Notes under the pieces: model-generated
Database searches by the model: none
Seen by the model: the letters and a program-made list of their open reading frames with translations, nothing else
Told to the model about the DNA's origin: nothing
Assembly (NCBI GenBank): GCA_021776115.1
Contig: JAJFGN010000068.1
Span: 665-64,664, forward strand
DNA from: Kiloniellaceae bacterium
Lineage (GTDB): Bacteria; Pseudomonadota; Alphaproteobacteria; Kiloniellales; J153
DNA length: 64,000 nucleotides
Reading direction: 5' to 3'
Shown: one piece after another, positions 1-64,000 of the stretch
Layout of the letters: each line of letters begins with the position of its first letter
Position numbering within the stretch: position 1 is the stretch's first letter
Made by a program: the position numbers and the translations under genes

Positions 1-470
1 CAGCCAAACGATACGCCTATTATCTGACCTCGCAGGGATTTGCTGAGAAGAGCCGGCTCGTTGCCGAATACTTGGAAGTCTCGCTCGATTTCTTCCGGAG
101 CGCACGTCGCGAATATGGCGAGTTGTTTGAGCGCGCCGAAAGCTGCGGATTGAAGCGCTTGGCTCTGGTCGGCAGCGGTGAACTGGCAGAGATCGCGATT
201 ATGGCGGCAGCAGAGACGAAAGTGGTTCTTGTTGCTGTTGTTGATGATCAGACCACCCGTGGCCAGTTATTCGGTTTGCAGGTTTGTCGGTCTCTTGGCG
301 ATCTTCATAGGTTCGACGCTCTGGTCATTACGGACAGCGAAATGCCGCAGGCGACCTTCGATCATTTGATTTCGAAATTTGCGGCTAACCGTGTTCTCGC
401 GCCGGCATTGTTGCGCATCCTCAGAGACCCCGATGGGGCGCCGGCGCATGCCCGAAAGGTGGCCCGGTGA
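1..470 (+). CDS. Partial (5' end outside window) winged-helix regulator resembling EPS-associated MarR-type proteins, with a C-terminal Rossmann-like domain
   Basis: Frame 3 is open from the window edge (AKRYAYYLTSQGFAEKSRLVAEYLEVSLDFF...), so the ORF-track TTG start at 72 is probably internal. It has an RYxYxLTxxGxxxK wing-like motif followed by KRLALVGSGELAEIA (glycine-rich beta-alpha-beta). The stop TGA at 468-470 overlaps the next gene start. Confidence 0.4.
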   Translation, partial: AKRYAYYLTSQGFAEKSRLVAEYLEVSLDFFRSARREYGELFERAESCGLKRLALVGSGELAEIAIMAAAETKVVLVAVVDDQTTRGQLFGLQVCRSLGDLHRFDALVITDSEMPQATFDHLISKFAANRVLAPALLRILRDPDGAPAHARKVAR

Positions 471-970
471 TGAGCACTTGGTATGTGGCCAGTACGCGGC
501 CACATCAGGAATCTCGCGCCGAACTTAATCTTCGTCGGCAGGGTTTCGACGCGTGGTTGCCGCGCCTGCGCCGAAAGCGCCGGCATGCGCGGCGTACTGG
601 CACGGTATTTGCTCCACTTTTCCCAGGCTATCTATTTGTTCGAATCGACCCAGAGAGACAGCCCTGGCGGGCAATCAATAGCACCTATGGCGTGCGGCAC
701 TTGATTTGCCAGGATTCCCGTCCGGCGCCAGTGCCGGAAGATTTCATCAGTTCGCTTCGCGGCAGCCTTGACGAGGATGGGGTTGTCGCGGTGGAGGATG
801 ACGGCCTTAAGCCCGGCGTGCAGGTGCGCCTTCTTAGTGGCCCCTTCTTCGATTGCATCGGTAAGTTGCTGGAAATTGCTGACCGAGAGCGCGTATCTTT
901 GTTGCTGAGTATTCTAGGTAGAGAAGTCAAGACGACTGTTTCTCGGCGGATCGTTGCACTTGTGGACTAG
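467..970 (+). CDS. NusG-family paralog (RfaH/LoaP-like specialised transcription antiterminator candidate)
   Basis: 167 aa. NGN-like N-terminus (WYVASTRPHQESRAELNLRRQGFDAWLP...FPGYLFVRI) and KOW-like C-terminus (GVQVRLLSGPFFDCIGKLLEI). GTG 467 / ATG 470 overlaps the upstream stop (GTGATG). It is not in the housekeeping secE-nusG-rplK context. Confidence 0.7.
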   Translation: MMSTWYVASTRPHQESRAELNLRRQGFDAWLPRLRRKRRHARRTGTVFAPLFPGYLFVRIDPERQPWRAINSTYGVRHLICQDSRPAPVPEDFISSLRGSLDEDGVVAVEDDGLKPGVQVRLLSGPFFDCIGKLLEIADRERVSLLLSILGREVKTTVSRRIVALVD

Positions 971-1275
971 GTAGGGCTAAATGCAGCTTTGCTGCGAAGG
1001 TTGAAGCGATCTGCGTGCTTCATCACTTCAAAAGTCATTTCTGTTCTTAACGGGGCAACGCTTTTTCTCCGATTCTTATCTGGTTCCCCGGTTTCTTCGG
1101 GTGAATCCCTAATGCGCTCCGGCAGGTATGGACAGCGGAACATCTTGTCGATGACGCAGGCGCGCGCATTGCGCCGGTTTGTCATTAGATTTGATCGAGG
1201 TACGAAGAGCATCTGCCTGAGATTCTTCTTCCGGGCGATTTTTATTGTCGTGATTCCGGGAACGAGATAGATGGT

Positions 1276-2280
1276 GTGTCCTTAACAATTTGGCAGAGTC
1301 AGAACTGGCTGGAGCGAGGCTTGAGTAGCTCAAAGACCTACAGTCTCAAGGGCAAACGTGTCTGGGTTGCCGGCCAGAATGGCATGGTCGGGCGTGCCCT
1401 CGTGCACTGCCTAGAGCGGGAAGATTGCGTCATCCTTTTTTTGGATCGCCATCGGCTTGATCTGCGGCGGCAAGCTGATGTCGAGGCTTGGTTGGCAAGC
1501 GCCGAGCCGCAGGTGGTGGTCCTGGCGGCGGCACGTGTTGGCGGGATTCATGCCAACAATACTTACCCGGCGGACTTCATTTACGACAACCTGGCCATCG
1601 AGACGAACATCATCCAGGCCGCCCATCTTGCGGGTGTCGAAAAGCTCTTGTTCCTTGGCTCATCCTGCGTCTATCCACGCGAAGCGCCCCAGCCCATTTC
1701 CGAAAACGCACTGCTGAGCGGCCCTTTGGAGCCAACCAATGAATGGTATGCGATCGCGAAGATCGCAGGCATCAAGATGTGCCAAGCCTACCGGCGGCAA
1801 TATAACTGCGACTTCATATCGGTAATGCCGTCTAATCTTTTCGGGCCAGGGGATAACTTCCATCCCGAGAACAGTCATGTGCCGGCCGCACTTCTGCTCC
1901 GTTTTCATGAGGCTAAGGTCGCGGGACGGGACGAGGTCGTCGTCTGGGGCACCGGCAAGCCGAGGCGGGAATTCCTCTATTTAGACGACTTAGCTGACGC
2001 CTGTGTCTTTTTGCTCAAGCACTATTCTGACGAACAGCCCGTTAACATTGGCACTGGTTTTGATTTGCCCATTTCCGAATTCGCGGCAAAAGTCGCCCGC
2101 ATTGTCGGATTTAGGGGACGCATCGCTTACGACCCATCACGTCCCGACGGCACGCCAGCAAAGCTGTTGGATGTCCGAGTTATAAACGAGATGGGTTGGG
2201 CTGCGCCAACGTCTTTGGAGCGCGGTCTTGAGCTCTACTATGAGTGGTTTCTTGGCAATATTGCCGAATTGCGCAGCTAG
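1276..2280 (+). CDS. fcl: GDP-L-fucose synthase (GDP-4-keto-6-deoxy-D-mannose 3,5-epimerase/4-reductase)
   Basis: KRVWVAGQNGMVGRAL Rossmann motif, GSSCVYP, YAIAKIAG (YxxxK), and C-terminal GTPAKLLDV typical of Fcl/WcaG. TTG at 1321, preceded by GGAG, is a plausible alternative start. Confidence 0.9.
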   Translation: MSLTIWQSQNWLERGLSSSKTYSLKGKRVWVAGQNGMVGRALVHCLEREDCVILFLDRHRLDLRRQADVEAWLASAEPQVVVLAAARVGGIHANNTYPADFIYDNLAIETNIIQAAHLAGVEKLLFLGSSCVYPREAPQPISENALLSGPLEPTNEWYAIAKIAGIKMCQAYRRQYNCDFISVMPSNLFGPGDNFHPENSHVPAALLLRFHEAKVAGRDEVVVWGTGKPRREFLYLDDLADACVFLLKHYSDEQPVNIGTGFDLPISEFAAKVARIVGFRGRIAYDPSRPDGTPAKLLDVRVINEMGWAAPTSLERGLELYYEWFLGNIAELRS

Positions 2281-2495
2281 ATTGACTGCCTGGCCAAGCC
2301 GCCGAAAGGGGCGATACCGTGAGAATCGAGCTGCATCGACGTCTTGAGGTTCGAACCTGCCGGAACACATCTGCCGTGCTTTTGCGCCGACTGATTTGGC
2401 CGGCTCACCTATCGCGAATTAACGGCACGATTTTGATCTATTTGGGTGCAAGAGTGATGTCCTAAGCCGGAGGAGGTCGCAATATCGAGACCCAG

Positions 2496-3557
2496 TCAAG
2501 CCTTCACTTGCTCCAACTCCGCCAGGTCTGAACTGACCATCTCGCGCACGAGTTCGTGGAAAGTAGTTTTTGGCTTCCAGCCCAATACGTCGCGAGCCTT
2601 CGTGGCGTCTCCGCATAGGGTGCTTACTTCGGTCGGCCGGAAGTAACGGGGATCTATCGCGACCAGCGCGTCTCCGCTCTCCGCGTCGACCCCTGTTTCC
2701 TCTATACCCGCGCCGCGCCACTCGATCCGGCGTCCTACGTGTACGAACGCGAGCTCGACGAATTCGCGAACTGTGTGCTTCTCACCAGTGGCAAGAACGT
2801 AATCATCGGGCTCTGGCTGCTGCAGCATGAGCCACATGCCTTCCACATAGTCCCTGGCGTGCCCCCAATCTCTCTCTGCATCCAAATTTCCCAGATGTAG
2901 CCTTTGCTGCAAGCCGCGCTGAATGGCAGCCACAGCGCGGGTAATTTTGCGAGTAACGAAGGTCTCGCCCCGCGTCGGTCCTTCGTGATTGAAGAGAATT
3001 CCGTTGGAGGCATGAAGCCCATAAGCCTGTCGATAGTTAACGGTAATCCAGTATGCGTAAAGCTTGGCAGCTGCATAAGGGCTTCGCGGCCGAAACGGCG
3101 TTGTCTCCCGCTGCGGCTCTTCCGCCACGTCGCCATAGAGTTCCGAAGTGGAGGCCTGATAAAACTTCACGGTCTGCTCCATCCCCAAGATGCGGATGGC
3201 TTCCAGTAGTCGCAGGGTGCCGAGAGCATCGGCGTTCGCCGTGTATTCCGGAGTCTCGAAACTCACCTGAACGTGGCTCTGGGCAGCTAGGTTGTAAATC
3301 TCGGTGGGCTGAGTCTCCTGTACCAAGCGAATCAAATTTGTAGCGTCGGTAAGGTCGCCGTAGTGCATCGAAAAGGGAGGCCCTTCTTCGTGAATATCGT
3401 GATATAGATGATCCACACGCCCCGTGTTGAAAGACGAGGAACGCCGCTTCACGCCGTGGACCACATATCCTTTTTCAAGAAGGAATTCGGCCAAAAGCGC
3501 GCCATCTTGCCCAGTAATACCGGTGATCAATGCGACCTTCGTTTTCGAGCGTATCAT
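2496..3557 (-). CDS. gmd: GDP-mannose 4,6-dehydratase (long form)
   Basis: 353 aa. [48 protein letters not shown] and [17 protein letters not shown] give a near-canonical Gmd. Confidence 0.95.
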
Positions 3558-3750
3558 CTCAAGTACCCATTCGAACTGATGTTATTGAGCATAAGCCTTC
3601 CCGGCTCCCGTTCATCTTAAACACGCAGGCCTGCCCGTCCGAGATAGGAAGGCCTCAGGGCAGCTATTAAGAATGCGTTTCATGCGGCCATGAGGGTCTG
3701 GTTGTCATACCCTTGGCAGTTTGGCTGAAACCACAGGGAAAATGGGGCAA

Positions 3751-4641
3751 CTAGCCGTTTAATCTGGCAGCTGCCCGAATGCGCGTGGCCCGTGAGAAGG
3801 ATAAAAGTCGGCGATAGAGTGCCATAAAAACCGTTTGAGGAAGGGTCGAATGCGCCAAATAATAAATGAAATAGAGTAGCAGAAAACGGTTGGAGGGGAT
3901 GCTGCGCCATTCAACCCAGACCCGTATTAGAGAGCCAAGCGAATAGAAGTCCTTATGCTTTGCCTGTATTCCCGACCAAAGCTCGGCATAGAGATCCGAT
4001 GACACACTTTGCAGCATTCCTGTCGTTGCGACCTGATAATGGAAAAGTGGCTCAGGGATGGCCAAGCCATAAAAACCTGAAGTACCTAGGCGCAAATTGA
4101 ACTCCCAGTCCTCGCAACCTCGCCTCATAGACTCGTCATAACCGCCGGCTTGTTCCCAAACCTGCTTGCGGATGAATATGCAGTAGGGAACGTGATTTAA
4201 GAAAAGTTGCTCGAAGAAGTTGTAGGTCTTTTTAAGAACACCTGCCTCATTCCCTTCCAGGGAGATATGTGCGAAGGCATAGGCCCGGTCCGGGTTAGCC
4301 TCAAGAAGGGCGATTGCCTTGGCCAAGAACGTCGGCTCGATCCAATCATCGCAGTCGAGAGGCAACACGAACTCTCCAAGAGCCTCTCGAAAGCCCGTGT
4401 TACGGGCCCCCGGTAGGCCCCGGTTTTCCTGGTGAACCAACCTCACATCGTCGCCAAGGGTTTGCAAATAGGCGAGTGTGTCCGGTTCTGTTGACCCATC
4501 ATTCACGACGACAATTTCAAAGTCCCGAAAGGTTTGGGTGCGGACGCTATCCAATGCGCGACCGAGAAAGGCGTGAGCATTGTAACAGGGAATGATGACG
4601 CTGACATTCGGGGACTGAGCGTAGTTTCCAGCATAACTCAT
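3751..4641 (-). CDS. Glycosyltransferase family 2 (GT-A)
   Basis: VSVIIPCYNAHAFLGRALDSVRTQTFRDFEIVVVNDGS and LPLDCDD (DxD). Start moved from 4671 to ATG 4641, which forms an ATGA overlap with the upstream stop at 4638-4640. Confidence 0.85.
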   Translation of the reverse strand: MSYAGNYAQSPNVSVIIPCYNAHAFLGRALDSVRTQTFRDFEIVVVNDGSTEPDTLAYLQTLGDDVRLVHQENRGLPGARNTGFREALGEFVLPLDCDDWIEPTFLAKAIALLEANPDRAYAFAHISLEGNEAGVLKKTYNFFEQLFLNHVPYCIFIRKQVWEQAGGYDESMRRGCEDWEFNLRLGTSGFYGLAIPEPLFHYQVATTGMLQSVSSDLYAELWSGIQAKHKDFYSLGSLIRVWVEWRSIPSNRFLLLYFIYYLAHSTLPQTVFMALYRRLLSFSRATRIRAAARLNG

Positions 4642-5402
4642 GGTCGGCAGTCTGCCCAGATCTCGCCCCAACGCAACACTACCTCGACCGGTTTGAGACC
4701 GGCCGCTGAGATCTCATCCTCGAACTGCTTGAATGTGTGTTCGATATAGTGTGTTGGATCGGAGAAGTAATTGACACCCAACTCGGCGCGTAAGGGGTTA
4801 TGCCAATGGCGCTCGAAGAGAGGCACGCGGACAAGCAGCTTTCCAGCGTCCGTTCGAGAGATCACGTTCATGAGGAAGTCGACGCGCTGATCTATGTGCT
4901 CCAAAATATTGGATAGAACAACCACGTCCCAATGGTCCGAAGGAAGGTCCTTGAGCACATCGCCCAGCACAAATTTCAGATTTGCCGGGTTCTCGGCCGC
5001 AATAGCCTGGCTAAGACGTGGTTGATCCAGATCGATCCCGGTCACTTCGACGCCACGTACACGTTGCGCGATGCTGCGCGCGACCGCTCCGTATCCACAG
5101 CCAATATCCAGGACGGTACTTCCAGGGGAGATGCGATCGACGAAAAAGTCGTGATATGCCATTAGGCGATGCTTTGGGTGTTCGCCATTTCCATACGCTA
5201 CGGCCCGCTCATTGATCACTAAGTCTAGCCGGTCTTGAAGCATAAACAGGCGTTTAAGTGCGCTTGCCGGATCGTCCACGCGCGATTCCAGGATGAATTG
5301 CCCAAAGATCAGCGTTTCACGCAACCGGTATGGAATGAGCCGGTATAGGCACGCAACGAGCGCCGCAAGTTTGAGCAGGAGGGTCTTGCGCACGGCCATC
5401 AT
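4638..5402 (-). CDS. Class I SAM-dependent methyltransferase
   Basis: SAM motif I VLDIGCGYGAVARSIA and VVVLSNILEHI. Start moved to ATG 5402 (ATGA overlap with the upstream stop at 5399-5401). Confidence 0.8.
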   Translation of the reverse strand: MMAVRKTLLLKLAALVACLYRLIPYRLRETLIFGQFILESRVDDPASALKRLFMLQDRLDLVINERAVAYGNGEHPKHRLMAYHDFFVDRISPGSTVLDIGCGYGAVARSIAQRVRGVEVTGIDLDQPRLSQAIAAENPANLKFVLGDVLKDLPSDHWDVVVLSNILEHIDQRVDFLMNVISRTDAGKLLVRVPLFERHWHNPLRAELGVNYFSDPTHYIEHTFKQFEDEISAAGLKPVEVVLRWGEIWADCRP

Positions 5403-6520
5403 CTCCGTTGCTGCAAGAGTTGACGGAAAATCTGGTCGTGATGGCTGAGCCAATCGCGGATATCGAAATGCGATACGGCGCGGGCCCTGGCCGCGCCGGA
5501 CATTTCGCCGGCACGTTCGGCAATCCGGAGCATGCCGTTGGCAATATCACTGGCCGATGGGACCTGGGGGCGTTCCCAATCCTCGTCGCAGTTCAGGGCG
5601 ACGCCGGCCTCGCTGCCTACCAGTTCCGGGACTCCGCCTGTATTGGAATAGAGAACCGGCAACCCACATGCCAGGGCTTCCAGGACCGCGTTGGGGCACG
5701 GATCCTGGTGCTTGGTCGTGACATATGCTTGCGCCGAAGCATAGAGCAAGGGCGCTTCGGTTTGGCTATATGGCCCGACGATCCGAATGCAGCCGTCGAG
5801 CTTGAGATCGGCGATCAATTGCCGAGTGACATTCTGCGCGGCCGAATCTAAGCCTCCGGCAATCACGAGCTTAGCCTCAAGGCCACGCTTGCGTGCTTCG
5901 GCGAGGCCTTGCAGCGTGGACTGCAGTCGATAGAACAAATGGGCGCCGATTTTCCCGGTGAGCAGGAACGTTATTCCGTCCAAGCACTCTCTAGCCGCAT
6001 CGGATTGGGGACGGAACCGCTTCGTATCGACGGCGTTATAAAGAATCTCTCCCGGTCCGTCTCTCACGCCCAGAAAACGATGCGCGACCTTGCGGCAAAA
6101 TTCGCTTTGGTAGAAGACATGATCCGCGCAATGAAAAGTCCGTGCCATGCGCCGGTTCTGATACTGCCAGTCACCCTCGTACCAAGCAGGGTAAAACACG
6201 CCATTCTGATTATGAACGATGGGAATGCCGCGAGCCTTTAGGAGAGTGACCGCCAGATCGGGAAGGTAGGGTGCATTGCTTAGGACATAAGCGATATTAT
6301 AGCGCCAAAGGTGTTCGGCAAATTGCGCGCTCAACCGCTGAATTTTAACCAGAGGCCCGCCTTGGTCGCCAGAGCGCGCACCGCCATAGAACAACAGCGG
6401 CGCCGTGCCATGTCCGCTGCTTGGGATCGACGCAAGGGCGTGGGCCCCAAGGGCGCCCGAATAGGCAGCCCGTCCTACCCGCTTGGCAAGATGGTCACGG
6501 TGTAAGTGCGACGTCATCAC
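5399..6520 (-). CDS. Glycosyltransferase, GT-B fold (GT4-like)
   Basis: C-terminal GT-B signature QDPCPNAVLEALACGLPVLYSNTGGVPELVG. GTG 6520 / ATG 6517 overlaps the upstream stop. Confidence 0.8.
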   Translation of the reverse strand: MMTSHLHRDHLAKRVGRAAYSGALGAHALASIPSSGHGTAPLLFYGGARSGDQGGPLVKIQRLSAQFAEHLWRYNIAYVLSNAPYLPDLAVTLLKARGIPIVHNQNGVFYPAWYEGDWQYQNRRMARTFHCADHVFYQSEFCRKVAHRFLGVRDGPGEILYNAVDTKRFRPQSDAARECLDGITFLLTGKIGAHLFYRLQSTLQGLAEARKRGLEAKLVIAGGLDSAAQNVTRQLIADLKLDGCIRIVGPYSQTEAPLLYASAQAYVTTKHQDPCPNAVLEALACGLPVLYSNTGGVPELVGSEAGVALNCDEDWERPQVPSASDIANGMLRIAERAGEMSGAARARAVSHFDIRDWLSHHDQIFRQLLQQRR

Positions 6521-7626
6521 ATGAGGGGCCGGTATACCTGCTCGTAGTGCTGGCGCGCGATGTGACGCCAGTCAAATCCCTGCACGACGGTTTCGCGGGC
6601 CTTCAAGGCACGCGCGGTACGTTGCTCGGGTGTGGCGGCCAAGAGGGCCGAGGCCTGCTCGCACATAGTTTTCACGTCGTCGACTTCGACCAGGCCATTG
6701 AGCGCGGTGTTGGGAATGAGGTCCTCGGCTTGGCCCACTCTAGTCGAAACGACCGGCACGTGGGTTGCCATGCTTTCCATTAGCGCCATTGGGCCACCTT
6801 CCTCGCGGGAGGTGACAAGGTACAGGTCTAGGGCATGGTAATAGCGAACCATATCACGGTAATCGCTGAGAAAATCGTGGCGATAGGGGATCCCATGCCG
6901 TTCGAGCCCAAGCCGGACATAGCCGCGTGCGGGCCCCGTCAGCAGAACGAATATGGGGATGCGCTCGGCAAGACTGCGGACGGCTTCTATGAAGACGTCC
7001 GGCCCCTTGATTAACTTCGGCTCTACGCCATCTCCCCAGCCAACACCGTCCTTCTGAAACGAGCCGATGCATGTACGGTCGTCTGGGATTCCAAGTCGCG
7101 TTCGTGCATTGCGCCGCTGCTCAGGCGTGGGCGGAAGAAACAGACTGGTGTCGCAGCCGATTGGAATCTTGACCAGCTTCTCCCGGGGGACTCCCCAGTC
7201 GAGCAGTCGCCGTTCGACGAGGCTGGCGCCGGTTACGATTTTACTCAGCTGCGGAACACTTTTGACAAACATATCAATGTGTCTGGCTACGTCCGGGCCG
7301 TCCTCCGGCTTGCCGTGGAAAAATGACGTCACAAAACGGTTCGACCTCGCCATGTGGGAACCCCACGTTAGCCACATGTACTGCGATCCGAAATGGACCA
7401 CCCGATCGACAATGGGTGCGGGATTTGTAGTGATCGCGGCCGTCCCCGGGTGTTCGGCTTCAATGCCGTCGCATACATAGTTTCCGACCCAGTGGATTGC
7501 CCAATCCGCGCGCTCAACGACAAAATTGACCGGTGGGAACTTTGCATCATGCAAACCAAGACAGCGCAGGACGGAATAGCCCTGGCAGGTACCGGCGCGG
7601 GCGATATCTCGAACGAAGGTCTTCAT
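6517..7626 (-). CDS. Glycosyltransferase, GT-B fold (GT4-like)
   Basis: SREEGGPMALMESMATHVPVVSTRVGQAEDLI. ATGA overlap with the upstream gene at 7623-7626. Confidence 0.75.
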   Translation of the reverse strand: MKTFVRDIARAGTCQGYSVLRCLGLHDAKFPPVNFVVERADWAIHWVGNYVCDGIEAEHPGTAAITTNPAPIVDRVVHFGSQYMWLTWGSHMARSNRFVTSFFHGKPEDGPDVARHIDMFVKSVPQLSKIVTGASLVERRLLDWGVPREKLVKIPIGCDTSLFLPPTPEQRRNARTRLGIPDDRTCIGSFQKDGVGWGDGVEPKLIKGPDVFIEAVRSLAERIPIFVLLTGPARGYVRLGLERHGIPYRHDFLSDYRDMVRYYHALDLYLVTSREEGGPMALMESMATHVPVVSTRVGQAEDLIPNTALNGLVEVDDVKTMCEQASALLAATPEQRTARALKARETVVQGFDWRHIARQHYEQVYRPLM

Positions 7627-8618
7627 TGGGCAGTCAGATCACTTGTATCGGGCATACCCCGTTCCGCATCGATCATGGCCGCCACCACATCGAGCATCCT
7701 TTTTTGTGCCTGCCAACCAAGAATTTTCTGGGCGCGCGAGGCATCGCCAACTCCGCATTGGATCTCTGAGGGCCGGAACAGAGCCTTGTCGATGTCCACG
7801 TGGTCGCGCCAATCGAGGCCCAACTGAGAAAATGCCGTCGCGACGAAGTCTTCCAAGGAGTTGGCCTGTCCGGTGGCAATGACTAGGTCTTCCGGTTGGT
7901 CCAACTGCATCATTCGCCACATGGCGTCGACATACTCAGGAGCCCAACCCCAGTCCCGACGAATTGAGAGATTTCCAAGCGTCAGGCGCTCTTTACTTCC
8001 CGCCGCGATACGGGTCGCTGAGGCGACGACCTTGCGTGTCACAAAACGCGCAGGACGTAACGGGGATTCGTGATTGAAAAGAATACCGGAGCAAGAGAAA
8101 GAGCCATAAGCTTGCCGATATAGAGAGACCAGCCAGCGCGTCGCGGCCTTAGCCACCGCATAGGGGCTGCACGGTTTGAATGCCGTGTCTTCATTGGCTG
8201 CAATGCCTTCCGTGTCGCCAAAGCATTCGCCAGAACTAGCATTGTACAATCGCATATTGCCGCCGATTGTGCGCAGTGCCTCTAAGATGTTGAGCGTGCC
8301 TTGTGTGATGCTTTCCATGGTTTCCGTTGGCTGTTCGAAAGACAGGCCAACGGAGCTTTGCCCGCTGAAATTATAGATCTCGTCGGGCTCCGCCCGTTCG
8401 ATAGTTTGCAGGACGCTCCGGAAATCGGCCATCGCCGTCGACGAAATGGAAACCCGATCTCGGAGGCCCAGTTTCTTCAGGTTTGCGAAACTCGCCATCT
8501 CGGCATCGCGAGAGGTTCCGTAGACCGCATAGTTTTTCTTGAGTAGCAGGGCGGAAAGATATGCGCCATCTTGGCCTGAGATGCCAAATATGAGGGCGCG
8601 CTTTTTGCTGTTAGCCAC
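7623..8618 (-). CDS. Second GDP-mannose 4,6-dehydratase-like SDR (short form, divergent)
   Basis: 331 aa. ALIFGISGQDGAYLSALLLKKNYAVYG, SPYAVAK, GILFNHESPLRPARFVTRKV and RRDWGWAPEYVDAMW. The catalytic segment reads ASSGE instead of the ASTSE seen in the gmd at 2496-3557. Confidence 0.75.
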   Translation of the reverse strand: MANSKKRALIFGISGQDGAYLSALLLKKNYAVYGTSRDAEMASFANLKKLGLRDRVSISSTAMADFRSVLQTIERAEPDEIYNFSGQSSVGLSFEQPTETMESITQGTLNILEALRTIGGNMRLYNASSGECFGDTEGIAANEDTAFKPCSPYAVAKAATRWLVSLYRQAYGSFSCSGILFNHESPLRPARFVTRKVVASATRIAAGSKERLTLGNLSIRRDWGWAPEYVDAMWRMMQLDQPEDLVIATGQANSLEDFVATAFSQLGLDWRDHVDIDKALFRPSEIQCGVGDASRAQKILGWQAQKRMLDVVAAMIDAERGMPDTSDLTAQ

Positions 8619-9462
8619 GTGGTCCGCCCGTCGCCCGGCTTACTACGGCGTATCCTGAAGGCAGGAACGGCAATAGGCGATCCATTCGCAGGGCGCCATG
8701 CAGCAGGACCGCATAGAGTTCCGGAAATTGCTTGCGCAGCGATATGCGCAGCAGGAGTTCGGGAACGGTTATGAAGATGAAGTGAACCAGAAAGCAGGCT
8801 GCCCCACCAAGCTTATAAACCTGGGTGTATTGTCCGGTAAACCGCGCGGCAATCGCGCCCCGGCCATATTGCCGGTAACCGTGCCAGAGATATAGGAACA
8901 GGGCCCAAGTGGACGGAACCAAATGAACCTGCATCCCGTGCTGCGCGAGAAGAGTCTGCAAACGCGCGATCAACCTGCGGTCGTCTGGGATGTGTTCGAG
9001 AGCTGAGTTGGAAACGATAAGGTCAAAACCCGGCTCCAAATCGAGCTTGTGGGCATCGCCCAGGACGAAATCGATCGTGAAGGTGCCGCCTTGCCATCTG
9101 GCGCCATCAAAGCGGTCCTGCACGTCTACACCGATATATTGCCCGCCGTATCCGGCTTTGGCTAGAAGGTCCGACATCCGGCCGCTGCCGCAGCCGATGT
9201 CCAGAACCCGGAGGCGCCGCGGCGCTGTAAGCTTGGGTAACTCATAAAGAATAAAGGCTTCTCCGAGAATCCGTGCCGGAGATGTCGCGTGGATATCATG
9301 ATCTTTTAGAACTCTGCGTGGAAGCGCCCATCGCTGCATGGAAACGGGACCCGCAAAGCCGCCAATATTGCACAGCATGTTTCGCACGACATAACGGATG
9401 CGCCGGAAAGCGGGCATCGGGGCGTCGCCGTTGATCTCCATTGTGTCGACGAGGCGCATCAT
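8611..9462 (-). CDS. Class I SAM-dependent methyltransferase
   Basis: RVLDIGCGSGRMSDLLAKAGYGGQYIGVDV and LIVSNSALEHI. Confidence 0.8.
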   Translation of the reverse strand: MMRLVDTMEINGDAPMPAFRRIRYVVRNMLCNIGGFAGPVSMQRWALPRRVLKDHDIHATSPARILGEAFILYELPKLTAPRRLRVLDIGCGSGRMSDLLAKAGYGGQYIGVDVQDRFDGARWQGGTFTIDFVLGDAHKLDLEPGFDLIVSNSALEHIPDDRRLIARLQTLLAQHGMQVHLVPSTWALFLYLWHGYRQYGRGAIAARFTGQYTQVYKLGGAACFLVHFIFITVPELLLRISLRKQFPELYAVLLHGALRMDRLLPFLPSGYAVVSRATGGPRG

Positions 9463-9512
9463 GGCCGATTATTACTTGTCCGCATGTCAGGAAAATCGCT
9501 CAGCGCACTCGA

Positions 9513-10316
9513 TCAGCCATGCCTAGCGGGTTTGCGGGCGACGGCCATGATCATATGGCTGAATACCATGCCAGGCAGAATAGGGGCCAGCAGGGCACTG
9601 AGGGCCCGGGTGACGGCCCACTTGTACGACAAGCCGAATTCGTGATGTAGGCACCGTAGGACTCCCTGGCGCTTGTGAATCGGCTTAATATTCAAGACTT
9701 GAAATCCGCCAAGTCGCAAGTAATCCCTAAGTTCCCCACGGGTCAAGCGCCACTGATAAAATCGCATCGGCTGATGATTTGGTTCCGTCTCGCGCTTTGC
9801 ATCGAAAGCCTTGATCAGAGACTGGCGCAGGTTGTCGAAGGGCACGGTGATGAAAAGATAGCCGCCCGGTTTCAAGACGCGGAACGCTTCGGCCACACAG
9901 CGATCCAGACCTTCCTCGAAGTGCTCGAAGGTGCCCCAAGAGAAATAGCCGTCAAAGCTTTCTGCCGGCAGTCCCGTGTCGCGGATGTCGCCAACGGCGA
10001 AGTCCGAATCTGGAAACAGTGATTTTAACTTTGCCACGGTGTCACGGCTGATGTCGAGTCCAAGGGTGGGCATCTCGTTTCGGCTCAAATAGAGTGTCCA
10101 ATCCCCTAAGCCACAGCCCCCGTCCAGAAGATATGCGCCTTTGGGAAGCTGGTCCAAATAGGGGCGCATGATCCGGAATTCGGGCTTCCTCGGAATCTGA
10201 CCTACGGCGCCCTTGGGGCCACCTTCCTGTTGCCAGACTCGGGTCCAGTACGCCTCGACGAACGCGGTTTCATCCCCGCCGCCCGATACCGTATCGACTG
10301 TGAAATCCTTTCGCAT
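9513..10316 (-). CDS. Class I SAM-dependent methyltransferase
   Basis: YLLDGGCGLGDWTLYL, FSWGTFEHF and LKPGGYLFITVP. Confidence 0.8.
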   Translation of the reverse strand: MRKDFTVDTVSGGGDETAFVEAYWTRVWQQEGGPKGAVGQIPRKPEFRIMRPYLDQLPKGAYLLDGGCGLGDWTLYLSRNEMPTLGLDISRDTVAKLKSLFPDSDFAVGDIRDTGLPAESFDGYFSWGTFEHFEEGLDRCVAEAFRVLKPGGYLFITVPFDNLRQSLIKAFDAKRETEPNHQPMRFYQWRLTRGELRDYLRLGGFQVLNIKPIHKRQGVLRCLHHEFGLSYKWAVTRALSALLAPILPGMVFSHMIMAVARKPARHG

Positions 10317-10372
10317 TCAAATAGTCCTGGCGCTCTTTCAGGTTATCTTTAAGGGATGCGTATCTCTGTCTA

Positions 10373-11398
10373 TCAAAGCGGAATCTGGTTGCGGATATAC
10401 AGCCAGGGCGAGCGAAATACCTTGCGTCGTTTGCCATATTCTTCGCGGCGGGAAAAGAGAGTTTCGACAAGATTGAGCCAGTTACCAGTCATGCGCTCAG
10501 CCGTATTGGGGTAGGAGCCCATCCGCTCAGCGAGCGCATTGTAGTCCGACGTTAGTTGATTCAGCGCGGCCTCGAACGTTTCAGGACTAAACGGAACGCC
10601 AAAGCCGGCGCAGTACTCAGGCAGACAGCCGCTTTCACGGTAGAGAAGCGGCAGGCCGCACAGGGCTCCTTCATTCTGGTGATTCCCGCCTGGCTCATTT
10701 ATGGATGCCGTAATGTAGGCGTGATGGCTACGCAGCTCGTCAGCCAAGGCCTCCCCGGTCAGAGGTTCGATGTGACAGGCATGGCGAAACCGGAAGCCCT
10801 TCGGAAGGTTGCCGACATAGGTAAAGCGGATACGGTTTCCCCAGGAATCACTAGCCAGCATGGCATCGAGACGCTCATAGATGTCGAAGCCCTTCAACCG
10901 GTTGCCCCCCCAGTGATGCGTGACCAGCTTCAGGGGGTCATTGCCATTCCATGGCGCGAACCCCTGGGCATTGAACGTCCTGGTATCGGCGCCGTTCAGA
11001 ATAACGCTGCTCTCGGCCGGCGGTGCCGATTGCCAGGCCGCCAATTCGCGCAACCACGATCCGACGAACACAGTGTGGTCGGCACAATAGTTGGCGCGTG
11101 TGAGAAGCCTATTCATGTGGCGAGTATTCTTACGCTCGTCGCATTCGTTGACACGGTGGATGGCGACGGCCTTAGGATTCCGAAATGCCAAATACCGAAG
11201 GATAGCGCCAGCGCCGAATCTGAAAATGGGTAGACGGGAACGGGGGTCCATGAGGAGAATGATATCAATATCGCCATCGGCCAGATCGAACACGGCCGAA
11301 TGGCCCGCTTGCTCTAGCGCTTCCGTTAGGGCGGAAACGAAGCGGTTTCCACCACCCCAGGGGCCGGACTGAAGTCGGTAGCCGATGGCGACTTTCAT
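10373..11398 (-). CDS. Putative glycosyltransferase (GT-B-like)
   Basis: MKVAIGYRLQSGPWGGGNRFVSAL N-terminus and INEPGGNHQNEGALCGLPLLY, which resembles the GT-B donor-binding motif. Start moved to ATG 11398, just after the upstream stop at 11400-11402. Confidence 0.5.
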   Translation of the reverse strand: MKVAIGYRLQSGPWGGGNRFVSALTEALEQAGHSAVFDLADGDIDIILLMDPRSRLPIFRFGAGAILRYLAFRNPKAVAIHRVNECDERKNTRHMNRLLTRANYCADHTVFVGSWLRELAAWQSAPPAESSVILNGADTRTFNAQGFAPWNGNDPLKLVTHHWGGNRLKGFDIYERLDAMLASDSWGNRIRFTYVGNLPKGFRFRHACHIEPLTGEALADELRSHHAYITASINEPGGNHQNEGALCGLPLLYRESGCLPEYCAGFGVPFSPETFEAALNQLTSDYNALAERMGSYPNTAERMTGNWLNLVETLFSRREEYGKRRKVFRSPWLYIRNQIPL

Positions 11399-11399
11399 A

Positions 11400-12206
11400 C
11401 TACGGGGTTTCGCCATTCACGGGAATATTCCCAGGGGATTTCCTCAACACAAGAGTCTGCGTCGTGCAGCATCGCCACAGACCGAGCTTCTGCCGAAAAG
11501 GGTTGCGTCCTAGGAGCGTAGCGATATTGACCAAAAGTCTGGCGACCCGGCTGACCCACCGCTGATCGATGGTCACCAGTTCGTACCAAAAGATCGGATG
11601 CGTCTCGTACACATGGATGGGTGAGCCGAATATCTTGCTGCAAAGCTCGACGAACTCGCCCGTAAACCACTCTTGCACATGCATTGGATCCACGGGCTGG
11701 TGCGAAAACCGAATCGGAGTCGTGATTACGAGATGTCCCCCGGGGAGCAGGACCCGGCGAATCTCGGAGAGCATCGTGAGCGGCTCCTGAACGTGCTCGA
11801 TGACATCCGAGCAGACAACTGCGTCATAGCCGTTCTCCGGCTCGCCCGTGCCGTATCCGGCTACGCATTTGAATTGCCCTTCCAGGCCGCGCAGAGCAAA
11901 GGCCTTGCGCGCCAAGTCGATCGCCAACGAACTGGCATCCACCCCGGTGACGGATCGTCCCAGGTCTTGTCGAATCAGTCCGCTGAGTGCGCCGTCGCCG
12001 CACCCGACATCGAGAATCCGTGCCTCCGGCGCAAGAGCGAGATCCTTCAGGCAGTCCAGAGCCAGATCGTAACGGGCTCTGGTGTAGGCGTTCATTCGCA
12101 TCAGCCCGCCGGAATAGTCGGCCCAATGATAGGCACCCTTTTTTTCGTATTTCTCGAACTGGATCTCGCTCACCAGCCGCGGTCCCAAACTATGCATGGC
12201 GGACAC
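11400..12206 (-). CDS. Class I SAM-dependent methyltransferase
   Basis: RILDVGCGDGALSGLI, DAVVCSDVIEHV and LLPGGHLVITTP. Confidence 0.8.
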   Translation of the reverse strand: MSAMHSLGPRLVSEIQFEKYEKKGAYHWADYSGGLMRMNAYTRARYDLALDCLKDLALAPEARILDVGCGDGALSGLIRQDLGRSVTGVDASSLAIDLARKAFALRGLEGQFKCVAGYGTGEPENGYDAVVCSDVIEHVQEPLTMLSEIRRVLLPGGHLVITTPIRFSHQPVDPMHVQEWFTGEFVELCSKIFGSPIHVYETHPIFWYELVTIDQRWVSRVARLLVNIATLLGRNPFRQKLGLWRCCTTQTLVLRKSPGNIPVNGETP

Positions 12207-12332
12207 CGATAGAGTGTTTTATCGAGAGGCATCGCTTCGCCGCGCTTCGGTTCGAAGAATAGTGCTGCGCGTGCACACAAACCTCGCACCGACGAATTCC
12301 ACCCGACAAGACTGGCGACAAGGAAAGCCATG

Positions 12333-13445
12333 CTAGGAGCTGGCGGGATTGGCGTTGAGGAGATGTGCGACCCTTGTGGACAAGGCGTCGATGTTAAGTT
12401 CCCTTTCCACCGTTTGCCGTGCCTTGGCACCAAGTCGCGCACACGCCGCCGGGTCGCCGAGTGATCGCTCGATGGATGCCTGCAGGCCCGCTATGGACCC
12501 GGGCGGTACGAGCAGGCAATTCTCGTCATCGCGGATCAAGTCACGATCCCATATCCCCTTGATGTCACTGATGATAACCGCCTTGCCGCAGGCCATGGCC
12601 TGCAGGCAGGCACTTTGCCCGGACGGTTGAATCGTATCCAGGATTGGCAGCACGACAAACAATGCGCCTTGCATCAGGATCCGGATCCGCTCGTCGCTCA
12701 ACATTTGCCGATGCCAGTCGCCGGAAATGACAGCGACGTTGGTGGGAATGGATGCTGCCGGTATCCGCCGTTTGGTGACGATTGTGAGCCGGGGATAGTC
12801 CTGCTTCCAGGCGCGCAAGAGGGTCGCATAGTCTCGGTGCCGATCGTTGCCGATGCTCAGCACGTAAGGGCCGTCTGGCGCTGTCTCAGGTGCCGTGCCG
12901 GTGGGCTGCCAGAATCGCGTATCGACGCCAAACGGCAGATAGTCGATCGCTACGCCGGGCAGCCGATCCTTGAGGTATGCCACTTCCGGTCGACCGAGCG
13001 ACAGAACGGGCACATGACGGAACACGGTACGATACATCAGAAGGATGCGCTTCGGGGTCGCGAAGTCAACCAACCCCATGGCGACAAAGATCAAGCGTGG
13101 CCTGCACAGGCCGAGGCGTTTGAGCACGGCAAGGGCGATTCCGAAGGCATTCGTGGTGACAAAGATCGCATCGTATCTTTGCAGAAGTGCCCGTGCGTCG
13201 CGCCAAGCCAGTCGGTACGTTGCCCACAAGGGAAGGCCCAGGACGGCCCAGGCTAGGTGATTAACGGCACGCCATAGCCGAGAGGGGCTCTTGTCCAGAC
13301 CGAAATCGTTGTCTTGCCATAGATCGATATCGAGGCCCGACTCGCGCAGTTGCGGATAGCCGAAAAAGAATTCCGTCGGCCCGTCCGCGGTGTCATTCCC
13401 AAGCCGTTCTTTGCGGCCGGATTTGAAAAGGTAGGCAAACGTCAT
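12333..13445 (-). CDS. Glycosyltransferase, GT-B fold (GT4-like)
   Basis: QPSGQSACLQAMACGKAVIISDIKGIWD in the C-terminal half. Confidence 0.7.
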   Translation of the reverse strand: MTFAYLFKSGRKERLGNDTADGPTEFFFGYPQLRESGLDIDLWQDNDFGLDKSPSRLWRAVNHLAWAVLGLPLWATYRLAWRDARALLQRYDAIFVTTNAFGIALAVLKRLGLCRPRLIFVAMGLVDFATPKRILLMYRTVFRHVPVLSLGRPEVAYLKDRLPGVAIDYLPFGVDTRFWQPTGTAPETAPDGPYVLSIGNDRHRDYATLLRAWKQDYPRLTIVTKRRIPAASIPTNVAVISGDWHRQMLSDERIRILMQGALFVVLPILDTIQPSGQSACLQAMACGKAVIISDIKGIWDRDLIRDDENCLLVPPGSIAGLQASIERSLGDPAACARLGAKARQTVERELNIDALSTRVAHLLNANPASS

Positions 13446-13511
13446 GACCGGCTATACGGGTATCCGGCCGCGGCCATTTTTGAGCACCAAATTGCCGGTC
13501 TCGAAGGCGCA

Positions 13512-14096
13512 CTACCGCCGCGCCGCTGCCGCACAACGCGCCTCCACCTTCTCGCAGATGTAGTGATAGAGATTGATATGAACTTCTTGAATGCGCGGCG
13601 TTTGGCGCGACGGCACGGCGAGTAGGACGTGGCACAGCGGCGCCATGGCGCCGCCGCCCTCGCCGGTCAAACCGATGACGGTCATGCCCATATCGCGGGC
13701 GCGATGACAGGCTGCGACCACGTTGGCGGAATTTCCGCTAGTGCTGATGGCAAAGAGGACGCCTCCCGCCTCCCCATAGGCCTCAACCTGCCGGGCGAAG
13801 ACGGTTTCATATTGGTAGTCGTTGCTCCATGCCGTCAAAATGGCTGTGTTCGACCCGAGGTCGATGACCTTGAGGCCCGGCCGCTCCACCAAGAATCGCG
13901 CCACAAGCTCGCCGGCGATATGCATGGCATCCGTCGCCGACCCGCCATTGCCGCAGACAAGCACCGGCAAGCGGCGGTCAAGCGCCGGAGCCATGGCTTC
14001 GATAGCAGCCTCGACGCGTGCATCCAGCTCAGCCGACCGAGTCTTCTCCAGTAGCGTGGCGGACTGAGCGAGATAGTCGGAAAAACTTTCAGCCAT
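13512..14096 (-). CDS. SIS-domain sugar-phosphate isomerase, GmhA (sedoheptulose-7-P isomerase)-like
   Basis: PVLVCGNGGSATDAMHIAGELV and FAISTSGNSANV. Start moved to ATG 14096 (MAESFSDYL), giving about 194 aa, the typical GmhA size. Confidence 0.7.
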   Translation of the reverse strand: MAESFSDYLAQSATLLEKTRSAELDARVEAAIEAMAPALDRRLPVLVCGNGGSATDAMHIAGELVARFLVERPGLKVIDLGSNTAILTAWSNDYQYETVFARQVEAYGEAGGVLFAISTSGNSANVVAACHRARDMGMTVIGLTGEGGGAMAPLCHVLLAVPSRQTPRIQEVHINLYHYICEKVEARCAAAARR

Positions 14097-14107
14097 GGCT
14101 ATCGCCC

Positions 14108-15574
14108 CTAGTCTTGATGGGCGCATGCCGAGGCGCGCCCTAATGAAAAGCCGGAATCCGGAACCGGCTGTTCAAATGGCGCCCGTAACGATGCGCGCGC
14201 CCCTCGGGATGGTGGGGCGAGGCTCTCGACGAAATCGCACAGCCGTTCCGAATATGGTCGATCAAACGGCTCAACGAAAAAGCGACTGACTTCCTTTAGC
14301 CGCTTCGAAATCGAACCGTTACCCACATTCGACATAAGTTCGCGAAGAGTGGGGACAAAATCATCGCTGCCGTTGGCTTTCAAGAATTCTGGCATCTGGT
14401 ACATGTCTTCAAAATGAATCAGAGACGCCGCCCGTTGAAAATGGTCGGCGGACTCTTCTTCTGTTGGCAAGAAGCAAGCGACCGGCTTTCCGTGCAAGGC
14501 ACCCTCGATGATGATTGTTGACAACGGGGAGACCAAAGCGTCGATGGAACAAAGCAGGTCATGCGTCCGCTCATAGGGCGGCAGAGATTTTCCCTTGTGG
14601 CCCGCCTTCACCGCCTCGAGATAGCCACGCATGCTATTTTCCAGGCGAACATGGCGCCATGGATGATCGAGCAGACACTCTCCTCCCTTTCCGCCACCAC
14701 CCCATGGATGGGGGCGGTAGACAACCGCCATACTGGGGAGGCGGCCAGTGTCGATGGCGTCTTCGATCGTACAAAGGTGGCTGAACTCATTGCTCTCCTT
14801 GCTCGAACCGGCATACATAAGAACTGGAAGAGCGGGATCAATGTTGTGTTCGCGGCAGAATTCGGTTCGGGAAATGGTGGGTGGATTGCGAAAAAGGTCG
14901 AACTGCGCCGCACCAAACTTGATAGCCCGATCCGTGCTTATGCCAACGTATTCGACGGCATGCCGCTTGGTTTGCTCACCCCACACGAGCAGCCAGTCCG
15001 GGACTCCGACCATAGCTCGCTTTGTGCTCGGATTGTCCCAAGAATTCATAATCGTAACGAATGGAATGGTACGTTTGGACGCCGCTTCCATCAGATCGTT
15101 GATATAGACCCCCTCAAGCACGCACGGATGGATGAGCGCATCGGGTCGATATTTGTCAAGCAGCGCGGCCAAATCGTGATAGGGCCGTTCGGCAAGCTTA
15201 CGTTCAAGGAAATGTCGAACTAGAGTAAACACGCCGGGCAAACTGGCCACTCGGTACAGTGCTGCTGCCTTTGCCCCAATGGCGCCGGTATAAATCCTGC
15301 GAACGACCTTCCATTGCCGACCGGGCCGCCACCTGAGCTGGTCGATCTGGAACAGCGGCTTCCACAGGCGCTGGCGACCCTGATGGACCGTGAGGTGGGT
15401 ATAGTCCGCGCCACAGAGATCCAGTTGGCCGATCTTGACATCGCCCATCCGCTTGTATCCGGGCTCGGGGAACACAAACGTCACGTCGTGCTTGTTGATG
15501 AGATCGGCGAACACCAGGCTATGGAGGAAATGGCGGGCGACCACATCTACCTCAATGAAAATCAGGATCTTCAA
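14108..15574 (-). CDS. GT-B-like protein with HP motif; candidate CMP-ulosonate transferase
   Basis: VVYRPHPWGG followed about 60 aa later by SPLSTIIIEGALHGKPV. Start moved to TTG 15574, which forms a TTGA overlap with the upstream stop (15571-15573) and gives N-terminus (M)KILIFIEVD. Function is inferred, not recognised. Confidence 0.4.
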   Translation of the reverse strand: MKILIFIEVDVVARHFLHSLVFADLINKHDVTFVFPEPGYKRMGDVKIGQLDLCGADYTHLTVHQGRQRLWKPLFQIDQLRWRPGRQWKVVRRIYTGAIGAKAAALYRVASLPGVFTLVRHFLERKLAERPYHDLAALLDKYRPDALIHPCVLEGVYINDLMEAASKRTIPFVTIMNSWDNPSTKRAMVGVPDWLLVWGEQTKRHAVEYVGISTDRAIKFGAAQFDLFRNPPTISRTEFCREHNIDPALPVLMYAGSSKESNEFSHLCTIEDAIDTGRLPSMAVVYRPHPWGGGGKGGECLLDHPWRHVRLENSMRGYLEAVKAGHKGKSLPPYERTHDLLCSIDALVSPLSTIIIEGALHGKPVACFLPTEEESADHFQRAASLIHFEDMYQMPEFLKANGSDDFVPTLRELMSNVGNGSISKRLKEVSRFFVEPFDRPYSERLCDFVESLAPPSRGARASLRAPFEQPVPDSGFSLGRASACAHQD

Positions 15575-16299
15575 TTGTGGTCTCCACTCCGCATTCTTTG
15601 TTGGCGCGAAAGAATGAAATCCACCAGACTCAGATCCCATTCAGTATCGATGCTGACAAAATTCCCCTCCAGAACCAGCGCGCTCGTGCGACGCCCCTTG
15701 ATTGTTTTCTGTTCGAGAATGCATTCGCGAGTCATTGCGTAACAAATGCCGTTTCGGTGATACACCGGCGTTAATTGCTGGCGCGCTATGATATTTGCTC
15801 CCGCCGGGTCGTAGTATTCAAGCTTGCCATCGGCCACGGTCAGTTGCTTGAGTGGGTGTCCTTTCGAATCGGTTTCTGACACGCTCCATACGGCGTCCCA
15901 ATTTCCGTTGATGAGCATTTCGATGCACGCCGTCACATGGTCGGCTCGGCGCAAAGGCGAAGTGGGTTGCAGCAGGACGATGACGTCATATGTAGTGTCA
16001 TCGATGCGCTCCATCTCGATCAGCGTATGGGTCAGCACGTCGATATCGCCGATGCGGTCGCCGGATATTTCCGGAGGACGACGGAAGGGCGCGGCAAGAC
16101 CAGACTCTTCGGCGACACGCGCGATTTCCTCGTGGTCGGTCGAGACCACTGCCTGATCGATTATGGGAATCTGACGTATGAGGCACCCGACCCGCGCCAC
16201 CATCGGCATCCCGCAGACCGGTCGCAGGTTTTTCAAGGGGATCCCTTTGCTGCCACCACGCGCCGGCACCACGGCGAGGACACGCTTGCTTCCGATCAT
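15571..16299 (-). CDS. Acylneuraminate cytidylyltransferase family (CMP-ulosonic acid synthetase) #1
   Basis: VLAVVPARGGSKGIPLKNLRPVCGMPMVA and LLQPTSPLR. ATGA overlap at 16296-16299. Confidence 0.85.
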   Translation of the reverse strand: MIGSKRVLAVVPARGGSKGIPLKNLRPVCGMPMVARVGCLIRQIPIIDQAVVSTDHEEIARVAEESGLAAPFRRPPEISGDRIGDIDVLTHTLIEMERIDDTTYDVIVLLQPTSPLRRADHVTACIEMLINGNWDAVWSVSETDSKGHPLKQLTVADGKLEYYDPAGANIIARQQLTPVYHRNGICYAMTRECILEQKTIKGRRTSALVLEGNFVSIDTEWDLSLVDFILSRQQRMRSGDHN

Positions 16300-16976
16300 G
16301 TGCGGCTCTTGGCTTTCATGAACTTGGGCATCTGTCCTTCGCGATACCTCGAAATCTTCTCGATCGTTGCGGGAAGTCGCTTCAAGTCCTTTAGGATAGG
16401 AACTGGGCTGGCAATCCCGTCCGGGCAGTCAAATACCGGTACGAAATGACAGCCAATCTGATCGGCCGCCGCATAGTCGTCAGCGCCGTCGCCGACAACG
16501 ACGAGTTCCAGAGGCGGTATGCCTAAAAGGTTCTGTACACGCAGCAGGTTCTCGACTTTAGTGGCCGGGCCGCCGAAGATCCCGGCTAGTAACTGGCCGA
16601 TTTTGCGCGTCTGGACGATGGGCCGAAGCTCGGATTCTGGCGTTGCGGAATTGATGAAGAGCCGGCATTGCTGCGCGTGCAGCGCCTCCATCGCGCTTTC
16701 GGCTCCCGGCATATCGGGGCAAGCGGTGATGAGGGCCCTGCATCGATCGCTGTACTGCTGAGCCAGATTCTCATGCAACCCGGAAGCAAGGCCGGCCATC
16801 CTAGAGAATTGCTCGAACACGGCATAGCGGTCGCCGCGGTCGGGAGCGGAGAGGACTCGTTCCATGATATCCCGGCCATCCGGAATGGCGTCGACGACAG
16901 CGAAAAAGCTGTCCCGTTTGATGTGGTTTGAGTCAACTAAGGTGCCATCGAAGTCAAACACGACGCAGCGGATCAT
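16296..16976 (-). CDS. HAD-superfamily hydrolase (phosphatase candidate)
   Basis: MIRCVVFDFDGTLVDSN (DxDGT motif I) and VVVGDGADD. Start moved from 17114 to ATG 16976 (ATGA overlap with the upstream stop). Confidence 0.75.
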   Translation of the reverse strand: MIRCVVFDFDGTLVDSNHIKRDSFFAVVDAIPDGRDIMERVLSAPDRGDRYAVFEQFSRMAGLASGLHENLAQQYSDRCRALITACPDMPGAESAMEALHAQQCRLFINSATPESELRPIVQTRKIGQLLAGIFGGPATKVENLLRVQNLLGIPPLELVVVGDGADDYAAADQIGCHFVPVFDCPDGIASPVPILKDLKRLPATIEKISRYREGQMPKFMKAKSRT

Positions 16977-17845
16977 CGGGGCATTCCAGTGACGACGGCG
17001 ATAACCGCATCGCTGTGCCCTGCGGCTTCTAGGCTCTGCATATAGCCGAAATCGACCGGGGCAAAGATCCGCGTGTACTCTGCGTTGCCGCCGGGTTTTC
17101 CACACTGTAGCCAATTGAGATGGTTTTCCAAGCCATACCGCTGGTGTGTCATCATGGCTTCGATCCTAAAACCGTGCGAACGGAGCAATCGCTCCAGCGA
17201 AGCTTTCGAGTAGTAGTAGGGGTGCTGCTTCTGAAAGCAGTAGTCGGCATACGCCGGCACCTCATAGAGGCCAAGCAAAGGGTCGTCCAGAGAAGGCACT
17301 TCCATCACTAGATGTCCGTCCGGTGCCAGCAATGACGCACAAACGGAAAGAAAGGAAGCCGGCTCTACGATGTGCTCCAAGACATGGAAAAAGCAGATAA
17401 GGTCCCAACTCCCTACTGGCGCTTGCGAAAGGTTTTCATAGTGAGTCAACCCAGCGATTTGCTCGCGCAGCGACCGCCTTGTCGTATCCGGTTCGACGCA
17501 GGCTAAATCAAGGTGGGGATGCCGTTCGCGGATTAGCGCGAGAAAGCCACCATCGCCGGCGCCAATCTCGAGCACGCGGCCAACCGATGAGAACCATGCA
17601 GCCAGCTTTTCGTGCCGGCGCTCGTAAGTACCGATCTTCTTCTTGTATTCCTGGAGACCAAGCGCTGCGGCCCGGGGCTTGTACCGGCTGTAATCCGTTT
17701 CCGGAATGGGATGGAGGACGGCAAAGTCACCCGCACGATTGACGTATACTTCGGTGTCGGCATCATCGTAGATGCCACGGCGTAGCCGCACGAACTCCTC
17801 GTCACAGAACGGAGCCGGCAGGATGGATTCATCGAGTCCAGTCAT
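16973..17845 (-). CDS. Class I SAM-dependent methyltransferase
   Basis: RVLEIGAGDGGFLALI and DLICFFHVLEHI. Start moved from 18106 to ATG 17845 (ATGA overlap with the upstream stop). Confidence 0.75.
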   Translation of the reverse strand: MTGLDESILPAPFCDEEFVRLRRGIYDDADTEVYVNRAGDFAVLHPIPETDYSRYKPRAAALGLQEYKKKIGTYERRHEKLAAWFSSVGRVLEIGAGDGGFLALIRERHPHLDLACVEPDTTRRSLREQIAGLTHYENLSQAPVGSWDLICFFHVLEHIVEPASFLSVCASLLAPDGHLVMEVPSLDDPLLGLYEVPAYADYCFQKQHPYYYSKASLERLLRSHGFRIEAMMTHQRYGLENHLNWLQCGKPGGNAEYTRIFAPVDFGYMQSLEAAGHSDAVIAVVTGMPR

Positions 17846-19389
17846 GCCGTCGGCTTGCCTACCATGTCCGGCAACTGAAATCGCCCCCAGTGATCGACGA
17901 TGGTCTTGCGCTCCGCTCGGTCCAGCTTGTTGATCGTCGGGTCGCGATAGACCGAATCGTCGTTGAAATGCGTGGTGGAAACTTCCTCGAACACGCAACC
18001 GGATTCGCTCCAGAAGTGATGCCAGACGCCCGGCATGACAAGCTGCGTGTCGCCGGGTTGTAGGACCTTGTGACGGCCATCGAGATCGGTATGCAGCTCG
18101 CCCCACAGTATCTGAAAGGTTTCTTCCTTGCGCCTGTGGTAGTGGGAGGGATGGGCCTGATGGGGCAATTGAACCAGGATCTTCTTGCAGTACTCTCGGT
18201 TGATGCAGTTGATGATTACGACGCCCGTTTCCCTGAAATTGCGAACGCCGTAGTGATGGGAGTATTCGACTTCGAATTCACTACTAAGCGGGATCCGCGC
18301 CAGGTTTAGGAGCGCCTTGACTTCATGAACTGCATGCTTGAGCACCTGGACATCGGGCGTGGGCGGAATTTCCACGGCCTCTACCATGACCGGGCCGTCG
18401 GCCGGAATATCGACAAGCGCCGGGATGTCGGTTTTCCATTGACCGCTGGATAACTGTCCCACGGTGAACGGCATCGCGAAGTAAACGTGGTCGCGTGTGA
18501 TGGTAGTGCCTTTTTCTATGGGCTCACGAGCGAAAACACCGCGCTGTAGGCCGGTGATGGCATCGCGTTCTTCTGGTGCCGGCGGCAGCCGGTCGTATGA
18601 CCCACACAGGACATGCGCCTTCTGCCATGCGCCAATCCACGCGTCGACTTGTCCGGGAGTGGAGGAATAGGCGTTGAGCGTGATCTTGTCCGTCGTCAGG
18701 CCGATGTGCCGCTCGAACATCTGTGCGCCTTTGGCAGTGGCAATCATCACCGGGCCGGTATCCGCCGGGTTCTCATGCGTGGACCACCCAATGGTGCAGT
18801 CCGGATAACGCTCTCGGAACGCTGTTACATTGCTGAGATTGCATTGCTTGTCCGGCGTCGGATAGATCGACACACAATGCATGATCGCGTGGTCGACCCC
18901 ACGATGATCGAAGAAGCTTTTCAGATCGTCGATCTGGTGTAATTCCAGTCCCCCCGTTGAGAAAATAACCGGTTTGCCCGTGACTGCGATCGCTTCGAGT
19001 AGAGGCCAGTCAATCGCCGAGCAACTGGCCACTTTGAGGACGTCAAAACCCATGTCGACGACGACATCGACGGAGTCTTCGTCAAACGGTGTACAGACAG
19101 CGACAAGTCCTTGCGCACGAACCTCGTTCAAAAGGGTCTGAAATGCGGCGCGATCGAGTTGCGTACCGAGAAACCGAGGAATGTGTTTGTTGGCGCTGCC
19201 GACCTTGTGGCTCGGGTGCACGAAGCTGTCCAGTTGGCGGAACTGGAATTTTATCGCGCCACGCACCTGTCGCACCTTTAAGACGGCGCCGTGTTGTCTG
19301 ATGATGTTCAGTCCGTGTTCGACATCGCCTTGGTGATTGTTAGCAAGGTCGAGGACGAATAGATCCTTGAAGTCGAAGCGCGATTCCAT
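17842..19389 (-). CDS. NeuB-family PEP-condensing ulosonic acid synthase fused to a C-terminal D-lyxose-isomerase-like cupin (no SAF domain)
   Basis: N-terminal half: FVLDLANNHQGD, AIKFQ, CTPFDEDSVDVVVDMGFDVLKVASCS, GKPVIFSTGG and MHCVSIYPTP (NeuB/PseI-like TIM barrel). C-terminal approx 130 aa: LPHQAHPSHYHRRKEETFQILWGEL...PGVWHHF (cupin metal-site pattern). Start taken at ATG 19389 (MESRFDFKDLFVLD). Confidence 0.7.
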   Translation of the reverse strand: MESRFDFKDLFVLDLANNHQGDVEHGLNIIRQHGAVLKVRQVRGAIKFQFRQLDSFVHPSHKVGSANKHIPRFLGTQLDRAAFQTLLNEVRAQGLVAVCTPFDEDSVDVVVDMGFDVLKVASCSAIDWPLLEAIAVTGKPVIFSTGGLELHQIDDLKSFFDHRGVDHAIMHCVSIYPTPDKQCNLSNVTAFRERYPDCTIGWSTHENPADTGPVMIATAKGAQMFERHIGLTTDKITLNAYSSTPGQVDAWIGAWQKAHVLCGSYDRLPPAPEERDAITGLQRGVFAREPIEKGTTITRDHVYFAMPFTVGQLSSGQWKTDIPALVDIPADGPVMVEAVEIPPTPDVQVLKHAVHEVKALLNLARIPLSSEFEVEYSHHYGVRNFRETGVVIINCINREYCKKILVQLPHQAHPSHYHRRKEETFQILWGELHTDLDGRHKVLQPGDTQLVMPGVWHHFWSESGCVFEEVSTTHFNDDSVYRDPTINKLDRAERKTIVDHWGRFQLPDMVGKPTA

Positions 19390-19417
19390 ATGGACGGCCC
19401 TTGTGCGTGACGATGGC

Positions 19418-20512
19418 TTACCGGGTGCTAAGCGCATCTGGGGTGTATCCCTTGGCATAGTCGATTCTTATCGACCGGCGCTCTTGGTGGGAAAGGTGTA
19501 TCGCCGCGACCACCAGCATAGTATCCAATCCGCGTTCAACACCGATGTGCGGAGGCAGGTTCTCCAAGGCCAGGGCATGTTCAATGTGCCGCAACTCCCG
19601 GATGAAGTCCTGTGGGCGAGTCTTTTCGATCAGTGTCGTGGATGATTCCGCGCCACCGACTTGATGGATGACCGCGTCGCACCCAGATTTGAAGCCGCAG
19701 TGCCACTCGGCAAAACCTTGATCGCCTTGGATGCGGGCCCATTTGCGAGGCGGTTGCGTGACCACATCCTGAACGATGCGCCCGGTCAGGCCGGATTGTG
19801 TCGTTACATTGGCAAGGCACAACCGATCGTAATCGACCGTTCCGTCTCGCACAAAGTCGAGTGTGGCAACAACATCGATAATTCTTCCGCCGCCGCACGC
19901 ATGGGCGAAATGCTGCCAAAGGTTAATGGCGTGGGAGTGCTCACCGCTGGCGCCGCCGCCGCGATTCGAATATCCAAGATACGAATCCTGCGGGCCATCG
20001 AGCCAGGGGTGAGCGTTGAATATTCCGCCCCAGTACTCACGGAACTCTACGTCAATGGTGGAGACCGTGCCGACAGCGCCTTCCGTCAGGATCGTGGAAG
20101 TTTGCTCCACAGCTTTGCCAACGACGTGATCGTACCCGGTGAATACGGCAACCCCAAGATCTCGGCTTAGATCATAGAGTTTCTGCGCGTCGGCCAAGTC
20201 TGGCGTGCACAGTGGCTTCTCGATCAGCACCGCCCTAGGTTTTTCCGCCAATGCGGCTAGGCCGAGGGGGATGTGGCTGTCCGGCGGCGTGCCGACGCAA
20301 ATCAGGTCATATTCTCCGGTCGGGGCTTTCGAGGCCTCGAACAGCCGAATGTCGTCATCCCACGCCGCATAGCGGTTTGGATAAATCTGGTTTCTCGTGC
20401 GCTCGAGGGCGGCAGTGTCCACATCGCACAGATCCACACTCCAGCCAAGCTGGCGTGCGGCGTTAGATAGATGATTGCCGATCGAGCCGGCGCCAATGAC
20501 TTTAACTCTCAT
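19418..20512 (-). CDS. Gfo/Idh/MocA-family NAD(P)-dependent sugar oxidoreductase
   Basis: MRVKVIGAGSIGNHL Rossmann N-terminus and the family-typical AVLIEKPLC (EKP) motif. Confidence 0.7.
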   Translation of the reverse strand: MRVKVIGAGSIGNHLSNAARQLGWSVDLCDVDTAALERTRNQIYPNRYAAWDDDIRLFEASKAPTGEYDLICVGTPPDSHIPLGLAALAEKPRAVLIEKPLCTPDLADAQKLYDLSRDLGVAVFTGYDHVVGKAVEQTSTILTEGAVGTVSTIDVEFREYWGGIFNAHPWLDGPQDSYLGYSNRGGGASGEHSHAINLWQHFAHACGGGRIIDVVATLDFVRDGTVDYDRLCLANVTTQSGLTGRIVQDVVTQPPRKWARIQGDQGFAEWHCGFKSGCDAVIHQVGGAESSTTLIEKTRPQDFIRELRHIEHALALENLPPHIGVERGLDTMLVVAAIHLSHQERRSIRIDYAKGYTPDALSTR

Positions 20513-20594
20513 GAGAGTCCAGACTGGGTCTGTTAAAAGTGGGTGATTTAGAAGCCGTGCCGGAAGAAGCGAACCCTACTGTGGGGCGGGTAAT

Positions 20595-21338
20595 TCAGCT
20601 GCTTTCCCAGAACGCCCGTGCTTTGCGCAGATCGTCCTCTGTACCAAACTCCAGCAGTGCACTAACCTCATGTACGTTGGTAGGCTCTTCTTTCATATAG
20701 CGGGTGACGATATCAGTCGTAATGTCGCCAAGTGTTCCCTTCCGCGCAAGTGAATACGCCAATTCCTTCAGTAACAGGGTATTGGAAAAGACGAAAAATC
20801 CAACCACGCCATTGTCTATCTGGGCAATAGGTTGTGGCGTTTCCAATGCGGTAATTTTTTGGGCGACACCGTTCTTCGTTTCGACTGAGTGGCGATAGGT
20901 TCCCAACACGCCTTTGGTCGCCAGTGTCGCAACGAATATTGAGCTGTCGGTGACTATAGGATTGCTCAACATGATCAGGTCGCAAAAAGAAACGACTGTT
21001 CCATAGCGACTGTCGATATGATCGAGAGCGTAAAGGAGAGAAAAAGCATTGTTGCGGATATCGTTTATGGATTCGCGAGAGAATTCAATCTTTTGATTTG
21101 GGTAGCGCCCGGCAATATAACTTTCCAACAAATCTCCATGCCATCCCGTTCCGATTACTATCTTATGTGATATCAGCAGGAATTTACTAATCAGGAGATC
21201 GATTGCGCGCTGCGAGCCAATCTTGGACAGGGCCTTCGGAATGTGTTCTGAGGCGCTCCCCATCCGGGTGCTCAAACCTCCCGCAAGGATGATGACATTG
21301 TAGCTCCGGCCTTTGTCGGAGATGAACTGACCAAGCAT
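20595..21338 (-). CDS. Sugar-phosphate nucleotidyltransferase (NTP_transferase fold)
   Basis: YNVIILAGGLSTRMGSASEHIPKALSKIG. The gene is markedly lower in G+C than its flanks. Confidence 0.7.
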   Translation of the reverse strand: MLGQFISDKGRSYNVIILAGGLSTRMGSASEHIPKALSKIGSQRAIDLLISKFLLISHKIVIGTGWHGDLLESYIAGRYPNQKIEFSRESINDIRNNAFSLLYALDHIDSRYGTVVSFCDLIMLSNPIVTDSSIFVATLATKGVLGTYRHSVETKNGVAQKITALETPQPIAQIDNGVVGFFVFSNTLLLKELAYSLARKGTLGDITTDIVTRYMKEEPTNVHEVSALLEFGTEDDLRKARAFWESS

Positions 21339-21347
21339 TTTATGTCC

Positions 21348-23063
21348 CTAATTCAGCAAATCTGAGTGCTTGCGAAGAAATGCTGCCGACACCAGGCCGG
21401 TTGAGCCATAGCCCACTTGGTATGGCGCAAACATGCTGTGAAACCGCCTCTGCAATTCCTCGTCCTCGCTGGTTTTCTGATAACGTCCGTCCAGTCGCTC
21501 GACCAGCTCACGGGTTGCGTCAATCAGATCTTCCGCGGTGTTATGAACCAGCCTAAAGCGGCCCCTCTCACAATCCTTAGAGAATGAGAAAAGATGATTG
21601 AAATAGAGCCATTCCGAGAAAGAGAGATATCGACCCTCATCTTGATCAAATGCCAATTTCGGCACAAAGATGCTCTGCGTTGTCTTGTTCGAAGAATATA
21701 TGGTGTTTCGGATAAGGAAGAGATCTGAAACTACGGTCGGTCGATCAAATGCGGCCGCCCCCGAAAACAGGCCAGTATCTCCCGCTAAGAGAAATCTGTA
21801 GCGCGAGAATAGATAGACGTCAAGTTCGTCGCTGCGCCCGGTTTGTGCGTAGTCAAACACCAATGGGTGGCAATCGCCAGGCAAGGGTTCGGTAACGCTC
21901 AAACCCATCCGTACGACTTGATAGCCTCGGTCGGCCCAGTAATGGGCGAAGCCTACGTACGGAAGGATCTGCGGGCAACGGTGCTCGGTATCGTCCCGCA
22001 CGCCCGCTGATGGGCCAGATCCCATCACCGTGCCGTAAAATTTATAGTAGGCCATGTCGCGCAAGCCGAACCCAATGATCGGTTTCTCTGGGTCAATGCC
22101 CATGTGAGCCAACTGCTTCTCCGCCGCGCGCGCGGCGCGATCCGGAAAGCAAAGAACCGGCGGGCCGCCCATATAGTCATCCTTGATGCGACGATAGTCC
22201 GTGCTGAGACTGAGATTGCGTCCGACCCGCTCAATAACGGAAAACCCGATGCGGATGAGCTTTCTTGATAATGTCCCGGTCGTTCTCACCAGGCGACAGT
22301 GTCTGGAATACAAACGCATCAACGTTTCGTTCGGGTAGCCGTCGAAATACAGAGCGATCAATAAGGGCGGTTTCTGGCCGCCAGCACTGTCCCGCAATCG
22401 CCGGAGCATGGGGTCGATGCGGTCTACGATGTCGGCCAGGCGGGTAAAGTTTCCCAACGACGCAACGCGAATATCGCGCCGCCTATATCGTAACCTCACC
22501 AAGGCGAGAAAGCAGATGGCGATAAGGTCGAATAAGCGGAAACAAATCTTAGATCCGATCATTCTTGCCCAGAGACGTGCACGGACACCCGCAGGCAGTC
22601 GTAGGTTTGCGCTGAACAAGCGGGTCAGAGGAAAGTGGCCAATCACCTTCAATGGCACCTTGGACAGGATCCCGACCGGATCGTCACGAATCACCGTTTC
22701 CGACAACAGCGTGCGAATATTGGTTTGGTCGATGGCGGTCCCATTAGAGATATCATCAAACGCAGCAATCAATTGTAGCATGGCGGGCGGATCGGGATCG
22801 GCGTCCAATATGTCGCGGACAGCCTGCAGGGCCTCTTTGGGTCGGCCCAGGGCCGCAAGAGTAAGGCACTGTTCCAACCGCCACGGATAAGTTGGGCTTG
22901 TAATTTTCTGGCAACGCTCCAGCGTTCGCAGTGATATGTCCGGCCGGCCAATCACCCTTAAATCACGCGCCGTAGCTATCAGTGACTTTGCGTCATGCAA
23001 ATTCTCCGCTCGCCGTGCCAGGCTCCGCGCATCGCGTACCTTCTCTGGTCTCAATTCAGTCAT
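21348..23063 (-). CDS. Hypothetical protein: N-terminal helical/TPR-like region plus a large C-terminal domain (possible glycosyltransferase)
   Basis: 571 aa. The N-terminal approx 110 aa is a helical repeat-like region (...LEQCLTLAALGRPKEALQAVRDILDADPDPPAMLQLIAAF...). The C-terminal part loosely recalls an uncharacterised putative-GT family. No catalytic motif was identified by eye. Confidence 0.3.
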   Translation of the reverse strand: MTELRPEKVRDARSLARRAENLHDAKSLIATARDLRVIGRPDISLRTLERCQKITSPTYPWRLEQCLTLAALGRPKEALQAVRDILDADPDPPAMLQLIAAFDDISNGTAIDQTNIRTLLSETVIRDDPVGILSKVPLKVIGHFPLTRLFSANLRLPAGVRARLWARMIGSKICFRLFDLIAICFLALVRLRYRRRDIRVASLGNFTRLADIVDRIDPMLRRLRDSAGGQKPPLLIALYFDGYPNETLMRLYSRHCRLVRTTGTLSRKLIRIGFSVIERVGRNLSLSTDYRRIKDDYMGGPPVLCFPDRAARAAEKQLAHMGIDPEKPIIGFGLRDMAYYKFYGTVMGSGPSAGVRDDTEHRCPQILPYVGFAHYWADRGYQVVRMGLSVTEPLPGDCHPLVFDYAQTGRSDELDVYLFSRYRFLLAGDTGLFSGAAAFDRPTVVSDLFLIRNTIYSSNKTTQSIFVPKLAFDQDEGRYLSFSEWLYFNHLFSFSKDCERGRFRLVHNTAEDLIDATRELVERLDGRYQKTSEDEELQRRFHSMFAPYQVGYGSTGLVSAAFLRKHSDLLN

Positions 23064-23107
23064 ACAGTGGGGCCAAGTGATTTTTCTGGGCTAGCTCTAC
23101 TGTGACG

Positions 23108-23992
23108 TCACAACTCCCGAGACGGAGTTGTCACGTGCAGAGGGATGAATAGCTCGGACGGAAAGGCAGGCTTGCTACATGGTATGCCAGTCAGCTCGTC
23201 AATAAAGACGATTTTACCTTCCGCCCACTCAAGCATCATGCGGTAATAGAGTGTCTCTGAGTACTCGGTGAGAAGGAACCGCGCTAAAATCTCGTTGAAG
23301 GTTCTTCTGCCAAGGTCCTTTTTCATCAACCGCTGAAAACGTACCGATGGATCAACACACAGGAAGAAGATATTTTTCAGCTGAGTAAGCAAGAAGGGCG
23401 GCCCAAAAATCGCACCCTCGTAGAGGAGGGTGCCGGTGGCTGGAATATCTAGATCGGCGCCATATTCCCCCGTCGACCGATCGTAGGGTCCGGATACTTT
23501 GATCGGTATTCCTGCTTGCAGGCTCTCCAGGTCGCTTAAGATAGCGCCCCAGTCCCACCAATTGAACTGGTTCGCCGCATCCTTATAACTGTCGACCGAA
23601 CGCATATGTTTTTGGGAGAGCAGCAACTTCCGCTCCTCGGAGGTGCCGATGAATGCATAATCGGCGGAATAGACGCTGCATCGTATTTCCCGAGCAAGCC
23701 AATTGGCAGTATAAGACTTACCAGCGCCGGCGGGGCCCGTAATTCCGTAGGTGCCTGGGCCGCTACCGAGAATTAAGTTTGTTATGACATCGCGGCGGGG
23801 GGCTGTTTCCGATGACAACGTCTTGTTTGCTCCTGTGCAAGAATTTACCGAGAGTAGGTTTCGGCACAAATTTCGCGGAAATTTGCCAAGAATAGAAATG
23901 CGAACAATGGCCTGTTCTTGAAAAAAACCACTCCAGCTAAGGCACGGAATGGTTCTCAGAATACATATCTTTGGTACCCAGTACCTCCGCAA
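23108..23992 (-). CDS. P-loop NTPase, uridine-kinase/PRK-like small-molecule kinase candidate
   Basis: Walker A YGITGPAGAGKSYTANWLA. The first approx 60 residues of the ORF look non-protein-like, so the true start is probably downstream of 23992. Confidence 0.45.
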   Translation of the reverse strand: MRRYWVPKICILRTIPCLSWSGFFQEQAIVRISILGKFPRNLCRNLLSVNSCTGANKTLSSETAPRRDVITNLILGSGPGTYGITGPAGAGKSYTANWLAREIRCSVYSADYAFIGTSEERKLLLSQKHMRSVDSYKDAANQFNWWDWGAILSDLESLQAGIPIKVSGPYDRSTGEYGADLDIPATGTLLYEGAIFGPPFLLTQLKNIFFLCVDPSVRFQRLMKKDLGRRTFNEILARFLLTEYSETLYYRMMLEWAEGKIVFIDELTGIPCSKPAFPSELFIPLHVTTPSREL

Positions 23993-24008
23993 ATGAAAGG
24001 GAACTAAA

Positions 24009-24848
24009 TTGTCTAGCGCATTCGGTCTCGTTCTTCGGGTTATTCGGAAACACAGTGGTAAGCCGATCGGCCGTGCAATTCAGCGCCTCTCGTACGCCAT
24101 TTACCGTGCAAGCAACAATCCTGGCTATCATTTTGCAGATAACGGTGAACTGCATACTCTTCAAGCATTTAGTGCTGTTCAAGGTCACAAGACTGTATTG
24201 GATGTTGGCGCAAACCACGGCGAATGGTCTAGGGCTTGCCTTAATCTATTGGGCAACAGGGCAAAGGTGTACGCATTTGAGCCAAGCAATTCATCTTTCG
24301 AAAAGCTACGGCTAAACACGAAGGACCTGGGAAACATTTTCCCGTTTCAGATGGGCTTGTCGGCCACCGATTGCGAATTGGACATTCTGGTCAGCGACAG
24401 CGTTCCGCAAAAATCCAGCGTTGAGGCGGAATCCGCGAAGGCAACGTCTCCGCAAATTGATGACTACCGCAAAGAAAGGCAACGCTTTGTCCGCGGGGAA
24501 GTTTTTTGCCGGGACCAGGGCTTAGAGCACATTCATTTTCTCAAGGTTGATACCGAAGGCCACGACCTTCAGGTGTTGGCCGGTTTCGAACGCATGATCG
24601 CCAACGGCAGTGTCGATGTCATTCAGTTTGAGTACAATAGATTGAATATTTTTACCAAATACACGCTCCATGATTTTTACAATATGTTGAATGAAAATTT
24701 TACCCAGTGCGGGTATTCGATTGGGCGCATATATCCAAGTGGCGTTCTTTTCAAGTCATACAGCGTATACGACGAAAATTTCGTCGACGGGAACTTCCTT
24801 GCTGTGCGGACCGCGTTGCCGGACCTTGTCGCGACGTTCAGAATTTAG
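24009..24848 (+). CDS. FkbM-family methyltransferase
   Basis: VLDVGANHGEWS, FEPSNSSFEKL and LKVDTEGHDLQVLAGF. One of only two plus-strand genes inside the island, with low G+C (one 60-nt line counted at 35%). Confidence 0.85.
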   Translation: MSSAFGLVLRVIRKHSGKPIGRAIQRLSYAIYRASNNPGYHFADNGELHTLQAFSAVQGHKTVLDVGANHGEWSRACLNLLGNRAKVYAFEPSNSSFEKLRLNTKDLGNIFPFQMGLSATDCELDILVSDSVPQKSSVEAESAKATSPQIDDYRKERQRFVRGEVFCRDQGLEHIHFLKVDTEGHDLQVLAGFERMIANGSVDVIQFEYNRLNIFTKYTLHDFYNMLNENFTQCGYSIGRIYPSGVLFKSYSVYDENFVDGNFLAVRTALPDLVATFRI

Positions 24849-24914
24849 GGGCCCGCGGGCAAATTTCTTCACCTACGACTGGATGCTGTTGCATAGCCAC
24901 CTTTCGCGGCCGCG

Positions 24915-25505
24915 TTAGGTTTGTTCGCCGATCGACTCAGCGTCGGGCCTTTCGGCGCTCAGTTCACCGAGTGGACCGAGGCGGAACCGATGGAACGAGC
25001 CCGCCTCTATCGCCGGTAACCGGTCCGCCTCAGCGCCAGGGAAAGCTAGGGCCAAGGCAGCCTGAATTACGCCTTTATGAGTTACAGCAATGATCGGTTT
25101 CCCGTTCGCCGCCAGTTCGGCCAGCCAGGGTTTGATCCGGCCTTGGACACTGTGGCCACTCTCTCCGCCCGGCGGACAAAATTCAATGTTGGGATAGTCA
25201 ATTCCCGGGATATCCCGTCCCAGTGACCGACGGATATCCGTCAACGCTATTCCTTCCCAATCGCCCCAGTCGGCTTCGATTAGGCGGTCCTCGATGAGGG
25301 GACTTGCGCCCAGGAGGCGTGCGGTCTCCTGGGCGCGCCCAAGAGGACTGGAGACCCATATCGCCTCAGCCATATCGGCTGTAGGCCGCACGGTCTTGGC
25401 CTGACGCCGACCTCGTTCGCTTAGCGGCACGTCCGTCCGCCCCTGTAACCGACCTTCCTCATTCCATGCCGTCCGGAAATGCCGAATGAGAGTCAGGTTA
25501 ATCAT
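24915..25505 (-). CDS. Histidine phosphatase family protein (phosphoglycerate-mutase-like)
   Basis: MINLTLIRHFRTAWNEEGRLQGRTDVPLSERGRRQA (RH catalytic motif) and IIAVTHKGVI. Confidence 0.8.
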   Translation of the reverse strand: MINLTLIRHFRTAWNEEGRLQGRTDVPLSERGRRQAKTVRPTADMAEAIWVSSPLGRAQETARLLGASPLIEDRLIEADWGDWEGIALTDIRRSLGRDIPGIDYPNIEFCPPGGESGHSVQGRIKPWLAELAANGKPIIAVTHKGVIQAALALAFPGAEADRLPAIEAGSFHRFRLGPLGELSAERPDAESIGEQT

Positions 25506-25524
25506 AAGCCGGCATGTCGAGCGT

Positions 25525-26229
25525 CTATTTGAAACGAATCGCGGCTTGAAGCTCGCTGAAGGCGAAGTACTCGAACTCGTCCTCGCTAAAGACTTCCATC
25601 AGGGCGCGGTATTCATGACGTCGCCAATTGGGGTAGCCATACAGCTCATCAAACAATATGACCGTTCCACTCACACAGCGATCTTTAACAGTCTCAAGGG
25701 CAAACTTTGTCGGCGTGTAGGTATCCATATCACAGTGTATGAATGAAATTGGTTCATCAAGATGGGTGTCCAAGAAATCCTGTAAGGTCTCCTGCACCCA
25801 ACCTTTAATCAACTGAACGTTGCCTGGCACATCGGGCAACTTTCCGCCGGTGCTAAAGTTTGTTTTGAACACACCAACCTGCCCGGTCCAGTCTTCTTCC
25901 AGGCCCTCGAATGAATCAAAGCCGAAAACAGTTCTGTTGTCGTCGCGGTCAGTAAGATTTTTGGCGAATAGCCTAGTTGAAGACCCCGTATAAACGCCAA
26001 ACTCAAGGATCAGACCATCTGGATTGATGTCGCGAAATGCGAAGGTCCTTATCTTGGAGATTGAACGGAATAGGGCGATATTATCCAGCTTGGATTCCAG
26101 GAAGTCGGCACTGTCCTGCCGCGCCCTTTCGTTAAGAATCTCCAGAATTGTCAACTCTCTGCCGGTGGTCAGAGATTCATGCCAAAGCTTCCCGATACGC
26201 CGGACAAACTTTCTAGCTACTTCCTTCAT
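25525..26229 (-). CDS. TylF/macrocin-O-methyltransferase-like SAM methyltransferase
   Basis: ILEFGVYTGSSTRLFA, FGFDSFEGL and IHCDMDTYTPT. Confidence 0.65.
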   Translation of the reverse strand: MKEVARKFVRRIGKLWHESLTTGRELTILEILNERARQDSADFLESKLDNIALFRSISKIRTFAFRDINPDGLILEFGVYTGSSTRLFAKNLTDRDDNRTVFGFDSFEGLEEDWTGQVGVFKTNFSTGGKLPDVPGNVQLIKGWVQETLQDFLDTHLDEPISFIHCDMDTYTPTKFALETVKDRCVSGTVILFDELYGYPNWRRHEYRALMEVFSEDEFEYFAFSELQAAIRFK

Positions 26230-26276
26230 GTCACCAACGCAAAGCTGTCTGAATGTTGCAGGTTCGCATCGCTATG

Positions 26277-28091
26277 CTAGCTGACCATCCGGCGATACAG
26301 GTCGGATTTCTCCAGGAGAAGGTTGTGGGAGCCTCGGGCGTCCAAGCGGCCATTTTCGAAAACCCATATCTCATCGCAACTTCGCACCAAGCCAAGGCGA
26401 TGAGAAACGATAATCGTTGTAACCACGCCATGCAATTTCTCGATAGACTCCGCGATTTCGCGTTCGACAAGGGTATCGAGCGAACTCGTCGCCTCATCGA
26501 GAATAAGAATGTCGGCGCCGCGATAGAGCGCGCGGGCAATGGCAACACGTTGCCGCTCTCCGCCCGAAAGCAAGTTGCCTTGCTCTCCCAGTCGGGAAGA
26601 AAGACCCTTCGGCAGCCGGTCGACAACCTGTTCTAAGCGTGCGAGCGCGATGGAGCGGGTGAGGCGTGCTTCATCGGCCTTTGCGGTCGACCGGAATACG
26701 ACGTTTTCCCGCATCGATGCATCGAGCAAGAATGGGCGTTGCGATACGTAGCTAAACCGCCTTCGCCAGGCTCGTTTGTTATCGGCCTCTAGGGGATGCC
26801 CATCAACACTAACGACACCTTCCGAGGGATCGAGTAATCCCGCGATCAAGTCTATGACCGTGCTCTTTCCCGCACCGGATGGCCCGACCGCGCCATAGGA
26901 TTTCCCCTGTTCAATATTCAAGGAAACAGCCGAAACGGCCCTACTTTTCGTATCGGTGTAACTGAGAGAGACTTTATCGAGGCGGATCTCTCGCCATGGC
27001 TGTGGTTTCAAATCATCTGGTGGTGCCAACTCCGTTTTTCCGGTGTCGGCGATCAACTGCTCCAGATCGTCGATGATCGGAAAGGAGCTCAAGAGGGTGG
27101 TTAGACCAGAAACAACAGTTGAGAAAATTGGCATGAGGCGAAGTGCCGAAAGCCCATACAGCAGCATAAGTCCGGCCAGTTCAACGCTTTGCGCCTCGAA
27201 TATGACAACAAATACGCTCATGCCGACGAGTGCCCCGTAAGCAAGTGACTCGAGAACGATACGCGGAATTTGTGCCCATTGTTGTCCTTTCGCATCCCCT
27301 TGCGCATAGAGCGTGACCTGATCGTCGAACAGCGAGCCAAAATGATCCTCAACGCCAGCCATCTTGACTTCCTTGATGCCGAGTACGGCTTCCATGCTAA
27401 CGCTGCTCGCCTTGAGTATCGCGCGCCTCTTTACCACGGCAAGACGCAGTAGTTCCGGTCGCACAAATACGAAAATCGCCATAGCAAAAACTGAAACGAA
27501 TGTTGCGACAATTAGACCCGATACTGGATTTGCCCAGATCAGTACGGCAACGACGATGCCTGCAAACATAAGATCGTTAAGCAATTGCAATAGTGACCGG
27601 ATGAACTGCCGCGACCATGTCGTAACAAATCCGAATAGAAGTTCCCGCAAGCGAGCGGAATTTTGCCGGACGAGCCAGGAGTACTGTGACGTGAGAATTT
27701 GCTTCATAAGAAGCGATTTGAGCCGCACCTCGCAGGCAGCAGAGAATCTTGACATCCACCCCGCATGGAGCCAACTGAAGACGGCCTTAAAGAGGATCAG
27801 AGCGGCAATACTACCCGCAAGCGTCAGTAGAACCTGTCTTCCCTCAATTTCACCGAATATGGGCTGCAGCCATGCCAGAATCTTACCGGTAGATGATCCT
27901 TTGGGATCCATCATAAACTGGACCAGGGGAACAATAGATACGAGCAAGGCGGTCTGCAGGAGGGCATGGAACATCGATGAGGCTACGAGGTAGAGCATTC
28001 GTTGGCGTTCTTGCACTGTCATCAGCGCGAGGCCTTTCTTAATTCCTCCGATCTGGCCACTGACACGCAGAAAAAAGTCACGCCGGTTCAT
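26277..28091 (-). CDS. ABC exporter, fused permease/ATPase half-transporter (MsbA/PglK-like)
   Basis: 604 aa. N-terminal approx 300 aa is hydrophobic. Walker A GPSGAGKST, signature LSGGERQRVAIARAL and Walker B ILILDEATSSLD. Confidence 0.9.
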   Translation of the reverse strand: MNRRDFFLRVSGQIGGIKKGLALMTVQERQRMLYLVASSMFHALLQTALLVSIVPLVQFMMDPKGSSTGKILAWLQPIFGEIEGRQVLLTLAGSIAALILFKAVFSWLHAGWMSRFSAACEVRLKSLLMKQILTSQYSWLVRQNSARLRELLFGFVTTWSRQFIRSLLQLLNDLMFAGIVVAVLIWANPVSGLIVATFVSVFAMAIFVFVRPELLRLAVVKRRAILKASSVSMEAVLGIKEVKMAGVEDHFGSLFDDQVTLYAQGDAKGQQWAQIPRIVLESLAYGALVGMSVFVVIFEAQSVELAGLMLLYGLSALRLMPIFSTVVSGLTTLLSSFPIIDDLEQLIADTGKTELAPPDDLKPQPWREIRLDKVSLSYTDTKSRAVSAVSLNIEQGKSYGAVGPSGAGKSTVIDLIAGLLDPSEGVVSVDGHPLEADNKRAWRRRFSYVSQRPFLLDASMRENVVFRSTAKADEARLTRSIALARLEQVVDRLPKGLSSRLGEQGNLLSGGERQRVAIARALYRGADILILDEATSSLDTLVEREIAESIEKLHGVVTTIIVSHRLGLVRSCDEIWVFENGRLDARGSHNLLLEKSDLYRRMVS

Positions 28092-28255
28092 TGAGTATTA
28101 AGTCCAGAAATGACGCCTGAGCCACCCAAACAATTTAGGGCGCCAATATAGATGTAAGGCGAAATGCACAGAAGCAGTGTTGTAACAAGAAACGGTGGTT
28201 CACTAGAGCTGGTCGCTCAAAAAACAGCAATATGAAATTCCGGAAGGCCGTGGGA

Positions 28256-29104
28256 CTAAACTTTTCGCATCACCGCTTGGGTCCATTGTGGCGACCCGTG
28301 TTCCGAAAGGTCTCGGAAGGTTTCGACTTTCAGCCCCCCTAAACTCGCTATAAGTTCGCAGAAGTCGCGCGCTTTGGTCCAGTGCATAGTGTCGTGGTTA
28401 CCCACCGCAAAACCTTCTTCGTAACCATATACGATGTCTGCGACGAATAGGCCTTCCGCTTTGAGGACGCGGCGTATCTCCGACAAAATCTTGTCGAGAT
28501 CCCAGGCATGATCGAGGCAATTCATATAGACGCAATCGACCGAGTCATCGGCGAAATTGAGGGCATGGAAATCGCCGACAACGACGAACTCAGGAGCCGC
28601 CCCGGGATTAAGGTCTATGCCAATGGCGAAATGGCCAAGTTCTATGAAAGCTTTGACTTCTTCTCCTCGCCGCGCCCCTAGACAAAGAACCGACCCATGC
28701 GGCGTCAACTGATCGATGAGTTCGAATCGCTTGCGGAAAAGCCGTACCGCTTTTTCGGCATTTACGAAAGCCTCGCCACCCAGACTATCCAATTTGTCAA
28801 CTTGATGGGCAGTGTACTCGTCGTAGTCGGCATAACGACGCTTGGAGATGGTGCCGTCATGGCCCCAGTTGTCGCTCTGAAATTCTTCCCGTTGCGCCTT
28901 CATTCTTGCGGCAAATGCCGCCAATTTTTCGGCCGACGGCGTTGGGTCCTTGAAGAGGCTGAAAAACTGGCGCCACCCCTTGGATGTAAGCACCATGAAG
29001 ATTTTCGAAGGGGATCGAGACAGAATCGACCATGATCGACTCATTGCGTGGCTGATCTGCGGTCTAGTCATGAGTTTCTCTACAAAACGATTTGGCGACA
29101 GCAA
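28256..29104 (-). CDS. SAM-dependent methyltransferase (class I-like)
   Basis: VLCLGARRGEEVKAFIELGHFAIGIDLNP, VDCVYMNCLDHA and LKAEGLFVADI. Start uncertain. Confidence 0.6.
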   Translation of the reverse strand: MLSPNRFVEKLMTRPQISHAMSRSWSILSRSPSKIFMVLTSKGWRQFFSLFKDPTPSAEKLAAFAARMKAQREEFQSDNWGHDGTISKRRYADYDEYTAHQVDKLDSLGGEAFVNAEKAVRLFRKRFELIDQLTPHGSVLCLGARRGEEVKAFIELGHFAIGIDLNPGAAPEFVVVGDFHALNFADDSVDCVYMNCLDHAWDLDKILSEIRRVLKAEGLFVADIVYGYEEGFAVGNHDTMHWTKARDFCELIASLGGLKVETFRDLSEHGSPQWTQAVMRKV

Positions 29105-29142
29105 TAGATCTGCGCTGAATTATCGGATGCGATAAGCGATGG

Positions 29143-30174
29143 CTATTTACGAATGGCCACCACCGGGCCTGCGTTGAACTGGACTTTCTGAGGAATGTCC
29201 TTCGTCTCAAAAACGACGTGGAACCCAAGCTTCTCAATATGTTTTATCCTTCCGGTGAAGTATCCGGCGCGCCGAATGTACGCGCGCGCATGCTTGTTCA
29301 CATTGTAGTCGCGCCACGGCTCGACCAGCACAATGGCGCGGTCGGCTACGCGGACAATTTCGTTGAGCGCCTGTTCGCGAATCTGTTCCATTTGCTCGAG
29401 AGCGAGCCGAGTGTAGACAAGGTCAAAGGACCGGTCCGAATATGGCAACGCCCTTGCATCGCCGACACGCAAATCGGCCCTTTGGTGGGCGCTCAGGTCG
29501 CATGCCGGCAGCGGCGAGTTGTTGGCTATCCCAGGGGGCAATTCGGTTAGCTTCTGGATCTCTTGCGCGACTTTGACACCGGAGGGCGTCAATTCAACGC
29601 CCGAAAACGAAACCTGTGGAAAACGGGCGGCCAGCGTTAGGATCGTATTGCCATTGCCACACCCGACTTCCAGGACCCTCTTCGCATCGATGGCTTCTAT
29701 CGCATTCATTATATAAAGGATGTGCACTTGGCGCAGTATCTGGGGTGAAGCAATAAGACCGCGTTGGCGCCATTCAATAGCGAAACTGCGATCATTGAGA
29801 CCTTCAACATACTGTTCGAGCGAATCAGCCGATGTCCAGTGGTTCTCATAGGCCTTGCGGACATCGGTCTGTGCCGCCGCGTTTCGGCCCGTATGAAACA
29901 TGCGTCGCAACCACTGTCGCTTTCCGAGTGCACGGTTGCTGATCCCGTGAGCCGCGCGTTCCCGCCACGCCGGATCACAAATATTGAACTCTTCACGGAT
30001 ATGGGGCGCGATGAGCGAGTCGATAAGTGTGTCATCGACTGCGAACTCATTGCCGAGAGGCGTTTTGGTTGAGAGTTTCTCGGAAACGCTAGGCATTGTC
30101 GTCTTCCTGCCGTCTATTGGCCTGCGCGAGGCTTTGGCCAAACTGGGAACGAAATCTGATGGCGGTTGGTTCAA
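29143..30174 (-). CDS. Class I SAM-dependent methyltransferase
   Basis: RVLEVGCGNGNTILTLAARF and DLVYTRLALEQM. The TTG start at 30174 forms a TTGA overlap with the upstream stop (30171-30173). ATG at MPSVSEKL is an alternative. Confidence 0.75.
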   Translation of the reverse strand: MNQPPSDFVPSLAKASRRPIDGRKTTMPSVSEKLSTKTPLGNEFAVDDTLIDSLIAPHIREEFNICDPAWRERAAHGISNRALGKRQWLRRMFHTGRNAAAQTDVRKAYENHWTSADSLEQYVEGLNDRSFAIEWRQRGLIASPQILRQVHILYIMNAIEAIDAKRVLEVGCGNGNTILTLAARFPQVSFSGVELTPSGVKVAQEIQKLTELPPGIANNSPLPACDLSAHQRADLRVGDARALPYSDRSFDLVYTRLALEQMEQIREQALNEIVRVADRAIVLVEPWRDYNVNKHARAYIRRAGYFTGRIKHIEKLGFHVVFETKDIPQKVQFNAGPVVAIRK

Positions 30175-31151
30175 TCCACGAACATCAGGGCATTCGGCTC
30201 GCTGAGCTTGATGCCTTCGAGCAACCCGCGAGTGACGTGTAGGTGCCCACCCTTGACAACCCTCTTGGCCGGGTATGCCGGCAGAGCGTCCGGGCGTGGC
30301 ACATACTGAAACTGAAAGACCAGTCTAGGCCGCTCCGTCGCGCGACTTCCTTGGTGCAGGCACCGGCTCGTATCGACAAAGAGGCCGCTGCCAGCGGGGC
30401 CGTTTGCGATGATCGCGTGTTTCTCGGAAACAGTGCGATAGACATCGTAATCCCTAAGCGTCTTTAGCAATCCGCCGTGACGAAGCGGCCGCGACGTTAG
30501 GGTCTTAGGGAAAAAGGTCAGGCCACCACTCCCTGGCCCTACATCCCAGATGTTGATGAAACACTTTACCTGATTCAAGGCATCGCCATCGACATGATAC
30601 ATTTGGCTGCCGTCGATGGTGTCGTTTACCGCCGAATAGAAGACCCCCAAGGAATGAAGCCGCGGCACCTGACCAAGGTACCCTGTTACGGTTTCAGTGA
30701 CTGCGGCGCTCAACGCAAAATCGGCCAGGATTGGATGCGCGCGCAGATCGTCATCGGTCAAGATGTTGTAGAAATAGTGTTTGTTTACCGGCCTAAGCCC
30801 AATCTCGTGCGCATGTCGCGTGTATATATCCTGGCATGCGGCGACGATTGCAGACGCTTCTTGGAATGTATCGTCAGAAAACAGCCTGTATCCGGAATCC
30901 CGCGGTACAAATGCGGACCAGCGCGAAGTGGTGCGGAGTTTTCGGGCATTGCGGCGGGCAGCGAGGTGCGCTGCCGGCCGCGTTGCCACGCGCCTGGCCT
31001 CGATGAGATAAAGAGCGAGGAGGGGCCATCCGGTGCGAAATCCTTTTCGCAGGACACGGCGGTCCAGGCGCTGACCGATCGAGAGATCAGGCATGCGCCG
31101 GACCCATGAACCCGGAAAGAGGCCGGAAATCGTCGAAACCCATGCACACAA
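30171..31151 (-). CDS. Hypothetical protein, possible Fe(II)/2-oxoglutarate (PhyH-like) oxygenase
   Basis: Candidate facial triad HxD (MYHVDGD) plus a distal His (TSRCLHQGS). Weak call, start uncertain (MPDLSIGQ at about 31094 is possible). Confidence 0.35.
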   Translation of the reverse strand: MCAWVSTISGLFPGSWVRRMPDLSIGQRLDRRVLRKGFRTGWPLLALYLIEARRVATRPAAHLAARRNARKLRTTSRWSAFVPRDSGYRLFSDDTFQEASAIVAACQDIYTRHAHEIGLRPVNKHYFYNILTDDDLRAHPILADFALSAAVTETVTGYLGQVPRLHSLGVFYSAVNDTIDGSQMYHVDGDALNQVKCFINIWDVGPGSGGLTFFPKTLTSRPLRHGGLLKTLRDYDVYRTVSEKHAIIANGPAGSGLFVDTSRCLHQGSRATERPRLVFQFQYVPRPDALPAYPAKRVVKGGHLHVTRGLLEGIKLSEPNALMFVD

Positions 31152-31249
31152 ATACCTTCCCTACGCCGGCGCGAGAATGAGCTGGTAGGCCCCGGCCGCT
31201 ACCGGGGGGCGCGCTTTTCATTTCCGCCAGAATCCTTCAAGATATTCTC

Positions 31250-32014
31250 ATGGCATCAAAATCAACATCCACGCAATTCCCGCAGATGTTTTCCCTGTAC
31301 GGCCAAAGCGCCATCGTTACCGGTGCCTCGCGCGGTATCGGGTGGGCACTGGCGGAAGGCCTCTCCCAGGCTGGTGCCTCGGTAGTTGCCGTTGCTCGCT
31401 CCAGGCGTCCCGTAGAACCATTCTCCGCGAGCGTCAGATACCAGTCCTGTGATGTGCTCGATATCGCCGCATTCGAAAAATGTCGAGACGCCGCGATTGA
31501 ACTCGACGGCCGTCTCGACGTGCTGGTCAACTGTGCTGGCATCAGTATTTCCGGTTACGAAATGGACGCATTCGACCAAACGATGGCGACCAATCTGCGC
31601 GGACCCTATCAGTGCGTTCGTGCCGTTACCGGGGCGATGCGGGAAAGGGGCCGTGGTTCGATCATCAACGTCACCAGCTTGGCTGCCTTCAAGGGCTTCC
31701 CCGACAACCCCGGTTACATCGCCGCCAAGGGTGGCTTGAGCCAGCTGACCCGGGCGCTTGCCTACGACCTTGGGCCGGCCGGTATTCGGGTCAACAACCT
31801 GGTGCCGGGCTATATCGCCACGGACATGACGGCGGCGACCAACTCGGATTCCATTGCCCACGATCAAAGAAGCCGGCATACAATGCTGGGTCGATGGGGT
31901 GACCCCGCCGATCTTGTCGGCGCCGCGATCTTTCTCGCCTCCGATGCTTCCGCATATGTAACGGGCCAAGACATTGTCGTCGATGGCGGCTGGCTCGCGA
32001 AAGGACTCATTTAA
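31250..32014 (+). CDS. Short-chain dehydrogenase/reductase (SDR)
   Basis: AIVTGASRGIGWALAEGL (TGxxxGxG), NCAG and YIAAKGG (YxxxK). Plus strand; its stop lies 2 nt from the stop of the convergent exonuclease gene. Confidence 0.9.
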   Translation: MASKSTSTQFPQMFSLYGQSAIVTGASRGIGWALAEGLSQAGASVVAVARSRRPVEPFSASVRYQSCDVLDIAAFEKCRDAAIELDGRLDVLVNCAGISISGYEMDAFDQTMATNLRGPYQCVRAVTGAMRERGRGSIINVTSLAAFKGFPDNPGYIAAKGGLSQLTRALAYDLGPAGIRVNNLVPGYIATDMTAATNSDSIAHDQRSRHTMLGRWGDPADLVGAAIFLASDASAYVTGQDIVVDGGWLAKGLI

Positions 32015-32016
32015 CA

Positions 32017-32634
32017 CTAGAGCCGGCCCGCGGCGCGCCAAGCCGAAAACGCCGCGGCAATCGCTTTGCAATCGTGCAAGGCTGAATGGGCACGGCCGTG
32101 GACACGGATACCAGCCAGATCCGGCAAGTCCGAAGAAATGAGTTCCTGTTGCGGCACATTTAGAGTTTGGGCAAGCAAGGGGCGGAAGTTGTACCAGCGG
32201 TCTCCTCCCCATCGGAATGCGACGCCATTCATCGCGCAGTTTTCCCGAAGAATCGCGCCGTCATAACCGTTGAAGACGACCAGATCAGCTGCAGAAAAGA
32301 GGCTAGAGAGATCGTCCAGCGCCTCGGTGAACTGTCGAGCCTTGGATACCAGATGTTCTTGCGTGATCCCGGTCAGGGACACGAAGTACTCGGACAGAAC
32401 CGGGTTGCGGGTGGGCTGCATCAAGATCTCTATGCCATCCGTGGCGGCAAAGGCCCGTCCCGCGTCAACAAGTAAAACGCCTACCTGAACAATCTCACGC
32501 CACTCCCAGGGTTCGCTCCATTGTCGTTTTGCCGATCCCTCCCAGGCGGTGTATTCGAGGTCCAGAATTCCGATCAGGCCCCGGTCCGGCCAAGTGACGA
32601 GCGGTGGATCGTCGGGTACGGTCAGCGTAGGCAT
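32017..32634 (-). CDS. DEDDh-type 3'-5' exonuclease domain protein
   Basis: ExoI ILDLEYT (DxE), ExoII VVFNGYDGAIL and ExoIII HSALHDCKAIA (Hx4D). Starts 5 nt after the stop of the radical SAM gene. Confidence 0.6.
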   Translation of the reverse strand: MPTLTVPDDPPLVTWPDRGLIGILDLEYTAWEGSAKRQWSEPWEWREIVQVGVLLVDAGRAFAATDGIEILMQPTRNPVLSEYFVSLTGITQEHLVSKARQFTEALDDLSSLFSAADLVVFNGYDGAILRENCAMNGVAFRWGGDRWYNFRPLLAQTLNVPQQELISSDLPDLAGIRVHGRAHSALHDCKAIAAAFSAWRAAGRL

Positions 32635-32639
32635 ACCGC

Positions 32640-34127
32640 TCAGGCCAAACTCCCCGACCGCTTAAGTGCGGATAGGGAATCAAGGCCTTCACGTACGAGG
32701 CGGACAAAATTCTGCTTGTAAAACGCTAGCACGCTAGCCGATAGAACGGAGTGGTGCGTCATCGTGCGCAGCTGGCTGTCGAGGTCGTATTCGTAGTCGA
32801 GGAAATAATCTTTCTTGGCGCCTTGGCGCTGTTGTTCAGTTCCAAGATAGGGCGAGAAGAAAGCAACGGTCACATTATCCGGATCCAAGGCCTGGTTGAA
32901 GGTTATCGTTTCCAGAATAGATTCCTCAGTTTGGTCAGGAATACCGATAATGTTGTATGCCGTTCGGCGGATCTCTGCCTCGCGAAGCAACATGAAGGCC
33001 CGCACGATGGCGCTCTGATTGCTGAATCGGTTCAAAATATCCTCTCGGAATCCCTGGGTAGACAATTCGATACCCATACCGACGCCATCGACTCTTAGGC
33101 GTTTCAGCAGCGGGATAGTTGAGGGGTTAATGCCTTCAGGTCGAGTTTCTATATAGAGCCGTATCGGCATTTCGTTCGCATCAAAGAGGTCTGCTAGCTC
33201 CAGCAACGTCGACTTCTCGATAGTCAGGAAGTTTGTGTCCTGGCAACGGAACAGTGTAATGCCATACTCGTTGTGCAAGGTCACAATCTCTTCAAAAACG
33301 CGTTTCGCGCTCTTGTGCCGAAGATAGCGATTGAACTCGCGCAGCGCGCCGCGTGGCGTCGTCTCTTCAAAGCCGTAGTAGCGCTGAATCACCGTTTCAA
33401 CGCAGTAGCTACAGGTGAATGGGCAGCCGCGCGACAGCTCGTAGTCGACCGCCCTAACAACCTCACCGCAATAGGGGCGCAGGAACGTCTGGTCGTCGAA
33501 CAGGCTGTAGTCGTAGGGGCCGATGGCGTCGAGATCGGAGATAATTTGCTGGCGGGGGGCCTCGATGATATCAGTGCCATCGCGGCTGATCAGGCCGGGA
33601 ATCCGGTCGAGGCCTTCGCCCGATTGCCATGCGTCGACAAAGTCTTGGAGGACAAATTCGGATTCGCCGCCGATGAAATAGTCGACACCGGAAAAGCGTA
33701 TCGCCGTCTCGCCGGCGGACGCTGTCGGTTGCAGGCCCCCGCAAACCTTAATCGCCGGGCATGAGGTTTGAGCTATCAAGTCGTGACCGAATTGGATGGC
33801 GGCGTATTCGCCCTCGCCGTGGATATGGGCCGATATTGCCGCCCAGAAAATAATGTCTGGCGCAAACTCGTCGAGCTTGGCCTGGAGCGCGGTCGTGACC
33901 GGTGTGTCGCTAAACCTCACCAGGCTCTCGTACGCAGAAGGTTGGTACTGCAGGTTGGCCGTGTTGAAGGCGTTTTCGTTTTGCGCCCAGTCGCGAAAAA
34001 AGGTCGCATCGAACAAGGCGACCTCGTGGCCGCGGGATTTCAGCACGGCAGTATGGCTTGCAATCCAGATGGGGGTAATGCCGCGCCCCCAACGACTTGG
34101 GTTTAACAATAGCACCCGTGCCATCAT
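32640..34127 (-). CDS. B12-binding-domain radical SAM enzyme (class B, methyltransferase candidate)
   Basis: N-terminal Rossmann-like B12-binding region (MMARVLLLNPSRW...KSRGHEVALFD) and the radical SAM cluster motif SRGCPFTCSYC (CxxxCxxC). Confidence 0.8.
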   Translation of the reverse strand: MMARVLLLNPSRWGRGITPIWIASHTAVLKSRGHEVALFDATFFRDWAQNENAFNTANLQYQPSAYESLVRFSDTPVTTALQAKLDEFAPDIIFWAAISAHIHGEGEYAAIQFGHDLIAQTSCPAIKVCGGLQPTASAGETAIRFSGVDYFIGGESEFVLQDFVDAWQSGEGLDRIPGLISRDGTDIIEAPRQQIISDLDAIGPYDYSLFDDQTFLRPYCGEVVRAVDYELSRGCPFTCSYCVETVIQRYYGFEETTPRGALREFNRYLRHKSAKRVFEEIVTLHNEYGITLFRCQDTNFLTIEKSTLLELADLFDANEMPIRLYIETRPEGINPSTIPLLKRLRVDGVGMGIELSTQGFREDILNRFSNQSAIVRAFMLLREAEIRRTAYNIIGIPDQTEESILETITFNQALDPDNVTVAFFSPYLGTEQQRQGAKKDYFLDYEYDLDSQLRTMTHHSVLSASVLAFYKQNFVRLVREGLDSLSALKRSGSLA

Positions 34128-34856
34128 TTACTCTCCACGCATCCGTCGGTTCGCCTCGGCAAGTTCGATCTCGTAGTCGATGTCGATCGATTCACGATCG
34201 AGGCAGAAAGGCAAAATGTTATCACCGGTCAGAGACCTCTTCTCGAAAATCGTCGCCGGACGGGTGATGTCGATAAATCCGTCCTGCTGATAAACGGTTG
34301 GCAGCATTTGACGGGCTTGATTGTAAGGTTCGTCGATATCCGGAAGGCTGAGTAGGGAAGACAAGAAACCACCGTCCGAAAGCCGCCACATCTTGTAGGG
34401 TGAGAAGCAGGCGGCGGTTACGGCGCGCAGCGAATCCGCCTCCGGCCGTTCGGCAATCAGCCTAATCGCGCGGTCAATCTGGTCGATATCCCGAATGGGC
34501 GTTGTCGGCCGCAACTGGACGACCAGATCGGGTGCATACCGTTCGTTGTCGCGCAACCAGGTCAAGGCGTGGTGGACGAACTCATAGTCGCTGCTCAGGT
34601 CCTGGGCAAACTCGCTGGGTCGAAGGAATGGAACCTCGGCGCCTGCGGCCCGGCCGACTTCGGCGATCTCCGGCTCGTCGGTCGTCAAAATGACCCGTGT
34701 GATGCAGGAGGCACGGCGTGCGTGCTCGATTGCGTGGACCACCAGCGGTTTTCCACCAACCTCGCGCAGATTCTTGCGCGGCATGCTTTTCGATCCGCCG
34801 CGCGCCGGCACTAGGGCCAGAACCTCCAAGCCGGCGCCCTTGTTCGACCCGGTCAT
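34128..34856 (-). CDS. Acylneuraminate cytidylyltransferase family (CMP-ulosonic acid synthetase) #2
   Basis: VLALVPARGGSKSMPRKNLREVGGKPLVVHAIE and VVQLRPTTPIR. Confidence 0.85.
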   Translation of the reverse strand: MTGSNKGAGLEVLALVPARGGSKSMPRKNLREVGGKPLVVHAIEHARRASCITRVILTTDEPEIAEVGRAAGAEVPFLRPSEFAQDLSSDYEFVHHALTWLRDNERYAPDLVVQLRPTTPIRDIDQIDRAIRLIAERPEADSLRAVTAACFSPYKMWRLSDGGFLSSLLSLPDIDEPYNQARQMLPTVYQQDGFIDITRPATIFEKRSLTGDNILPFCLDRESIDIDYEIELAEANRRMRGE

Positions 34857-35365
34857 TTGGCGTGTTCTTCCGGATTAGCAGGGGCATACACCAGGCCCAA
34901 AACGTTTTCGGCCAGTTCACGCGCAGCGCCGTCGCCGCCCTTGGATGTCAGCACCGTACGGGCGGCGGCCAATACCGTGAGGTGAGCGTCGGCGACCGCG
35001 ACGGGAAACCCCACCGATGCCATGGCGGTCAGGTCGTTCAGATCGTTACCCACGAAAATCACCCGGCCGAGATCGATGCCTGCTTGTCGGCAATGCTGGA
35101 CCAAGGCCTGCTTCTTATCCCTGACATTCTGCAGCACGGGGGTGTGCAGTTTCTCGGCGCGCCGCGCCACGACCGCATTGCGTTCCGTGGAGAAAATCAT
35201 AACCGGAATACCGGCCAAACGGAACATGTCGAACCCGAGACCGTCGGCACGATTGCACACGACGCCCTCACGCCCATCTTCCAAGACGATTACACGGTTG
35301 TCCGTGAGCACGCCGTCAAAGTCGAAGACGATCAAGTCGATAGAGTTGCGACTAATGGGTTCCAT
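34853..35365 (-). CDS. KdsC-family HAD-IIIA phosphatase (ulosonate-phosphate phosphatase)
   Basis: IDLIVFDFDGVLTDNRV, DGLGFDMFRLAGIPVMIFSTE and FVGNDLNDL. 170 aa. ATGA overlap at 34853-34856. Confidence 0.8.
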   Translation of the reverse strand: MEPISRNSIDLIVFDFDGVLTDNRVIVLEDGREGVVCNRADGLGFDMFRLAGIPVMIFSTERNAVVARRAEKLHTPVLQNVRDKKQALVQHCRQAGIDLGRVIFVGNDLNDLTAMASVGFPVAVADAHLTVLAAARTVLTSKGGDGAARELAENVLGLVYAPANPEEHAK

Positions 35366-35373
35366 TCCAGAGA

Positions 35374-36558
35374 TTAACGTTCTAGCCCGCAGAAAAGCGA
35401 TTCAGCCGTATGATTGAATAGTCGGGCCTGTGCCCTCATTTGCTGACGCGCCGCACCGAAGCGGCCGCGGATATCGTTGGGATCGGAGAGCACACGATCT
35501 ATCATTGCCGTCAGGCGATCCGCCATGTCGGCGTCGAAGGCGTCGACGGCTAGATCGGAGATGCCGATATTCGCCAGGAAATCGCTCATTCTGTTCTGAG
35601 TCGTCAGCGGAATCATTGGTGTGCCAAGACCGATGCTGGGTGACATTGAATGAACGCGCATGCTGATGATCAAGTCAGCTTTGCGATAGCGTCCATAGAA
35701 ATGCCGACTCCCTGAGATCCGAGCTAGGCCGGTTGAAATCATCCTCTGATGCGCCAGGGCCGGTTTGCACATGTCGATGAAGTCGGCAATCATCCGCAAA
35801 TCATCGAAATAATGGGGGACGAGAATAAGGTTGACATCCCAACGTACTAACATCCGCTCGACTGCGACGACGATCTCCCGTAGCATTTTCGCCCGGCGCT
35901 CGGAGCTGCCGTAGCGAAATTCCGCGTCCTCATCATTGAACGCCAGCAAAACGTTCGAGCGACCGCGCTCAAACTCTGGATACTCTGTATCCTCTTCTGC
36001 CGGCAAGAATACACCGGGATCCGGAATGACGTGAAGGTTGTCTCCAGAGATCCCGAACCGCGAGGAGAGCCACTCCCGCGTGCCGTCGTTGCGCAGTGCC
36101 AAGAGCATGTTACGCCGACCGAGAATGTGATCGATGGTCCAGCACAAATTATCTGCATGATGATACGGTTGATTATCCCAGTGTCGGTACGAGATGCCGT
36201 AGAATACCAAAGGCGCTTCAATCTGTGACCATAACGGTCTTGGCAGATTGAAGCGCATGCCGGCGTCGGCATAGAATTCACGGCCATTGATGGCAACGGC
36301 CCCGCCGACGAGCATGCCATCCGATCGATCGTTGATTAGCGAGACGAATTTCTGATCGAATTGCTTGAGACCGAAAGTGTAGTCATCCCAAGGTTCGCGG
36401 GACCATTTAATAGGGCGCGCGAAATCTTCCTCGATAACTCGCTCGGCCCCTTCCGTTAACGCGCCGTTTCCTACGTTCGCGCTGTTTCCGTTGACTAAAT
36501 GAATCAGCGATAGCGTGGATTTCCGGGTGGACATTCTCCGTCTTTCCATTGCCTGCAA
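35374..36558 (-). CDS. Polysaccharide pyruvyl transferase family protein (WcaK/CsaB-like)
   Basis: General resemblance only: N-terminal NSANVGNGAL and C-terminal DLIISMRVHSMSPSIGLGTPMIPL. Confidence 0.55.
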   Translation of the reverse strand: MQAMERRRMSTRKSTLSLIHLVNGNSANVGNGALTEGAERVIEEDFARPIKWSREPWDDYTFGLKQFDQKFVSLINDRSDGMLVGGAVAINGREFYADAGMRFNLPRPLWSQIEAPLVFYGISYRHWDNQPYHHADNLCWTIDHILGRRNMLLALRNDGTREWLSSRFGISGDNLHVIPDPGVFLPAEEDTEYPEFERGRSNVLLAFNDEDAEFRYGSSERRAKMLREIVVAVERMLVRWDVNLILVPHYFDDLRMIADFIDMCKPALAHQRMISTGLARISGSRHFYGRYRKADLIISMRVHSMSPSIGLGTPMIPLTTQNRMSDFLANIGISDLAVDAFDADMADRLTAMIDRVLSDPNDIRGRFGAARQQMRAQARLFNHTAESLFCGLER

Positions 36559-36560
36559 CG

Positions 36561-37436
36561 TTACCCAACTCGGCGAAGTTTGCTTTTGATCGGCACCTCA
36601 TCGGCCAACACGCGTTTGACACCATCGCCGTGGACGACAGGCCACATCGCGATATACTTCGACAGAAGGTCCATCCCTCGTGGCTCTAAGCTTGCCGCTT
36701 GGTCGCTGCCCCACATCGCTCTGTCCAGCGTGATATGCCGTTCGACAGCGCAGGCGCCGAACCCAGTTACGGCCATAATGGACGGCATAACGCCGACTTC
36801 ATGGCCGCTATAACCGAGCGGAAGGTTGTATCTTTCACGTAATGTATTGATCACTGACAGGTTGAGTTCATGGTCTTTAGATGGGTATGTCGACGTCGTG
36901 TGCATCAGCACCAGGTTCGCGCCGCGCAGTAATTCCACAGCATGATCGATCTCGTCTATGGTGCTCATACCGGTCGATAGAATGATCGGACGGCCGGTCG
37001 CCTTGATCCGTTTCAAAAGCCCATCGTCGGTTAGGCTCGCCGATGCGATCTTGTAGCAAACCGGATCGAAGGGTTCGAGAAAATCGACGCTGGTCTCATC
37101 CCATGGTGAGCAAAACCAATCGATCCCCTTTTCGCGGCAGTATCGGTCGATCTCCATATATTCGTCTTTCCCGAACTCCAAACCATGCTTGAGATCCCCG
37201 TTTGTCGTCCCAAACGGCGATTCGCGCGAGCGTGCGAGATCCTCCGGCGTGAAGACGATTTCTATGGTACGCTTCTGGAACTTGACGGCGCTGAACTTGT
37301 GCTCGACGGCCTTATCGATAAGTCGCCGGGCGATGTCGATGTCGCCGTTGTGATTAATGCCGATTTCTCCAATGAGATAGCAGGGTTCGCCGGGGCCGAC
37401 GCGCCGACCGCCAATTGTAATCGCTTTCTGCGTCAT
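36561..37436 (-). CDS. NeuB-family ulosonic acid (phosphate) synthase, short form lacking a SAF domain
   Basis: 291 aa. CYLIGEIGINHNGDIDIARRLIDKAVEHKFSAVKFQ, FCSPWDETSVDFL, YKIASASLTD, GRPIILSTGMSTIDEI and LMHTTSTYPS. The protein ends about 50-60 aa short of SAF-containing NeuB/PseI. Confidence 0.8.
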   Translation of the reverse strand: MTQKAITIGGRRVGPGEPCYLIGEIGINHNGDIDIARRLIDKAVEHKFSAVKFQKRTIEIVFTPEDLARSRESPFGTTNGDLKHGLEFGKDEYMEIDRYCREKGIDWFCSPWDETSVDFLEPFDPVCYKIASASLTDDGLLKRIKATGRPIILSTGMSTIDEIDHAVELLRGANLVLMHTTSTYPSKDHELNLSVINTLRERYNLPLGYSGHEVGVMPSIMAVTGFGACAVERHITLDRAMWGSDQAASLEPRGMDLLSKYIAMWPVVHGDGVKRVLADEVPIKSKLRRVG

Positions 37437-37482
37437 TTCCGTATCTCGCTTTCTAGAATGAATCTTCTCCCGATACCTTGCG

Positions 37483-38910
37483 CTAAAGCGCGAGCTTTTC
37501 AGGCGGAACTCGATGGCTGTGGCTGAGGCCGGTTAACTCTTGCATTAGGGCCTGGCGGACGCGTTCACTGGATTTTCCATCCGCATTCCCCGTCCACTTG
37601 GCAAGGGCGGCAAGAGCTGCCGGACCAAGCTGCTCACGGATCGAGCTTGGCGATTGACAGTGACGCTCAATGCGGGCGACCAGATCCTCCACCGAACTCG
37701 CGTGTTCCACGGCGTCATGGAGTTCCACATTGAACCCATGATAACGAGGATCAAGGGCCTCTCCGAAATGCGGTACAACGACCGGCTTGTTGACGGCCAG
37801 TGCCTCAAGCAGAACCGTCGTATTGTGGCCGCAAACGACCCAACTGGCTTCAAGTAGCGGTGTCGCCTCGCCCGCTGCGACAATCCGGAGGTTCTTAGGG
37901 CGCTTTCCTTCCTGATCGAGCAAGGCCGCGACCTCGTCACGCTCATGGACACGAGGACGAACGATGACGTCGTAGGTGGGGTTTCTTTCCGCCAATAGGA
38001 TGGCCGCGCGGTAGGTGCCCCGGCAGAGTTCGTCCCATGCCAGGTCGCTGTCGATCCCAGAATAGCTGGGGAGGAAGTTGTTCGGTAGAAAGGCCAGCAG
38101 CAACACCGTCGGTTGTGGCGAGCGGAGGGGGACACTCCCCGCGGCGGCTAGCCGGCGCCATTTATGATTGCGATCGAGACGCGGCATGCCCACGATGGTG
38201 ATCTGATCGGGGCGGGCGATATACCCTTCGATTTGGTGATCGCGCTCCGACTCGTGGTAAACGAGCACCCGCCGACCAGTAAATTGCCCGCGTTCCTTGC
38301 GAAACAGTTCCCGCAGCATCTTACTTCTCTCTGGCGGCTTAATGCCTTCCTTGTGTAGCACGACGAATGGCGTTCCATTCGCTTCGAGCTCACTGGCAAG
38401 TTCGCGTTCCGCCCAATAACACCAGTTACCCGTCAGGACAGCGTCGTACCTCGACACCATCGACATATATCGCCAGATTTTCTTCCATAGCTTGCGATAG
38501 CGTTGCTTCGCCCGCGTGGCAGCAGGATCGTCGGAGATATAGGCATCGTCACCGCAAATGGTACGTGGCAATATGCCCAGTGCCAGCGACTTTAGTACCG
38601 CGCGCCTCACGCCAAACGCTTGAATCTCCTTCGCTTCGCCGAGGACTTCCAGCACATCTTCGACAAACACCGCCTTTTCAATTACCAGAACACGATGTGG
38701 TGCCGGGCCGCCGGTCAGTGGGCGGATCGTCTTGTGTATTAGGTACGCAGCCGGAAGCGCGAGCCCAAGCTTCGCCAGGATTGGCAACAGCGGCAATGCC
38801 ACGTCAAAACTGCTGCGCGCCTTGGCCAGCACCTTGATGAGGCGGTAGTAGTTCGTAAGCCTTTCGGCAATGTGGCTGAGACGAGGCGTCATCGATCGAT
38901 CGGCCTTCAT
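37483..38910 (-). CDS. GT-B-like hypothetical protein (degenerate HP motif)
   Basis: VIVRPRVHER followed by VVCGHNTTVLLEALAVNKPVV. Start moved from 39048 to ATG 38910 (MKADRSMT), which removes the overlap with the upstream gene. Confidence 0.35.
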   Translation of the reverse strand: MKADRSMTPRLSHIAERLTNYYRLIKVLAKARSSFDVALPLLPILAKLGLALPAAYLIHKTIRPLTGGPAPHRVLVIEKAVFVEDVLEVLGEAKEIQAFGVRRAVLKSLALGILPRTICGDDAYISDDPAATRAKQRYRKLWKKIWRYMSMVSRYDAVLTGNWCYWAERELASELEANGTPFVVLHKEGIKPPERSKMLRELFRKERGQFTGRRVLVYHESERDHQIEGYIARPDQITIVGMPRLDRNHKWRRLAAAGSVPLRSPQPTVLLLAFLPNNFLPSYSGIDSDLAWDELCRGTYRAAILLAERNPTYDVIVRPRVHERDEVAALLDQEGKRPKNLRIVAAGEATPLLEASWVVCGHNTTVLLEALAVNKPVVVPHFGEALDPRYHGFNVELHDAVEHASSVEDLVARIERHCQSPSSIREQLGPAALAALAKWTGNADGKSSERVRQALMQELTGLSHSHRVPPEKLAL

Positions 38911-38930
38911 GTCGTGTGCGGTGTGTGGTG

Positions 38931-40709
38931 TCAAACCGGCTGCAGTACGGCCGCGGATTTGCGGTCGCACTGGCTGTCCATCTGTCTCGGCACGGGAACG
39001 TGATTGCTGCCGTCCGCGGCAATGAATTCTCCCTGACGGGCCACCCACTCATCTTCGGAGCACGCCAAGGCGTCAATGAAGGGGAGGTAGCGTTCGATCC
39101 GGGCGGAACGAATCAGCTTGTGCAAGGGTTGTTCCCGCACGCTTGAGGGCTTGTGGTAGGGGAACGGCCATTGCATGACGAAGTGAAAAATGAAATGGAA
39201 CAGAGCCGCCTCCTTCGCCGCCTCCTGTTCGAACGGCGGAACTTCCGGCAATGCGGCGAGTCGGCGCAAGTGCGCGAAATACGCATCGGTCGATTCGCTA
39301 TCTACGGTAAAGCCCCGCCGACTGTAGTAGACAGTCGCACCGACCACGGCCGTCCTGCCCAGCATCGCCATTTCCATTCCGGTCGTCGAGGAAAAGACGA
39401 CACCAAACTGGCACTTCTCGATCAGGTTGTAGGTGTTCACGGCCTGATCTCCGGGAATCATGGTGAGTCGCTCATGCCCGTTGAAATCCGCAAGGGTTGC
39501 TTCACTACGCTCTTTGCCACCATAGGAGGCGGCTTCCCCGGGATGGGCCCGCACAACCACATGAATGTCGGTTTGCGTCAGCAAAAAGCGAACCGTTTGC
39601 AGTAGCCACTCTCTCATGCTGGGGAAAAGGCCCAGCAACGTGGAGTAACCGGCATCGTAAGGGACGTTGGTGCAGACCAGAACAAAGCGCCGGCCGTCCT
39701 CGACACCCGCAGCGCGCAACGTTTCCTCGAGGGTCTGATCGGGCGATTTCTGCAAAGCCCAACCCCAGTTGGCGGTGGAGGCGTGGCGGCGTTCGTCCAG
39801 CAAAGTCAGAGCGCGATTCACGGCGAAGCTTCGAAAAGGCTCGTTGTGATAGCCAAGCTCCTTGCGATGCCGCCAAGCGGCATCCACGTCGTTGAAGGCC
39901 AGAAAGTGATCGCCGTGGTTGAGCACTCTCACGCCCCGAAAGTCAAACTTCTCAAAGGCATTCACGGGCAGGCCCAGGGCCTTGGCCGTCTGACAGAATT
40001 GCGCCGTCTCGAAGGTGGCGCCATTGGGGACCAGGACCATATCGAAGTCGACCCGATGTCGTGATAAGTACGCCATGGCGATGGCTCGGGTATTGCGGGC
40101 CTGCGTCTTGTAGTAGGTCCATGCCGTCCTCACATCCGGGTCAGTCATATCGATGGTTTCGCGGCGGGTGTACATTATTGTGTCGCTGAGCACCTGCGCG
40201 TTTAGGACCTCTTTGTCGATCGAGATGTTCTCGACCGGGATGTCCGAGAGGTCGACGCAACGTAATCTGCCGCCACTCAGTCGTTTGACACGGCCGAGAA
40301 CTGCCCGCAGGTAGGGCTTCGCGCTCGGATGATCCTCGAGAGGTGGTTTGATGGGACTTTGCAATTTGGGCAGGTAGCCCATGGTAACGCTGTGTCCGCG
40401 CCAGGCCAGAAGAATGGCGACCATGAAATCGTGGGTGAACTGAATCCGGTAGGCGGTAAACAGAAAGATGCGCTTGGGCGGCGGCAACGGATAGGCGGGC
40501 GCCGCATTGAGAGCGCTCAGCCATGCCGGAAGGTGTGCGCTGAGCGACCACTTATCGTTTGGGGTCAGGCGGGTCACGACCGGCGCGAGCGCGAATATCA
40601 AACGCCGCGCAATCGGGCCCGGGTGGCGGTGGGCATAGATGTGGTCGGGAAGCCACTCCAGCCCTTGCCGCAGTCGACGCGCCAATCTTTGGGTGATGGT
40701 CAGGGACAC
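38931..40709 (-). CDS. GT-B-like protein with HP motif; candidate CMP-ulosonate transferase
   Basis: 592 aa. HVVVRAHPGEA followed about 55 aa later by VVFSSTTGMEMAMLGRTAVVGATVYY, which resembles the capsule-synthesis (KpsC/KpsS-type) C-terminal motif. Confidence 0.4.
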   Translation of the reverse strand: MSLTITQRLARRLRQGLEWLPDHIYAHRHPGPIARRLIFALAPVVTRLTPNDKWSLSAHLPAWLSALNAAPAYPLPPPKRIFLFTAYRIQFTHDFMVAILLAWRGHSVTMGYLPKLQSPIKPPLEDHPSAKPYLRAVLGRVKRLSGGRLRCVDLSDIPVENISIDKEVLNAQVLSDTIMYTRRETIDMTDPDVRTAWTYYKTQARNTRAIAMAYLSRHRVDFDMVLVPNGATFETAQFCQTAKALGLPVNAFEKFDFRGVRVLNHGDHFLAFNDVDAAWRHRKELGYHNEPFRSFAVNRALTLLDERRHASTANWGWALQKSPDQTLEETLRAAGVEDGRRFVLVCTNVPYDAGYSTLLGLFPSMREWLLQTVRFLLTQTDIHVVVRAHPGEAASYGGKERSEATLADFNGHERLTMIPGDQAVNTYNLIEKCQFGVVFSSTTGMEMAMLGRTAVVGATVYYSRRGFTVDSESTDAYFAHLRRLAALPEVPPFEQEAAKEAALFHFIFHFVMQWPFPYHKPSSVREQPLHKLIRSARIERYLPFIDALACSEDEWVARQGEFIAADGSNHVPVPRQMDSQCDRKSAAVLQPV

Positions 40710-40715
40710 CGAGGG

Positions 40716-42518
40716 TCAGCCTGCGTTCCGAAAATAGCCGGTCTTGATATTCGCGGCATAACTCGACGACGGTTCGGCCAACCATGCGCCTAGGCATTCG
40801 CGCTCGCGCGCCAGCGCCGGATCTCTCTCGCCATAGCGGTGTAGAATATCTTTGTAGAGGACCGGTCCGCTGGAATCACAGCGCATTTCGATTAGGCCAG
40901 CATCGGTCGGCGTTGGGGCTAGGGCAAGGGAGATCAGCGCCAGGGCGCGCTGGCGCCCCGCTTCATCCGGCGCTGGCAGGTCGTCAGCTGTCCGCAACAG
41001 CCGGATGTAGTCTTCTCGGGATACGGCTTGCTGAACGAAACCCCAATTGCCGTAGAAGCTGCGGTCAGCGGCGATTACGGGAAGTCCGTGCGCGGCAGCC
41101 TCGAGGCCCACTGTGCCATGCACTGTGACGACGATGTCGGCGGCGGTTAGGGCGGTGAGCGAATCCGTGTCCCGGGGGGCGAGGCGCACGTGCGACGGCA
41201 GATCGCCCACCATATCCTGCAGCCGGAAGCCCCCGTACCAGCTCTCGGCGGGATGCGGTTTCAAGACCCAGTCGATATCCGGGGCGGCGCACACTTCCGC
41301 CATGGTCAGGTGCATCCAGTCTAGGAAGTCCGTGAAGTTGCGCATGGCGAAAGTGTGCGGAAAATCGAACCAGACATGTGAATAGATGACGGCAAGCTTG
41401 CGTGCGCCGGTCACACCGAGGGCACGGCGTGCCTCGGCGCGCGAAGGCGCCTTAGAGTGCAGGCGGAACGCATAGCGGACGTTGATGTCCGTGCCCTGGC
41501 CCGACTCACGCCGCGCCAGGTACCGCGCCCCTTCCTCGGACAGCCTTTGCCGCACAATTGCGGGCAAAGCCTCAAATTCGCTTAGGCTCAGGTGCTCCAC
41601 CGGGGTTGCATAGTCGTTGGTATTGAAGAAACGACGAATGCGAATACCCTCGCAGTATCCAGTTAGGTGATGGGCGGGCACGCCGTGGGTCAGGGCTGCC
41701 CACATCAAGGTGGCGAACTCGTTCTTCCAGGGGTGGCTCACGATCACCTGGGCGACCGGCGCCGTTTCCAGCAAGTCCTGATAGATGGCGCAGTTCCGCA
41801 AGCACTCCGCCAGGGTGCGCTCCCATAACGGGTTGCCCAGCGCAGGCTGCGGGTGGCGCGCCAGCTTCAATACGGTGTCGTAGTAGGTATAGGCAGGCAG
41901 CCCCTCGGGTAGTGGCAGGGCCAGAACGTCGGCATGACAACGGACACCGGCAAGCAAAGCGCGGGCCTGGGGCCGAAAGGCCTCGGTGCGATGGCGCGGA
42001 TGGTCTTCGATGGCAATGAACTCAGTAAAGCCCAAGCTTTCCAGCGCCGGTCGGGTGCGGTCGCCGGTCCGGCCAAGAACACCGATCAAGCGCGTGGTCT
42101 CGATGCCAGGGAGGGCCTCAAGAAAAAGGCGCAATCGAAAGAAATGATTCGGGTTGTCCCACAATCCGTCCGCCACGACGGTCTGCGGTCCGGCGCCATT
42201 GGTGACGGGGCCGAGCTTGTCGTAGAGGTGGTTGACTCGTTGCCGATACCATTCTGTGTGCCACTGCCGTGCGAGCCGGGTTCCGGCTCGCGCCCAGGCC
42301 CCAGGGCTGGTGATCTTAGCCAGGATCCGGGTCATGCGGGCACGGCTGTCTGCAGTCGGCCGCGACAGCCATAGGCCCGGCTCATTGCGGCGAAGGCGGT
42401 CTCCTTGCCCTTCAACCCGCAGGGAGGCGGGAAGATGAATCTGGTCGCCAAGCCGCGGTGGAATGCTGGAGGGCTCACCCATTTGTCCGAATCTACTTGT
42501 CGTTGCGCCGGTCGACAA
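40716..42518 (-). CDS. GT-B-like protein with HP motif; candidate CMP-ulosonate transferase
   Basis: About 600 aa. [10 protein letters not shown] followed by [33 protein letters not shown]. Start uncertain (ATG at 42482 is an alternative). Confidence 0.4.
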
Positions 42519-43569
42519 AATCGAATTTCAGCGCCGTTCCGCGCTTGATCGACTGTGCCGCCCTTCGGCCGAGAACATCGCGCAAGTGCTTTGGCGCCAG
42601 GCCATAGCCGGGCCGGATGGAGCGGACATTGCGTGCCGTGAACGCCTCGCCCGCTGCAATATCTTCAACCACGTATAGCGAGCGGCGGAAGATTACATTC
42701 TGATGCTCGCTCTTCTTTCTCGTGTAGCCGGCCGTGCCCAGCGCATCCCAGGCGGTGCGGCAGTCACGCGCGAGGTCGGCCAGTTCGTCCTGCTCAAGCG
42801 AGAAGGTGGCATCTGGTCCGCCGTCAGCGCGGGACAGGGTGAAGTGCTTTTCGATGACGCAGGCACCCAGCGCAATAGCAGCCACGGATACCGCCGTGCC
42901 AAGGGTGTGATCGGATAGGCCGGTCAGGGTGTCGAAACGTCGTGTCATGTCCGGAATGGTTGTGAGGTTGTAATCCTCCGGCGGGGCCGGGTAGCCGCTG
43001 ACGCAATGCAGCAGGACGATGTTGGCGCATCCGGCGTCGCGCGCCACTCCCACGGCCTCGCTGATTTCCGTCTCGTCGGCCATGCCGGTGGAAATAATCA
43101 GGGGTTTCCCGGTCGCCGCGGCCTTGGCGATGAGCGCGTGGTCGATGGCCTCGAAGGAGGCAATTTTGTAGGCTGGCGCATCCAGGGACTCCAGGAAATC
43201 GACGGCCGTCTCATCGAAGGGACTGCTGAAGACCGTGATGCCTAGATCGCGTCCCTTGGCGAACAATGCCTCGTGCCATTCCCAGGGCGTGTGCGCCTCC
43301 TGATACAAATCGTAAAGCGTGCGCCCGTCCCACAGGCCGCCCTGTATCCGGAATTCTGGTCCGTCATGGTCGATGGTCAGGGTGTCGGCGGTATAGGTTT
43401 GCAGCTTGACCGCATTGGCCCCGGCGGCCTTTGCCGCGTCCATGAGGGCAAAGGCGCGATGGATATCACCATTGTGATTGCCCGACATCTCGGCGATGAC
43501 GTAGGGCGAATATCCTGGTCCGATCGGGCGGCCGTCGATCGCAATCGCGATGTCTTTATCGTTTCTCAC
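42493..43569 (-). CDS. pseI: Pseudaminic acid synthase
   Basis: [58 protein letters not shown] and [11 protein letters not shown], plus a C-terminal SAF-like segment ([27 protein letters not shown]). GTG start with GTGA overlap at 43566-43569. Confidence 0.85.
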
Positions 43570-45056
43570 GGCATTGGCCGGGGTTCGCTAACATAATGGC
43601 TGGCATCGACGGGGCGGTAGCCGGCACGCTTGAACAACCTATGCGATGCTGCGTTGCCGGGCAGCACTTCTGCCACCAGGCGCGCGCCGGGAAAAAGCGC
43701 GCGCCCCAGCGACAACGCGGCGGTGGCGATGCCGAGGCCATATTTGTCCGGATCGACGAGGACCGAGACCTCGTAGATATCGGAGTCTTCCGCCCGGTCC
43801 AAGCGCAGCACGCCAGCAGGTGCCCGATCATGCAGGACGAGGCACAGGACACGGTTTGGGTCGCCTAAGGATGCCTGCACCCAGGCCTTGTGCTCGTCGT
43901 TGGTTGGCGATCGAGGCGTGCGAGCATAGTGCCGTGTCTGGTCGGCGGCTTGCCAGCGAAACATGACCTCGGTATCCGCTGCCAAGGCCAAGCGCAGCGA
44001 CACGACGTTCCCGTCACGGGCGCGCGTAGTGGGCAGCAGCGCGCAAAGGGTTCTAAGCGTACCCCTGCCGTCACACAGCTGCGCCGCCCGTTCGCGCATG
44101 CCGAGAAGATCGCCGCTATCCGCGGCCAGATCGTTGATAGCGCGGGCAACCGCCGCCGGCGTCAAGGTATCGCTCCGCCCCAGGAGCCGTGCAGCACCAG
44201 TCCTCGCCAGTTCCTTGGCGGTCAGGTTCTGATTGTCGGCGGCGGTCACGACGAGGCTCGGCACGCCAAGGCAGCACCGCTCCCAAGTCGATATGCCGGC
44301 TGCGCCGATTGCGAGATCCGCGCGTATCATCAGGCCGGCCATATCCGTGACCTGGGCATGAAACTCGACGGCCTGCGCCATGGTATCGGCAAGGCTGCGC
44401 AAACCTTCGCCATGGGGCGAGGCCGCCCCAATCACCACATCCACGGCGGCGTCGATGCCGCTTTGGGCAATGCCTTCAAGAACGATCCTCGTAATGTTGT
44501 GCGGGTCGCTGGCGCCAAGACTCACAAGAATCTGCCGCATATACGGGCTTTCACGCCGCCGCCCCAGAGCTTGCGTCCGTGCCGCGGCAAACTGCGGGCG
44601 CAAAAGGGCGAACCGGGAGCCCAGAAGCAGGTAGCACCCGGTGGGAACGAGCGGCCGATAGTCGTCTTCCCGCCGTCCGGGAGCCTGGTCCAGAAGGAGA
44701 TCGCAATCGTGGCAACGATCAGCGAGATCGTCGATGACCATGATACGCTGTGCCCACGGCCGGCACGCGGTCTCGAATTTGGCATCGCGTTCGTAGTGAT
44801 CCACGATCATGAGATCGCATCCTTGTGGCCAACGACGGAACAGGGCCGCCGCTTCGTCGCCGAAGTCCGCATCAAGCTGGGCGATTTGGTGCTGGCCTTC
44901 TAACAAGGCTGGGATAACGACCGTAGTCTCTGCGGCGCAGGCAAACGCGCATGTCCAACCAGCCGCGCTCAGCGCGTCGGCGAGGGCAAGGCACCGCATC
45001 GCGTGTCCACCGCCGATGTGCGCGGAAGCTTCAACCCTTATAACCGCGAAGGGTAT
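43566..45056 (-). CDS. pseG: Fused PseG (UDP-2,4-diacetamido-2,4,6-trideoxy-beta-L-altropyranose hydrolase) / PseH-like GNAT acetyltransferase
   Basis: GT-B PseG-like body and a C-terminal GNAT ([19 protein letters not shown]...[13 protein letters not shown]). The first canonical ATG is at 44999. The frame stays open upstream and encodes the conserved PseG N-terminus (I)[18 protein letters not shown], so I place the start at ATA 45056 (see finding). End and frame are secure; the start is not. Confidence 0.75.
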
Positions 45057-45060
45057 GGCG

Positions 45061-45687
45061 CTATCCCTTCCTGAACAGCCACCACGTCAGATTGTCGAGG
45101 CCGGTCGCGCGCTTCCAGAAGAAGCCGTAGTCCAACAGCGTCAGGTCTGAGTGGCCAGTCATCCAGAAATCTCCGAAGTCCCGCCTGAACAATAATCCGG
45201 CATGACCGCGGTAGGGAATTTCCTCTTCCTTGTCGGAAAAGTACTCGCAGCACATGATGTACTTCGACGACACGCGGTGGATTTCCTTGCACGCCTGCGC
45301 GAGGTCGCCAGGTGCGATGTGGATCAGTACGCCGCTGGTGAAAGCCATATCGAACTCGCCGTCCGCGAAGGGCAAGTCGCCGGCCGCCGCATCGAAGACA
45401 GCCTCCTTCGGAAGAACCCCGTCGCCGACCAGCCGTTCGCGGGCGTCGGGATTGGGCTCGACGGCGGTCCGGCGCGCGGTGGTCAGCTGCTTCAGCGCCC
45501 GCATGTTGAGCCCGAGGTTGGCGCCGACCTCAAGAATACTTTTCGGTTCATCGCCGACGAGCGGGTCGAGAATGCGTGCCCACATACGCGCACGTGCGCA
45601 TAGCGCCACATCGTCGGCAACATTGCGCTTCGTATACTCATCACCGAAATCGCCGCGCCAAGCGTCCAATTGTTTGGTTCCGGTCAT
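45061..45687 (-). CDS. Pseudaminic-acid-biosynthesis-associated methylase family protein
   Basis: 208 aa. N-terminal QLDAWRGDFGDEYTKRN and ILEVGANLGLNMRAL match my recollection of the Pse-cluster-associated methylase family. Sits between the cytidylyltransferase and pseG. Confidence 0.65.
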   Translation of the reverse strand: MTGTKQLDAWRGDFGDEYTKRNVADDVALCARARMWARILDPLVGDEPKSILEVGANLGLNMRALKQLTTARRTAVEPNPDARERLVGDGVLPKEAVFDAAAGDLPFADGEFDMAFTSGVLIHIAPGDLAQACKEIHRVSSKYIMCCEYFSDKEEEIPYRGHAGLLFRRDFGDFWMTGHSDLTLLDYGFFWKRATGLDNLTWWLFRKG

Positions 45688-45699
45688 ACCGGTTCTCGC

Positions 45700-46440
45700 C
45701 TATGCTCTTGATATTGTGGTTCGGCCGCGATCGCCCATGTGCGCGTTGATCGCGGTGATTTCGGGGTGTTTGGCTATCACAGCCATGACCGCGTCGTATC
45801 CGGCGATGGCCGGGCCTGCCGGGAGGTGGGTAAACACCGTGCGAAAAAACTCCATATCCTCTGGAAAATCGAGAGTCCAGCGCATGAATTCCGTCTCGCC
45901 TCCCGGGCCGGGCAGGGCGGCGCGCTTGACCCCGGGCTGGGTACGTAGCCACGGAGTGACGTGTTCGCGCTCGTAGCAATCATTGGACTGCTGTGCCGCA
46001 CGGTCCAAGGCGCTGCGCGTGAACGCCTCGCAGTCGAGACCATGAGGCCAGGCGGGCGGCATGTTGTTGCATGCATAGTCGGCACCCTCCGCTGCGAGCA
46101 AATCCAAGACCCGGGCATTGATGTCCGGGTCACTCAATGGGCAATCGGAGGTGACGCGCATGATGATCGTAGCGCCGATAGCATCGGCAGCAACCTTGAA
46201 CCTGCCGAGTACATCGGTTTCGGAACCGCGCACCACCGTGGCGCCGCAGCGTTCCGCTTCCCGGGCGACACCGTCGGAGTCCTCGGTGTTCGGAATGGCG
46301 CAGCACACGTTGTCAATACCTCGAGTGACGCGACATCGCTCGATCACATGCGACAGCACGCTTCGGTCCGCAAGGTCTTTCAGCACTTTGCCGGGTAAAC
46401 GAGTGGATCCAAATCGCGCCTGTATGATGGCGGCCTGCAA
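45700..46440 (-). CDS. Cytidylyltransferase of the SpsF/COG1861 type (CMP-pseudaminic acid synthetase candidate)
   Basis: (M)QAAIIQARFGSTRLPGKVL, RVTSDCPL and RWTLDFPEDMEFF. Start moved from 46584 to TTG 46440, preceded by AGGA, which removes a 134-nt overlap with the upstream gene. Confidence 0.7.
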   Translation of the reverse strand: MQAAIIQARFGSTRLPGKVLKDLADRSVLSHVIERCRVTRGIDNVCCAIPNTEDSDGVAREAERCGATVVRGSETDVLGRFKVAADAIGATIIMRVTSDCPLSDPDINARVLDLLAAEGADYACNNMPPAWPHGLDCEAFTRSALDRAAQQSNDCYEREHVTPWLRTQPGVKRAALPGPGGETEFMRWTLDFPEDMEFFRTVFTHLPAGPAIAGYDAVMAVIAKHPEITAINAHMGDRGRTTISRA

Positions 46441-46450
46441 TGAGCCTATC

Positions 46451-47206
46451 CTAAATTCGCGTGGCAAAACCTTGTTCGCGCAGATACAGCTTGGCTTCGC
46501 ACGGCGTCTGCTCCGTGAAATGGAACATACTCGCTGCGGCCAGGGCCGATGCGCCGGCACGCAAGGCTTCCGCCATGTGCGCATAGTTACCAGCGCCGCC
46601 CGATGCGATTACCGGAATCGAAACCGCTTCCGCAACCTGCGAAATCAGGTCGACGTCATAGCCTTGCATCGTGCCATCCCTGTCCACCGAAGTGATGAGG
46701 ATCTCGCCGGCACCTAACGATTCGACACGCTGCGCCAGCGCGATCGGGCCAAGGCCGGTCGGCTGCGTGCCCGATTCAACGTAAACTTCGTAGCTCTCCT
46801 GGCCGTTTTTTTTGACATCGATCGACACCACCACGCATTGGCTTCCGAACTGTTTGGCAATCTCGCCGATTAGCTGCGGGCGACTCACCGCGGCTGTGTT
46901 CACGACAATTTTGTCGGCACCGACCTGGAGCAATTTACGCACATCGTCAAGGTTGCGGATGCCTCCGCCCACGGCGAGCGGCATGAAGCATTCGTCCGCC
47001 AAATCGTCGATGAGGTCGAAATCGGGGGCGCGCCCCTCGCGCGTCGCGGCGATATCTAGGAAGACCAGTTCGTCGACTTCGCGCATGTTGTAAACTTTCA
47101 CCGCCTGCATGGCGCTGCCGACCCGGCGCCAAGAGTCAAATCCGGCACCTTTGACAAGCGTCGTGTCCTTGTAGAGCAGTGTCGGCATGATTCGAGTCTT
47201 GAGCAT
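46451..47206 (-). CDS. HisF-like cyclase subunit (imidazole-glycerol-phosphate-synthase-like, glycan-cluster paralog)
   Basis: RIMPTLLYKDTTLVKG, DELVFLDI, PLAVGGGIRNLDDV and IPVIASGGAG. Confidence 0.85.
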   Translation of the reverse strand: MLKTRIMPTLLYKDTTLVKGAGFDSWRRVGSAMQAVKVYNMREVDELVFLDIAATREGRAPDFDLIDDLADECFMPLAVGGGIRNLDDVRKLLQVGADKIVVNTAAVSRPQLIGEIAKQFGSQCVVVSIDVKKNGQESYEVYVESGTQPTGLGPIALAQRVESLGAGEILITSVDRDGTMQGYDVDLISQVAEAVSIPVIASGGAGNYAHMAEALRAGASALAAASMFHFTEQTPCEAKLYLREQGFATRI

Positions 47207-47213
47207 CGAGACG

Positions 47214-47828
47214 TCACAACGCCAGGAAGTTTTGAATCAAACGAAAACCGGGCTTTTGGCTTTTCTCCGGGTGGAACTGGACGCCCATGATGTTCTTGTC
47301 CGCGACCACCGAAGTGAAACCGCCGCAGTACGGCGTTGTTCCGGCGACAAGGCGTGGGGCGCATTGGACGTAGTAGCTGTGGACGAAGTAGAAGTCGGCG
47401 CCAGGGCGTATCCCCTCGAAGATTGGCATGCCCTCAATCGCATTGACTTCGTTCCACCCGACGTGAGGAATGCGCTCTTCGGGCAATTGCGGCTTCATTT
47501 TCATGACCTTGGCGTTGATCCAGCCAAGTCCCTCAGCCTCTCCGCTTTCCTCCCCGCCTTGTGCAATCAGGTGCATGCCGAGACAGATACCCAGAAATGG
47601 AATCCCACGCTCGACGACACATTGTGAGAGCGCATCAGACATCCCGCTCTTGCGAAGGTTATTCATGGCTTCGCTAAATGCGCCGACCCCGGGCAGAACA
47701 ACTTTCGACGCCTGCCGCAAGGCCTTCGGATCGGCAGTGACAAATGGGTCGCCGCCGCAGTCTTCGATCGCTCGGGCGATCGAGTCCAGGTTACAGAGGC
47801 CATAGTCAATGATAACCGTTCGGGTCAC
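47214..47828 (-). CDS. HisH-like glutamine amidotransferase subunit (glycan-cluster paralog)
   Basis: VIIDYGLCNLDSIARAI, LPGVGAF, FLGICLGMHL (nucleophile Cys) and GVQFHPEKS. GTGA overlap at 47825-47828. Confidence 0.85.
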   Translation of the reverse strand: MTRTVIIDYGLCNLDSIARAIEDCGGDPFVTADPKALRQASKVVLPGVGAFSEAMNNLRKSGMSDALSQCVVERGIPFLGICLGMHLIAQGGEESGEAEGLGWINAKVMKMKPQLPEERIPHVGWNEVNAIEGMPIFEGIRPGADFYFVHSYYVQCAPRLVAGTTPYCGGFTSVVADKNIMGVQFHPEKSQKPGFRLIQNFLAL

Positions 47829-48985
47829 GGATTATCGTCGTTGAGTTTCATCAGATTCTCGCGAGCGTCCTTGATCAGCTTGCCGTCGTTGGCACAGCGA
47901 AACAGCTTTTTGTTGGTGAAGCGGTCGCAGATCTTAATGAACTCGTCGAGGGGCATGTCGATTTCGCCAAGAATTTCTTCGATACGGCGCCCCAAACAGC
48001 TCCAGGGAAACTTGCCGTCGTGAATTTGGACGAGCTGCAAAGCATCGGCGCGTGACAGCCTGCCCCGCCGAATGTGGTTGCAAGAGATGTCGGTAGCGCG
48101 GCCGAAGCCGAATTTCAGGTACTTGAAATAGTCGTGAATGCCGGTCTGGTAGTTGTCAAGATTCTCGTAGTTTGCGATGGATCCTTCCACAGGGTGCGGA
48201 AAGGTTTCGAACCCATGTCCCTGCGCTACAAGGGCATTGCTATATCCGTCCCAGGGAAAGAAGTGTCCGAGGAAAATACCAGTAACTCCAACTCGTTGGA
48301 GATCGCTGTCGCTGGGATATTGGTATTGAATCAGGTGACGCTTCTCTATTCCTTCATGCCCGATTAGGTCGGTAACCCGCATGCCTAGGAGTCCGCCGAA
48401 TTCTTCGAGCCAGCGACGATTAAGAGTCCGACTTTGCGTGGCTGCGGCGGGTCCGCCGTATTCATTCTGCGGGTTCTCACCCCAGACGATCAGCCGAATG
48501 TTGTGCTGAACGGCGATGCGCACAGGCACAGTGAATATCGCGATATGCTCCGGCCAGGATATATCCCCGACCTGCCGTAGGGCCAGTCGGTTAATCCGCC
48601 GGCGAATCCGCGGGTTCATGGTGACCTCGATGTAGTCGACACCAAGGCCCTTCAGGTTCTCTATGTTGCGCCGGCCAATATCCGACAGTGAATCCGTCAT
48701 ACCTGTGACGCACAAGGGATTTAGACCTTGCTCGAGCACCTTGATCACCTGGTAGGTGCTGTCCTTGCCGCCACTTACCGGGACTAGGCAGTCATAGTTG
48801 CTGCCGGCCTTTGAGCGATACTCGTCGACGATTTCGAGAAATTCTCGGTGGCGAATATCCCAGTTGACCTCCATGCGGTTCTGATAGGCACGACAAGCAC
48901 TGCATACGCTATCGTCATCAAATTGCAGGTCCGGCTTTGTGTCCGGATAAAGACAACGCGTGCAATAGCGGATCATGTTAGCCAT
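47825..48985 (-). CDS. N-acetyl sugar amidotransferase (PP-loop ATPase; WbuX/PseA-like)
   Basis: N-terminal Cys cluster YCTRCLYPDTKP...CSAC and the PP-loop VPVSGGKDST. Confidence 0.8.
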   Translation of the reverse strand: MANMIRYCTRCLYPDTKPDLQFDDDSVCSACRAYQNRMEVNWDIRHREFLEIVDEYRSKAGSNYDCLVPVSGGKDSTYQVIKVLEQGLNPLCVTGMTDSLSDIGRRNIENLKGLGVDYIEVTMNPRIRRRINRLALRQVGDISWPEHIAIFTVPVRIAVQHNIRLIVWGENPQNEYGGPAAATQSRTLNRRWLEEFGGLLGMRVTDLIGHEGIEKRHLIQYQYPSDSDLQRVGVTGIFLGHFFPWDGYSNALVAQGHGFETFPHPVEGSIANYENLDNYQTGIHDYFKYLKFGFGRATDISCNHIRRGRLSRADALQLVQIHDGKFPWSCLGRRIEEILGEIDMPLDEFIKICDRFTNKKLFRCANDGKLIKDARENLMKLNDDNP

Positions 48986-50204
48986 TTGGATATTTCAGAT
49001 CGAGAGCCGCTGCGAGACATTCGACAACGCGATCGGCATCGCCATCGCTCATGCTTGGGAACAGCGGCAGCGATAGGCAGCGGGCGTAGTAGGCATCGGC
49101 TCCAGGTAGGGTGGAGTCTCCGTAGCGCTGCCGATAGTATGGCTGATTATGCACTGGTATATAGTGAACTTGCGCGCCGATACCGCTTTCTTTCAGGTGA
49201 TTGATGACCGTCGCCCGCTCCACGCCTGCAGCCTCGAAGTCAATCAACACAACAAAGAGATGCCAGGCGGTTGTGCAGTTCGCCACCCGCCCGATCGGGC
49301 GAACCCGCGGGGCGAGCGGCGCCAATAGCGTGTCATAACGAGCTGCAAGTTCACGTCGCCGCGCGACGAACTTGTCCAGCTTGCCGAGTTGACTCAGCCC
49401 AAGAGCACAATTGATATCGCTGGCTCGGTAGTTGAAACCGGGTTCCAGCATCTCGTAATACCAGGGATTGGGTCCTCCATTGTGGTCGAACGCCAATTCG
49501 CGATTGAAAAATTTTTCAGGCGCGCGAGTCATCCCGTGGCTACGCAATGTGCGGAGCTTCTCGTAGAGGTCCGCGTCGTTGGTCGTCACCATGCCACCTT
49601 CGCCCATGGCAATCGTCTTAACCGGGTGAAAGGAAAAAACGGCCATGTCCGAGTGACGGCAGGACCCCACGGCAAACTGTTCGTTCCCCGCCCGATACGC
49701 CGTGCCGACGGCGTGACAGGCGTCCTCCACGATCGCCATATCGCGGTCACGGGCGATACGTGAAAGCGCCACCATGTCGACTGTCTGACCATTGAGATGC
49801 ACGGGAAACACGGCACGAGGCGTGGTAGTTAAGCCCTCCGCGGCCTCTCGCAGAGTGTCCGGCGACATCAAGCCGGTTTCCGGGTCGACATCGCAGAACG
49901 TGACTTCCCCGCCAACGTAGCGCGCGGCATTGGCTGTCGCAAGAAAAGTCATCGTTGGGACAATCACCTGGTCGCCTTCGCCAAGATCGAGGGCCAGTGC
50001 AGCAAGGTGCAGGCCCGCTGTTCCATTGGAACAGGCCACCGCATAGCGGGCACTGACCTTTTCGGCAAAGGCCGTCTCGAACTTTTCGATCGTCGGTCCG
50101 GTGGTGAGCCAGTCACTCCTAAGCACAGCAACAACTGCGGCTACGTCGTCGTCGTCAATACATTGACGGCCATATGGAAGAAACGAAGGGGGGGCTGTGT
50201 TCAA
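48978..50204 (-). CDS. pseC: UDP-4-amino-4,6-dideoxy-N-acetyl-beta-L-altrosamine transaminase (DegT/DnrJ/EryC1 family)
   Basis: FLPYGRQCIDDDDVAAVVAVLRSDWLTTGP, AVACSNGTAGLHLA and SFHPVKTIAMGEGG (PLP lysine). Start moved to TTG 50204 (TTGA overlap with the pseB stop at 50201-50203). Confidence 0.85.
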   Translation of the reverse strand: MNTAPPSFLPYGRQCIDDDDVAAVVAVLRSDWLTTGPTIEKFETAFAEKVSARYAVACSNGTAGLHLAALALDLGEGDQVIVPTMTFLATANAARYVGGEVTFCDVDPETGLMSPDTLREAAEGLTTTPRAVFPVHLNGQTVDMVALSRIARDRDMAIVEDACHAVGTAYRAGNEQFAVGSCRHSDMAVFSFHPVKTIAMGEGGMVTTNDADLYEKLRTLRSHGMTRAPEKFFNRELAFDHNGGPNPWYYEMLEPGFNYRASDINCALGLSQLGKLDKFVARRRELAARYDTLLAPLAPRVRPIGRVANCTTAWHLFVVLIDFEAAGVERATVINHLKESGIGAQVHYIPVHNQPYYRQRYGDSTLPGADAYYARCLSLPLFPSMSDGDADRVVECLAAALDLKYPNG

Positions 50205-51226
50205 ACAGTTGTTTCCTGCAACAGCTTCGCCAGAGCAATATCGTCCAGCCATTCGTCGTTCGTATTCGACGCATATCGAAAACCTTCGGGCACCAACGAG
50301 CAGTCTGAATAGTTATCGCTATTCCAGAATTTTAAAGCGGGCTGGATGACATAGCGGTCGGGTAGGTATCCCGTCGTTCGCGCATCATCCTCGGTGATCA
50401 TCACTTCGTGCATTTTTTCACCGGGCCGAATGCCGATTACCTTGATCGGCAAATTCGGGGCCATAACGCGAGCCATATCGGTGATTTTGGTGCTGGGGAT
50501 CTTCGGCACGAATATCTCGCCGCCGTGCATAATCGCGAGAGACGAGAGTACGAAATCGACGCCTTGGCGCAGGGTGATCCAGAATCGGGTCATGCGTTCA
50601 TCCGTGATCGGCAAGTGGTCGGCATGCTCCGCGATTAGACGGCGAAATAGAGGCACAATGCTGCCGCGCGAGCCAATGACATTGCCGTAGCGCACGACGG
50701 AGAACGCGGTGACGCCACCGCTCAGATTGTTGGCGGCAACGAAAATCTTGTCTGAGGCAAGCTTGCTGGCACCGTAAAGATTGATTGGACTTGCTGCCTT
50801 GTCTGTGGAGAGAGCCAGGACCTTGCTCACACCGCTCCGGATTGCGGCTTTTACGACGTTCTCGGCTCCCAGGACGTTTGTGTGAATGCATTCGAACGGG
50901 TTGTACTCGGCCGCCGGTACGTGTTTGAGAGCGGCGGCATGGACGACGAGATTCACGCCGCGCATGGCCATTTCCAGTCTGTCGACATCGCGCACGTCGC
51001 CGATGAAGTAGCGCATGCAGGGATGACGTGTGTCGTCGAACTCCTGCGCCATCTCGTACTGTTTCATCTCGTCGCGGGAGAAAACGATAAGCCTGGCCGG
51101 CTTGTGGTGCGACAAAACGGTTCGCACGAACGCGCGTCCAAAGGAGCCCGTTCCGCCAGTCACAAGAACTGACTTTCCGTTCAAATCGAGGTTGGCGTTG
51201 TTGAAGTCGCGAAAAGGAAACGTCAT
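50201..51226 (-). CDS. pseB: UDP-N-acetylglucosamine 4,6-dehydratase (inverting)
   Basis: LNGKSVLVTGGTGSFGRAFV, LIVFSRDEMKQYEM, GDVRD, VVHAAALKHVP and YGASKLASDK. Start moved from 51472 to ATG 51226 (MTFPFRDFNN). Confidence 0.9.
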   Translation of the reverse strand: MTFPFRDFNNANLDLNGKSVLVTGGTGSFGRAFVRTVLSHHKPARLIVFSRDEMKQYEMAQEFDDTRHPCMRYFIGDVRDVDRLEMAMRGVNLVVHAAALKHVPAAEYNPFECIHTNVLGAENVVKAAIRSGVSKVLALSTDKAASPINLYGASKLASDKIFVAANNLSGGVTAFSVVRYGNVIGSRGSIVPLFRRLIAEHADHLPITDERMTRFWITLRQGVDFVLSSLAIMHGGEIFVPKIPSTKITDMARVMAPNLPIKVIGIRPGEKMHEVMITEDDARTTGYLPDRYVIQPALKFWNSDNYSDCSLVPEGFRYASNTNDEWLDDIALAKLLQETTV

Positions 51227-52004
51227 GTCAGCTCGTCTTGAGTTCAGCTGCCGTTCCGAGTGCTGGGGTGCGTACTGTGGTGCGCAATTGCAAATGCGGC
51301 CAACCCCGTATCCCCCTGGTTTGTTCGGCGGGAGTTTCGGAGCGATAGCAGGAAAAAAATGGTGTATATCAGAATAGCTACCGCACTCTGAGTGAAATCC
51401 AAAATTTCGCCCGAGTGGTGCTCTAATAGATATCTGGCCCCCAAAATCGAGGGTGACGATCCAATATCTCAAGTATCAATAGATGGCAAGCCTATTGGTG
51501 CTAGGGCCCAGCTTGCGGCGGACACTAGCAGAAACTGGAGGAAATTACTGATAGATCCGCCCTGGATTGGAATAGAGTGGGTAGCTCACTTTATCTACCG
51601 GTTGCTCGAACTGGACCGGCCTTCTGTGTCAGCACGCCTATTGGAGTCGAACTGGATCTGCAGGAGCCGTAGATGTAGCGCGCCAGGGCGATCTCGACGC
51701 CCTGAACCGAGGATCTATAATGCCAGCGAGGGCCCCAACGGCACGTCCCGGATTTACCCCCTGGTCATCCCCTCACTCGCAAGTAGCACGCACGCCCCGC
51801 TAGGCCCCCGGGGTATTTTGCCCCTCTTCGCCCCCTTCCGCCCCCCTGTGCCGGCGGCTTTTCCGCCCGCCTGGTACCTGGGGCGTACTCTTGCGGATAT
51901 TTTGCCGGGCGAACCGAAATTGAATGACAGGGCTGCCGCGGGATGCCAATTAAACCTCTACGCCTTTTTGCCCGATGGCCAGCCCGGTTTTCAGCGCATA
52001 TTGC
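51227..52004. promoter_or_regulatory. About 780-bp divergent non-coding region between pseB and the FAD oxidoreductase; should hold the promoter(s) of the pse-led operon
   Basis: No convincing ORF in any frame. Contains an AT-richer stretch (about 51340-51620), a 10-bp direct repeat (51606-51615 / 51647-51656) and a C-run tract (51795-51846). No -35/-10 elements assigned. Confidence 0.4.
51606..51656. repeat. Direct repeat TCGAACTGGA x2, 41 bp start-to-start
   Basis: Exact 10-mers at 51606-51615 and 51647-51656 (GCTCGAACTGGACC / AGTCGAACTGGATC). Confidence 0.8.
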
Positions 52005-53117
52005 ATGACAGATATAGTTGATTGCGTTGTTGTGGGGGCCGGTGTTGTGGGCTTGGCCGTTGCCCGGCAATTGGCGCGCGATGGCCGCGATGTCTTGGTC
52101 ATTGAAGCGGAAGACAGCATCGGCACGCAGACGAGCTCGCGCAATTCCGAGGTTATCCATGCCGGGATCTACTATCAGCCGGGTTCGTTGAAGGCGAGGT
52201 TTTGCCGGCGCGGCCGGGACCTGCTCTACGCCTTTTGCGACGACTATCATGTCGGATATCGCCGCTGTGGGAAGCTAATCGTCGTCACGGCGCCGGAGCA
52301 ACTCGACACGCTGCGGGAGTTGCTGGCGCGCGGCGAGGCCAATGGTGTCGAGGACCTTTCGCTCGTCTCGCCCGAGGAGGTCCAGGCGCTGGAGCCGGAA
52401 ATCCGCTGCCTGGCCGCGCTCCACTCGCCCTCTACCGGGTTAATCGATAGCCACGCGCTCATGATTGCGCTGCAAGGCGATGCCGAGGCGCACGGCGCCA
52501 TGATCGCCTTCTCCAGCCAGGTCCGAACGGCAGTCGTCACCCCCGAGGGTTTTGCGCTACAGGTTGCTGGCGGCGAAGAAATCGAGATCGTCGCGCGCAG
52601 CCTCGTGAATTGCGCTGGACTGGGAGCGGTAGACTTGGCGAACAAGATCGTGGGGCCGGCGAAAACACACATCCCCGGCCAAAGGCTCGCCAAGGGAAAC
52701 TATTTCCGGCTGTCGGCCCGCTCACCCTTCGATCATCTGATCTATCCGGTCCCCGAACCGGGAGGCCTGGGTGTTCACGTTACCCTGGACCTGGGCGGGC
52801 AGGCGCGCTTCGGACCGGACGTGCAATGGGTTGAGGATCTCGACTATGACGTGGATGCCGGCCGGGCCGAGGCCTTCCACGATCAGATACGTAAATATTG
52901 GCCGGGGCTCGAAGCGGGAAGTCTGGTGCCCGACTACGCCGGTATTCGGCCCAAGATCGTGGTGGGCGGCAATCTCCAAATCGACTTCATGATTTGCGGC
53001 GAAGAGCAGCACGGTGTCAGCGGCCTCGTCAATTTGTTCGGCATAGAATCTCCCGGCCTAACCTCGTGCCTAGCGATCGCGGAATATGTGGGAGCCCTTG
53101 TGGCCGGCCGGCGCTAG
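52005..53117 (+). CDS. FAD-dependent oxidoreductase (L-2-hydroxyglutarate-oxidase/DAO-like)
   Basis: MTDIVDCVVVGAGVVGLAVARQLA dinucleotide-binding motif and TSSRNSEVIHAGIYY. Start moved to ATG 52005. Confidence 0.8.
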   Translation: MTDIVDCVVVGAGVVGLAVARQLARDGRDVLVIEAEDSIGTQTSSRNSEVIHAGIYYQPGSLKARFCRRGRDLLYAFCDDYHVGYRRCGKLIVVTAPEQLDTLRELLARGEANGVEDLSLVSPEEVQALEPEIRCLAALHSPSTGLIDSHALMIALQGDAEAHGAMIAFSSQVRTAVVTPEGFALQVAGGEEIEIVARSLVNCAGLGAVDLANKIVGPAKTHIPGQRLAKGNYFRLSARSPFDHLIYPVPEPGGLGVHVTLDLGGQARFGPDVQWVEDLDYDVDAGRAEAFHDQIRKYWPGLEAGSLVPDYAGIRPKIVVGGNLQIDFMICGEEQHGVSGLVNLFGIESPGLTSCLAIAEYVGALVAGRR

Positions 53118-53319
53118 CGCCGCCGCCCATTCATGGCGAGGCGGCGTCACGCCCTTCTATGCGCCAGCCCAGAAGCGGCGCGCCGGGCGCACCAGGGCCT
53201 CGGCGGCGGGCGAATGGCGCCGGCCGACCCTGAGATCCTCGAGCGAGCGCATCCGCGCCCACGGAACCATGTCATAGCCGCCTCTTACCGGCAGTCTTGC
53301 CCGCATCCACCGGCCTGAC

Positions 53320-53357
53320 GGCTCCGAGTCTTTATGGACACGGAGCCGTTCTTGTTG
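53320..53357 (+). terminator. Candidate intrinsic terminator or attenuator hairpin
   Basis: GGCTCCG (53320-53326) pairs with CGGAGCC (53341-53347) around a 14-nt loop, followed by GTTCTTGTTG. It lies about 200 nt after the oxidoreductase stop and about 50 nt before the ATP-grasp start. Confidence 0.3.
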
Positions 53358-53404
53358 GATTATCGCTCTATGAGCGCAGCCCACGTCTTCGCCGGCGGTA
53401 AATC

Positions 53405-54859
53405 TTGAGCGCGGCCGTCAACCCATCGGTCCTGGCCGGGTACGATCCGGGGCCGCACTATTGCGAAATGCTGGGCCTACCCGGCCATTTGTCGGGCCAC
53501 GCAGCGCCAATCCGCGACCGGCTATCCCATCTGACCTTCGAGGCGTTGCAACAGCGCACGCAAGCGGCGGAGCGCGAGCTCTATAACCTGGGTATCACCT
53601 TCACGCTTTACTCCGGCGCAACTTCGATCGACCGAATCTTGCCCTTCGATGTCATCCCGCGAGTCATCTCGCCCGAAGATTGGCGCATCATCGAGACCGG
53701 CGTGATTCAGCGAATCACCGCGCTCAATCTTTTTCTGCACGATATTTATCACGACCGGAAAATTCTCAAGGACGGTGTCGTGCCGAGCGATCTTGTGCTG
53801 GGCAACTCGGCCTACCGGCCGGAGATGGTGGGCGTCGACGTGCCATTCGGTACCTACATCCATATTTGCGGCACCGACATCGTGCGCGACGAGACCGGTC
53901 GCTTCCTGGTCTTGGAGGATAACGGGCGGACGCCTTCTGGCGTTTCTTACGTGGTCGAAAATAGGCGCATGATGTTGCGCGCATTTCCGGATCTAACGGA
54001 AGGCGTCGCCTTGCGCCCGGTTAGCGACTATGGCCCGCGCTTGCAGGAAGCGATGATGGAGGTCGCACCCCAAGGTAACGACGACCCGGAGGTCGTTTTG
54101 TTGTCGCCGGGGGTCTTTAACTCGGCTTATTTCGAGCACGTGTTCCTCGCGCGCGAGATGGGCGTGCCCTTGGTCGAGGGCCAGGACCTTTTCGTCGGTG
54201 AGGACGACCGGGTCTATATGAAGACGACTGCTGGGCCCGCGCTGGTCGAGGTCATTTACCGGCGCTTGAACGACGACTTTTTGGACCCGGAAGTGTTTCG
54301 GCCGGACAGCCAACTGGGCGTTCCCGGCTTATTGCGCGCCTGCCGGGCGGGTAAGGTCACGCTGGCTAACGCGGTCGGGACCGGGCCAGCCGACGACAAA
54401 GCGGTTTATGCCTATGTTCCCCGGATCATCAAATACTACCTCGGTGGGGAGGCGATCCTGGCGAACGTGGAAACCAACATATGCCGCGAGGACGAGGGCC
54501 TAAAATACACTCTGGACAACCTAGAGAAACTGGTAGTAAAGCCAGTCAATGAGTCGGGCGGCTACGGCATTACCGTCTGCCCGAAGGCAAACAAGTCGCA
54601 AATCGCCGATTGCCGGGAAAAGCTTTTGGCGGACCCTAAGAATTACATTAGCCAGCCTATGATCGACCTTTCCGTCTGCCCAACGCTGATCGGCGACAAG
54701 GTCGAGCCGCGCCACGTCGACTTGCGTCCCTTTATCGTTACCGGGCGGGACTCTTGGGTCTTGCCGGGCGGTCTAACCCGGGTTGCCCTGCCACGCGGGT
54801 CGATCGTGGTGAACTCCTCACAAGGCGGCGGGTCGAAGGATACCTGGGTCCTTGAGTGA
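53405..54859 (+). CDS. Circularly permuted ATP-grasp type 2 protein
   Basis: 484 aa. ITFTLYSGATSIDRILPFDVIPRVISPEDWRIIETGVIQRITALNLFLHDIY is typical of this family. TTG start. Confidence 0.8.
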   Translation: MSAAVNPSVLAGYDPGPHYCEMLGLPGHLSGHAAPIRDRLSHLTFEALQQRTQAAERELYNLGITFTLYSGATSIDRILPFDVIPRVISPEDWRIIETGVIQRITALNLFLHDIYHDRKILKDGVVPSDLVLGNSAYRPEMVGVDVPFGTYIHICGTDIVRDETGRFLVLEDNGRTPSGVSYVVENRRMMLRAFPDLTEGVALRPVSDYGPRLQEAMMEVAPQGNDDPEVVLLSPGVFNSAYFEHVFLAREMGVPLVEGQDLFVGEDDRVYMKTTAGPALVEVIYRRLNDDFLDPEVFRPDSQLGVPGLLRACRAGKVTLANAVGTGPADDKAVYAYVPRIIKYYLGGEAILANVETNICREDEGLKYTLDNLEKLVVKPVNESGGYGITVCPKANKSQIADCREKLLADPKNYISQPMIDLSVCPTLIGDKVEPRHVDLRPFIVTGRDSWVLPGGLTRVALPRGSIVVNSSQGGGSKDTWVLE

Positions 54860-55844
54860 TCTCCTCGCCCGATTCGCGGAATGCGCCTTCTGGCTGGCTC
54901 GCTATCTCGAACGGGCTGAAAACCTGGCCCGCATCATCGACGTCAACGAGTCGTTGGCTCAGGAAAGCCGGCGCGCCGAGGAATGGCTGCCGATCGTCAA
55001 GATCCACACCGATGAGGATGTATTCTTCGCCAAGCACGCGTCCGCGACCGCCGAGGCGGTGATCGATTTTTATATTCTCGATCGCGACAATCCCAATTCG
55101 GTCGCTTCCGCAGTTCACATGGCGCGGGAGAACGCACGCATGTTGCGCCACCTGATCAGCACCGAGATGTGGACCCACATCAATGTCTTTCACAACGAGT
55201 TGCGCGAACTCACGCCCTCAGATCTGCGATTAGGCAAGCTGTCCGCCTTGTGCTTTCAAATAAAGGTGCATTGCCAAACCCACGCCGGGATTACCGAAGG
55301 CACCCTCTATCGCGATCAGGTCTGGTCATTCCACGAACTGGGCAAGTGCATCGAGCGCGCCGATCAGACAACTCGCCTGCTGGATATCAAGTATCATCAT
55401 CTGCTGCCGTCGCCCGAACTGGTTGGCTCGCCGATCGATGCCGGGCAGTGGAACGCCTTATTGCGCTCGGCCGCCGGATATCATGCCTTCCGCCGGGTTC
55501 ACCCGCGCGGCATGAACCCGGCCACCGTCGCCGGCTTCCTGTTGTTCAATCGATATTTTCCGCGCTCGGTCTTTGTGTCGCTCGATCTGGCGTGTGGCCT
55601 GGTTGAGAGATTGGAGGACCGCTTCGCTCTTACCGGGGGCGGTTCCGTGGCGTCATTGAAAAAACTGCGCGGCGGGCTCGAATCGGCCGATATCGCGGAA
55701 GTGATCAAGTGCGGACTGCACGAGTACCTGGATTCCCTCCAACGCCGTATCATTGCGATCACCGATGAGCTTGGCAGCAACTATTTCGGCCACGGTGGAG
55801 GGGCCGTTGGCGCGCGGAAACAGAATCAATGCCAGCCCGCCTGA
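54852..55844 (+). CDS. Alpha-E domain protein
   Basis: LLARFAECAFWLARYLERAENLARIIDVN, the characteristic N-terminus. Overlaps the upstream gene by 8 nt. Confidence 0.75.
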   Translation: MSDLLARFAECAFWLARYLERAENLARIIDVNESLAQESRRAEEWLPIVKIHTDEDVFFAKHASATAEAVIDFYILDRDNPNSVASAVHMARENARMLRHLISTEMWTHINVFHNELRELTPSDLRLGKLSALCFQIKVHCQTHAGITEGTLYRDQVWSFHELGKCIERADQTTRLLDIKYHHLLPSPELVGSPIDAGQWNALLRSAAGYHAFRRVHPRGMNPATVAGFLLFNRYFPRSVFVSLDLACGLVERLEDRFALTGGGSVASLKKLRGGLESADIAEVIKCGLHEYLDSLQRRIIAITDELGSNYFGHGGGAVGARKQNQCQPA

Positions 55845-56734
55845 CCGTCAAACACATAACGACTTATCGCTACAACCGGCCGGTGACTTTTAACGAGCAC
55901 CGGCTGATGCTGCGGCCGCGCGACAGCCACGATCTGCGCCTTGTGTCGACCCGGCTAGTCATTACCCCGGCCGCGCAGGTGCGCTGGATGCACGACGTAT
56001 TCGGCAACTCGATTGCCATCGCGACTTTCAGCGAGGCGGCCGATACCCTGCGATTCGAAAGTACCGTCACCGTGGAGCATTTCGGCGTCGAGGAACCCGA
56101 GTTTCCCATCGAGTCCTATGCCCGCACTGTGCCGTTTAGTTATTCGCAGGACGAAGTTCCTGATTTGGGCCGTACCATCGAGCGCCACTGTCCGGACCCC
56201 AAGCACAAGGTCGATACTTGGGTGCGCCGCTTCCTCTCGCCCGATGGTTGGACCGAGACCGACTCTTTGCTGATCAACATGACCCAGTCGATCAAGCAGA
56301 ACTTCACCTATTGTGCACACGAGGACAAGACCCAGGAGCCGGTCGAGACCCTGGCGCGTATGGCCGGCACCTGCCGCGATTTCGCGCTTCTGCTGATGGA
56401 GGCGGCGCGCAGCCTGGGCATGGCCGCGCGCTTCGTCAGCGGCTATCTCTACGATCCGGCCCTCGACGACGCCGGGCCGGGGATGGTCGGCGCCGGCGCG
56501 ACCCATGCTTGGACTCAAGTCTATCTACCGGGTAGCGGCTGGGTCGAGTTCGATCCCACCAACGGTCTGGTCGGCGGGCGCAATCTAATCCGCGTTGCGG
56601 TTGCCCGCGATCCGTCGCAGGCGATACCGGTGCAAGGCAGTTACGCCGGCACGGCCGGGGATTTCCTAGACATGAACATCGAGGTTGCGGTGACCTCCGA
56701 TCCCACGGACCGAGGCGATGCTGGACTCCGATAG
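55829..56734 (+). CDS. Transglutaminase-family protein (Bact_transglu_N + transglutaminase core)
   Basis: LTVKHITTYRYNRPVTFNEHRLMLRPR, catalytic Cys context GTCRDFALL, and HAWTQVYLPGSGWVEFDPTNG (His/Asp). Confidence 0.85.
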   Translation: MPARLTVKHITTYRYNRPVTFNEHRLMLRPRDSHDLRLVSTRLVITPAAQVRWMHDVFGNSIAIATFSEAADTLRFESTVTVEHFGVEEPEFPIESYARTVPFSYSQDEVPDLGRTIERHCPDPKHKVDTWVRRFLSPDGWTETDSLLINMTQSIKQNFTYCAHEDKTQEPVETLARMAGTCRDFALLLMEAARSLGMAARFVSGYLYDPALDDAGPGMVGAGATHAWTQVYLPGSGWVEFDPTNGLVGGRNLIRVAVARDPSQAIPVQGSYAGTAGDFLDMNIEVAVTSDPTDRGDAGLR

Positions 56735-57281
56735 CCCGGCCCCGATCAGGGACATCCTTGGCTTCTGCTTCGCGGAGGGGCCGTCGTGCAGGTGGTTCGT
56801 CAAGGATCCGGCCTTCGATGCCGAGGTCCGCGCGCGTTTGGCCGATTTGCATGAGATGGCCGCGACGGGCGCTTTCGATCGCTGGCGAGAGACCCCGGCA
56901 GGCTGCCTTGCCTTGTGTATTCTGCTCGATCAGGCGCCGCGCAATCTGTTCCGGGGCGATGCGCGATCCTATGCCAGCGACACCGCAGCACGCGAAGTGA
57001 CCCGGTACGCGCTAGCGCGAGACCTGGACCACGGTCTGGCGCGGGAGCAACGGCTGTTCTTGTACCTGCCGCTCGAGCACAGCGAAAACCTCGCGGACCA
57101 AGAGCTTTCCGTGCAGCTGTTCGCCGGCCTGGACGAGAACCCGGAGTGGCTCGACTATGCCGTGCGGCACCGCGATATCATTGCACGCTTCGGGCGATTT
57201 CCACACCGCAACGCCGTTCTCGGCCGCGCGAGCACGCCGGAAGAAACGGAGTTTCTGACCCAACCTGGGTCATCGTTTTGA
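56718..57281 (+). CDS. DUF924 family protein
   Basis: LCILLDQAPRNLFRGDARSYASD and RFGRFPHRNAVLGRASTPEE. Confidence 0.7.
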   Translation: MLDSDSPAPIRDILGFCFAEGPSCRWFVKDPAFDAEVRARLADLHEMAATGAFDRWRETPAGCLALCILLDQAPRNLFRGDARSYASDTAAREVTRYALARDLDHGLAREQRLFLYLPLEHSENLADQELSVQLFAGLDENPEWLDYAVRHRDIIARFGRFPHRNAVLGRASTPEETEFLTQPGSSF

Positions 57282-57304
57282 GCCCAATCCAGGTGAATCG
57301 CAAG

Positions 57305-58333
57305 ATGGCGTCGTCCTTGCGCATCGCGACCTTCAATCTCGAAAATCTCGACGAGGGGCCAGGTGTTGCCGTGCCGCTGGAGCGGCGAATTGAGATCCTA
57401 CGGCCGCAATTGGAGCGTCTTGAGGCGGATGTGTTGTGCCTGCAGGAGGTCAATGGTCAGCGGCCCCCCGGTGGTGGCCCGCGCCAGCTGATCGCGCTCG
57501 ATCGCGTCCTCGCCGGAACCGTCTACGCGGACTTTCACCGGGCGGCGACGTCGCGGGTATCCGGACCGGAGCCGAAAGCCGGCACGGCGCGCGGTGCGGA
57601 TTCGGTGCACAATCTAGTCATTCTCAGCCGTTATCCGTTCAACGCGGTGCGGGAGTTTCGCCACACCCTTGTCGTCCCGCCGCGTTACCGTCCGGCGACG
57701 GCGCGCCCTGCTGCCAAATCGGCTGAAGCGGTGGCGTGGGACCGGCCGGTTCTTTGCGCGTCCATCGAACTGCCGGGCGGGCGCCGGCTGCACGTCCTCA
57801 ACTTGCATCTGCGCGCATCTTTGGCGGCGCCGGTGCCGGGTCAGAAGGCGGACCCCTTTACCTGGAAAAGCGTGGCGGGTTGGGCTGAGGGATTTTACCT
57901 CGCAACGATGAAGCGCACGGGTCAGGCGGTTGAAGTCCGATTGCTGATCGACACGCTCTTCGACGAAGATCCGGACACGTTCATCGCCGTGTGCGGTGAC
58001 TTCAACGCGGAGGAGCGGCAAACGCCTCTGCGGACCATCCGCGGCGATCCAGACGATACCGGCAATCCCGCGCTGGCCCGGCGCGCCATGATCCCGCTCG
58101 ACGCCACCCTGCCGGACTCCCGGCGTTTCTCCGTCGTCCATGGGGGGCGTCGCGCGATGCTGGACCACGTTCTGGTCTCGCAAGCGCTCTTCGCCCGTTA
58201 CCGGGCGGTCGAGGTTTTCAACGAGGATCTGCCCGACGAATTGGCTGACGTCGGCCCGCAATCCCATCATGCGCCCTTGGCCGCAAGTTTCGACCTTAGC
58301 TTAGGGCAAAAAACCATGGGGTCGGCAACCTAA
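57305..58333 (+). CDS. Endonuclease/exonuclease/phosphatase (EEP) family protein
   Basis: MASSLRIATFNLENL, DVLCLQEV, GDFNAE and MLDHVLVS. Start moved from 56915 to ATG 57305. Confidence 0.7.
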   Translation: MASSLRIATFNLENLDEGPGVAVPLERRIEILRPQLERLEADVLCLQEVNGQRPPGGGPRQLIALDRVLAGTVYADFHRAATSRVSGPEPKAGTARGADSVHNLVILSRYPFNAVREFRHTLVVPPRYRPATARPAAKSAEAVAWDRPVLCASIELPGGRRLHVLNLHLRASLAAPVPGQKADPFTWKSVAGWAEGFYLATMKRTGQAVEVRLLIDTLFDEDPDTFIAVCGDFNAEERQTPLRTIRGDPDDTGNPALARRAMIPLDATLPDSRRFSVVHGGRRAMLDHVLVSQALFARYRAVEVFNEDLPDELADVGPQSHHAPLAASFDLSLGQKTMGSAT

Positions 58334-58389
58334 CGTCGAATTTGTGATGATCACCGCTTTATGCCACCATAGCTTGCAACCGGAACAAG

Positions 58390-58417
58390 TTATCTGGGAA
58401 ATTTTATCTGGGAAATT
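58390..58417. repeat. Perfect tandem duplication TTATCTGGGAAATT x2 in the promoter/leader of the OmpA-family gene
   Basis: 58390-58403 and 58404-58417 are identical 14-mers. They end 26 nt before the ATG at 58444, and a GAGGGGA SD-like element follows. Confidence 0.9.
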
Positions 58418-58443
58418 CCAATATAAATTGAGGGGATATAGGG

Positions 58444-59301
58444 ATGTTCAAGTATGCAAGGGTTATAGTGCCATTGTCCGGCGCGCTGTTACTAAGTGCC
58501 TGTGCCGGCTTCCAACTTGGAGAGGCGCAGAAGGCAACGCCGTCGGGATCGGACTTTAACGCCGCCCTATACAGCGGCTACTTGGAGCTTGCCGATTCCG
58601 AGTTCCGGGAGGCTGACTACCCCGATTCGGATGTGTTCGCGGGCCGCGCGATGCAGGCCGCTTCGAATGAGTCGGTTCAGCCGGAGGCGATTGCGGCGCG
58701 AGACCTGCCGGCGGACAAGGTTGGCGAACTTTCCAGCGCCCGCGAACAGTTGGTCGCGGCGCTTGGCGCCGGTGCGGCCGATCTAAAGCCGGCCGAGGCG
58801 GCGCGCGCCCAGGTCATGTTCGACTGCTGGATGCAGGAGCAGGAGGAGAACAGGCAACCTAAGGACATCGAGAGCTGCCGCGCCGGTTTTAGCACGGCTC
58901 TTGCTCAGATCCAGCAGGCGCCGAAAGTCGCCGCTGCGGCGCCTGCCCCGCAACCGGCGCCTGCACTCCCGGGGCCATACGTCGTTTTCTTCGATTTCGA
59001 TAAGGACGACTTGACCTCGGATGCCAAGTCAGTGCTTGCAAAGGTCGTCAGCGACGCAAAAAAGGCCGACGTCACCATGGTGTTGGCCAGCGGTCATGCC
59101 GACCGCGCGGGGGATCAGGCTTATAACGACAGCCTGGCGAAGCGCCGGGCCGATGCCGTCATGTCCTTCCTTCTCGAAAGCGGGCTTGCGAAGGGTAAGG
59201 TCTTGACCGACGCCTACGGCGAGAACCTGCCTGTCGTTAGTACCGACGACGGTATGCAGGAAGGGCGTAACCGCCGGGTCGAGATCAAGTTCGCGAAATA
59301 A
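58444..59301 (+). CDS. OmpA-family peptidoglycan-binding lipoprotein
   Basis: Lipoprotein signal with lipobox LLLSAC|AG. C-terminal OmpA-like domain (VVFFDFDKDDLTSDA...GHADRAGDQAYNDSLAKRRADAV...NRRVEIKF). Confidence 0.85.
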   Translation: MFKYARVIVPLSGALLLSACAGFQLGEAQKATPSGSDFNAALYSGYLELADSEFREADYPDSDVFAGRAMQAASNESVQPEAIAARDLPADKVGELSSAREQLVAALGAGAADLKPAEAARAQVMFDCWMQEQEENRQPKDIESCRAGFSTALAQIQQAPKVAAAAPAPQPAPALPGPYVVFFDFDKDDLTSDAKSVLAKVVSDAKKADVTMVLASGHADRAGDQAYNDSLAKRRADAVMSFLLESGLAKGKVLTDAYGENLPVVSTDDGMQEGRNRRVEIKFAK

Positions 59302-59314
59302 AACCGACGAAAGA

Positions 59315-59346
59315 TGGCCCCGTCGCCGGTAGGGGTGGCGGGGCCA
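59315..59346. terminator. Stable hairpin between convergent OmpA-family gene and greB (candidate bidirectional terminator)
   Basis: TGGCCCCG (59315-59322) pairs perfectly with CGGGGCCA (59339-59346), and the inner loop can pair further. The U-tract is weak (CTATTCTTC). Confidence 0.4.
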
Positions 59347-59387
59347 CTATTCTTCGCGGCCGGGGCGGCGGTAGGCCCGGGTCGCGG

Positions 59388-59942
59388 TCAAGACCCACCG
59401 TAAGAAATCTTGATGACTTCGATTTGCTCCGGGCCGTTCGGGGTGCGGACTTCCACCGTGTCGCCCACACACGCTTTTAGGAGCGCCCGCGCGATGGGGG
59501 AAATCCAACTCACCGCGCCGGGTTCGCCGCGTGTTTCGTCGACACCTACGATGCGCAGAGTGCATTCCGTGTCATGCATATCGGCATAGGTAACGGTGGC
59601 GCCAAAGAACACCTGATCGTGCTTGGTTTGCCGTGCCGGATCCACGACATGGGCGACCTCCAGGCGCTGCCGCAGGAAGCGTACACGCCGGTCGATCTCA
59701 CGCAGCCGCTTCTTGCCGTAGATATAGTCGCCATTCTCCGAGCGATCGCCGTTTCCCGCCGCCCAAGAGACGGTTTCAACCACCTTGGGGCGTTCAACCG
59801 TCCACAAGTGTTGAAGTTCGTCTTGAAGCCGCGCGAGGCCCCGGGGTGTGATGTAGTTCTTCATACCCGCCGGCAGAGAATCGGGCGCCTCGGGCTCGTC
59901 TTCTAACTCGCCGTCCGTTTCCTTGGTGAAAGCTTTACTCAT
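59388..59942 (-). CDS. greB: Transcription elongation factor GreB
   Basis: NYITPRGLARLQDELQHLW, WAAGNGDRSENGDYIYGKKRLREIDRRVRFL and VSWISPIARALL. Start moved from 60197 to ATG 59942 (MSKAFTKE). Confidence 0.85.
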   Translation of the reverse strand: MSKAFTKETDGELEDEPEAPDSLPAGMKNYITPRGLARLQDELQHLWTVERPKVVETVSWAAGNGDRSENGDYIYGKKRLREIDRRVRFLRQRLEVAHVVDPARQTKHDQVFFGATVTYADMHDTECTLRIVGVDETRGEPGAVSWISPIARALLKACVGDTVEVRTPNGPEQIEVIKISYGGS

Positions 59943-59976
59943 CGCAGTCTCAAATGCTGCCGTCGCAGACGGCCTT

Positions 59977-62523
59977 TTAAGTTGCCGGATCGGGGGTCGT
60001 ATCTGTGTTCCCCTGAGGCTGAGCCGACGGCTCGGTACCGGCGGCCGCCATGCGTTGGCGCTGGGCTTGGTCCAAGCCGCTAGCGCTGCGAATATGCAGG
60101 TCGCGCTGTGGGAAGGGGATCTCAATATTCGCATCGCGGAAGGCACGCTCGATCGCCAAGCATAGATCGCTGACCACGGTAATACGTGCCGTGACATTGC
60201 CGATATAGCCGCGCGCCTCTAGGTCGAGCGAAGATTCTCCGAACCGGCGAAACAGGACATAGGGCTCTGGCCAAGGCAGGATCTGCTCGTGGTCCTGCAG
60301 GCATTTCTTCAGGACAGCAATGGCCTGCTCGACGTCTGAGCCATAGGCGACACCGATCGGGATTTCAACGCGGCCATAACGGTCCTTGTGCGTCCAGTTG
60401 GTTACGGCGCCGGTGATCAATTCGCTGTTGGGCACGATGATCGACGCGCGTTGGAACGTCTCGATCTCGGTCGCGCGCACATTTATCCGCTTCACCGTTC
60501 CCTCGTGACCGCCGGCCACGATCCAATCGCCGACCTTTATGGGCCGTTCGATCAGTAAGATCAGGCCGGAGACGAAGTTGTTTATGATCGCCTGAAGCCC
60601 AAAACCGATGCCGACCGAGAGCGCGCCCGCGATCAGGGCGATGTTGGAAAGGTCGAGACCGATCGCCGATATGGCAAGCATCACGGCGACCGCCAGGCCG
60701 ACGTATCCGAACCCGGAAGACAGGGAGTTTTGAACCCCGACATCCAGGTTCGTTTGAGGAAAGACATGGTCTGTCAGGGCGCGCTGTGCCGCGCGGGTCG
60801 CGGTCATGGCGGCGACGAAGACAAAGACGGCGACGACGATGTCGGTGAGAGAGATCGTGACGTTGCCGATCGTGAATTCCTGCAAGACGCCCCGCGACCA
60901 GGCGTAGATGTCTTCACCCGGCACGCCCCAGACGATGAGCAGGACCACCGCGCCGCCAAGCTTGATCGAGATGTCCAGCAACGCGCGCAGCCAGAACTTG
61001 TAGCGCTGCCGTGTCTTGTGCGGGATGGCTAGCTGGGCCTGCAGGACCCGCGAGCGCAGCGCGGCGCCGATCAGCTCTCGTATCAGGCCGCGGACCAAGA
61101 ACAGAATACCGATCGCCATGCCGCTGATGACCAAGTTTTCGATGACATAGCGGCTAAGATTGGCGTAACCAACTACTGCACTTGCGACCGCGGCGAGCGC
61201 AAGCAGGCCGATGACCCGGCGCAACGCTGGCCAGAAGCGCCAACGCCGCGCCCGTTCCGGTTCGCCGACTTCGGCAGCGATTGTGTCGGTGGTGCGTGAG
61301 TCATCTGGCTCCCAGGCCCACAACCGGCCTTGGGTGAGGAGCAGGATACCGGCCACCTCAAACGCGCTCGCGACTAGCGTGTAAAGCGAGTTCAACTGGT
61401 CCGTGAGGTCCATCTGACGCGTCGTGACAACGAGAAATATGTCGACCGCGAACACAGCCGCCAGATAGGTAATCCGCCGGCTTATGATCCGGGCGTGCCT
61501 CGCGGAGAAGGGAATCAGGCGCCATGCCGGAAGGTCGGGCGCCAGCACGGCCCGGGGCAGGGCCCATGCCAGTATGACCATGATGGCCACGGCGCAGGCC
61601 GCTATCGCCATCTGGGCGAAGAGCCCGCTTATAAGGCTGGTATCCGCGTTGACCCGCCAAATGATCACCGCCAAAATGAAGGACGGCACGATACCGTGGG
61701 CTAGACCCTCCGCGATGGCGCCGGTCAGACGGCGCATATAGGTCGGGTGCTGGATTTCCGGGTCGCGGCCAAAGAAGCGCAACAACGCCCGGCGCAGGAG
61801 CCATGCCAGGATGAGCGCGGGCAGCAGGAACAAGGCAATGCGAGAGACGAATCTTTGTTGGTCGTCCTCGGTCAGCGCTTGCCACCACTCGGCCGGCGCC
61901 GTGGTCATTGTGGCCAATAACCGGAAGAACTCAGGTACCGCTTCGGCGATCGTGCTAGGCGCCACCGGCAAGGGAAACGCCTTGATCAGAAGTCGGATCG
62001 AGCGTGACAAGGCCAATTCGTTAATCTGCACCGTCAGGTCCTTAACCCGGGTCGAGGTCAGGTCGGCCTGTTTGATGCGCGCTTCGTAATCGGCGATATC
62101 TTCCACGATTTTCGTACGCTGCGCCGTGATCTCGGGCGCCTCAGGTTGCGTATCTTCGGCCGGGGCGGGGCCCAGCGCTTCGAGCTGAACCCTCAAAGGA
62201 TCGAGAGCGCTTCGCGCGTTCTGGCGAATCTCCTCCGCTTCCGTGTCGATGTCGGCGAGCGATCCTTTCAGCGTGTTGGCGCGCGCCGGGCTGATTTCCC
62301 CCCTGTCGATCTCCTGCGCGATGGCGTCGAAGGCCCGGTTCCACTGCTCGACCACGGCACTGAATGGCCGTTGCGGCTTCGGAATCTGGGCCGCCGCATC
62401 GGGAAGATAGAAGAGCAGACTCAGCAGGCAAAAAAAGCCGGCGGCAAGATAACGTGGCAAGGCGAAAATCCCGCGAAGGTCGATCGGTCGCGGTACTCTA
62501 GCACGCCCGAGCCGCTTCGACAC
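59977..62523 (-). CDS. Large mechanosensitive channel, MscK/KefA-like (MscS family)
   Basis: 848 aa. N-terminal coiled region, multiple TM segments and an MscS core (GALSVGIGFGLQAIINNFVSGLILLIERPIKVGDWI...VRATEIETF). Confidence 0.85.
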   Translation of the reverse strand: MSKRLGRARVPRPIDLRGIFALPRYLAAGFFCLLSLLFYLPDAAAQIPKPQRPFSAVVEQWNRAFDAIAQEIDRGEISPARANTLKGSLADIDTEAEEIRQNARSALDPLRVQLEALGPAPAEDTQPEAPEITAQRTKIVEDIADYEARIKQADLTSTRVKDLTVQINELALSRSIRLLIKAFPLPVAPSTIAEAVPEFFRLLATMTTAPAEWWQALTEDDQQRFVSRIALFLLPALILAWLLRRALLRFFGRDPEIQHPTYMRRLTGAIAEGLAHGIVPSFILAVIIWRVNADTSLISGLFAQMAIAACAVAIMVILAWALPRAVLAPDLPAWRLIPFSARHARIISRRITYLAAVFAVDIFLVVTTRQMDLTDQLNSLYTLVASAFEVAGILLLTQGRLWAWEPDDSRTTDTIAAEVGEPERARRWRFWPALRRVIGLLALAAVASAVVGYANLSRYVIENLVISGMAIGILFLVRGLIRELIGAALRSRVLQAQLAIPHKTRQRYKFWLRALLDISIKLGGAVVLLIVWGVPGEDIYAWSRGVLQEFTIGNVTISLTDIVVAVFVFVAAMTATRAAQRALTDHVFPQTNLDVGVQNSLSSGFGYVGLAVAVMLAISAIGLDLSNIALIAGALSVGIGFGLQAIINNFVSGLILLIERPIKVGDWIVAGGHEGTVKRINVRATEIETFQRASIIVPNSELITGAVTNWTHKDRYGRVEIPIGVAYGSDVEQAIAVLKKCLQDHEQILPWPEPYVLFRRFGESSLDLEARGYIGNVTARITVVSDLCLAIERAFRDANIEIPFPQRDLHIRSASGLDQAQRQRMAAAGTEPSAQPQGNTDTTPDPAT

Positions 62524-62536
62524 GGGGGCGGGATAT

Positions 62537-63523
62537 TTATGCCGCGGGCAGGCGCTCTCGTCCGTGCGGCGCCGAATAGTCGATGTCCGGCCCCTTGGGC
62601 ACGATGCCGCTTGGGTTCACCATGGTGTGGCTGCCGTAGTAGTGCCGCTTGATGTGTGTGAAATTCACGGTCTCGGCCACGCCGGGCACCTGATAGAGCT
62701 CCCGTGTATAGGCCCCTAGGTTCGGGAATTCGTCCAGGTGGCGCTTGTTGCACTTAAAGTGGCCAAAGTACACCGCATCGAAACGCACCAGGGTGGTGAA
62801 GAGACGCCAGTCGGCCTCGGTCAGGCGCTCGCCCGCAAGGTAGCGTTGGCGCTCCAGACGCGCCTCGATTTCCTCTAGTGACGCAAAAAGCGCGTCGAAT
62901 GCGTCTTCGTAAGCCTCCTGCGTGGTCGCGAAGCCGGCCCTATAGACGCCGTTGTTGATGTTGCCGTAAACCAGTTCGTTAACCGCGTCGATCTCGGCCC
63001 GCAGTTCGGTGGGGTAGAAGTCGAGCCCGGTATCGCCCCAGGCGTCGAAGGCGCTGTTGAACATGCGGATGATGTCGGCCGATTCGTTGCTGACGATGGT
63101 CGCGCGCCGCTTGTCCCAAAGCACGGGCACGGTGACCCGCCCGGTATAGTCGGTCTTGGCGCGGGTATAGACCTGGTGCAGATAGCGCGCGCCGTTCACC
63201 GTGTCCGGCGTCGCGCCCTCTCCTTCGCGGAACTCCCAGCCATTCTCGCCCATGTGCCAGTGCGCGACCGAGACCGAGATCAGGTCGTTCAGCCGTTTCA
63301 GCTTGCGGAAGATTAAGGTCCGGTGGGCCCAGGGGCAGGCGAGCGAGACGTAGAGGTGATAGCGTCCCGGCTCCGCCTTGAAGCCGGCCTCGCCGCTCGG
63401 GCTTGGGGCGCCGTCCACGGTGACCCAGTTGCGAAAGGCACTCTCGCTGCGCTCGAAGCGGCCGCCGCTTTTTTTGGTGTCGTACCACTTGTCGTGCCAT
63501 TTACCGTCGATCAGTAGCCCCAT
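62537..63523 (-). CDS. yqjG: Glutathionyl-hydroquinone reductase (Xi-class GST, YqjG/ECM4-like)
   Basis: GRYHLYVSLACPWAHRTLIFRKLK (CPWA motif); 328 aa. Confidence 0.85.
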   Translation of the reverse strand: MGLLIDGKWHDKWYDTKKSGGRFERSESAFRNWVTVDGAPSPSGEAGFKAEPGRYHLYVSLACPWAHRTLIFRKLKRLNDLISVSVAHWHMGENGWEFREGEGATPDTVNGARYLHQVYTRAKTDYTGRVTVPVLWDKRRATIVSNESADIIRMFNSAFDAWGDTGLDFYPTELRAEIDAVNELVYGNINNGVYRAGFATTQEAYEDAFDALFASLEEIEARLERQRYLAGERLTEADWRLFTTLVRFDAVYFGHFKCNKRHLDEFPNLGAYTRELYQVPGVAETVNFTHIKRHYYGSHTMVNPSGIVPKGPDIDYSAPHGRERLPAA

Positions 63524-63562
63524 ATCTTCCTCTTTGACCTTGGGTTGCGCGCGGCGCCGGCG

Positions 63563-64000
63563 TCAAAACTCCCGGCCGAGGGCGCGGTCCACCGACATCT
63601 CGCCGCCGCCGCGGAATGCGATGGCCAAGGCGATCAAACCCCACAGCAGGGGATACTCGTAGCCGCCGTTGGTCCAAAAGAATCCGTTACCCAGATGAAC
63701 CTTGAATACGGCCACGGCCATGAGGATCGCGACCCCGACGGCCGCCGGGCGGGTCAGGATCCCGAGCGCGATTAAGAGACCGCCGAAGAACTCTGTCGCG
63801 CCGACCAGCGCGGCCCAGAAGATGCCGGGCTCCAGCCCCAGGTTCTGCGCGAAGAATCCGCCGGTTCCTTCCAGGCCATAACCGCCGAACCAGCCGAACA
63901 GCTTCTGCGCGCCGTGCGGCATGAGGATCAGCCCGGTGAAGAAGCGTACCATCGGGTAGGACAGCGGCGACAGGCGCTCGTAGAGCGGCGCCAGGGCGGG
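63563..64000 (-). CDS. DoxX-family membrane protein (5' end probably beyond the window edge)
   Basis: ILMPHGAQKLFGWFGG and hydrophobic helices. The frame stays open upstream of the ATG at 63952 to the window end (PALAPLYERLSPLSYP...). Confidence 0.7.
   Translation of the reverse strand, partial: PALAPLYERLSPLSYPMVRFFTGLILMPHGAQKLFGWFGGYGLEGTGGFFAQNLGLEPGIFWAALVGATEFFGGLLIALGILTRPAAVGVAILMAVAVFKVHLGNGFFWTNGGYEYPLLWGLIALAIAFRGGGEMSVDRALGREF

Follow-up and report, generated by a model that had tools for sequence, protein, structure and literature searches.

Ulosonic-acid chains are assembled on lipid at the membrane by KpsC and KpsS (PMC10148158). In PglK, the cavity arginines R86, R260, R302 and R309 are functionally relevant and are thought to bind the pyrophosphate of the lipid-linked oligosaccharide (PMC5395944). 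Helicobacter pylori flips its O antigen with the PglK homologue Wzk, and its WecA and WaaL genes are unlinked from the glycosyltransferase genes (PMC2841628). Here we describe a glycan island in a 64-kb stretch of Kiloniellaceae DNA (the window). With a probability of about one half, it directs synthesis of a lipid-linked, heavily O-methylated acidic glycan in the cytoplasm, to be flipped in the manner of PglK/Wzk, with priming and ligation encoded elsewhere.

Organization of the island

The island extends over positions ~1276-51472, is densely packed and lies almost entirely on the minus strand (Table 1). It encodes three NeuB-family synthases, three CMP-transferases, two HAD phosphatases and GDP-fucose genes, together with five ordinary glycosyltransferases (GTs), four KpsC-like GT-B proteins and a TPR + TIGR04372 GT-B protein, the last absent from the initial annotation, whose listed items were all located at or near the positions assigned to them. 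Tailoring functions comprise ten class-I SAM methyltransferases, one B12/radical-SAM enzyme and a WbuX/HisH/WbuZ amidotransferase set. The island is a genuine sugar-chain locus with the capacity to produce three different sialic-acid-like sugars.

Table 1 Features of the window. Scores are in bits, with cut-offs in parentheses; two values for one boundary are separated by a slash.
Feature	Position	Strand	Evidence
132-aa ORF	72-470		
NusG paralogue (RfaH/UpxY-like)	467-970	+	Pfam NusG 73.6; NCBIfam RfaH 111.5 (144.5), UpxY 78.7
GDP-L-fucose synthase (Fcl)	1276-2280	+	NCBIfam GDPFucSynFcl 489.8 (500); Pfam Epimerase
GDP-mannose 4,6-dehydratase (Gmd)	2496-3557	-	Pfam GDP_Man_Dehyd 522.8
GT2 glycosyltransferase	3751-4671	-	Pfam Glycos_transf_2 108
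SAM methyltransferase	4638-5453	-	Pfam Methyltransf_25/12/23
Two GT1/GT4-type glycosyltransferases	5399-6520, 6517-7626	-	Pfam Glycos_transf_1, Glyco_trans_1_4
Gmd paralogue, candidate GDP-4-keto-6-deoxymannose reductase (Rmd/Tld-type)	7623-8618	-	Pfam GDP_Man_Dehyd 327; NCBIfam gmd 303.6 (415); 38% identity to Gmd
Two SAM methyltransferases	8611-9462, 9513-10316	-	Pfam Methyltransf_11/25
Conserved GT4-like protein	10373-11416	-	Weak Pfam Glyco_transf_4
SAM methyltransferase	11400-12206	-	Pfam Methyltransf_11 68
GT1 glycosyltransferase	12333-13445	-	Pfam Glycos_transf_1
GmhA-like SIS sugar-phosphate isomerase	13512-14126	-	Pfam SIS_2 93.7; NCBIfam gmhA 185.6 (209)
HP-motif GT-B (YRPHPW)	14108-15640	-	Weak NCBIfam BFO_1060; hhalign to KpsC-like family, probability 92%
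CMP-ulosonic-acid synthetase, module C	15571-16299	-	Pfam CTP_transf_3 74.9; NCBIfam PseF-like 123, below cut-off
HAD phosphatase, module C	16296-16976/17114	-	Pfam Hydrolase, HAD_2
SAM methyltransferase	16973-18106	-	Pfam Methyltransf_23 85.6
NeuB-SAF-cupin fusion synthase (SAF-like)	17842-19389/19458	-	Pfam NeuB 128, Cupin_2 40.6, Lyx_isomer
GFO/IDH/MocA oxidoreductase	19418-20512	-	Pfam
NTP_transf_3 nucleotidyltransferase	20595-21338	-	Pfam NTP_transf_3
TPR + TIGR04372 GT-B	21348-23063	-	NCBIfam TIGR04372 126 (45)
P-loop small-molecule-kinase-like protein	23108-23818	-	Weak Pfam AAA_17/18; GITGPAGAGKS by direct reading
FkbM-type methyltransferase	24009-24848	+	Pfam Methyltransf_21 60.9
Histidine phosphatase	24915-25505	-	Pfam His_Phos_1 131
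TylF-like O-methyltransferase	25525-26229	-	Pfam Methyltransf_24, TylF
PglK-like ABC half-transporter	26277-28091	-	Pfam ABC_membrane, ABC_tran
Two SAM methyltransferases	28256-29104, 29143-30174	-	Pfam
Conserved protein, putative 2OG/Fe(II) oxygenase	30171-31151	-	No Pfam or NCBIfam match
SDR	31250-32014	+	Pfam adh_short_C2 197
DEDD (RNase_T-like) exonuclease-fold protein	32017-32634	-	Pfam RNase_T 41.7
B12-binding radical-SAM enzyme, candidate C-methyltransferase	32640-34127	-	Pfam Radical_SAM
CMP-ulosonic-acid synthetase, module B	34128-34856	-	Pfam CTP_transf_3 68.6
KdsC/KDN-9-P-phosphatase-like HAD, module B	34853-35365	-	NCBIfam KDN-9-P phosphatase 88.7, KdsC 88.2, both below cut-off
Polysaccharide pyruvyl-transferase-family protein	35374-36558	-	Pfam PS_pyruv_trans 65 (25.3)
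NeuB-family synthase without SAF domain	36561-37436	-	Pfam NeuB 232
Divergent HP-type GT-B relative without HP motif	37483-39048	-	NCBIfam TIGR04396 39, BFO_1060 35, both below cut-off
KpsC-like (GT107-like) single-module ulosonic-acid transferase candidate	38931-40709	-	Pfam Capsule_synth 20.6
Second KpsC-like HP-motif GT-B (KPHPAE)	40716-42518	-	Pfam Capsule_synth 21.2
PseI (NeuB + SAF)	42493-43569	-	NCBIfam PseI 515 (340); Pfam NeuB 295
PseG fused to GNAT (PseH-like) domain	43566-44999	-	NCBIfam PseG 236.8 (153.6); Pfam Acetyltransf_3
Pse-associated methylase	45061-45687	-	NCBIfam TIGR03587 161 (112)
Pse-module cytidylyltransferase	45700-46440/46584	-	Pfam CTP_transf_3 76; NCBIfam PseF 20.9, equivalog not reached
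WbuZ (HisF-like), HisH, WbuX (acetamidino formation)	46451-48985	-	NCBIfam WbuZ 310.6 (299.7), HisH 222, WbuX 333.8 (203)
PseC	48978-50252	-	NCBIfam PseC 501 (423.5)
PseB	50201-51226	-	NCBIfam PseB 505 (407.75)

Gene order in the middle and lower parts of the island is conserved in other Alphaproteobacteria and in metagenomes, where the cluster has a recurrent core of ABC transporter, P-loop kinase, TIGR04372 GT, NTP-transferase, GFO oxidoreductase and NeuB-SAF-cupin synthase. In relatives, the TIGR04372 gene is invariably preceded by the kinase-like gene (236 aa as called in one locus) and followed by the nucleotidyltransferase gene, and the oxidoreductase gene invariably adjoins NeuB-cupin. 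The best Foldseek matches of the TIGR04372 protein (AF2 pLDDT 89) are GT9 heptosyltransferases and TPR-OGT. This trio of kinase, NTP-transferase and GT-B would activate and add one residue more, possibly a heptose.

At the distal island edge, the NusG paralogue is preceded and overlapped by a 132-aa ORF; no E. coli-type ops element was found above chance. Pyruvyl-transferase-family genes and RfaH-like NusG paralogues are common companions of surface-polysaccharide operons, and the presence of both here argues for a flipped surface glycan.

Three predicted routes to CMP-ulosonic acids

PseB, PseC, PseG, PseI, the Pse-associated methylase, WbuX and WbuZ all pass their NCBIfam equivalog cut-offs. 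In this module (A), PseB, PseC, PseG-GNAT, PseI, the cytidylyltransferase and WbuX/HisH/WbuZ would produce CMP-Pse, probably as an acetamidino and/or methylated derivative. The longest PseB ORF extends to 51472, and the domain begins at residue 97.

The SAF-less synthase of module B has 6ncs as its best PDB match (1.3e-40), and with the KdsC/KDN-9-P-phosphatase-like HAD and the CMP-transferase it would define a route through a sugar phosphate. Candidates for tailoring are the radical-SAM enzyme, whose NCBIfam matches to B12-rSAM methylase families are all below cut-off, the SDR, the putative oxygenase, the methyltransferases and the pyruvyl-transferase-family protein. The oxygenase assignment is suggested by an HxD...H pattern read by eye only; the protein is 52-55% identical to its counterparts in three related loci. 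The DEDD gene adjoins the radical-SAM gene in three relatives as well, in one of which the plus-strand SDR arrangement also recurs. A minus-strand ORF at 31262-32212 was rejected, the real gene there being the SDR.

In module C, the fusion synthase (5879 homologues) matches PDB 3g8r at 2.8e-85, and its cupin part resembles D-lyxose/mannose and Man-6-P isomerases. This aldose-ketose isomerase-like domain would supply the fused synthase with its aldose substrate, free or phosphorylated (mannose-6-P, for example), and the product may be a Kdn-like acid that is dephosphorylated by the HAD enzyme and then CMP-activated. The methyltransferase ORF at 16973-18106 probably starts later than annotated, because it overlaps the 3′ end of the NeuB-cupin gene; a homologue in a related locus has 298 aa.

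The three synthases share only 27-39% pairwise identity and all keep the NxH, KxQ, PFDE, K(I/V)AS, STG, GxSxH and ExH motifs, so they are neither recent duplicates nor obviously dead; they are divergent and apparently active. Those of modules B and C fall below both the NeuB and PseI cut-offs (NCBIfam), and each is accompanied by its own phosphatase and CMP-transferase. This supports the original proposal of up to three distinct CMP-ulosonic acids, of which Pse alone is assignable.

KpsC-like transferases

Four HP-type GT-B proteins had been reported. Three carry a literal HP motif, but the protein at 37483-39048 has VRPRVHE at that position. For the protein at 38931-40709, which carries NxxxD, HP and E motifs, the top five PDB profile matches are all KpsC (best 7.8e-5), as are the top five Foldseek matches of its AF2 model (pLDDT 93.8; best 1.3e-8, TMt 0.55-0.58). 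Across the family, D352, H389 and P390 are invariant and N348 is found in 48 of 51 sequences. Profile and predicted fold thus identify the large HP-type proteins as putative remote KpsC-like (GT107-like) ulosonic-acid transferases. The GT-B gene at 14108-15640 always follows the NeuB-cupin/CMP-transferase module in 12 related loci, and relatives of the 40716-42518 gene adjoin acetamidino (HisH/HisF/WbuX) genes in two. Each CMP-sugar module may have its own KpsC-like HP-motif GT-B to transfer the acid it makes.

The likeness to KpsC, which with KpsS builds such chains on lipid (PMC10148158), argues for lipid-linked assembly. It also partly echoes the earlier suggestion of a K-antigen-like capsule with exporters elsewhere; KpsMTED-type genes are absent.

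A PglK-like ABC half-transporter

A six-frame stop-to-stop hydropathy scan identified the ABC half-transporter as the sole island protein with more than two hydrophobic segments. Its membrane domain (aa 1-345), searched alone against 177,635 PDB sequences, matched only PglK (E 6.5e-12, PglK residues 2-318), with no match to MsbA, Sav1866 or ABCB; in the full-length search, PglK is listed among bacterial half-transporters at 228 bits. The half-transporter initially described as MsbA/PglK-like is present, and its membrane domain resembles PglK, not MsbA. PglK R86/R260/R302/R309 align with K102/R277/R318/T325, so that positive charge is kept at three of the four pyrophosphate-binding positions, and the K-or-R/R/R/T pattern is also seen in orthologues from three related loci. 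The transporter gene is an invariable member of the core in eight such loci and in a 25-kb JGI/NCBI contig. The claim that the island has no dedicated export genes was wrong, since this protein looks like a dedicated inner-membrane export step.

Several features count against a flippase. One of the four arginines is replaced by Thr and another by Lys, and the external-helix tyrosines Y50 and Y56, a feature of PglK, align with Gly and Ile. In NCBIfam the PglK score is 239 bits, far below the cut-off of 1000, and the best profile match is MsbA (261 bits). Exporters of soluble glucans (ChvA/NdvA) or of lipids are also found among MsbA-like half-transporters.

Assembly of the glycan

Pfam and NCBIfam searches of ~60 ORFs found no Wzx, Wzy, Wzz, Wza/Wzc, Wzm/Wzt, KpsMTED, PGT or ligase families. 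Together with the hydropathy scan, they uphold the earlier list of absences, and none of the ORFs called hypothetical proves to be a wzx, wzy, wzm/wzt, kps, PGT or ligase gene. Neither the 64-kb window nor any related locus, including those keeping gene order over >20 kb, contains an initiating transferase, ligase or oligosaccharyltransferase; this counts against lipid-linked assembly, and the lipid carrier is therefore one that we infer. The ‘missing’ functions are explained most simply by the island's own PglK-type flippase for a lipid-linked glycan, with start and attachment enzymes elsewhere; LPS synthesis in H. pylori is a precedent for priming and ligation genes lying away from glycosyltransferase genes.

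Within the cytoplasm, the island may thus be self-sufficient in assembling a heavily O-methylated, acidic heteroglycan. Genes outside the window would provide priming, through either a phosphoglycosyltransferase of the WecA type or initiation on phospholipid in the manner of KpsS. The chain would grow on a carrier lipid at the cytoplasmic side of the inner membrane, where GT1/GT2/GT4 enzymes would draw on GDP- or UDP-sugars to extend it with fucose, 6-deoxyhexose and hexose and the ten SAM methyltransferases would decorate it. The GT4-like protein at 10373-11416 is 56-63% identical to homologues in four relatives (tblastn), and a PDB search returned no relative. No Wzy would be needed because the cytoplasmic GTs would do the polymerisation. 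The PglK/Wzk-like half-transporter would then flip the finished chain, and a WaaL-type ligase or oligosaccharyltransferase, also encoded outside the window, would complete the pathway.

Among the three readings first offered, PglK-like flipping gains most, through the PDB match to PglK alone, the K/R/R at R86/R260/R302 and the conservation of the transporter as a core gene. All island enzymes being soluble, with the half-transporter the sole polytopic protein, also argues for it. The TPR + GT-B architecture, which typifies GTs that act on proteins (OGT and FlmG, for example), counts against a flippase; glycosylation of flagellin or pilin is nevertheless less likely, as a search of the window and related loci turned up neither flagellin nor Maf nor any flagellar gene, homologues vary in the TPR part or lack it, and such glycosylation would require no exporter.

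The neighbours of related clusters argue for lipid-linked synthesis of the glycan. Some relatives are flanked by MBOAT or large polytopic proteins, which act on extracytoplasmic or lipid-linked glycans: an MBOAT gene lies directly downstream of the cluster in Magnetovibrio (121 bits) and in another locus, and two loci encode a 570-580-aa protein family with 10-14 TM segments and an N-terminal DDW motif.

Membrane components of the island

Pfam and NCBIfam scans of the approximately 60 open reading frames (ORFs) of the window found no Wzx, Wzy, Wzz, Wza/Wzc, Wzm/Wzt, KpsMTED, phosphoglycosyltransferase (PGT) or ligase. Hydropathy was scored on the chosen ORFs and then on every stop-to-stop frame of at least 50 codons on both strands. 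Inside the island, the glycan gene block of the window, the ABC half-transporter is the only protein with more than two hydrophobic segments; the three frames with two segments lie on the strand opposite to genes that match their families strongly. Because only the ABC protein exceeds two segments, a Wzy, ligase or PGT concealed among the hypothetical proteins is ruled out, as is any other hidden polytopic polymerase, flippase or initiating transferase. The lack of all these assembly, export, initiation and ligation genes, reported in the initial annotation, thus stands by both family scans and six-frame hydropathy. PGT, WaaL, PglB and PglL are likewise absent from the window and the related loci (from other genomes and metagenomes; numbered L003 onwards).

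The ABC protein (604 aa) consists of an N-terminal TMD (Pfam ABC_membrane, residues 35-298) and a C-terminal NBD (ABC_tran, 388-536), which fits the homodimeric half-transporter architecture of PglK/Wzk (~560-600 aa). Comparison of the whole protein is driven mainly by the ATPase domain. A search of the PDB with the membrane domain (aa 1-345; E <= 1e-3) returned Campylobacter jejuni PglK only (5c73, 6hrc; 6.5e-12, residues 17-334 aligned to PglK 2-318), and no MsbA or other type-IV exporter and no ChvA-like structure. The lipid-linked oligosaccharide probably touches PglK with its pyrophosphate at four functionally relevant cavity arginines, R86, R260, R302 and R309 (PMC5395944). The aligned residues of the island protein are K102, R277, R318 and T325, so that R260 and R302 are kept, R86 is replaced by Lys and R309 by Thr; the external-helix tyrosines are not conserved. 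The K-or-R/R/R/T pattern is shared by the orthologues in L003, L006 and L007 and not by the more distant one in L009. The protein scores 239 bits with the PglK equivalog model NF050066 (cut-off 1000) and 261 bits with MsbA_lipidA (cut-off 602), and ChvA-type NCBIfam models match too. As the equivalog cut-off is missed, we label the protein PglK-like rather than PglK.

In Helicobacter pylori, WecA and WaaL are unlinked from the glycosyltransferase (GT) genes and Wzk is the flippase (PMC2841628). The island resembles the H. pylori Wzk and C. jejuni PglK systems in that a lone TMD-NBD half-transporter is the sole membrane step, all GTs are cytoplasmic and Wzx, Wzy and Wzm/Wzt are missing, and it would resemble H. 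pylori in having initiator and ligase away from the GT genes (PMC2841628). In contrast to these systems, no PglC/WecA, PglB or WaaL gene lies near the island transporter, and the pgl and H. pylori loci lack the fixed set of kinase, TIGR04372 GT and NTP-transferase that accompanies it.

We favour, with a probability of about one half, the reading that the island specifies a lipid-linked, multiply O-methylated glycan with up to three ulosonic acids that is flipped by the PglK/Wzk-like transporter, with carrier lipid and acceptor both putative. In this model, the most economical one, soluble enzymes would assemble the heteroglycan on the cytoplasmic side of the membrane, the transporter would flip the finished product, and priming and final transfer would be encoded outside the island, as are WecA and WaaL in H. 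pylori (PMC2841628). Such a route would not need Wzy, nor an outer-membrane exporter if the glycan ends on lipid A-core. Among the options of the initial annotation (protein decoration, a K-antigen-like capsule, a PglK-like flippase), the exclusive PglK match of the membrane domain points to the third, to which our analysis would add that priming and final transfer are encoded elsewhere.

Layout and gene content

Minus-strand genes follow one another almost without gaps from ~51472 to 2496, with three genes against the main strand (Table). The G+C content is 52-53% in mid-island (20-30 kb; window 20001-30000) versus 60-64% in the right flank, and reaches 62-63% in the pseudaminic acid (Pse) module (40-46 kb). 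The drop at 20001-30000 makes the island look mosaic and partly foreign.

Features of the island, its flanks and related loci (window coordinates unless a locus is named; longest ORFs)
Coordinates	Strand	Feature	Remark
72-470	+	132-aa ORF	no family match
467-970	+	NusG paralogue	RfaH/UpxY-like
1276-2280	+	fcl	against main strand
15571-16299		CTP_transf_3 protein	module C
16296-17114		HAD phosphatase	module C
17842-19458		NeuB-SAF-cupin fusion	module C
21348-23063		TPR + TIGR04372 protein	571 aa
24009-24848	+	FkbM methyltransferase	against main strand
26277-28091		ABC half-transporter	PglK-like
30171-31151	-	conserved protein	326 aa
31250-32014	+	SDR	against main strand
31250-34127		conserved trio	B12-radical-SAM, DEDD, SDR
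31262-32212	-	ORF	rejected as gene
34128-34856		CTP_transf_3 protein	module B
34853-35365		HAD phosphatase	module B
36561-37436		NeuB-family synthase	module B
37483-39048	-	HP-type GT-B	HP motif replaced
38931-40709		HP-type GT-B	KpsC-like fold
42493-43569		NeuB-family synthase	module A, PseI
42493-51472		module A	predicted Pse route
45700-46584		CTP_transf_3 protein	module A
51392-52021		ORF	rejected as gene
51473-51975		leader	
53405-56734	+	conserved three-gene set	right of island
L004:9969-11561	+	MBOAT O-acyltransferase	121 bits
L008:3078-4820	-	10-14-segment membrane protein	570-580-aa family
L022:2-2173	+	10-14-segment membrane protein	570-580-aa family

Pfam recovered the three NeuB-family proteins, three CTP_transf_3 proteins, two HAD phosphatases, five ordinary GTs and single ABC half-transporter that had been called from the sequence alone, and Gmd and Fcl were recognized by Pfam and NCBIfam. 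The shorter ends at 16976, 19389, 46440 and 51226 of the initial annotation suit the lengths of homologues and give less overlap than the longest ORFs. Two ORFs were rejected as genes: that at 31262-32212 was dropped in favour of the plus-strand SDR (Pfam), and that at 51392-52021, which has no Pfam or NCBIfam match and overlies the operon leader, is probably not a gene. A PDB search with the GT4-like protein 10373 (proteins are named here by start coordinate) gave no match.

Ulosonic-acid modules

By curated NCBIfam cut-offs, module A is a complete predicted Pse route. It encodes PseB (505 bits, cut-off 408 (407.75)), PseC (501, cut-off 424 (423.5)), PseG fused to a GNAT domain (237, cut-off 154), a Pse-associated methylase (161, cut-off 112), PseI (515, cut-off 340), WbuX (334, cut-off 203), WbuZ (311, cut-off 300) and HisH (222 bits). 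The GNAT domain (Pfam Acetyltransf_3, residues 335-462 of the PseG fusion) has no reported match to a PseH-specific model. The cytidylyltransferase, taken with its shorter end (45700-46440), scores 76 bits with CTP_transf_3 and 20.9 bits with the PseF equivalog (cut-off 205.7). An acetamidino derivative is predicted from the presence of WbuX, HisH and WbuZ.

The NeuB-family proteins of modules B and C lie below the NCBIfam cut-offs for NeuB and PseI alike and share 27-39% identity with PseI and with one another. Both retain NxH, KxQ, PFDE, K(I/V)AS, STG, GxSxH and ExH. Given the intact catalytic motifs, this level of identity and the differing accessory genes, we reject the possibility, raised in the initial annotation, that two of the paralogues are inactive or redundant.

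The core of module B comprises a SAF-less NeuB, for which 6ncs is the nearest PDB entry, a pyruvyl-transferase-family protein, a KdsC/KDN-9-P-phosphatase-like HAD (88.7 bits with the NCBIfam KDN-9-P phosphatase model, under the cut-off) and a CMP-transferase. Further along the module are genes for a B12-binding radical-SAM enzyme, a protein of DEDD-exonuclease fold, an SDR, a conserved protein without assigned family and two methyltransferases. Module C centres on a NeuB-SAF-cupin fusion. Its synthase part is nearest to 3g8r (2.8e-85), an uncharacterised Chromobacterium protein, and its cupin resembles D-lyxose/D-mannose and mannose-6-phosphate isomerases. Together with the adjacent HAD and CMP-transferase, the fusion makes module C look like a sugar-phosphate (Kdn-type) route with a Kdn-type acid as candidate product. 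The fusion is widespread, with 5879 matches at E <= 1e-20 among 8000 scored candidates, and occurs in Thalassospira and in Rhodospirillales, Geobacteraceae and cyanobacterial MAGs. A literature search found nothing on NeuB-cupin fusions or on Thalassospira nonulosonic acids.

Both modules are similar to the Kdn pathway (KDN-9-P synthase, phosphatase, CMP-Kdn synthetase) in combining a NeuB-family synthase with a HAD and a CMP-transferase, the make-up of the sugar-phosphate route, as well as in the family assignments of the module B phosphatase and the module C cupin. However, all scores are under cut-off, and the additional GFO oxidoreductase, B12-radical-SAM enzyme, SDR and methyltransferases would imply modified or different acids.

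Two features of the module B region stand somewhat apart. The trio of B12-radical-SAM enzyme, DEDD (RNase_T-fold) exonuclease-like protein and opposite-strand SDR adjoins the CMP-transferase in the window, L006, L007 and L013; the DEDD protein, odd in a sugar pathway, might be a nucleotide-sugar hydrolase. The conserved 326-aa protein is 52-55% identical in relatives and has no Pfam or NCBIfam match. Judged by eye, its HVDGD...CLHQG pattern is 2OG/Fe(II)-oxygenase-like, and it could be an ulosonic-acid hydroxylase acting beside the methyltransferase.

KpsC-like glycosyltransferases

Of the four GT-B proteins that the initial annotation had classed as HP-type, 14108, 38931 and 40716 contain the HP motif, while 37483 has VRPRVHE instead and on this basis may be non-catalytic or use another mechanism. 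The longest ORF of 37483 overlaps the next gene by 118 nt.

The 14108 and 38931 families are homologous across the HP-containing C-domain (hhalign probability 92%), and relatives of 38931 form 2665 representative clusters in an exhaustive phmmer search. When a 38931-family profile (51 sequences) was compared with the PDB, the top five matches were all KpsC, the best at 7.8e-5 and over only ~100 residues. An AF2 model of 38931 (pLDDT 93.8) likewise has KpsC N-domain structures at Foldseek ranks 1-5 (E 1.3e-8 to 4.6e-7, TMt 0.50-0.58). H389 and P390 are invariant in 51/51 members of this family, as is D352; N348 is found in 48/51, giving an NxxxD motif, for which 40716 has HxxxD. β-Kdo transferases have an invariant QxxxD motif with a nucleophilic Asp (PMC10148158), and NxxxD occupies the same place when the positions are equated by motif order. 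Pfam Capsule_synth (PF05159) matches 38931 and 40716 at 20.6 and 21.2 bits (cut-off 20, E ~3e-4). A PDB search with 40716 gave no match, and a 14108-family profile gave insignificant PDB matches only, the best relevant one being TarL (E 0.31).

From the KpsC profile matches, the KpsC-like fold and the NxxxD/HP motifs, we conclude that the HP-type proteins are predicted to be remote, single-module relatives of retaining ulosonic-acid transferases. They share with KpsC/KpsS (GT107) and WbbB (GT99) a GT-B architecture with the HP motif and, by prediction, CMP-ulosonic-acid donors, and with KpsC an invariant Asp four residues past a conserved polar residue, as in QxxxD (PMC10148158). Unlike KpsC, the island proteins are single-module, with 510-600 aa and a large unrelated N-terminal half, carry NxxxD or HxxxD in place of QxxxD, presumably take Pse and two further acids, not Kdo, as donor sugars, and are not accompanied by KpsMTED. 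The proposed kinship agrees with weak matches of 14108, 37483 and 38931 to the BFO_1060 NCBIfam model (20-41 bits, far under the cut-off of 200). The BFO_1060/Tanf_01245 family of Tannerella forsythia comprises soluble HP-motif GT-Bs that move Pse/Leg from CMP donors (PMC5420450); what sets them apart is that their target is an Und-PP-linked O-glycan, completed by a general protein O-glycosylation system.

In the related loci, 14108-type genes always come after the NeuB-cupin/CMP-transferase pair, 40716-type genes adjoin acetamidino genes (L008, L009) and 38931-type genes adjoin module B tailoring genes (L006, L007). These positions suggest that each CMP-sugar module is paired with its own HP-type transferase.

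A conserved core shared with other bacteria

Relatives were collected by genome scan, metagenome scan and contig look-ups. The middle and lower island form a conserved syntenic cluster that is found in a Rhizobiaceae MAG, Magnetovibrio blakemorei MV-1, a Devosia MAG and many metagenome contigs. The recurrent order is module B tailoring genes, conserved unknown protein, methyltransferase, KpsC-like GT, ABC half-transporter, P-loop kinase, TIGR04372 GT-B, NTP_transf_3, GFO oxidoreductase, NeuB-SAF-cupin, HAD, CMP-transferase, 14108-type GT, GT1, GT4-like protein and Gmd paralogue. Over its relatives, the window has the Pse module, two more KpsC-like proteins, GmhA, a histidine phosphatase and extra methyltransferases. 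In MV-1, the same TIGR04372/NTP-transferase/GFO/NeuB-cupin stretch occurs on two contigs, Q44 (L004) and Q49 (L005), with equal identity to the window proteins, either as a true duplication or as an assembly artefact.

Some relatives contain membrane proteins next to the conserved genes. MBOAT membrane O-acyltransferases are encoded immediately after the conserved GT genes in L004 and at the 3' end of L009, a contig of 2.5 Mb. A second family, in L008 and L022 (32% identity) and not in the window, has 10-14 hydrophobic segments, an N-terminal 'WRPF.LG...DDW' motif and no Pfam match, and adjoins NeuB-cupin or TIGR04372 genes; a GT-C-like or ligase-like function is possible. Both the MBOAT genes and this family fit a glycan handled outside the cytoplasm.

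The P-loop kinase/TIGR04372 GT-B/NTP_transf_3 trio is unsplit in all related loci (L003, L006, L007, L010-L018, L024), and the PglK-like ABC gene precedes it in almost every contig long enough to include that position. A GmhA-like isomerase is encoded nearby in the window and directly after the trio in L024. The trio looks like a functional unit with a role so far undescribed. The fixed position of the TIGR04372 gene between kinase and nucleotidyltransferase, with the isomerase close by, suggests donor activation plus transfer, possibly of NDP-heptose, which we put forward as an idea rather than a result.

A tentative and, on balance, unlikely reading of this core is an undescribed route to an exported glycoconjugate, primed without a polyprenyl-phosphate glycosylphosphotransferase and including a new acid. 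It would draw on the PglK-like ABC protein, P-loop kinase, TIGR04372 GT-B (with or without TPR), NTP_transf_3, GFO oxidoreductase, NeuB-SAF-cupin, CMP-transferase and KpsC-like GT. It could start with KpsS/KpsC-like transfer of an ulosonic acid to a phospholipid, followed by a GT9-like, heptosyl-type addition, yielding an 'inner-core-like' glycolipid independent of lipid A, and the widespread NeuB-SAF-cupin would make an ulosonic acid that is chemically undescribed so far.

The TPR-containing transferase and protein glycosylation

The TIGR04372 protein of the island carries its NCBIfam domain at residues 328-545 and a weak Pfam TPR_14 match. In its AF2 model (pLDDT 89), helical repeats at residues 8-193 (region 1-193) precede a GT-B fold (198-571). 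A PDB sequence search gave no match. Foldseek places GT9 heptosyltransferases (3tov, WaaF, WaaC) and TibC nearest to the GT-B fold, and also finds TPR-containing GT41 O-GlcNAc transferases. Orthologues form ~50 clusters among 5.8 billion proteins in a profile search. Their N-terminal region shows poor conservation, and several homologues (380-519 aa, covering only 57-69% of the query) lack it or have another sequence in its place. A relation between TIGR04372 and the HP-type GTs was considered and rejected by hhalign.

Pse is a classic flagellin sugar, and the enzymes of the island are all soluble. Both points would suit a glycan attached to a protein in the cytoplasm, flagellin or another, in the manner of FlmG: the TPR domain of the TIGR04372 protein would bind the protein and its GT-B would attach the ulosonic acid of a CMP donor to Ser/Thr. 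Soluble GTs would extend and methyltransferases decorate this sugar, which would make a lipid carrier, a flippase and a ligase unnecessary. Caulobacter FlmG (596 aa; TPR 1-313, GT-B 309-596) is encoded near nonulosonic-acid genes and matches the modelled island protein in architecture, namely N-terminal TPR-like repeats and a C-terminal GT-B in ~570-600 aa, a likeness shared by Brevundimonas FlmG (PMC7591256). The GT41 and TibC (protein heptosyltransferase) matches, together with the transfer of Pse/Leg in a protein O-glycan by the Tannerella relatives (PMC5420450), point in the same direction. However, unlike FlmG, the island protein has a variable or absent TPR part in its homologues, is nearest to GT9 in fold, is always encoded between the P-loop kinase and NTP-transferase beside the ABC exporter, and lacks flagellin linkage. 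No flagellin was found in L003-L025 (tblastn with the E. coli FliC N-terminal domain, E <= 1e-5 to 1e-8, a search that is weak for divergent flagellins), and neither the Maf domain MAF_flag10 (PF01973) nor any flagellar family turned up among the window ORFs in Pfam and NCBIfam. Furthermore, the FlmG class is described as confined to Caulobacterales (bioRxiv 10.1101/2023.12.03.569772), the MBOAT genes of two relatives indicate an exported glycan, and the TIGR04372 gene looks like a member of a donor-activation-and-transfer trio rather than a user of CMP-Pse. As it also leaves the tightly linked, conserved ABC exporter unexplained, we consider cytoplasmic protein glycosylation improbable.

Capsule-like and soluble products

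Pse, Kdo, Kdn and O-methyl hexoses are abundant in the K antigens of rhizobia. A similar, group-2-like capsule, started and extended on (lyso)phosphatidylglycerol by KpsS/KpsC-like transferases, would be exported by a KpsMT/KpsED (RkpRST-type) system encoded elsewhere, and the island ABC protein would be accessory or unrelated. The KpsC-like fold and motifs of 38931 and its relatives and the Capsule_synth matches at threshold are consistent with this proposal, and KpsS/KpsC chemistry dispenses with a polyprenyl-phosphate initiating transferase (PMC10148158). Yet genes for KpsM, T, E and D are missing from the window and from every relative, and nothing in the island is specifically KpsS-like. 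The single-module proteins with NxxxD for the invariant QxxxD and the weak, short KpsC profile matches (E 8e-5, ~100 residues) also argue against a capsule, in which the co-conserved PglK-like transporter would be redundant. We judge it no more probable than the protein-linked product.

Least probable is a soluble, non-lipid-linked acidic oligosaccharide or glycoside pumped by the ABC exporter, as the MsbA-like ChvA/NdvA export cyclic β-glucans, or a glycan built on lipid A-core (LOS-like) and flipped together with it: the lack of initiating or ligating genes in any cluster copy, the ChvA-type and MsbA NCBIfam matches of the ABC protein, the TIGR04372 fold, which is nearest to that of the Kdo2-lipid A-modifying GT9 heptosyltransferases, and the kinase and GmhA-like isomerase, which recall LPS inner-core chemistry, would suit such products, but the ABC membrane domain matches PglK alone, positive charges are kept at the PglK pyrophosphate-contact positions, and it would be unusual for a free oligosaccharide to involve ten glycosyltransferases and three acidic sugars.

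Large polysaccharide loci rich in nonulosonic acids are common, and with an ordinary explanation for its 'missing' genes the island is not categorically new. We regard it as an uncharacterised variant, conserved across Alphaproteobacteria, that combines a PglK-like flippase, KpsC-like transferases and the fixed kinase/TIGR04372/NTP-transferase unit. To our knowledge, the PglK/Wzk-type flippase route has so far been documented in Epsilonproteobacteria. If the lipid-linked glycan and its flipping by the PglK-like transporter prove true, the route would extend to environmental Alphaproteobacteria and to very complex glycans with three ulosonic acids. The island provides testable partners for large families without experimental function, namely NeuB-SAF-cupin, the single-module KpsC-like HP-motif GTs and TIGR04372. 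The proposed one-to-one pairing of CMP-sugar modules with adjacent HP-type proteins would aid the prediction of nonulosonic-acid transferase specificity, a known gap, and the enzymes are candidate tools for Pse-containing, Kdn-like and methylated glycans.

Flanking regions

No tRNA or RNA-family landmarks were found at the island borders. A NusG paralogue, translationally coupled to the 132-aa ORF upstream of it, lies at the distal rather than the promoter end of the island. It scores 111.5 bits with the RfaH model and does not reach the cut-off of 144.5. The ops element GGCGGTAGNNTG (<=2 mismatches) is no more frequent than expected by chance, and the leader holds no good site. Immediately to the right of the island, three genes conserved as a set encode a circularly permuted ATP-grasp protein, an Alpha-E domain protein and a transglutaminase-like protein; they appear unrelated to the glycan genes.

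Follow-up and report, generated by a model that had tools for sequence, protein, structure and literature searches.

The bacterial synthases NeuB, PseI and LegI combine a TIM barrel with a SAF cap domain, and carry two metal-binding histidines together with PEP-binding Lys, Gln, Ser and Thr residues. The Kdn-9-P/Neu5Ac-9-P route is built on a synthase, an HAD phosphatase and a CMP-synthetase, and the Kdo route on the same kinds of enzyme together with an isomerase. The Kdn-9-phosphate route of Bacteroides thetaiotaomicron, for which PMC9000132 cites Wang et al. 2008, and the animal Neu5Ac-9-P/Kdn-9-P route share with the cassette described here the synthase/HAD/CMP-synthetase logic without amino-sugar steps. 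Their synthases, unlike that of the cassette, have neither a fused isomerase nor a linked Gfo-type oxidoreductase. The Kdo pathway of KdsD, KdsA, KdsC and KdsB works in a similar manner, through ketose phosphate isomerization, PEP condensation, removal of phosphate by an HAD enzyme and CMP activation, but its enzymes are not homologous (SIS versus cupin isomerase, DAHP_synth_1 versus NeuB synthase), and the cassette is not a member of that family. To our knowledge, few genes for non-amino ulosonic acids are known beyond those of Bacteroides and some capsule loci. In the KL1 and KL2 capsule loci of Serratia marcescens, whose strains make KDN, NeuB bears an extra COG1082 sugar-phosphate isomerase/epimerase domain (PMC9000132). 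Like the fusion reported here, it joins a synthase to an isomerase-type domain in a locus for a non-amino nonulosonic acid, whereas the extra domain, of putative function, is a xylose-isomerase-like TIM barrel rather than a cupin.

The closest solved NeuB+SAF relative of our protein is PDB 3g8r, a structural-genomics entry for the Chromobacterium violaceum "probable spore coat polysaccharide biosynthesis protein E". Crystallisation was confined to the first 350 residues; in its native form the protein (P0121, 495 aa) carries NeuB, SAF and Cupin_2 domains, as does the protein of the window (the whole 64,000-nucleotide stretch of Kiloniellaceae DNA that was analysed). In the literature we found no functional study of 3g8r and no functional paper on the NeuB-SAF-cupin architecture. 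The gene and its domains are located as follows:

17842..19389, minus strand: NeuB-SAF-LI-cupin fusion gene, stop codon included, 515 aa (ORF list and start context)
18601..19365, minus strand: NeuB-type TIM-barrel synthase domain, about residues 9-263 (Pfam, AF2, Foldseek, invariant residues)
18370..18543, minus strand: retained SAF/antifreeze-like cap domain, about residues 283-340 (alignments to 3g8r, 1vli and 4ipi/4ipj; superposition)
17872..18357, minus strand: complete D-lyxose-isomerase (LI)-like domain, about residues 345-506 (Pfam, phmmer, Foldseek, ligand residues)

The longest ORF (17842-19458, minus strand) is uninterrupted and in a single frame; the TAA of the upstream gene and the start context of the fusion gene were inspected for the choice of start, and the ATG at 19389, which yields 515 aa, is favoured by homologues. 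The initial annotation, made from the letters of the DNA, proposed a NeuB-type synthase and a D-lyxose-isomerase-like cupin in one polypeptide. This fusion is real: Pfam, phmmer and Foldseek agree on it, and no frameshift or stop separates the halves, either here or in the conservation set, in which 81 homologous ORFs from about 80 species run uninterrupted over 506-536 aa. Exact-sequence database look-up returned no protein identical to that of the window.

The Pfam NeuB match (PF03102) covers residues 45-237 (E=4e-37; 128 bits, cut-off 22), the NeuB motifs quoted in the annotation are present, and the AF2 model places the barrel strands and helices at residues 10-262. Residues K47, Q49, T100-D103, K119, S122, S144, H205, E226 and H228 are invariant in the 81 sequences. 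This comparison and the alignment to Neisseria meningitidis NeuB (NmNeuB), of which we take K53, Q55, K129, S132, S154, H215, E234 and H236 to be the metal, PEP and catalytic residues of the NeuB structure literature, demonstrated that the metal His pair and the PEP/catalytic residues are conserved. Identity to NeuB, PseI and LegI is about 20%, and the protein scored 119 bits against the NeuB equivalog TIGR03569 of NCBIfam (cut-off 399.65) and 114 bits against the PseI equivalog TIGR03586 (cut-off 340.25), under the cut-off in both cases.

The cupin had been thought to replace the SAF domain, which proved incorrect: the SAF fold is kept (about residues 283-340) and the LI-like domain (about 345-506) is added behind it. 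Residues 8-340 match 3g8r end to end (E=2.6e-85; TM 0.93 and rmsd 1.9 against the model), the AF2 model overlays entire NeuB/PseI chains including SAF (344-356 columns, TM to target 0.80-0.84 by Foldseek), and the family profile aligned with NmNeuB up to residue 337. Domain profile searches returned NeuB and cupin/Lyx_isomer above their cut-offs, as anticipated, and also SAF, though weakly in the window protein (E=0.15, residues 283-307); a significant Pfam SAF match is on record for close relatives. The SAF-domain residue R314 is essential in N. meningitidis NeuB and is required for catalysis with ManNAc. In an alignment including the R314A/K mutants 4ipi/4ipj, Met306 occupies this position, which is Met in 60, Ile in 12 and Phe in 9 of the 81 sequences and never the Arg of a NeuB/PseI orthologue.

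The C-terminal part gave a Pfam Cupin_2 match (E=2e-10) and a Lyx_isomer match (PF07385) of 32.4 bits, above the gathering threshold of 20.8, with partial profile coverage; against the NCBIfam equivalog for Gram-negative D-lyxose isomerase it scored 23, below the cut-off of 350. In phmmer alignments, 7nzo and 2y0o, two D-lyxose isomerases of solved structure, match the C-terminal domain over its entire length. Among the 50 best Foldseek matches to the AF2 model, every cupin was likewise a D-lyxose isomerase (2y0o or 7nzo/p/q; E about 1e-10, TM 0.64-0.68, rmsd 2.6-2.7, about 167 columns, probability 1.00). The assignment of this region to the D-lyxose-isomerase type thus stood, whereas its supposed length of about 130 aa did not: the cupin barrel is preceded in the AF2 model by the N-terminal helix of LIs (residues 346-363), and from this helix onwards the domain measures about 170 aa. 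The proposed H-x-H-x-x-K-x-E ... H motif was matched exactly by H416, H418, K421, E423 and H457. In the Thermofilum enzyme TsLI, the metal ligands are H75, H77, E88 and H143, and the catalytic lysine is K86 (PMC8378251). These residues correspond to H416, H418, E423, H457 and K421, respectively, all invariant in the 81 sequences, and the active sites of both domains are likewise invariant in a 40-sequence alignment. The short LIs Bacillus subtilis YdaE (2y0o) and TsLI (7nzo) resemble the cupin in sequence and fold over the whole domain, and share with it the Mn ligands, the catalytic Lys, and the motifs R-Y-C-x-K and S-x-x-x-D-x-x-Y/F-x-D-P. They differ in being free-standing, with 23-26% identity to the cupin, which has a shorter HxH-KxE loop, K403 in place of Glu, and an added basic C-terminal tail. 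The conserved tail residues R494, K495, H500, W501 and R503 run past the end of the LI-aligned region; K403, R494, K495 and R503 are invariant in the fusion family and absent from the aligned LIs, and the cupin, unlike the short LIs, possibly acts on a phosphorylated substrate.

A database survey of its distribution showed that the fusion is not rare: at least 568 species genomes encode it in conserved, full-length form, it is fixed in several phyla, and its architecture recurs in more than 100 database clusters. The architecture had been regarded as undescribed, which does not hold, since it is widespread, partly present in the PDB (3g8r), and machine-annotated, under the name "SpsE/D-lyxose ketol-isomerase" or as N-acetylneuraminate synthase. 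The cassette occurs frequently in Nitrospira, Rhodospirillales and Desulfuromonadales, and cultured carriers include Thalassospira, Niveispirillum, Kiloniella and Nitrospira. A tblastn search of 72,556 plasmids found ordinary NeuB-type genes only and no full-length fusion, and hence a link to the Sinorhizobium K-antigen (5-O-methyl-Kdn) loci was not made. The C. violaceum protein belongs to a sister subfamily (495 aa, 43-46% identity to the window family), which has Gln in place of the metal ligand H416 and a different genomic context of NDP-hexose 4,6-dehydratase, DegT/E1-like enzyme, TPP enzyme and radical SAM genes. Neither an HAD phosphatase nor a CMP-transferase was found near the sister-subfamily genes in the clusters inspected; together with the exchange of H416, this indicates that the fused enzyme is not bound to one pathway.

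The fusion gene of the window is accompanied by the following genes:

19418..20512, minus strand: Gfo/Idh/MocA-family NAD(P) oxidoreductase, directly upstream in the same operon (Pfam GFO_IDH_MocA and C-terminal domain)
16973..17845, minus strand: class I SAM methyltransferase (Pfam Methyltransf_23, E=2e-24)
16296..16976, minus strand: HAD-IA-type sugar-phosphate phosphatase (Pfam Hydrolase/HAD_2; best PDB match TM_1254)
15571..16299, minus strand: CMP-ulosonic-acid synthetase, a cytidylyltransferase (Pfam CTP_transf_3, E=1e-20)
14108..15640, minus strand: 510-aa protein lacking any Pfam domain, which may transfer the activated acid (weak NCBIfam match)

Three of these genes recur with the fusion as a cassette, in which the methyltransferase is often added: the oxidoreductase in 48/48 loci, each time upstream and in the same orientation (median identity 58%), the HAD phosphatase downstream in 39/48, and the cytidylyltransferase in 45/48 (median identity 64%). 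The same gene order was observed in Thalassospira, one Geobacteraceae MAG and one Rhodospirillales MAG. The synthase gene is thus linked to phosphatase and cytidylyltransferase genes directly downstream, the arrangement of a phosphorylated-ulosonate route. TM_1254 is a phosphorylated-carbohydrate phosphatase; the cassette enzyme is HAD-IA-like, in contrast to the KdsC-like HAD phosphatase of B. thetaiotaomicron. The best NCBIfam matches of the cytidylyltransferase, PseF and KdsB, both fall under the cut-off. The ATG of the methyltransferase gene overlaps the TGA of the fusion gene (ATGA); across about 48 loci, a methyltransferase belongs to the cassette in 13 to 24. Homologues of the 510-aa protein, which weakly matches the BFO_1060 family glycosyltransferase of NCBIfam (E=1e-10, under the cut-off), are located downstream of the cytidylyltransferase gene in 14-15 of some 48 loci, and also in loci L001 and L003. 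No aminotransferase, N-acetyltransferase or 2-epimerase was recurrent in the cassette when 12 gene families were compared over 47 loci; the fusion differs from NeuB, PseI and LegI in its added C-terminal isomerase domain and in a cassette without amino-sugar genes.

The universally linked oxidoreductase had been left out of account in the initial annotation. Its similarity to any characterised member is weak, and its best NCBIfam/PDB matches are weak and mixed (xylose 1-dehydrogenase, levoglucosan dehydrogenase, UDP-GlcNAc 3-dehydrogenase and uncharacterised entries). It may have a parallel in PtmF, the oxidoreductase of legionaminic-acid clusters (PMC4481668). Two other assignments were considered and rejected. 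The GmhA-like isomerase and HddC-like nucleotidyltransferase of the window, as parts of a pathway to a heptose-derived C10 acid, accompany the fusion in 0/48 other loci, and we therefore attribute them to a different sugar of the polysaccharide. Also considered as the product were CMP-linked C10 acids from Magnetospirillum (SugarBase preprint); these are diacetamido compounds, and nothing ties them to the cassette.

The cassette probably makes an activated, non-amino acidic sugar for the cell surface, possibly Kdn-like. On balance, we favour a bifunctional enzyme that would act first in a pathway of four genes and lead, by way of phosphorylated substrates, to a non-amino 3-deoxy-2-ulosonic acid activated with CMP. 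The analysis shows the domain architecture, the conserved catalytic residues of both domains and the linkage of the genes; we infer the reaction order, the substrates and the product from sequence and gene context. The cupin, with a divalent metal at H416, H418, E423 and H457 and with K421 stabilising the enediol, would turn a ketose of central metabolism, most likely a ketose phosphate such as fructose-6-P, into a manno/lyxo aldose. LI-type enzymes yield C2/C3-cis (manno/lyxo) aldoses, which is the configuration used by NeuB-type synthases. An aldose-ketose isomerase requires a C1 aldehyde or hydroxymethyl group, which an ulosonate lacks, so the cupin can act only ahead of the synthase. The NeuB barrel, capped by a SAF domain without the R314 arginine, would then condense the aldose with PEP irreversibly and thereby pull an unfavourable isomerisation forward. 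The HAD phosphatase may strip the terminal phosphate after condensation, and the cytidylyltransferase may form the CMP-sugar; the methyltransferase and the oxidoreductase would tailor the acid at some stage, before its final transfer to a surface polysaccharide. The earlier idea that an aldose-forming isomerase feeds the synthase a non-acetylated sugar is consistent with the chemistry, the invariant active sites in 81 sequences and the neighbouring genes. Its choice of free fructose and mannose is not retained, because the conservation of the HAD phosphatase speaks for phosphorylated substrates, of the fructose-6-P/mannose-6-P type. Kdn or O-methyl-Kdn is our leading guess for the product, and C8 acids from xylulose-5-P or C10 acids from sedoheptulose-7-P are possible alternatives. 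Most bacteria already produce mannose-6-P, so a dedicated isomerase for Kdn is not obviously needed. We tentatively entertain the thought that the cassette leads to a CMP-activated ulosonic acid not yet described, either an oxidised, epimerised or O-methylated relative of Kdn or a C8/C10 homologue.

Characterised D-lyxose isomerases take free sugars and not sugar phosphates, which counts against the phosphorylated pathway. The same coupling could run on free sugars, with the HAD enzyme acting first, the cupin isomerising the free ketose and the NeuB domain condensing the free aldose: the closest solved relatives of the cupin use free D-lyxose or D-mannose, bacterial NeuB, PseI and LegI are established to take unphosphorylated aldoses, and the 495-aa sister subfamily forms clusters without a phosphatase. 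We nevertheless regard this scheme as unlikely, since biosynthetic pathways seldom draw on pools of free fructose, xylulose or sedoheptulose, a phosphatase gene behind the synthase gene fits the Kdn-9-P, Neu5Ac-9-P and Kdo-8-P precedents, and the invariant K403, R494, K495 and R503 could build a phosphate site.

The phosphorylated pathway also gives the universally linked oxidoreductase no defined role. This gene is more tightly linked (48/48) than the phosphatase, and the aldose might come from elsewhere, possibly from the oxidoreductase, with the cupin serving as a separate tailoring enzyme, such as an epimerase of some other intermediate in polysaccharide synthesis, or as a sugar sensor or an oligomerisation module. 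Such a cupin would find company in the NDP-deoxyhexose/TPP-enzyme cluster of the sister subfamily, where cupins are commonly ketoisomerases or epimerases and where one metal histidine is Gln. In the window subfamily, however, none of the LI catalytic residues varies among the 81 sequences, the likeness is to whole LIs rather than to RmlC/FdtA-type cupins, and the fusion is fixed across several phyla; we consider a cupin that does not feed the synthase somewhat more doubtful still. The pipelines' label of N-acetylneuraminate synthase and a Geobacteraceae locus adjoining a Leg/Neu-type cluster would suit an ordinary N-acetylneuraminate, legionaminate or pseudaminate synthase with an accessory cupin. 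This is very improbable in view of scores far under the NeuB/PseI equivalog cut-offs (119 versus 400 and 114 versus 340 bits), the loss of R314 and the lack of amino-sugar genes, and because the Geobacteraceae locus has its own, separate canonical NeuB+SAF and a second cytidylyltransferase. A joining of two genes through sequencing or assembly error is refuted by the 81 independent uninterrupted ORFs and the more than 100 clusters of identical architecture.

PDB 3g8r can thereby be recognised as a cut-down fragment of a NeuB-SAF-cupin fusion. If the coupling of isomerase and synthase is true, the fusion would represent a clear case of an aldose-ketose equilibrium driven by PEP condensation inside a single polypeptide, and a useful enzymatic route to Kdn-type acids from cheap ketoses. 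Surveys reported that Kdn/Neu-type and unassigned ulosonic acids are frequent in environmental bacteria (PMC8157484; bioRxiv 10.64898/2026.04.20.719630). If the product is indeed one not yet described, the cassette would be a major unrecognised source of these environmental "Kdn-type" and unassigned ulosonic-acid signals. As a conserved, self-contained unit in hundreds of species, it is a candidate pathway open to direct test.

On the minus strand of the window, a single open reading frame spans 19458 to 17842, and the TAA of the gene upstream of the fusion lies at 19420-19418. The start of the fusion gene (17842-19389) is the ATG at 19389, which follows a purine-rich stretch, and because homologue alignments all begin at the Met of this codon, the fusion protein comprises 515 aa, so that the length initially annotated is borne out by both start context and homologues. 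The TGA shares an ATGA (17842-17845) with the ATG of the next gene, which codes for a methyltransferase; this suggests translational coupling. Pfam searches returned NeuB (residues 45-237, E=4e-37), Cupin_2 (residues 409-463, E=2e-10), Lyx_isomer (32.4 bits; cut-off 20.8) and, below threshold, SAF (residues 283-307, E=0.15). Both parts read earlier from the sequence, NeuB and a lyxose-isomerase-like cupin, are thus real; they fall in one reading frame and lie far beyond chance. At the family level the protein belongs to both NeuB and lyxose isomerase, and at the orthologue level it falls outside both NeuB and PseI, with the equivalent of R314 of Neisseria meningitidis NeuB absent.

The headline of the initial annotation, that the cupin had replaced the SAF domain, was wrong: the SAF domain is kept. 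Residues 8-340 aligned without large gaps to PDB entry 3g8r from Chromobacterium violaceum (E=2.6e-85), and a profile of 40 family members matched N. meningitidis NeuB across residues 5-337 and Bacillus subtilis SpsE across residues 15-340. In an AlphaFold2 model of the fusion (pLDDT 89.5, pTM 0.78), residues 10-262 form a barrel, 284-340 a small beta domain, and 346-363 a helix that precedes a beta barrel (373-500). By Foldseek, the first ~340 residues fit entire NeuB, PseI and 3g8r chains (TM to target 0.80-0.94), and the last ~167 fit the D-lyxose isomerases 2y0o (B. subtilis) and 7nzo (Thermofilum) with rmsd 2.6-2.7 and 23-26% identity; isomerases of this type were the only cupins among the top 50 matches. 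Together, alignments, model and structural fits establish an architecture of NeuB, SAF and a complete lyxose-isomerase-like protein. The change in the SAF domain is one residue: R314, the arginine altered in the N. meningitidis NeuB entries 4ipi (R314A) and 4ipj (R314K), aligns with Met306, and among 81 sequences this position holds Met in 60, Ile in 12 and Phe in 9.

In the Thermofilum isomerase, Mn is bound by H75, H77, E88 and H143, and K86 was proposed to stabilise the enediol (PMC8378251). These residues correspond in a phmmer alignment to H416, H418, E423, H457 and K421 of the fusion, all invariant in 81 uninterrupted reading frames (506-536 aa, ~80 species), as are the NeuB-type residues K47, Q49, T100, D103, K119, S122, S144, H205, E226 and H228. 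Also invariant in the fusion family are K403, where solved lyxose isomerases have Glu, and R494, K495, H500, W501 and R503 of a C-terminal tail, which solved isomerases lack.

Relatives of the fusion protein number in the thousands in the protein database; each of the best 120 measures 505-533 aa and shows the same trio of Pfam families, and some carry the JGI label 'sialic acid synthase SpsE/D-lyxose ketol-isomerase'. With one genome scanned per species, relatives turned up in at least 568 genomes. The best 80 of these are all full-length and come from Rhodospirillales, Kiloniellaceae, Thalassospira, Niveispirillum, Hyphomicrobiales, Caulobacter, many Nitrospira, Desulfuromonadales and Geobacteraceae, with single cases in Cyanobacteria, Verrucomicrobia, Spirochaetales, Elusimicrobia and Chloroflexaceae; a Kiloniellaceae MAG shows 90% identity to the window. 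The cupin domain as sole query gave 951 clusters at 50% identity, and most top matches were the C-terminus of ~500-aa proteins. Because the architecture is common and already machine-annotated, it is not new as a database object; our literature searches found no functional description of it.

When the 3g8r sequence was used as query, the native protein of C. violaceum proved to have 495 aa with NeuB, SAF and Cupin_2, whereas 3g8r, titled 'spore coat polysaccharide biosynthesis protein E', holds only the first ~350. From this comparison, the crystal structure is of a truncated fusion protein, so that its entry name and apparent domain composition are misleading. This sister subfamily shares 43-46% identity with the window protein and has Gln at the H416 position. 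Besides the fusion, its clusters (Chromobacterium loci L084/L085, 6845-18238; Azoarcus sp. KH32C locus L086, 2806-19966) carry genes for a nucleotidyltransferase, a 4,6-dehydratase, a DegT/E1-like enzyme, a TPP enzyme, a C-methyltransferase-like protein and radical SAM enzymes, a setting quite unlike the cassette of the window subfamily; the Azoarcus cluster adjoins flagellin. Speculatively, the keto acid might serve as donor for YerE-like branching or chain extension of an NDP-deoxyhexose.

The cassette was compared across 48 loci with at least 8 kb on either side.

Core genes flanking the fusion
Gfo/Idh/MocA oxidoreductase: directly upstream, same strand, 48/48 loci, median identity 58%
HAD phosphatase: directly downstream, 39/48 loci, median identity 37%
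CTP_transf_3 cytidylyltransferase: next downstream, 45/48 loci, median identity 64%

Less frequent companions are a methyltransferase and an unassigned protein of ~460-510 aa. In translation, the oxidoreductase of the window carries GxGxxG and EKP motifs, as active members of its family do, and no close match to a characterised enzyme was found. In the window, a 510-aa protein (14108-15640, minus strand) without Pfam domain weakly matches the BFO_1060 family glycosyltransferase (E=1e-10), and may be the transferase that uses the activated acid; in other loci, unassigned proteins of 440-590 aa resembling it come after the cytidylyltransferase. The conserved core contains no aminotransferase, acetyltransferase or 2-epimerase. 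Only 16 loci have a class I/II aminotransferase, which lies ~6 kb upstream of the fusion gene. In L029 (3641-7389) and about 13-16 loci like it, mostly Nitrospira, such an aminotransferase and a protein of 826 aa that has an ELM1-like (PF06258) domain are found 5-6 kb upstream of the cassette; the pair could provide a lineage-specific amino derivative or merely be a neighbouring operon. Directly upstream of the cassette in a Geobacteraceae MAG (L002, 1-5787) lies a canonical legionaminic/neuraminic-type set (2-epimerase, NeuB+SAF, hexapeptide acetyltransferase, CBS-nucleotidyltransferase, cytidylyltransferase), so that this locus appears to hold two separate CMP-ulosonic-acid pathways. Radical SAM/SPASM genes lie near the cassette in Thalassospira (L001, 14523-15509) and a Rhodospirillales MAG (L003, 14591-15595); the window has a radical SAM gene ~13 kb away (32640-34127, minus strand).

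Around the cassette, the window holds an extended polysaccharide locus on the minus strand, with glycosyltransferases.

Further genes of the locus
13512-14126, minus: GmhA-like sedoheptulose-7-P isomerase (186 bits)
20595-21338, minus: HddC/MurU-like nucleotidyltransferase
23108-23992, minus: weakly kinase-like protein
24915-25505, minus: histidine phosphatase
26277-28091: ABC exporter

The first four look like an NDP-heptose branch; among the 48 loci, the GmhA-like and HddC-like genes accompany the fusion in none, and each of the four in only 0-1. Between the nucleotidyltransferase gene and that of an unassigned 294-aa protein lies the gene of a 571-aa protein (21348-23063, minus strand) in which a TPR repeat is combined with a glycosyltransferase domain of the TIGR04372 family (E=1e-36). 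SAM methyltransferases are unusually dense (about ten) in 2496-12206 and 24009-30174, which also hold two GDP-mannose-4,6-dehydratase-like genes and several GT1/GT2/GT4 genes. Methyltransferases, glycosyltransferases and exporter together suggest a heavily O-methylated polysaccharide with ABC-dependent export.

The earlier idea that the cupin supplies sugar to the synthase is reasonable, and its contextual support is now stronger. Aldose-ketose isomerases interconvert an aldehyde at C1 and a ketone at C2; since the NeuB product carries a carboxylate at C1, the cupin can act only before the synthase, converting a ketose to the aldehyde for the NeuB domain. Lyxose-isomerase chemistry leads to C2/C3-cis aldoses (lyxose, mannose), the configuration that NeuB-type enzymes use. 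The aldose-ketose equilibrium favours the ketose, and irreversible PEP condensation would draw isomerisation toward the aldose. The route may run from fructose-6-P through mannose-6-P, Kdn-9-P and Kdn to CMP-Kdn, with the conserved phosphatase and cytidylyltransferase completing it. Because this is formally identical to the Kdo (KdsD-A-C-B) and Kdn-9-P/Neu5Ac-9-P routes, we favour phosphorylated substrates by analogy; a free-sugar variant, in which the phosphatase acts first and isomerisation and condensation follow, seems less likely. Loss of the R314 equivalent and the lack of amino-sugar genes in the core argue for a non-amino substrate. The fusion would work like KdsD and KdsA merged, or like PMI and Kdn-9-P synthase merged, although its isomerase part is homologous to neither KdsD nor PMI. 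An analogous precedent is provided by the KDN capsule loci of Serratia marcescens, where an unrelated isomerase/epimerase domain is joined to NeuB (PMC9000132). According to a reference cited there, 5-O-methyl-Kdn is found in Sinorhizobium fredii, and the recurrent methyltransferase suggests that the products of the cassette pathway may likewise be O-methylated.

What the first reader, a model, noticed from the sequence alone, without database searches (positions are those of the whole stretch)
34128..37436. Second ulosonic-acid cassette: SAF-less NeuB, KdsC-type phosphatase, CMP-transferase, with an embedded pyruvyl transferase
Seen (transcription order): a 291-aa NeuB-family synthase ending before any SAF domain, a polysaccharide pyruvyl-transferase-like protein, a 170-aa KdsC-family HAD phosphatase and a NeuA-type cytidylyltransferase. 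Gaps are 2 and 8 nt, plus one ATGA overlap.

Established: a synthase + KdsC-like phosphatase + CMP-transferase is the signature of routes that pass through a phosphorylated ulosonate. Examples are Kdo-8-P, and KDN-9-P/Neu5Ac-9-P as in animals and some Bacteroides. Classical bacterial NeuB uses unphosphorylated ManNAc and needs no phosphatase.

Inference: this cassette makes a KDN- or Neu-like acid through a 9-phosphate-type intermediate. The missing SAF domain argues for a substrate other than free ManNAc. No UDP-GlcNAc 2-epimerase or ManNAc kinase is present, so the aldose-phosphate source is unknown. The pyruvyl transferase could ketal-modify the final glycan.
Basis: partly seen in the sequence, partly recalled or inferred. 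Interest (0 to 1): 0.55.

Follow-up and report, generated by a model that had tools for sequence, protein, structure and literature searches.

The report
Kdn-type sugar-acid cassette with extra tailoring
This gene block most likely makes a CMP-activated nine-carbon sugar acid of the Kdn type through a phosphorylated intermediate, a known route, but it carries a conserved set of tailoring enzymes that has not been described with it.

Summary
The four genes are real, at the stated coordinates and spacing. All are on the minus strand: a 291-aa NeuB-family synthase without a SAF domain, a pyruvyl-transferase-family protein, a 170-aa KdsC-type HAD phosphatase and a NeuA-type cytidylyltransferase.

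- Relatives exist as fused phosphatase-synthase, cytidylyltransferase-synthase and three-part proteins.
- 73 of 85 related loci carry the phosphatase near the synthase.
- The synthase shares active-site-region motifs with human Neu5Ac-9-P synthase and the Man-6-P-specific Prymnesium Kdn-9-P synthase. It does not share them with the SAF-bearing PseI in the same window.
- It is 56% identical to the Streptomyces synthase of the SCO4879-4881-type operon, in a genus whose walls contain Kdn.

Two points need correcting:
- SAF absence alone is not the marker of phospho-sugar use.
- The unit is larger than four genes. A 9-12-gene block is conserved: a putative ulosonate transferase, the four genes, a B12-type radical SAM enzyme, a DEDDh nuclease-fold protein, a short-chain dehydrogenase, an unknown protein and methyltransferases.

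The exact sugar and the tailoring chemistry remain inferred. Verdict: a new variant of a known pathway, of moderate interest.

The parts
36561..37436 (-). SAF-less NeuB-family ulosonate(-phosphate) synthase, 291 aa
   Evidence: PF03102 at 232 bits with no SAF hit. It carries the motifs KFQKR, GYSGHEVG and ERHITLDRAMWGSDQAASLEP, shared with human NANS and the Prymnesium Kdn-9-P synthase. It is 56% identical to the Streptomyces SAF-less NeuB.
35374..36558 (-). PS_pyruv_trans-family protein (GT-B fold). Likely start is ATG 36534 (386 aa).
   Evidence: PF04230 at 65.1 bits over profile positions 1-279 of 280. The AF2 model has pLDDT 95 and gives only generic GT-B matches. The subfamily is always found beside NeuB and CT genes.
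34853..35365 (-). KdsC-type (capless HAD-IIIA) phosphatase, 170 aa
   Evidence: NCBIfam gives KdsC, KDN-9-P phosphatase and YrbI at about 86-89 bits. The best PDB match is 3MMZ, the Streptomyces avermitilis HAD, at 2e-43. It is fused to CT in L005 and to NeuB in P0124 and P0129. The DFDGVLTD motif is intact.
34128..34856 (-). NeuA-type CMP-ulosonate synthetase, 242 aa
   Evidence: PF02348 at 68.6 bits. PDB matches are NeuA and CMP-NeuAc synthetases at 1e-29 to 4e-22. It scores below the PseF equivalog cut-off and is barely alignable to the window's PseF.
32640..34127 (-). B12-binding-type (class B) radical SAM enzyme, 495 aa; starts at the base after the CT stop
   Evidence: PF04055. NCBIfam best hit is BchE at 126 bits, and all hits are below cut-off. 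It has the CX3CX2C motif. It is 63% identical between Alphaproteobacteria and Acidobacteriota. It always follows the CT gene.
32017..32634 (-). DEDDh (RNase T/ERI-1-like) nuclease-fold protein, 205 aa
   Evidence: PF00929 at 41.7 bits. The DxE, D and Hx4D residues align with human ERI1. It is syntenic with the rSAM gene in at least nine loci, including the Acidobacteriota locus L081.
31250..32014 (+). Short-chain dehydrogenase/reductase, divergent, 254 aa
   Evidence: adh_short_C2 at 197 bits. It is conserved in the block and lies co-linear as SDR-CT-rSAM-RNaseT in L081.
30171..31094 (-). Conserved protein of unknown family (307 aa from ATG 31094)
   Evidence: No Pfam hit. It is present in the same slot in L001, L005 and L091-L094. 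Its function is unresolved.
37483..38892 (-). Putative ulosonate transferase (469 aa by public call), directly upstream of the synthase
   Evidence: NCBIfam TIGR04396 'surface carbohydrate biosynthesis protein' at 39 bits and BFO_1060 glycosyltransferase domain at 35 bits, both below cut-off. It always precedes the synthase.
38931..42518 (-). Two large Capsule_synth-like proteins (592 and about 588-600 aa) between PseI and the cassette
   Evidence: PF05159 at 20.6 and 21.2 bits, just at the cut-off. They are conserved upstream in L004, L005, L091, L093 and L094.
26277..30174 (-). Two class I methyltransferases (29143-30174, 28256-29104) and a fused ABC exporter (26277-28091) that follow the block
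   Evidence: Pfam. They are co-conserved in L005 and L091-L094.

Best explanation
The four genes are the core of a larger operon-like block, about 30.2-38.9 kb on the minus strand.

Proposed pathway:
1. The SAF-less NeuB homologue condenses PEP with a phosphorylated aldose. The most likely aldose is mannose-6-phosphate taken from central metabolism, giving Kdn-9-phosphate.
2. The KdsC-type HAD removes the phosphate.
3. The NeuA-type enzyme makes the CMP-sugar.
4. The sugar is then tailored by the pyruvyl-transferase-family protein, the B12-type radical SAM enzyme, the short-chain dehydrogenase, the DEDDh-fold protein, the unknown protein and the methyltransferases.
5. The TIGR04396-like protein just upstream installs the sugar into a surface glycan that also contains pseudaminic acid.

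What is shown: gene presence, family membership, fusions, conserved synteny and motif sharing. What is inferred: the phosphorylated substrate, Man-6-P/Kdn as its identity, every tailoring reaction and their order.
For: - Gene families.
- Rosetta-stone fusions among 45-56%-identical relatives: CT-HAD-NeuB (P0124), HAD-NeuB (P0129), NeuB-CT (P0139) and CT-NeuB (P0154); a HAD-CT fusion in L005; a single CT-HAD-NeuB reading frame in two actinomycetes.
- 73 of 85 loci with the synthase have a KdsC-type HAD within 10 kb, usually the next gene, in phyla from Acidobacteriota to CPR.
- The motifs KFQK[RS], the beta2-alpha2 loop G.T.G..K..LEF, GYSGHE and ERHIT.D...GSD.AASLEP are shared with human Neu5Ac-9-P synthase (sequence verified) and with the Prymnesium Kdn-9-P synthase. 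That enzyme is itself SAF-less (312 aa) and accepts Man-6-P but not Man (PMC6200933). The window's PseI and a NeuB+SAF from L002 lack these motifs.
- The NJ tree puts the canonical NeuB group apart with 98% support.
- 56% identity (2e-109) to the Streptomyces SAF-less NeuB. That gene sits beside a 3MMZ-type HAD and a polysialyltransferase-like gene, matching the SCO4879-4881 operon (PMC3479208). Streptomyces walls carry Kdn teichulosonic acid (PMC11481543).
- The extended block is conserved in Magnetovibrio, in GCA_022844485.1 and in seven metagenome loci. SDR-CT-rSAM-RNaseT recurs next to NeuB-HAD in an Acidobacteriota MAG.
Against: - No enzyme of this clade has been assayed. The link to phospho-sugar use rests on motifs and on the linked phosphatase.
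- The grouping with NANS and the Prymnesium enzyme has only 13% bootstrap support.
- Overall identity to the Prymnesium synthase (33%) is no higher than to the window's PseI (37%).
- The HAD scores below every NCBIfam equivalog cut-off, including KDN-9-P phosphatase (88.7 against 180). It has GNDLND where KdsC and BT1713 have GDDxxD.
- The S. coelicolor cluster also has a NanE-like gene (PMC3479208), so a ManNAc-6-P route cannot be excluded for the family.
- Many relatives pair synthase and HAD with no cytidylyltransferase nearby.
- Nothing shows which atom any tailoring enzyme touches.
Confidence: 0.62

Rival explanations
1. Same three-step logic, but the aldose is ManNAc-6-phosphate. The product would be a neuraminic-acid type sugar (Neu5Ac-9-P, then Neu5Ac, then CMP-Neu5Ac), as in animals.
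For: The motifs are shared with human Neu5Ac-9-P synthase as much as with the Kdn-9-P synthase. The S. coelicolor cluster includes a predicted ManNAc-6-P 2-epimerase (PMC3479208).
Against: The conserved block has no NanE, NanK, NeuC or other source of ManNAc-6-P. The genus with the orthologous trio is reported to carry Kdn, not Neu5Ac (PMC11481543).
Confidence: 0.12
2. The synthase uses a different aldose phosphate, such as arabinose-5-P or a heptose phosphate. It would then make an octulosonate or another chain length, acting as a NeuB-fold analogue of KdsA with KdsC- and KdsB-like partners.
For: The HAD scores equally well against KdsC. In Melainabacteria and Acidobacteriota the synthase-HAD pair occurs without a NeuA-type gene nearby. 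Related PvT-CT modules sit with GDP-heptose-type genes and a NeuB-SAF-AP_endonuc fusion.
Against: The family is common in monoderm lineages without LPS (Actinomycetes, Chloroflexi, CPR), where it is fused to NeuA-type cytidylyltransferases. The window's CT matches NeuA/PseF far better than KdsB. There is no arabinose-5-P isomerase in the block.
Confidence: 0.1
3. The synthase uses a free, non-phosphorylated aldose like classical bacterial NeuB. The HAD acts elsewhere, for example making the free aldose from its phosphate before condensation.
For: Gene fusion and adjacency do not give the reaction order. Another SAF-less NeuB (Leptospira 6NCS) has canonical motifs.
Against: All characterised KdsC-type capless HADs act on ulosonate phosphates (established knowledge; PDB names). 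The synthase carries the motifs of the two phospho-sugar-dependent enzymes. It also lacks the SAF-domain arginine reported to be essential in the ManNAc enzyme (PMC8208679).
Confidence: 0.1
4. The pyruvyl-transferase, radical SAM, nuclease-fold and dehydrogenase genes do not act on this ulosonate. They would serve other residues of the glycan or an unrelated product, and are merely co-located.
For: Characterised PS_pyruv_trans enzymes act on lipid-linked or polymer-bound hexoses (established knowledge). There is no biochemical link between any of these proteins and ulosonates.
Against: The PvT subfamily was found only beside NeuB and CT genes, in four different genomic backgrounds. CT-rSAM-RNaseT(-SDR) stays together across phyla while the rest of the neighbourhood changes.
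Confidence: 0.2

Closest known systems
CMP-Kdn pathway of Bacteroides thetaiotaomicron (BT1714 Kdn-9-P synthase, BT1713 Kdn-9-P phosphatase, CMP-Kdn synthetase) and Prymnesium parvum
   Same: It has the same three enzyme types in the same logic: NeuB-fold synthase, KdsC-type capless HAD, NeuA-type cytidylyltransferase. The Prymnesium synthase is also SAF-less and shares the KFQKR, GxSGH and ERHxT.DR..GxD.AASLEP motifs.
   Different: Identity to the Prymnesium synthase is only 33%. The HAD scores 88.7 bits against a 180-bit cut-off for the BT1713 equivalog and is much closer to Streptomyces 3MMZ. The window block adds PvT, a B12-rSAM, a DEDDh protein, an SDR and methyltransferases, which those pathways lack.
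Streptomyces SCO4879-SCO4881-type operon (NeuE-like, NeuA, NeuB) in the PhoP-activated cell-wall polymer cluster
   Same: The synthase is 56% identical and also SAF-less. The HAD is of the same 3MMZ clade (151 bits), and the CT-HAD arrangement matches. The genus is reported to carry Kdn teichulosonic acid (PMC11481543).
   Different: The Streptomyces locus pairs the trio with a polysialyltransferase-like PF07388 protein, a GT2 and an acyltransferase. It has no PvT, rSAM or nuclease-fold gene. That this operon makes the Kdn is my recollection of the literature, not a paper I could read here.
Animal Neu5Ac-9-P synthase (NANS), Neu5Ac-9-P phosphatase and CMAS
   Same: It uses a phosphorylated aldose, and the synthase motifs are shared (36% identity). 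A KdsC-like HAD domain is associated with the cytidylyltransferase (PDB 3EWI).
   Different: NANS keeps the SAF/AFP domain, and the animal substrate source (GNE) is absent here.
Classical bacterial NeuB, PseI and LegI
   Same: Same PF03102 TIM barrel, with the same metal- and PEP-binding residues (invariant K52, K129, S132, H212, H234).
   Different: The classical enzymes have a SAF domain and use free sugars. Their motifs are KFQTF/KLQTY and GxSDHT, and they form a separate group with 98% support.
Fom3 of fosfomycin biosynthesis (a B12 radical SAM methyltransferase acting on a CMP-tagged substrate made by a cytidylyltransferase)
   Same: A cytidylyltransferase gene is immediately followed by a class B radical SAM gene. 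This is a precedent, from my own knowledge, for such an enzyme working on a cytidylylated substrate.
   Different: No detectable specific relationship was tested. The substrates are phosphonates, not sugars. This is an analogy only.

Membership tests
NeuB / sialic-acid-synthase superfamily (PF03102) | NeuB TIM-barrel domain above the Pfam gathering score | tested here: met
   232 bits against a cut-off of 22.1, profile positions 1-240 of 241.
NeuB / sialic-acid-synthase superfamily (PF03102) | Conserved metal-binding His pair and PEP-binding Lys/Ser residues | tested here: met
   K52, K129, S132, S210, H212, E232 and H234 are invariant in alignments with human NANS, PseI and family members. 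The mapping to N. meningitidis residues is from memory.
Classical bacterial N-acetylneuraminate synthase (TIGR03569 NeuB_NnaB) | Equivalog score, and a C-terminal SAF/antifreeze-like domain carrying the substrate-binding Arg | tested here: not met
   224 bits against a cut-off of 399.65. There is no SAF hit, and the protein ends at KLRRVG.
Phospho-sugar-dependent synthases (NANS / Kdn-9-P synthase) | Sequence signature shared by the characterised members (KFQK[RS], beta2-alpha2 loop, GxSGH, ERHxT.D...G.D.AASLEP) | tested here: met
   Alignment A2 with human NANS (P0271) and the Prymnesium Kdn-9-P synthase (P0286). The signature is my own derivation, not a curated definition.
Phospho-sugar-dependent synthases (NANS / Kdn-9-P synthase) | Monophyly with characterised members | tested here: inconclusive
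   The NJ tree places them as sister groups, but with 13% bootstrap.
Phospho-sugar-dependent synthases (NANS / Kdn-9-P synthase) | Activity on Man-6-P or ManNAc-6-P and not on the free sugar | not testable with these tools
   Needs an enzyme assay.
KdsC / YrbI-type capless HAD-IIIA phosphatases | Small (about 160-190 aa) capless HAD with a DxDGxxTD nucleophile motif and similarity to KdsC-family structures | tested here: met
   170 aa with DFDGVLTD. PDB hits include 3MMZ, 4NAV, 3MN1, BT1713 (3E81) and KdsC.
KdsC / YrbI-type capless HAD-IIIA phosphatases | NCBIfam subfamily or equivalog cut-offs (TIGR01670 106.95; KdsC 208; KDN-9-P phosphatase 180) | tested here: not met
   Scores are 85.8, 88.2 and 88.7 bits. 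It is therefore a distinct clade, the 3MMZ type.
CMP-ulosonate synthetases (PF02348 CTP_transf_3) | Domain above the gathering score and similarity to NeuA structures | tested here: met
   68.6 bits against 22.6. PDB matches are 9FTB NeuA at 1e-29, 6IFD and 1EYR.
PseF (CMP-pseudaminic acid synthetase, TIGR03584) | Equivalog cut-off | tested here: not met
   120 bits against 205.7. It is barely alignable with the window's own PseF.
Polysaccharide pyruvyl transferases (PF04230) | Full-length domain above the gathering score | tested here: met
   65.1 bits against 25.3, profile positions 1-279 of 280. The predicted fold is GT-B.
Polysaccharide pyruvyl transferases (PF04230) | Equivalence to a characterised enzyme (CsaB, WcaK), or PEP-dependent ketal formation | tested here: not met
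   CsaB scores 19.2 against 213 and WcaK 17.3 against 399. There is no PDB sequence hit. Activity is not testable here.
Class B (cobalamin-dependent) radical SAM enzymes | Radical SAM core with CX3CX2C, plus an N-terminal B12-binding-type domain | tested here: inconclusive
   PF04055 at 56.8 bits, with C235/C239/C242. Matches to B12-rSAM families run from about residue 80 on, all below cut-off. PF02310 is only 'weak' for the L005 orthologue.
DEDDh 3'-5' exonucleases (PF00929) | Domain hit and catalytic DxE / D / Hx4D residues | tested here: met
   41.7 bits against 24. The residues align with ERI1. The substrate is unknown.

The most novel reading that the evidence does not exclude
The block makes a nonulosonic acid not yet described. 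It would be a Kdn-type backbone carrying a pyruvate-derived substituent (ketal or carboxyethyl) and a C-methyl or other radical-SAM-installed change. The B12 radical SAM enzyme would work on the CMP-linked sugar, as Fom3 does on CMP-tagged phosphonates. A DEDDh nuclease-fold protein would have been recruited into sugar-nucleotide metabolism.
Probability: 0.3. Interest if true: 0.75.

Novelty: new variant of a known kind. Interest (0 to 1): 0.5.

Why it matters
SAF-less NeuB homologues are very common in environmental bacteria. This query alone had 1839 representative clusters at E<=1e-30. They are routinely annotated 'N-acetylneuraminate synthase', although a published survey left their function open (PMC8208679).

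The fusions, the synteny and the motifs assembled here give a testable rule. KFQKR/GYSGHE synthases linked to a 3MMZ-type HAD would be phospho-sugar (Kdn-9-P type) synthases. If that holds, thousands of genes could be re-annotated.

The conserved add-on (pyruvyl-transferase subfamily, B12 radical SAM, DEDDh-fold protein, SDR) points to ulosonic-acid chemistry that has not been described. That would interest glycobiologists and radical-SAM enzymologists. The block lies beside a pseudaminic-acid cluster in a large surface-glycan island.

Tried and rejected
- Deep phylogeny. The NJ tree with 100 bootstraps resolves the SAF-less clade (61%) and the canonical NeuB clade (98%). It does not resolve the link to NANS/Kdn-9-P synthase (13%).
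- The unknown 307-aa protein. It has no Pfam hit even at E 0.1. hhalign against the PhyH protein that occupies a similar slot in L087 was not significant.
- The specificity-determinant paper on KDN9P versus KDO8P phosphatases could not be fetched. HAD specificity residues were therefore not assessed.
- No paper linking pyruvyl transferases with nonulosonic acid biosynthesis was found.
- The promoter and terminator scan gave no more sites than shuffled sequence. The operon structure rests on spacing only.
- The idea that the synthase is a truncated pseudogene was rejected. The family is uniformly about 290 aa and highly conserved.
- The idea that SAF loss itself marks phospho-sugar use was rejected.

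Full report
**1. Observation**

All four ORFs exist on the minus strand at the stated coordinates:
- 36561-37436: 291 aa.
- 35374-36558: 394 aa from a TTG start.
- 34853-35365: 170 aa.
- 34128-34856: 242 aa.

Pfam assigns them to NeuB (232 bits, no SAF), PS_pyruv_trans (65 bits, full length), HAD/Hydrolase_3 and CTP_transf_3. NCBIfam places the HAD equally close to KdsC, to the Bacteroides KDN-9-P phosphatase and to the YrbI subfamily, at about 86-89 bits. All of these are below cut-off. The cytidylyltransferase is nearest PseF but also below cut-off.

The spacings of 2 nt, 8 nt and an ATGA overlap are correct if the TTG start is used. ATG codons at 36549 and 36534 are alternatives, and public gene calls use 36534. 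The synthase stop is followed directly by the next gene, so no SAF remnant is hidden. The protein family is uniformly about 275-300 aa.

**2. Surroundings**

The window is one large surface-glycan island.

Upstream on the same strand lies a complete pseudaminic-acid set:
- PseB, PseC and an amidotransferase with HisH/HisF-like partners.
- PseF, a methyltransferase and a PseG/H fusion.
- PseI, which has a SAF domain.

Three large GT-B-like proteins follow. Two give borderline Capsule_synth hits. The third is a TIGR04396/BFO_1060-like protein directly before the synthase.

Downstream of the cytidylyltransferase lie:
- A 495-aa B12-type radical SAM enzyme, starting at the very next base.
- A 205-aa DEDDh nuclease-fold protein.
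- A divergent short-chain dehydrogenase.
- A conserved unknown protein.
- Two methyltransferases and a fused ABC exporter.

A third ulosonate cassette lies at 13.5-21.3 kb. It holds a NeuB-cupin fusion, a GFO oxidoreductase, a nucleotidyltransferase, a HAD, a cytidylyltransferase and a SIS protein.

**3. The unit is larger than four genes**

The following order recurs:

surf469 - NeuB - PvT - HAD - CT - rSAM - RNaseT-like - (SDR, divergent) - unknown - methyltransferases

It is found in Magnetovibrio blakemorei, in GCA_022844485.1, where HAD and CT are fused, and in seven metagenome contigs with 71-91% rSAM identity. It is often preceded by PseI and the two Capsule_synth-like genes.

In an Acidobacteriota MAG, SDR-CT-rSAM-RNaseT form one run next to NeuB-HAD. 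The rSAM there is 63% identical to the window's.

The nuclease-fold protein keeps the DxE, D and Hx4D catalytic residues of ERI1.

**4. The synthase, phosphatase and cytidylyltransferase work together**

Among representatives 45-56% identical to the synthase there are four fusion types:
- CT-HAD-NeuB (P0124).
- HAD-NeuB (P0129).
- NeuB-CT (P0139).
- CT-NeuB (P0154).

Two actinomycete genomes encode CT-HAD-NeuB in a single frame.

A genome-collection scan returned 80 loci at 54-64% identity from many phyla. With the five loci fetched earlier that makes 85. Of these, 73 carry a KdsC-type HAD within 10 kb, mostly as the next gene, and 41 carry a NeuA-type gene.

**5. Evidence for a phosphorylated substrate**

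The Prymnesium parvum Kdn-9-P synthase was shown to use Man-6-P and not Man (PMC6200933). I translated it from the paper's supplement. It is 312 aa and itself lacks SAF.

The human Neu5Ac-9-P synthase sequence was confirmed by exact look-up.

The window synthase and its family share four motifs with both enzymes:
- KFQK[RS].
- The beta2-alpha2 loop G.T.G..K..LEF.
- G[YF]SGH.
- ERHxT.D...G.D.AASLEP.

The window's PseI and a NeuB+SAF from L002 instead have KLQTY/KFQNF and GLSDHT. A published survey attributes phosphate recognition in the human enzyme to this loop (PMC8208679).

In an NJ tree the canonical KFQTF/GxSDHT group is separate (98%), and the SAF-less clade that includes the window and Streptomyces proteins has 61% support. 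The sister relation to NANS and the Prymnesium enzyme is unsupported (13%).

SAF loss by itself is not diagnostic, for three reasons:
- NANS keeps the domain.
- The KFQKR/GYSGHE group includes members with SAF.
- The SAF-less Leptospira enzyme 6NCS has canonical motifs.

**6. Which sugar**

The HAD's best structural relative by far is the Streptomyces avermitilis protein 3MMZ (2e-43, against about 1e-22 for KdsC and BT1713).

Homologues of 3MMZ are widespread in Streptomyces. There they lie as (CT-)HAD followed by a SAF-less NeuB. This pair is divergent from a GT2, a polysialyltransferase-like PF07388 protein and an acyltransferase. That NeuB is 56% identical to the window synthase (2e-109).

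The arrangement corresponds to SCO4879-SCO4881, in a PhoP-activated cluster for a phosphate-free wall polymer (PMC3479208). Streptomyces walls carry a Gal-Kdn teichulosonic acid (PMC11481543).

Man-6-P needs no dedicated gene, and the conserved block has no NanE, NanK or NeuC. A Kdn-type product is therefore the best guess. A ManNAc-6-P or other aldose-phosphate substrate is not excluded.

**7. The pyruvyl-transferase-family protein**

It is a true PF04230 member but far from CsaB and WcaK. It has no PDB sequence relative. The confident model (pLDDT 95) matches only generic GT-B folds.

Its subfamily is small, with 351 hits. Every context examined contains a NeuB homologue, a NeuA-type gene and an SDR:
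- Omnitrophota: NeuB(279 aa)-PvT-HAD-CT-GFO-SDR.
- Two contigs with GDP-heptose-type genes: NeuB-SAF-AP_endonuc fusion, SIS, PvT, CT, GFO, SDR.
- An alphaproteobacterial MAG: SDR-PvT-...-NeuB-CT-GFO.

This points to the ulosonate as its target. It does not show whether the enzyme acts on the free or CMP-sugar or on the residue after transfer. It also does not show whether the product is a ketal or, with the SDR, a carboxyethyl ether.

**8. Radical SAM and nuclease-fold proteins**

Their strict linkage to the cytidylyltransferase suggests action on the CMP-linked sugar. The only precedent I know is Fom3, which acts on a CMP-tagged phosphonate. That comes from my own knowledge and was not tested here. 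No function can be assigned. BchE is the best NCBIfam match but is far below cut-off.

**9. Verdict**

- The SAF argument and the four-gene boundaries need correction.
- The core trio is a known kind of pathway (Bacteroides, Prymnesium, animals, probably Streptomyces).
- The conserved tailoring set attached to it is not described.
- This is a new variant of a known kind, of moderate interest.

Noticed in passing
window 13512-21338 (minus strand): A third ulosonate-type cassette. It holds a nucleotidyltransferase (20595-21338), a GFO/IDH/MocA oxidoreductase (19418-20512), a 538-aa NeuB-cupin fusion with no SAF (17842-19458), a methyltransferase, a HAD of the PF00702/HAD_2 type (16296-17114), a CTP_transf_3 (15571-16299), a 510-aa unknown and a GmhA-like SIS protein (13512-14126).
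   Followed up: partly
window 42493-51472 (minus strand): A complete pseudaminic-acid cluster. It has an N-acetyl-sugar amidotransferase-like gene plus HisH/HisF-like partners and a methyltransferase, which suggests an acetamidino- or methyl-modified Pse. PseG and PseH are fused.
   Followed up: partly
window 32017-32634; L001, L005, L081, L091-L095: A DEDDh (RNase T/ERI-1-like) protein with intact catalytic residues is conserved immediately after a B12-type radical SAM gene in glycan clusters of two phyla. A nuclease fold in a sugar pathway is unexplained.
   Followed up: partly
L011, L029, L036, L039, L063, L070 (Acidobacteriota loci): The SAF-less NeuB-HAD pair lies among genes read from their sequences, not Pfam-scanned. 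These are RfbF-like, RfbH-like, a dehydratase, a 600-aa TPP (acetolactate-synthase/YerE-like) enzyme and an FkbM methyltransferase. There is no NeuA-type gene nearby.
   Followed up: no
L008, L033, L035, L049, L056-L059 (Melainabacteria/Gastranaerophilales): The NeuB-HAD pair stands alone between unrelated genes, with no cytidylyltransferase within 10 kb. The neighbours, read from their sequences and not Pfam-scanned, are FliO-like, a histidine kinase and aspartate kinase. The fate of the free ulosonate there is unclear.
   Followed up: no
L087 4945-13719; L088 4910-13759: GmhB-, HddC-, HddA- and GmhA-like heptose-nucleotide genes flank a 630-aa NeuB-SAF-AP_endonuc_2 fusion. This is followed by PvT-CT-GFO-SDR, hinting at an ulosonate built from a heptose, that is a C10 acid.
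   Followed up: no
L076 8783-10864; L077 8645-10861: Microtetraspora niveoalba and Sphaerisporangium aureirubrum encode cytidylyltransferase, HAD and SAF-less NeuB in one open reading frame of about 690-740 codons.
   Followed up: partly
PDB 6NCS versus window 36561-37436: The Leptospira 290-aa 'sialic acid synthetase' is also SAF-less but has KFQA and GYSDH motifs. SAF therefore seems to have been lost more than once in the family.
   Followed up: partly
window 37483-39048 and 38931-40709: The longest-ORF listing makes these two genes overlap by 118 nt. Public gene calls start the downstream gene at 38892 (469 aa), which removes the overlap.
   Followed up: yes
window 34853-35365: The HAD and its Streptomyces relative 3MMZ have GNDxND in motif IV, where KdsC and BT1713 have GDDxxD. 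This is a clade-specific change in a metal-binding motif (the KdsC and BT1713 motifs are from memory).
   Followed up: no
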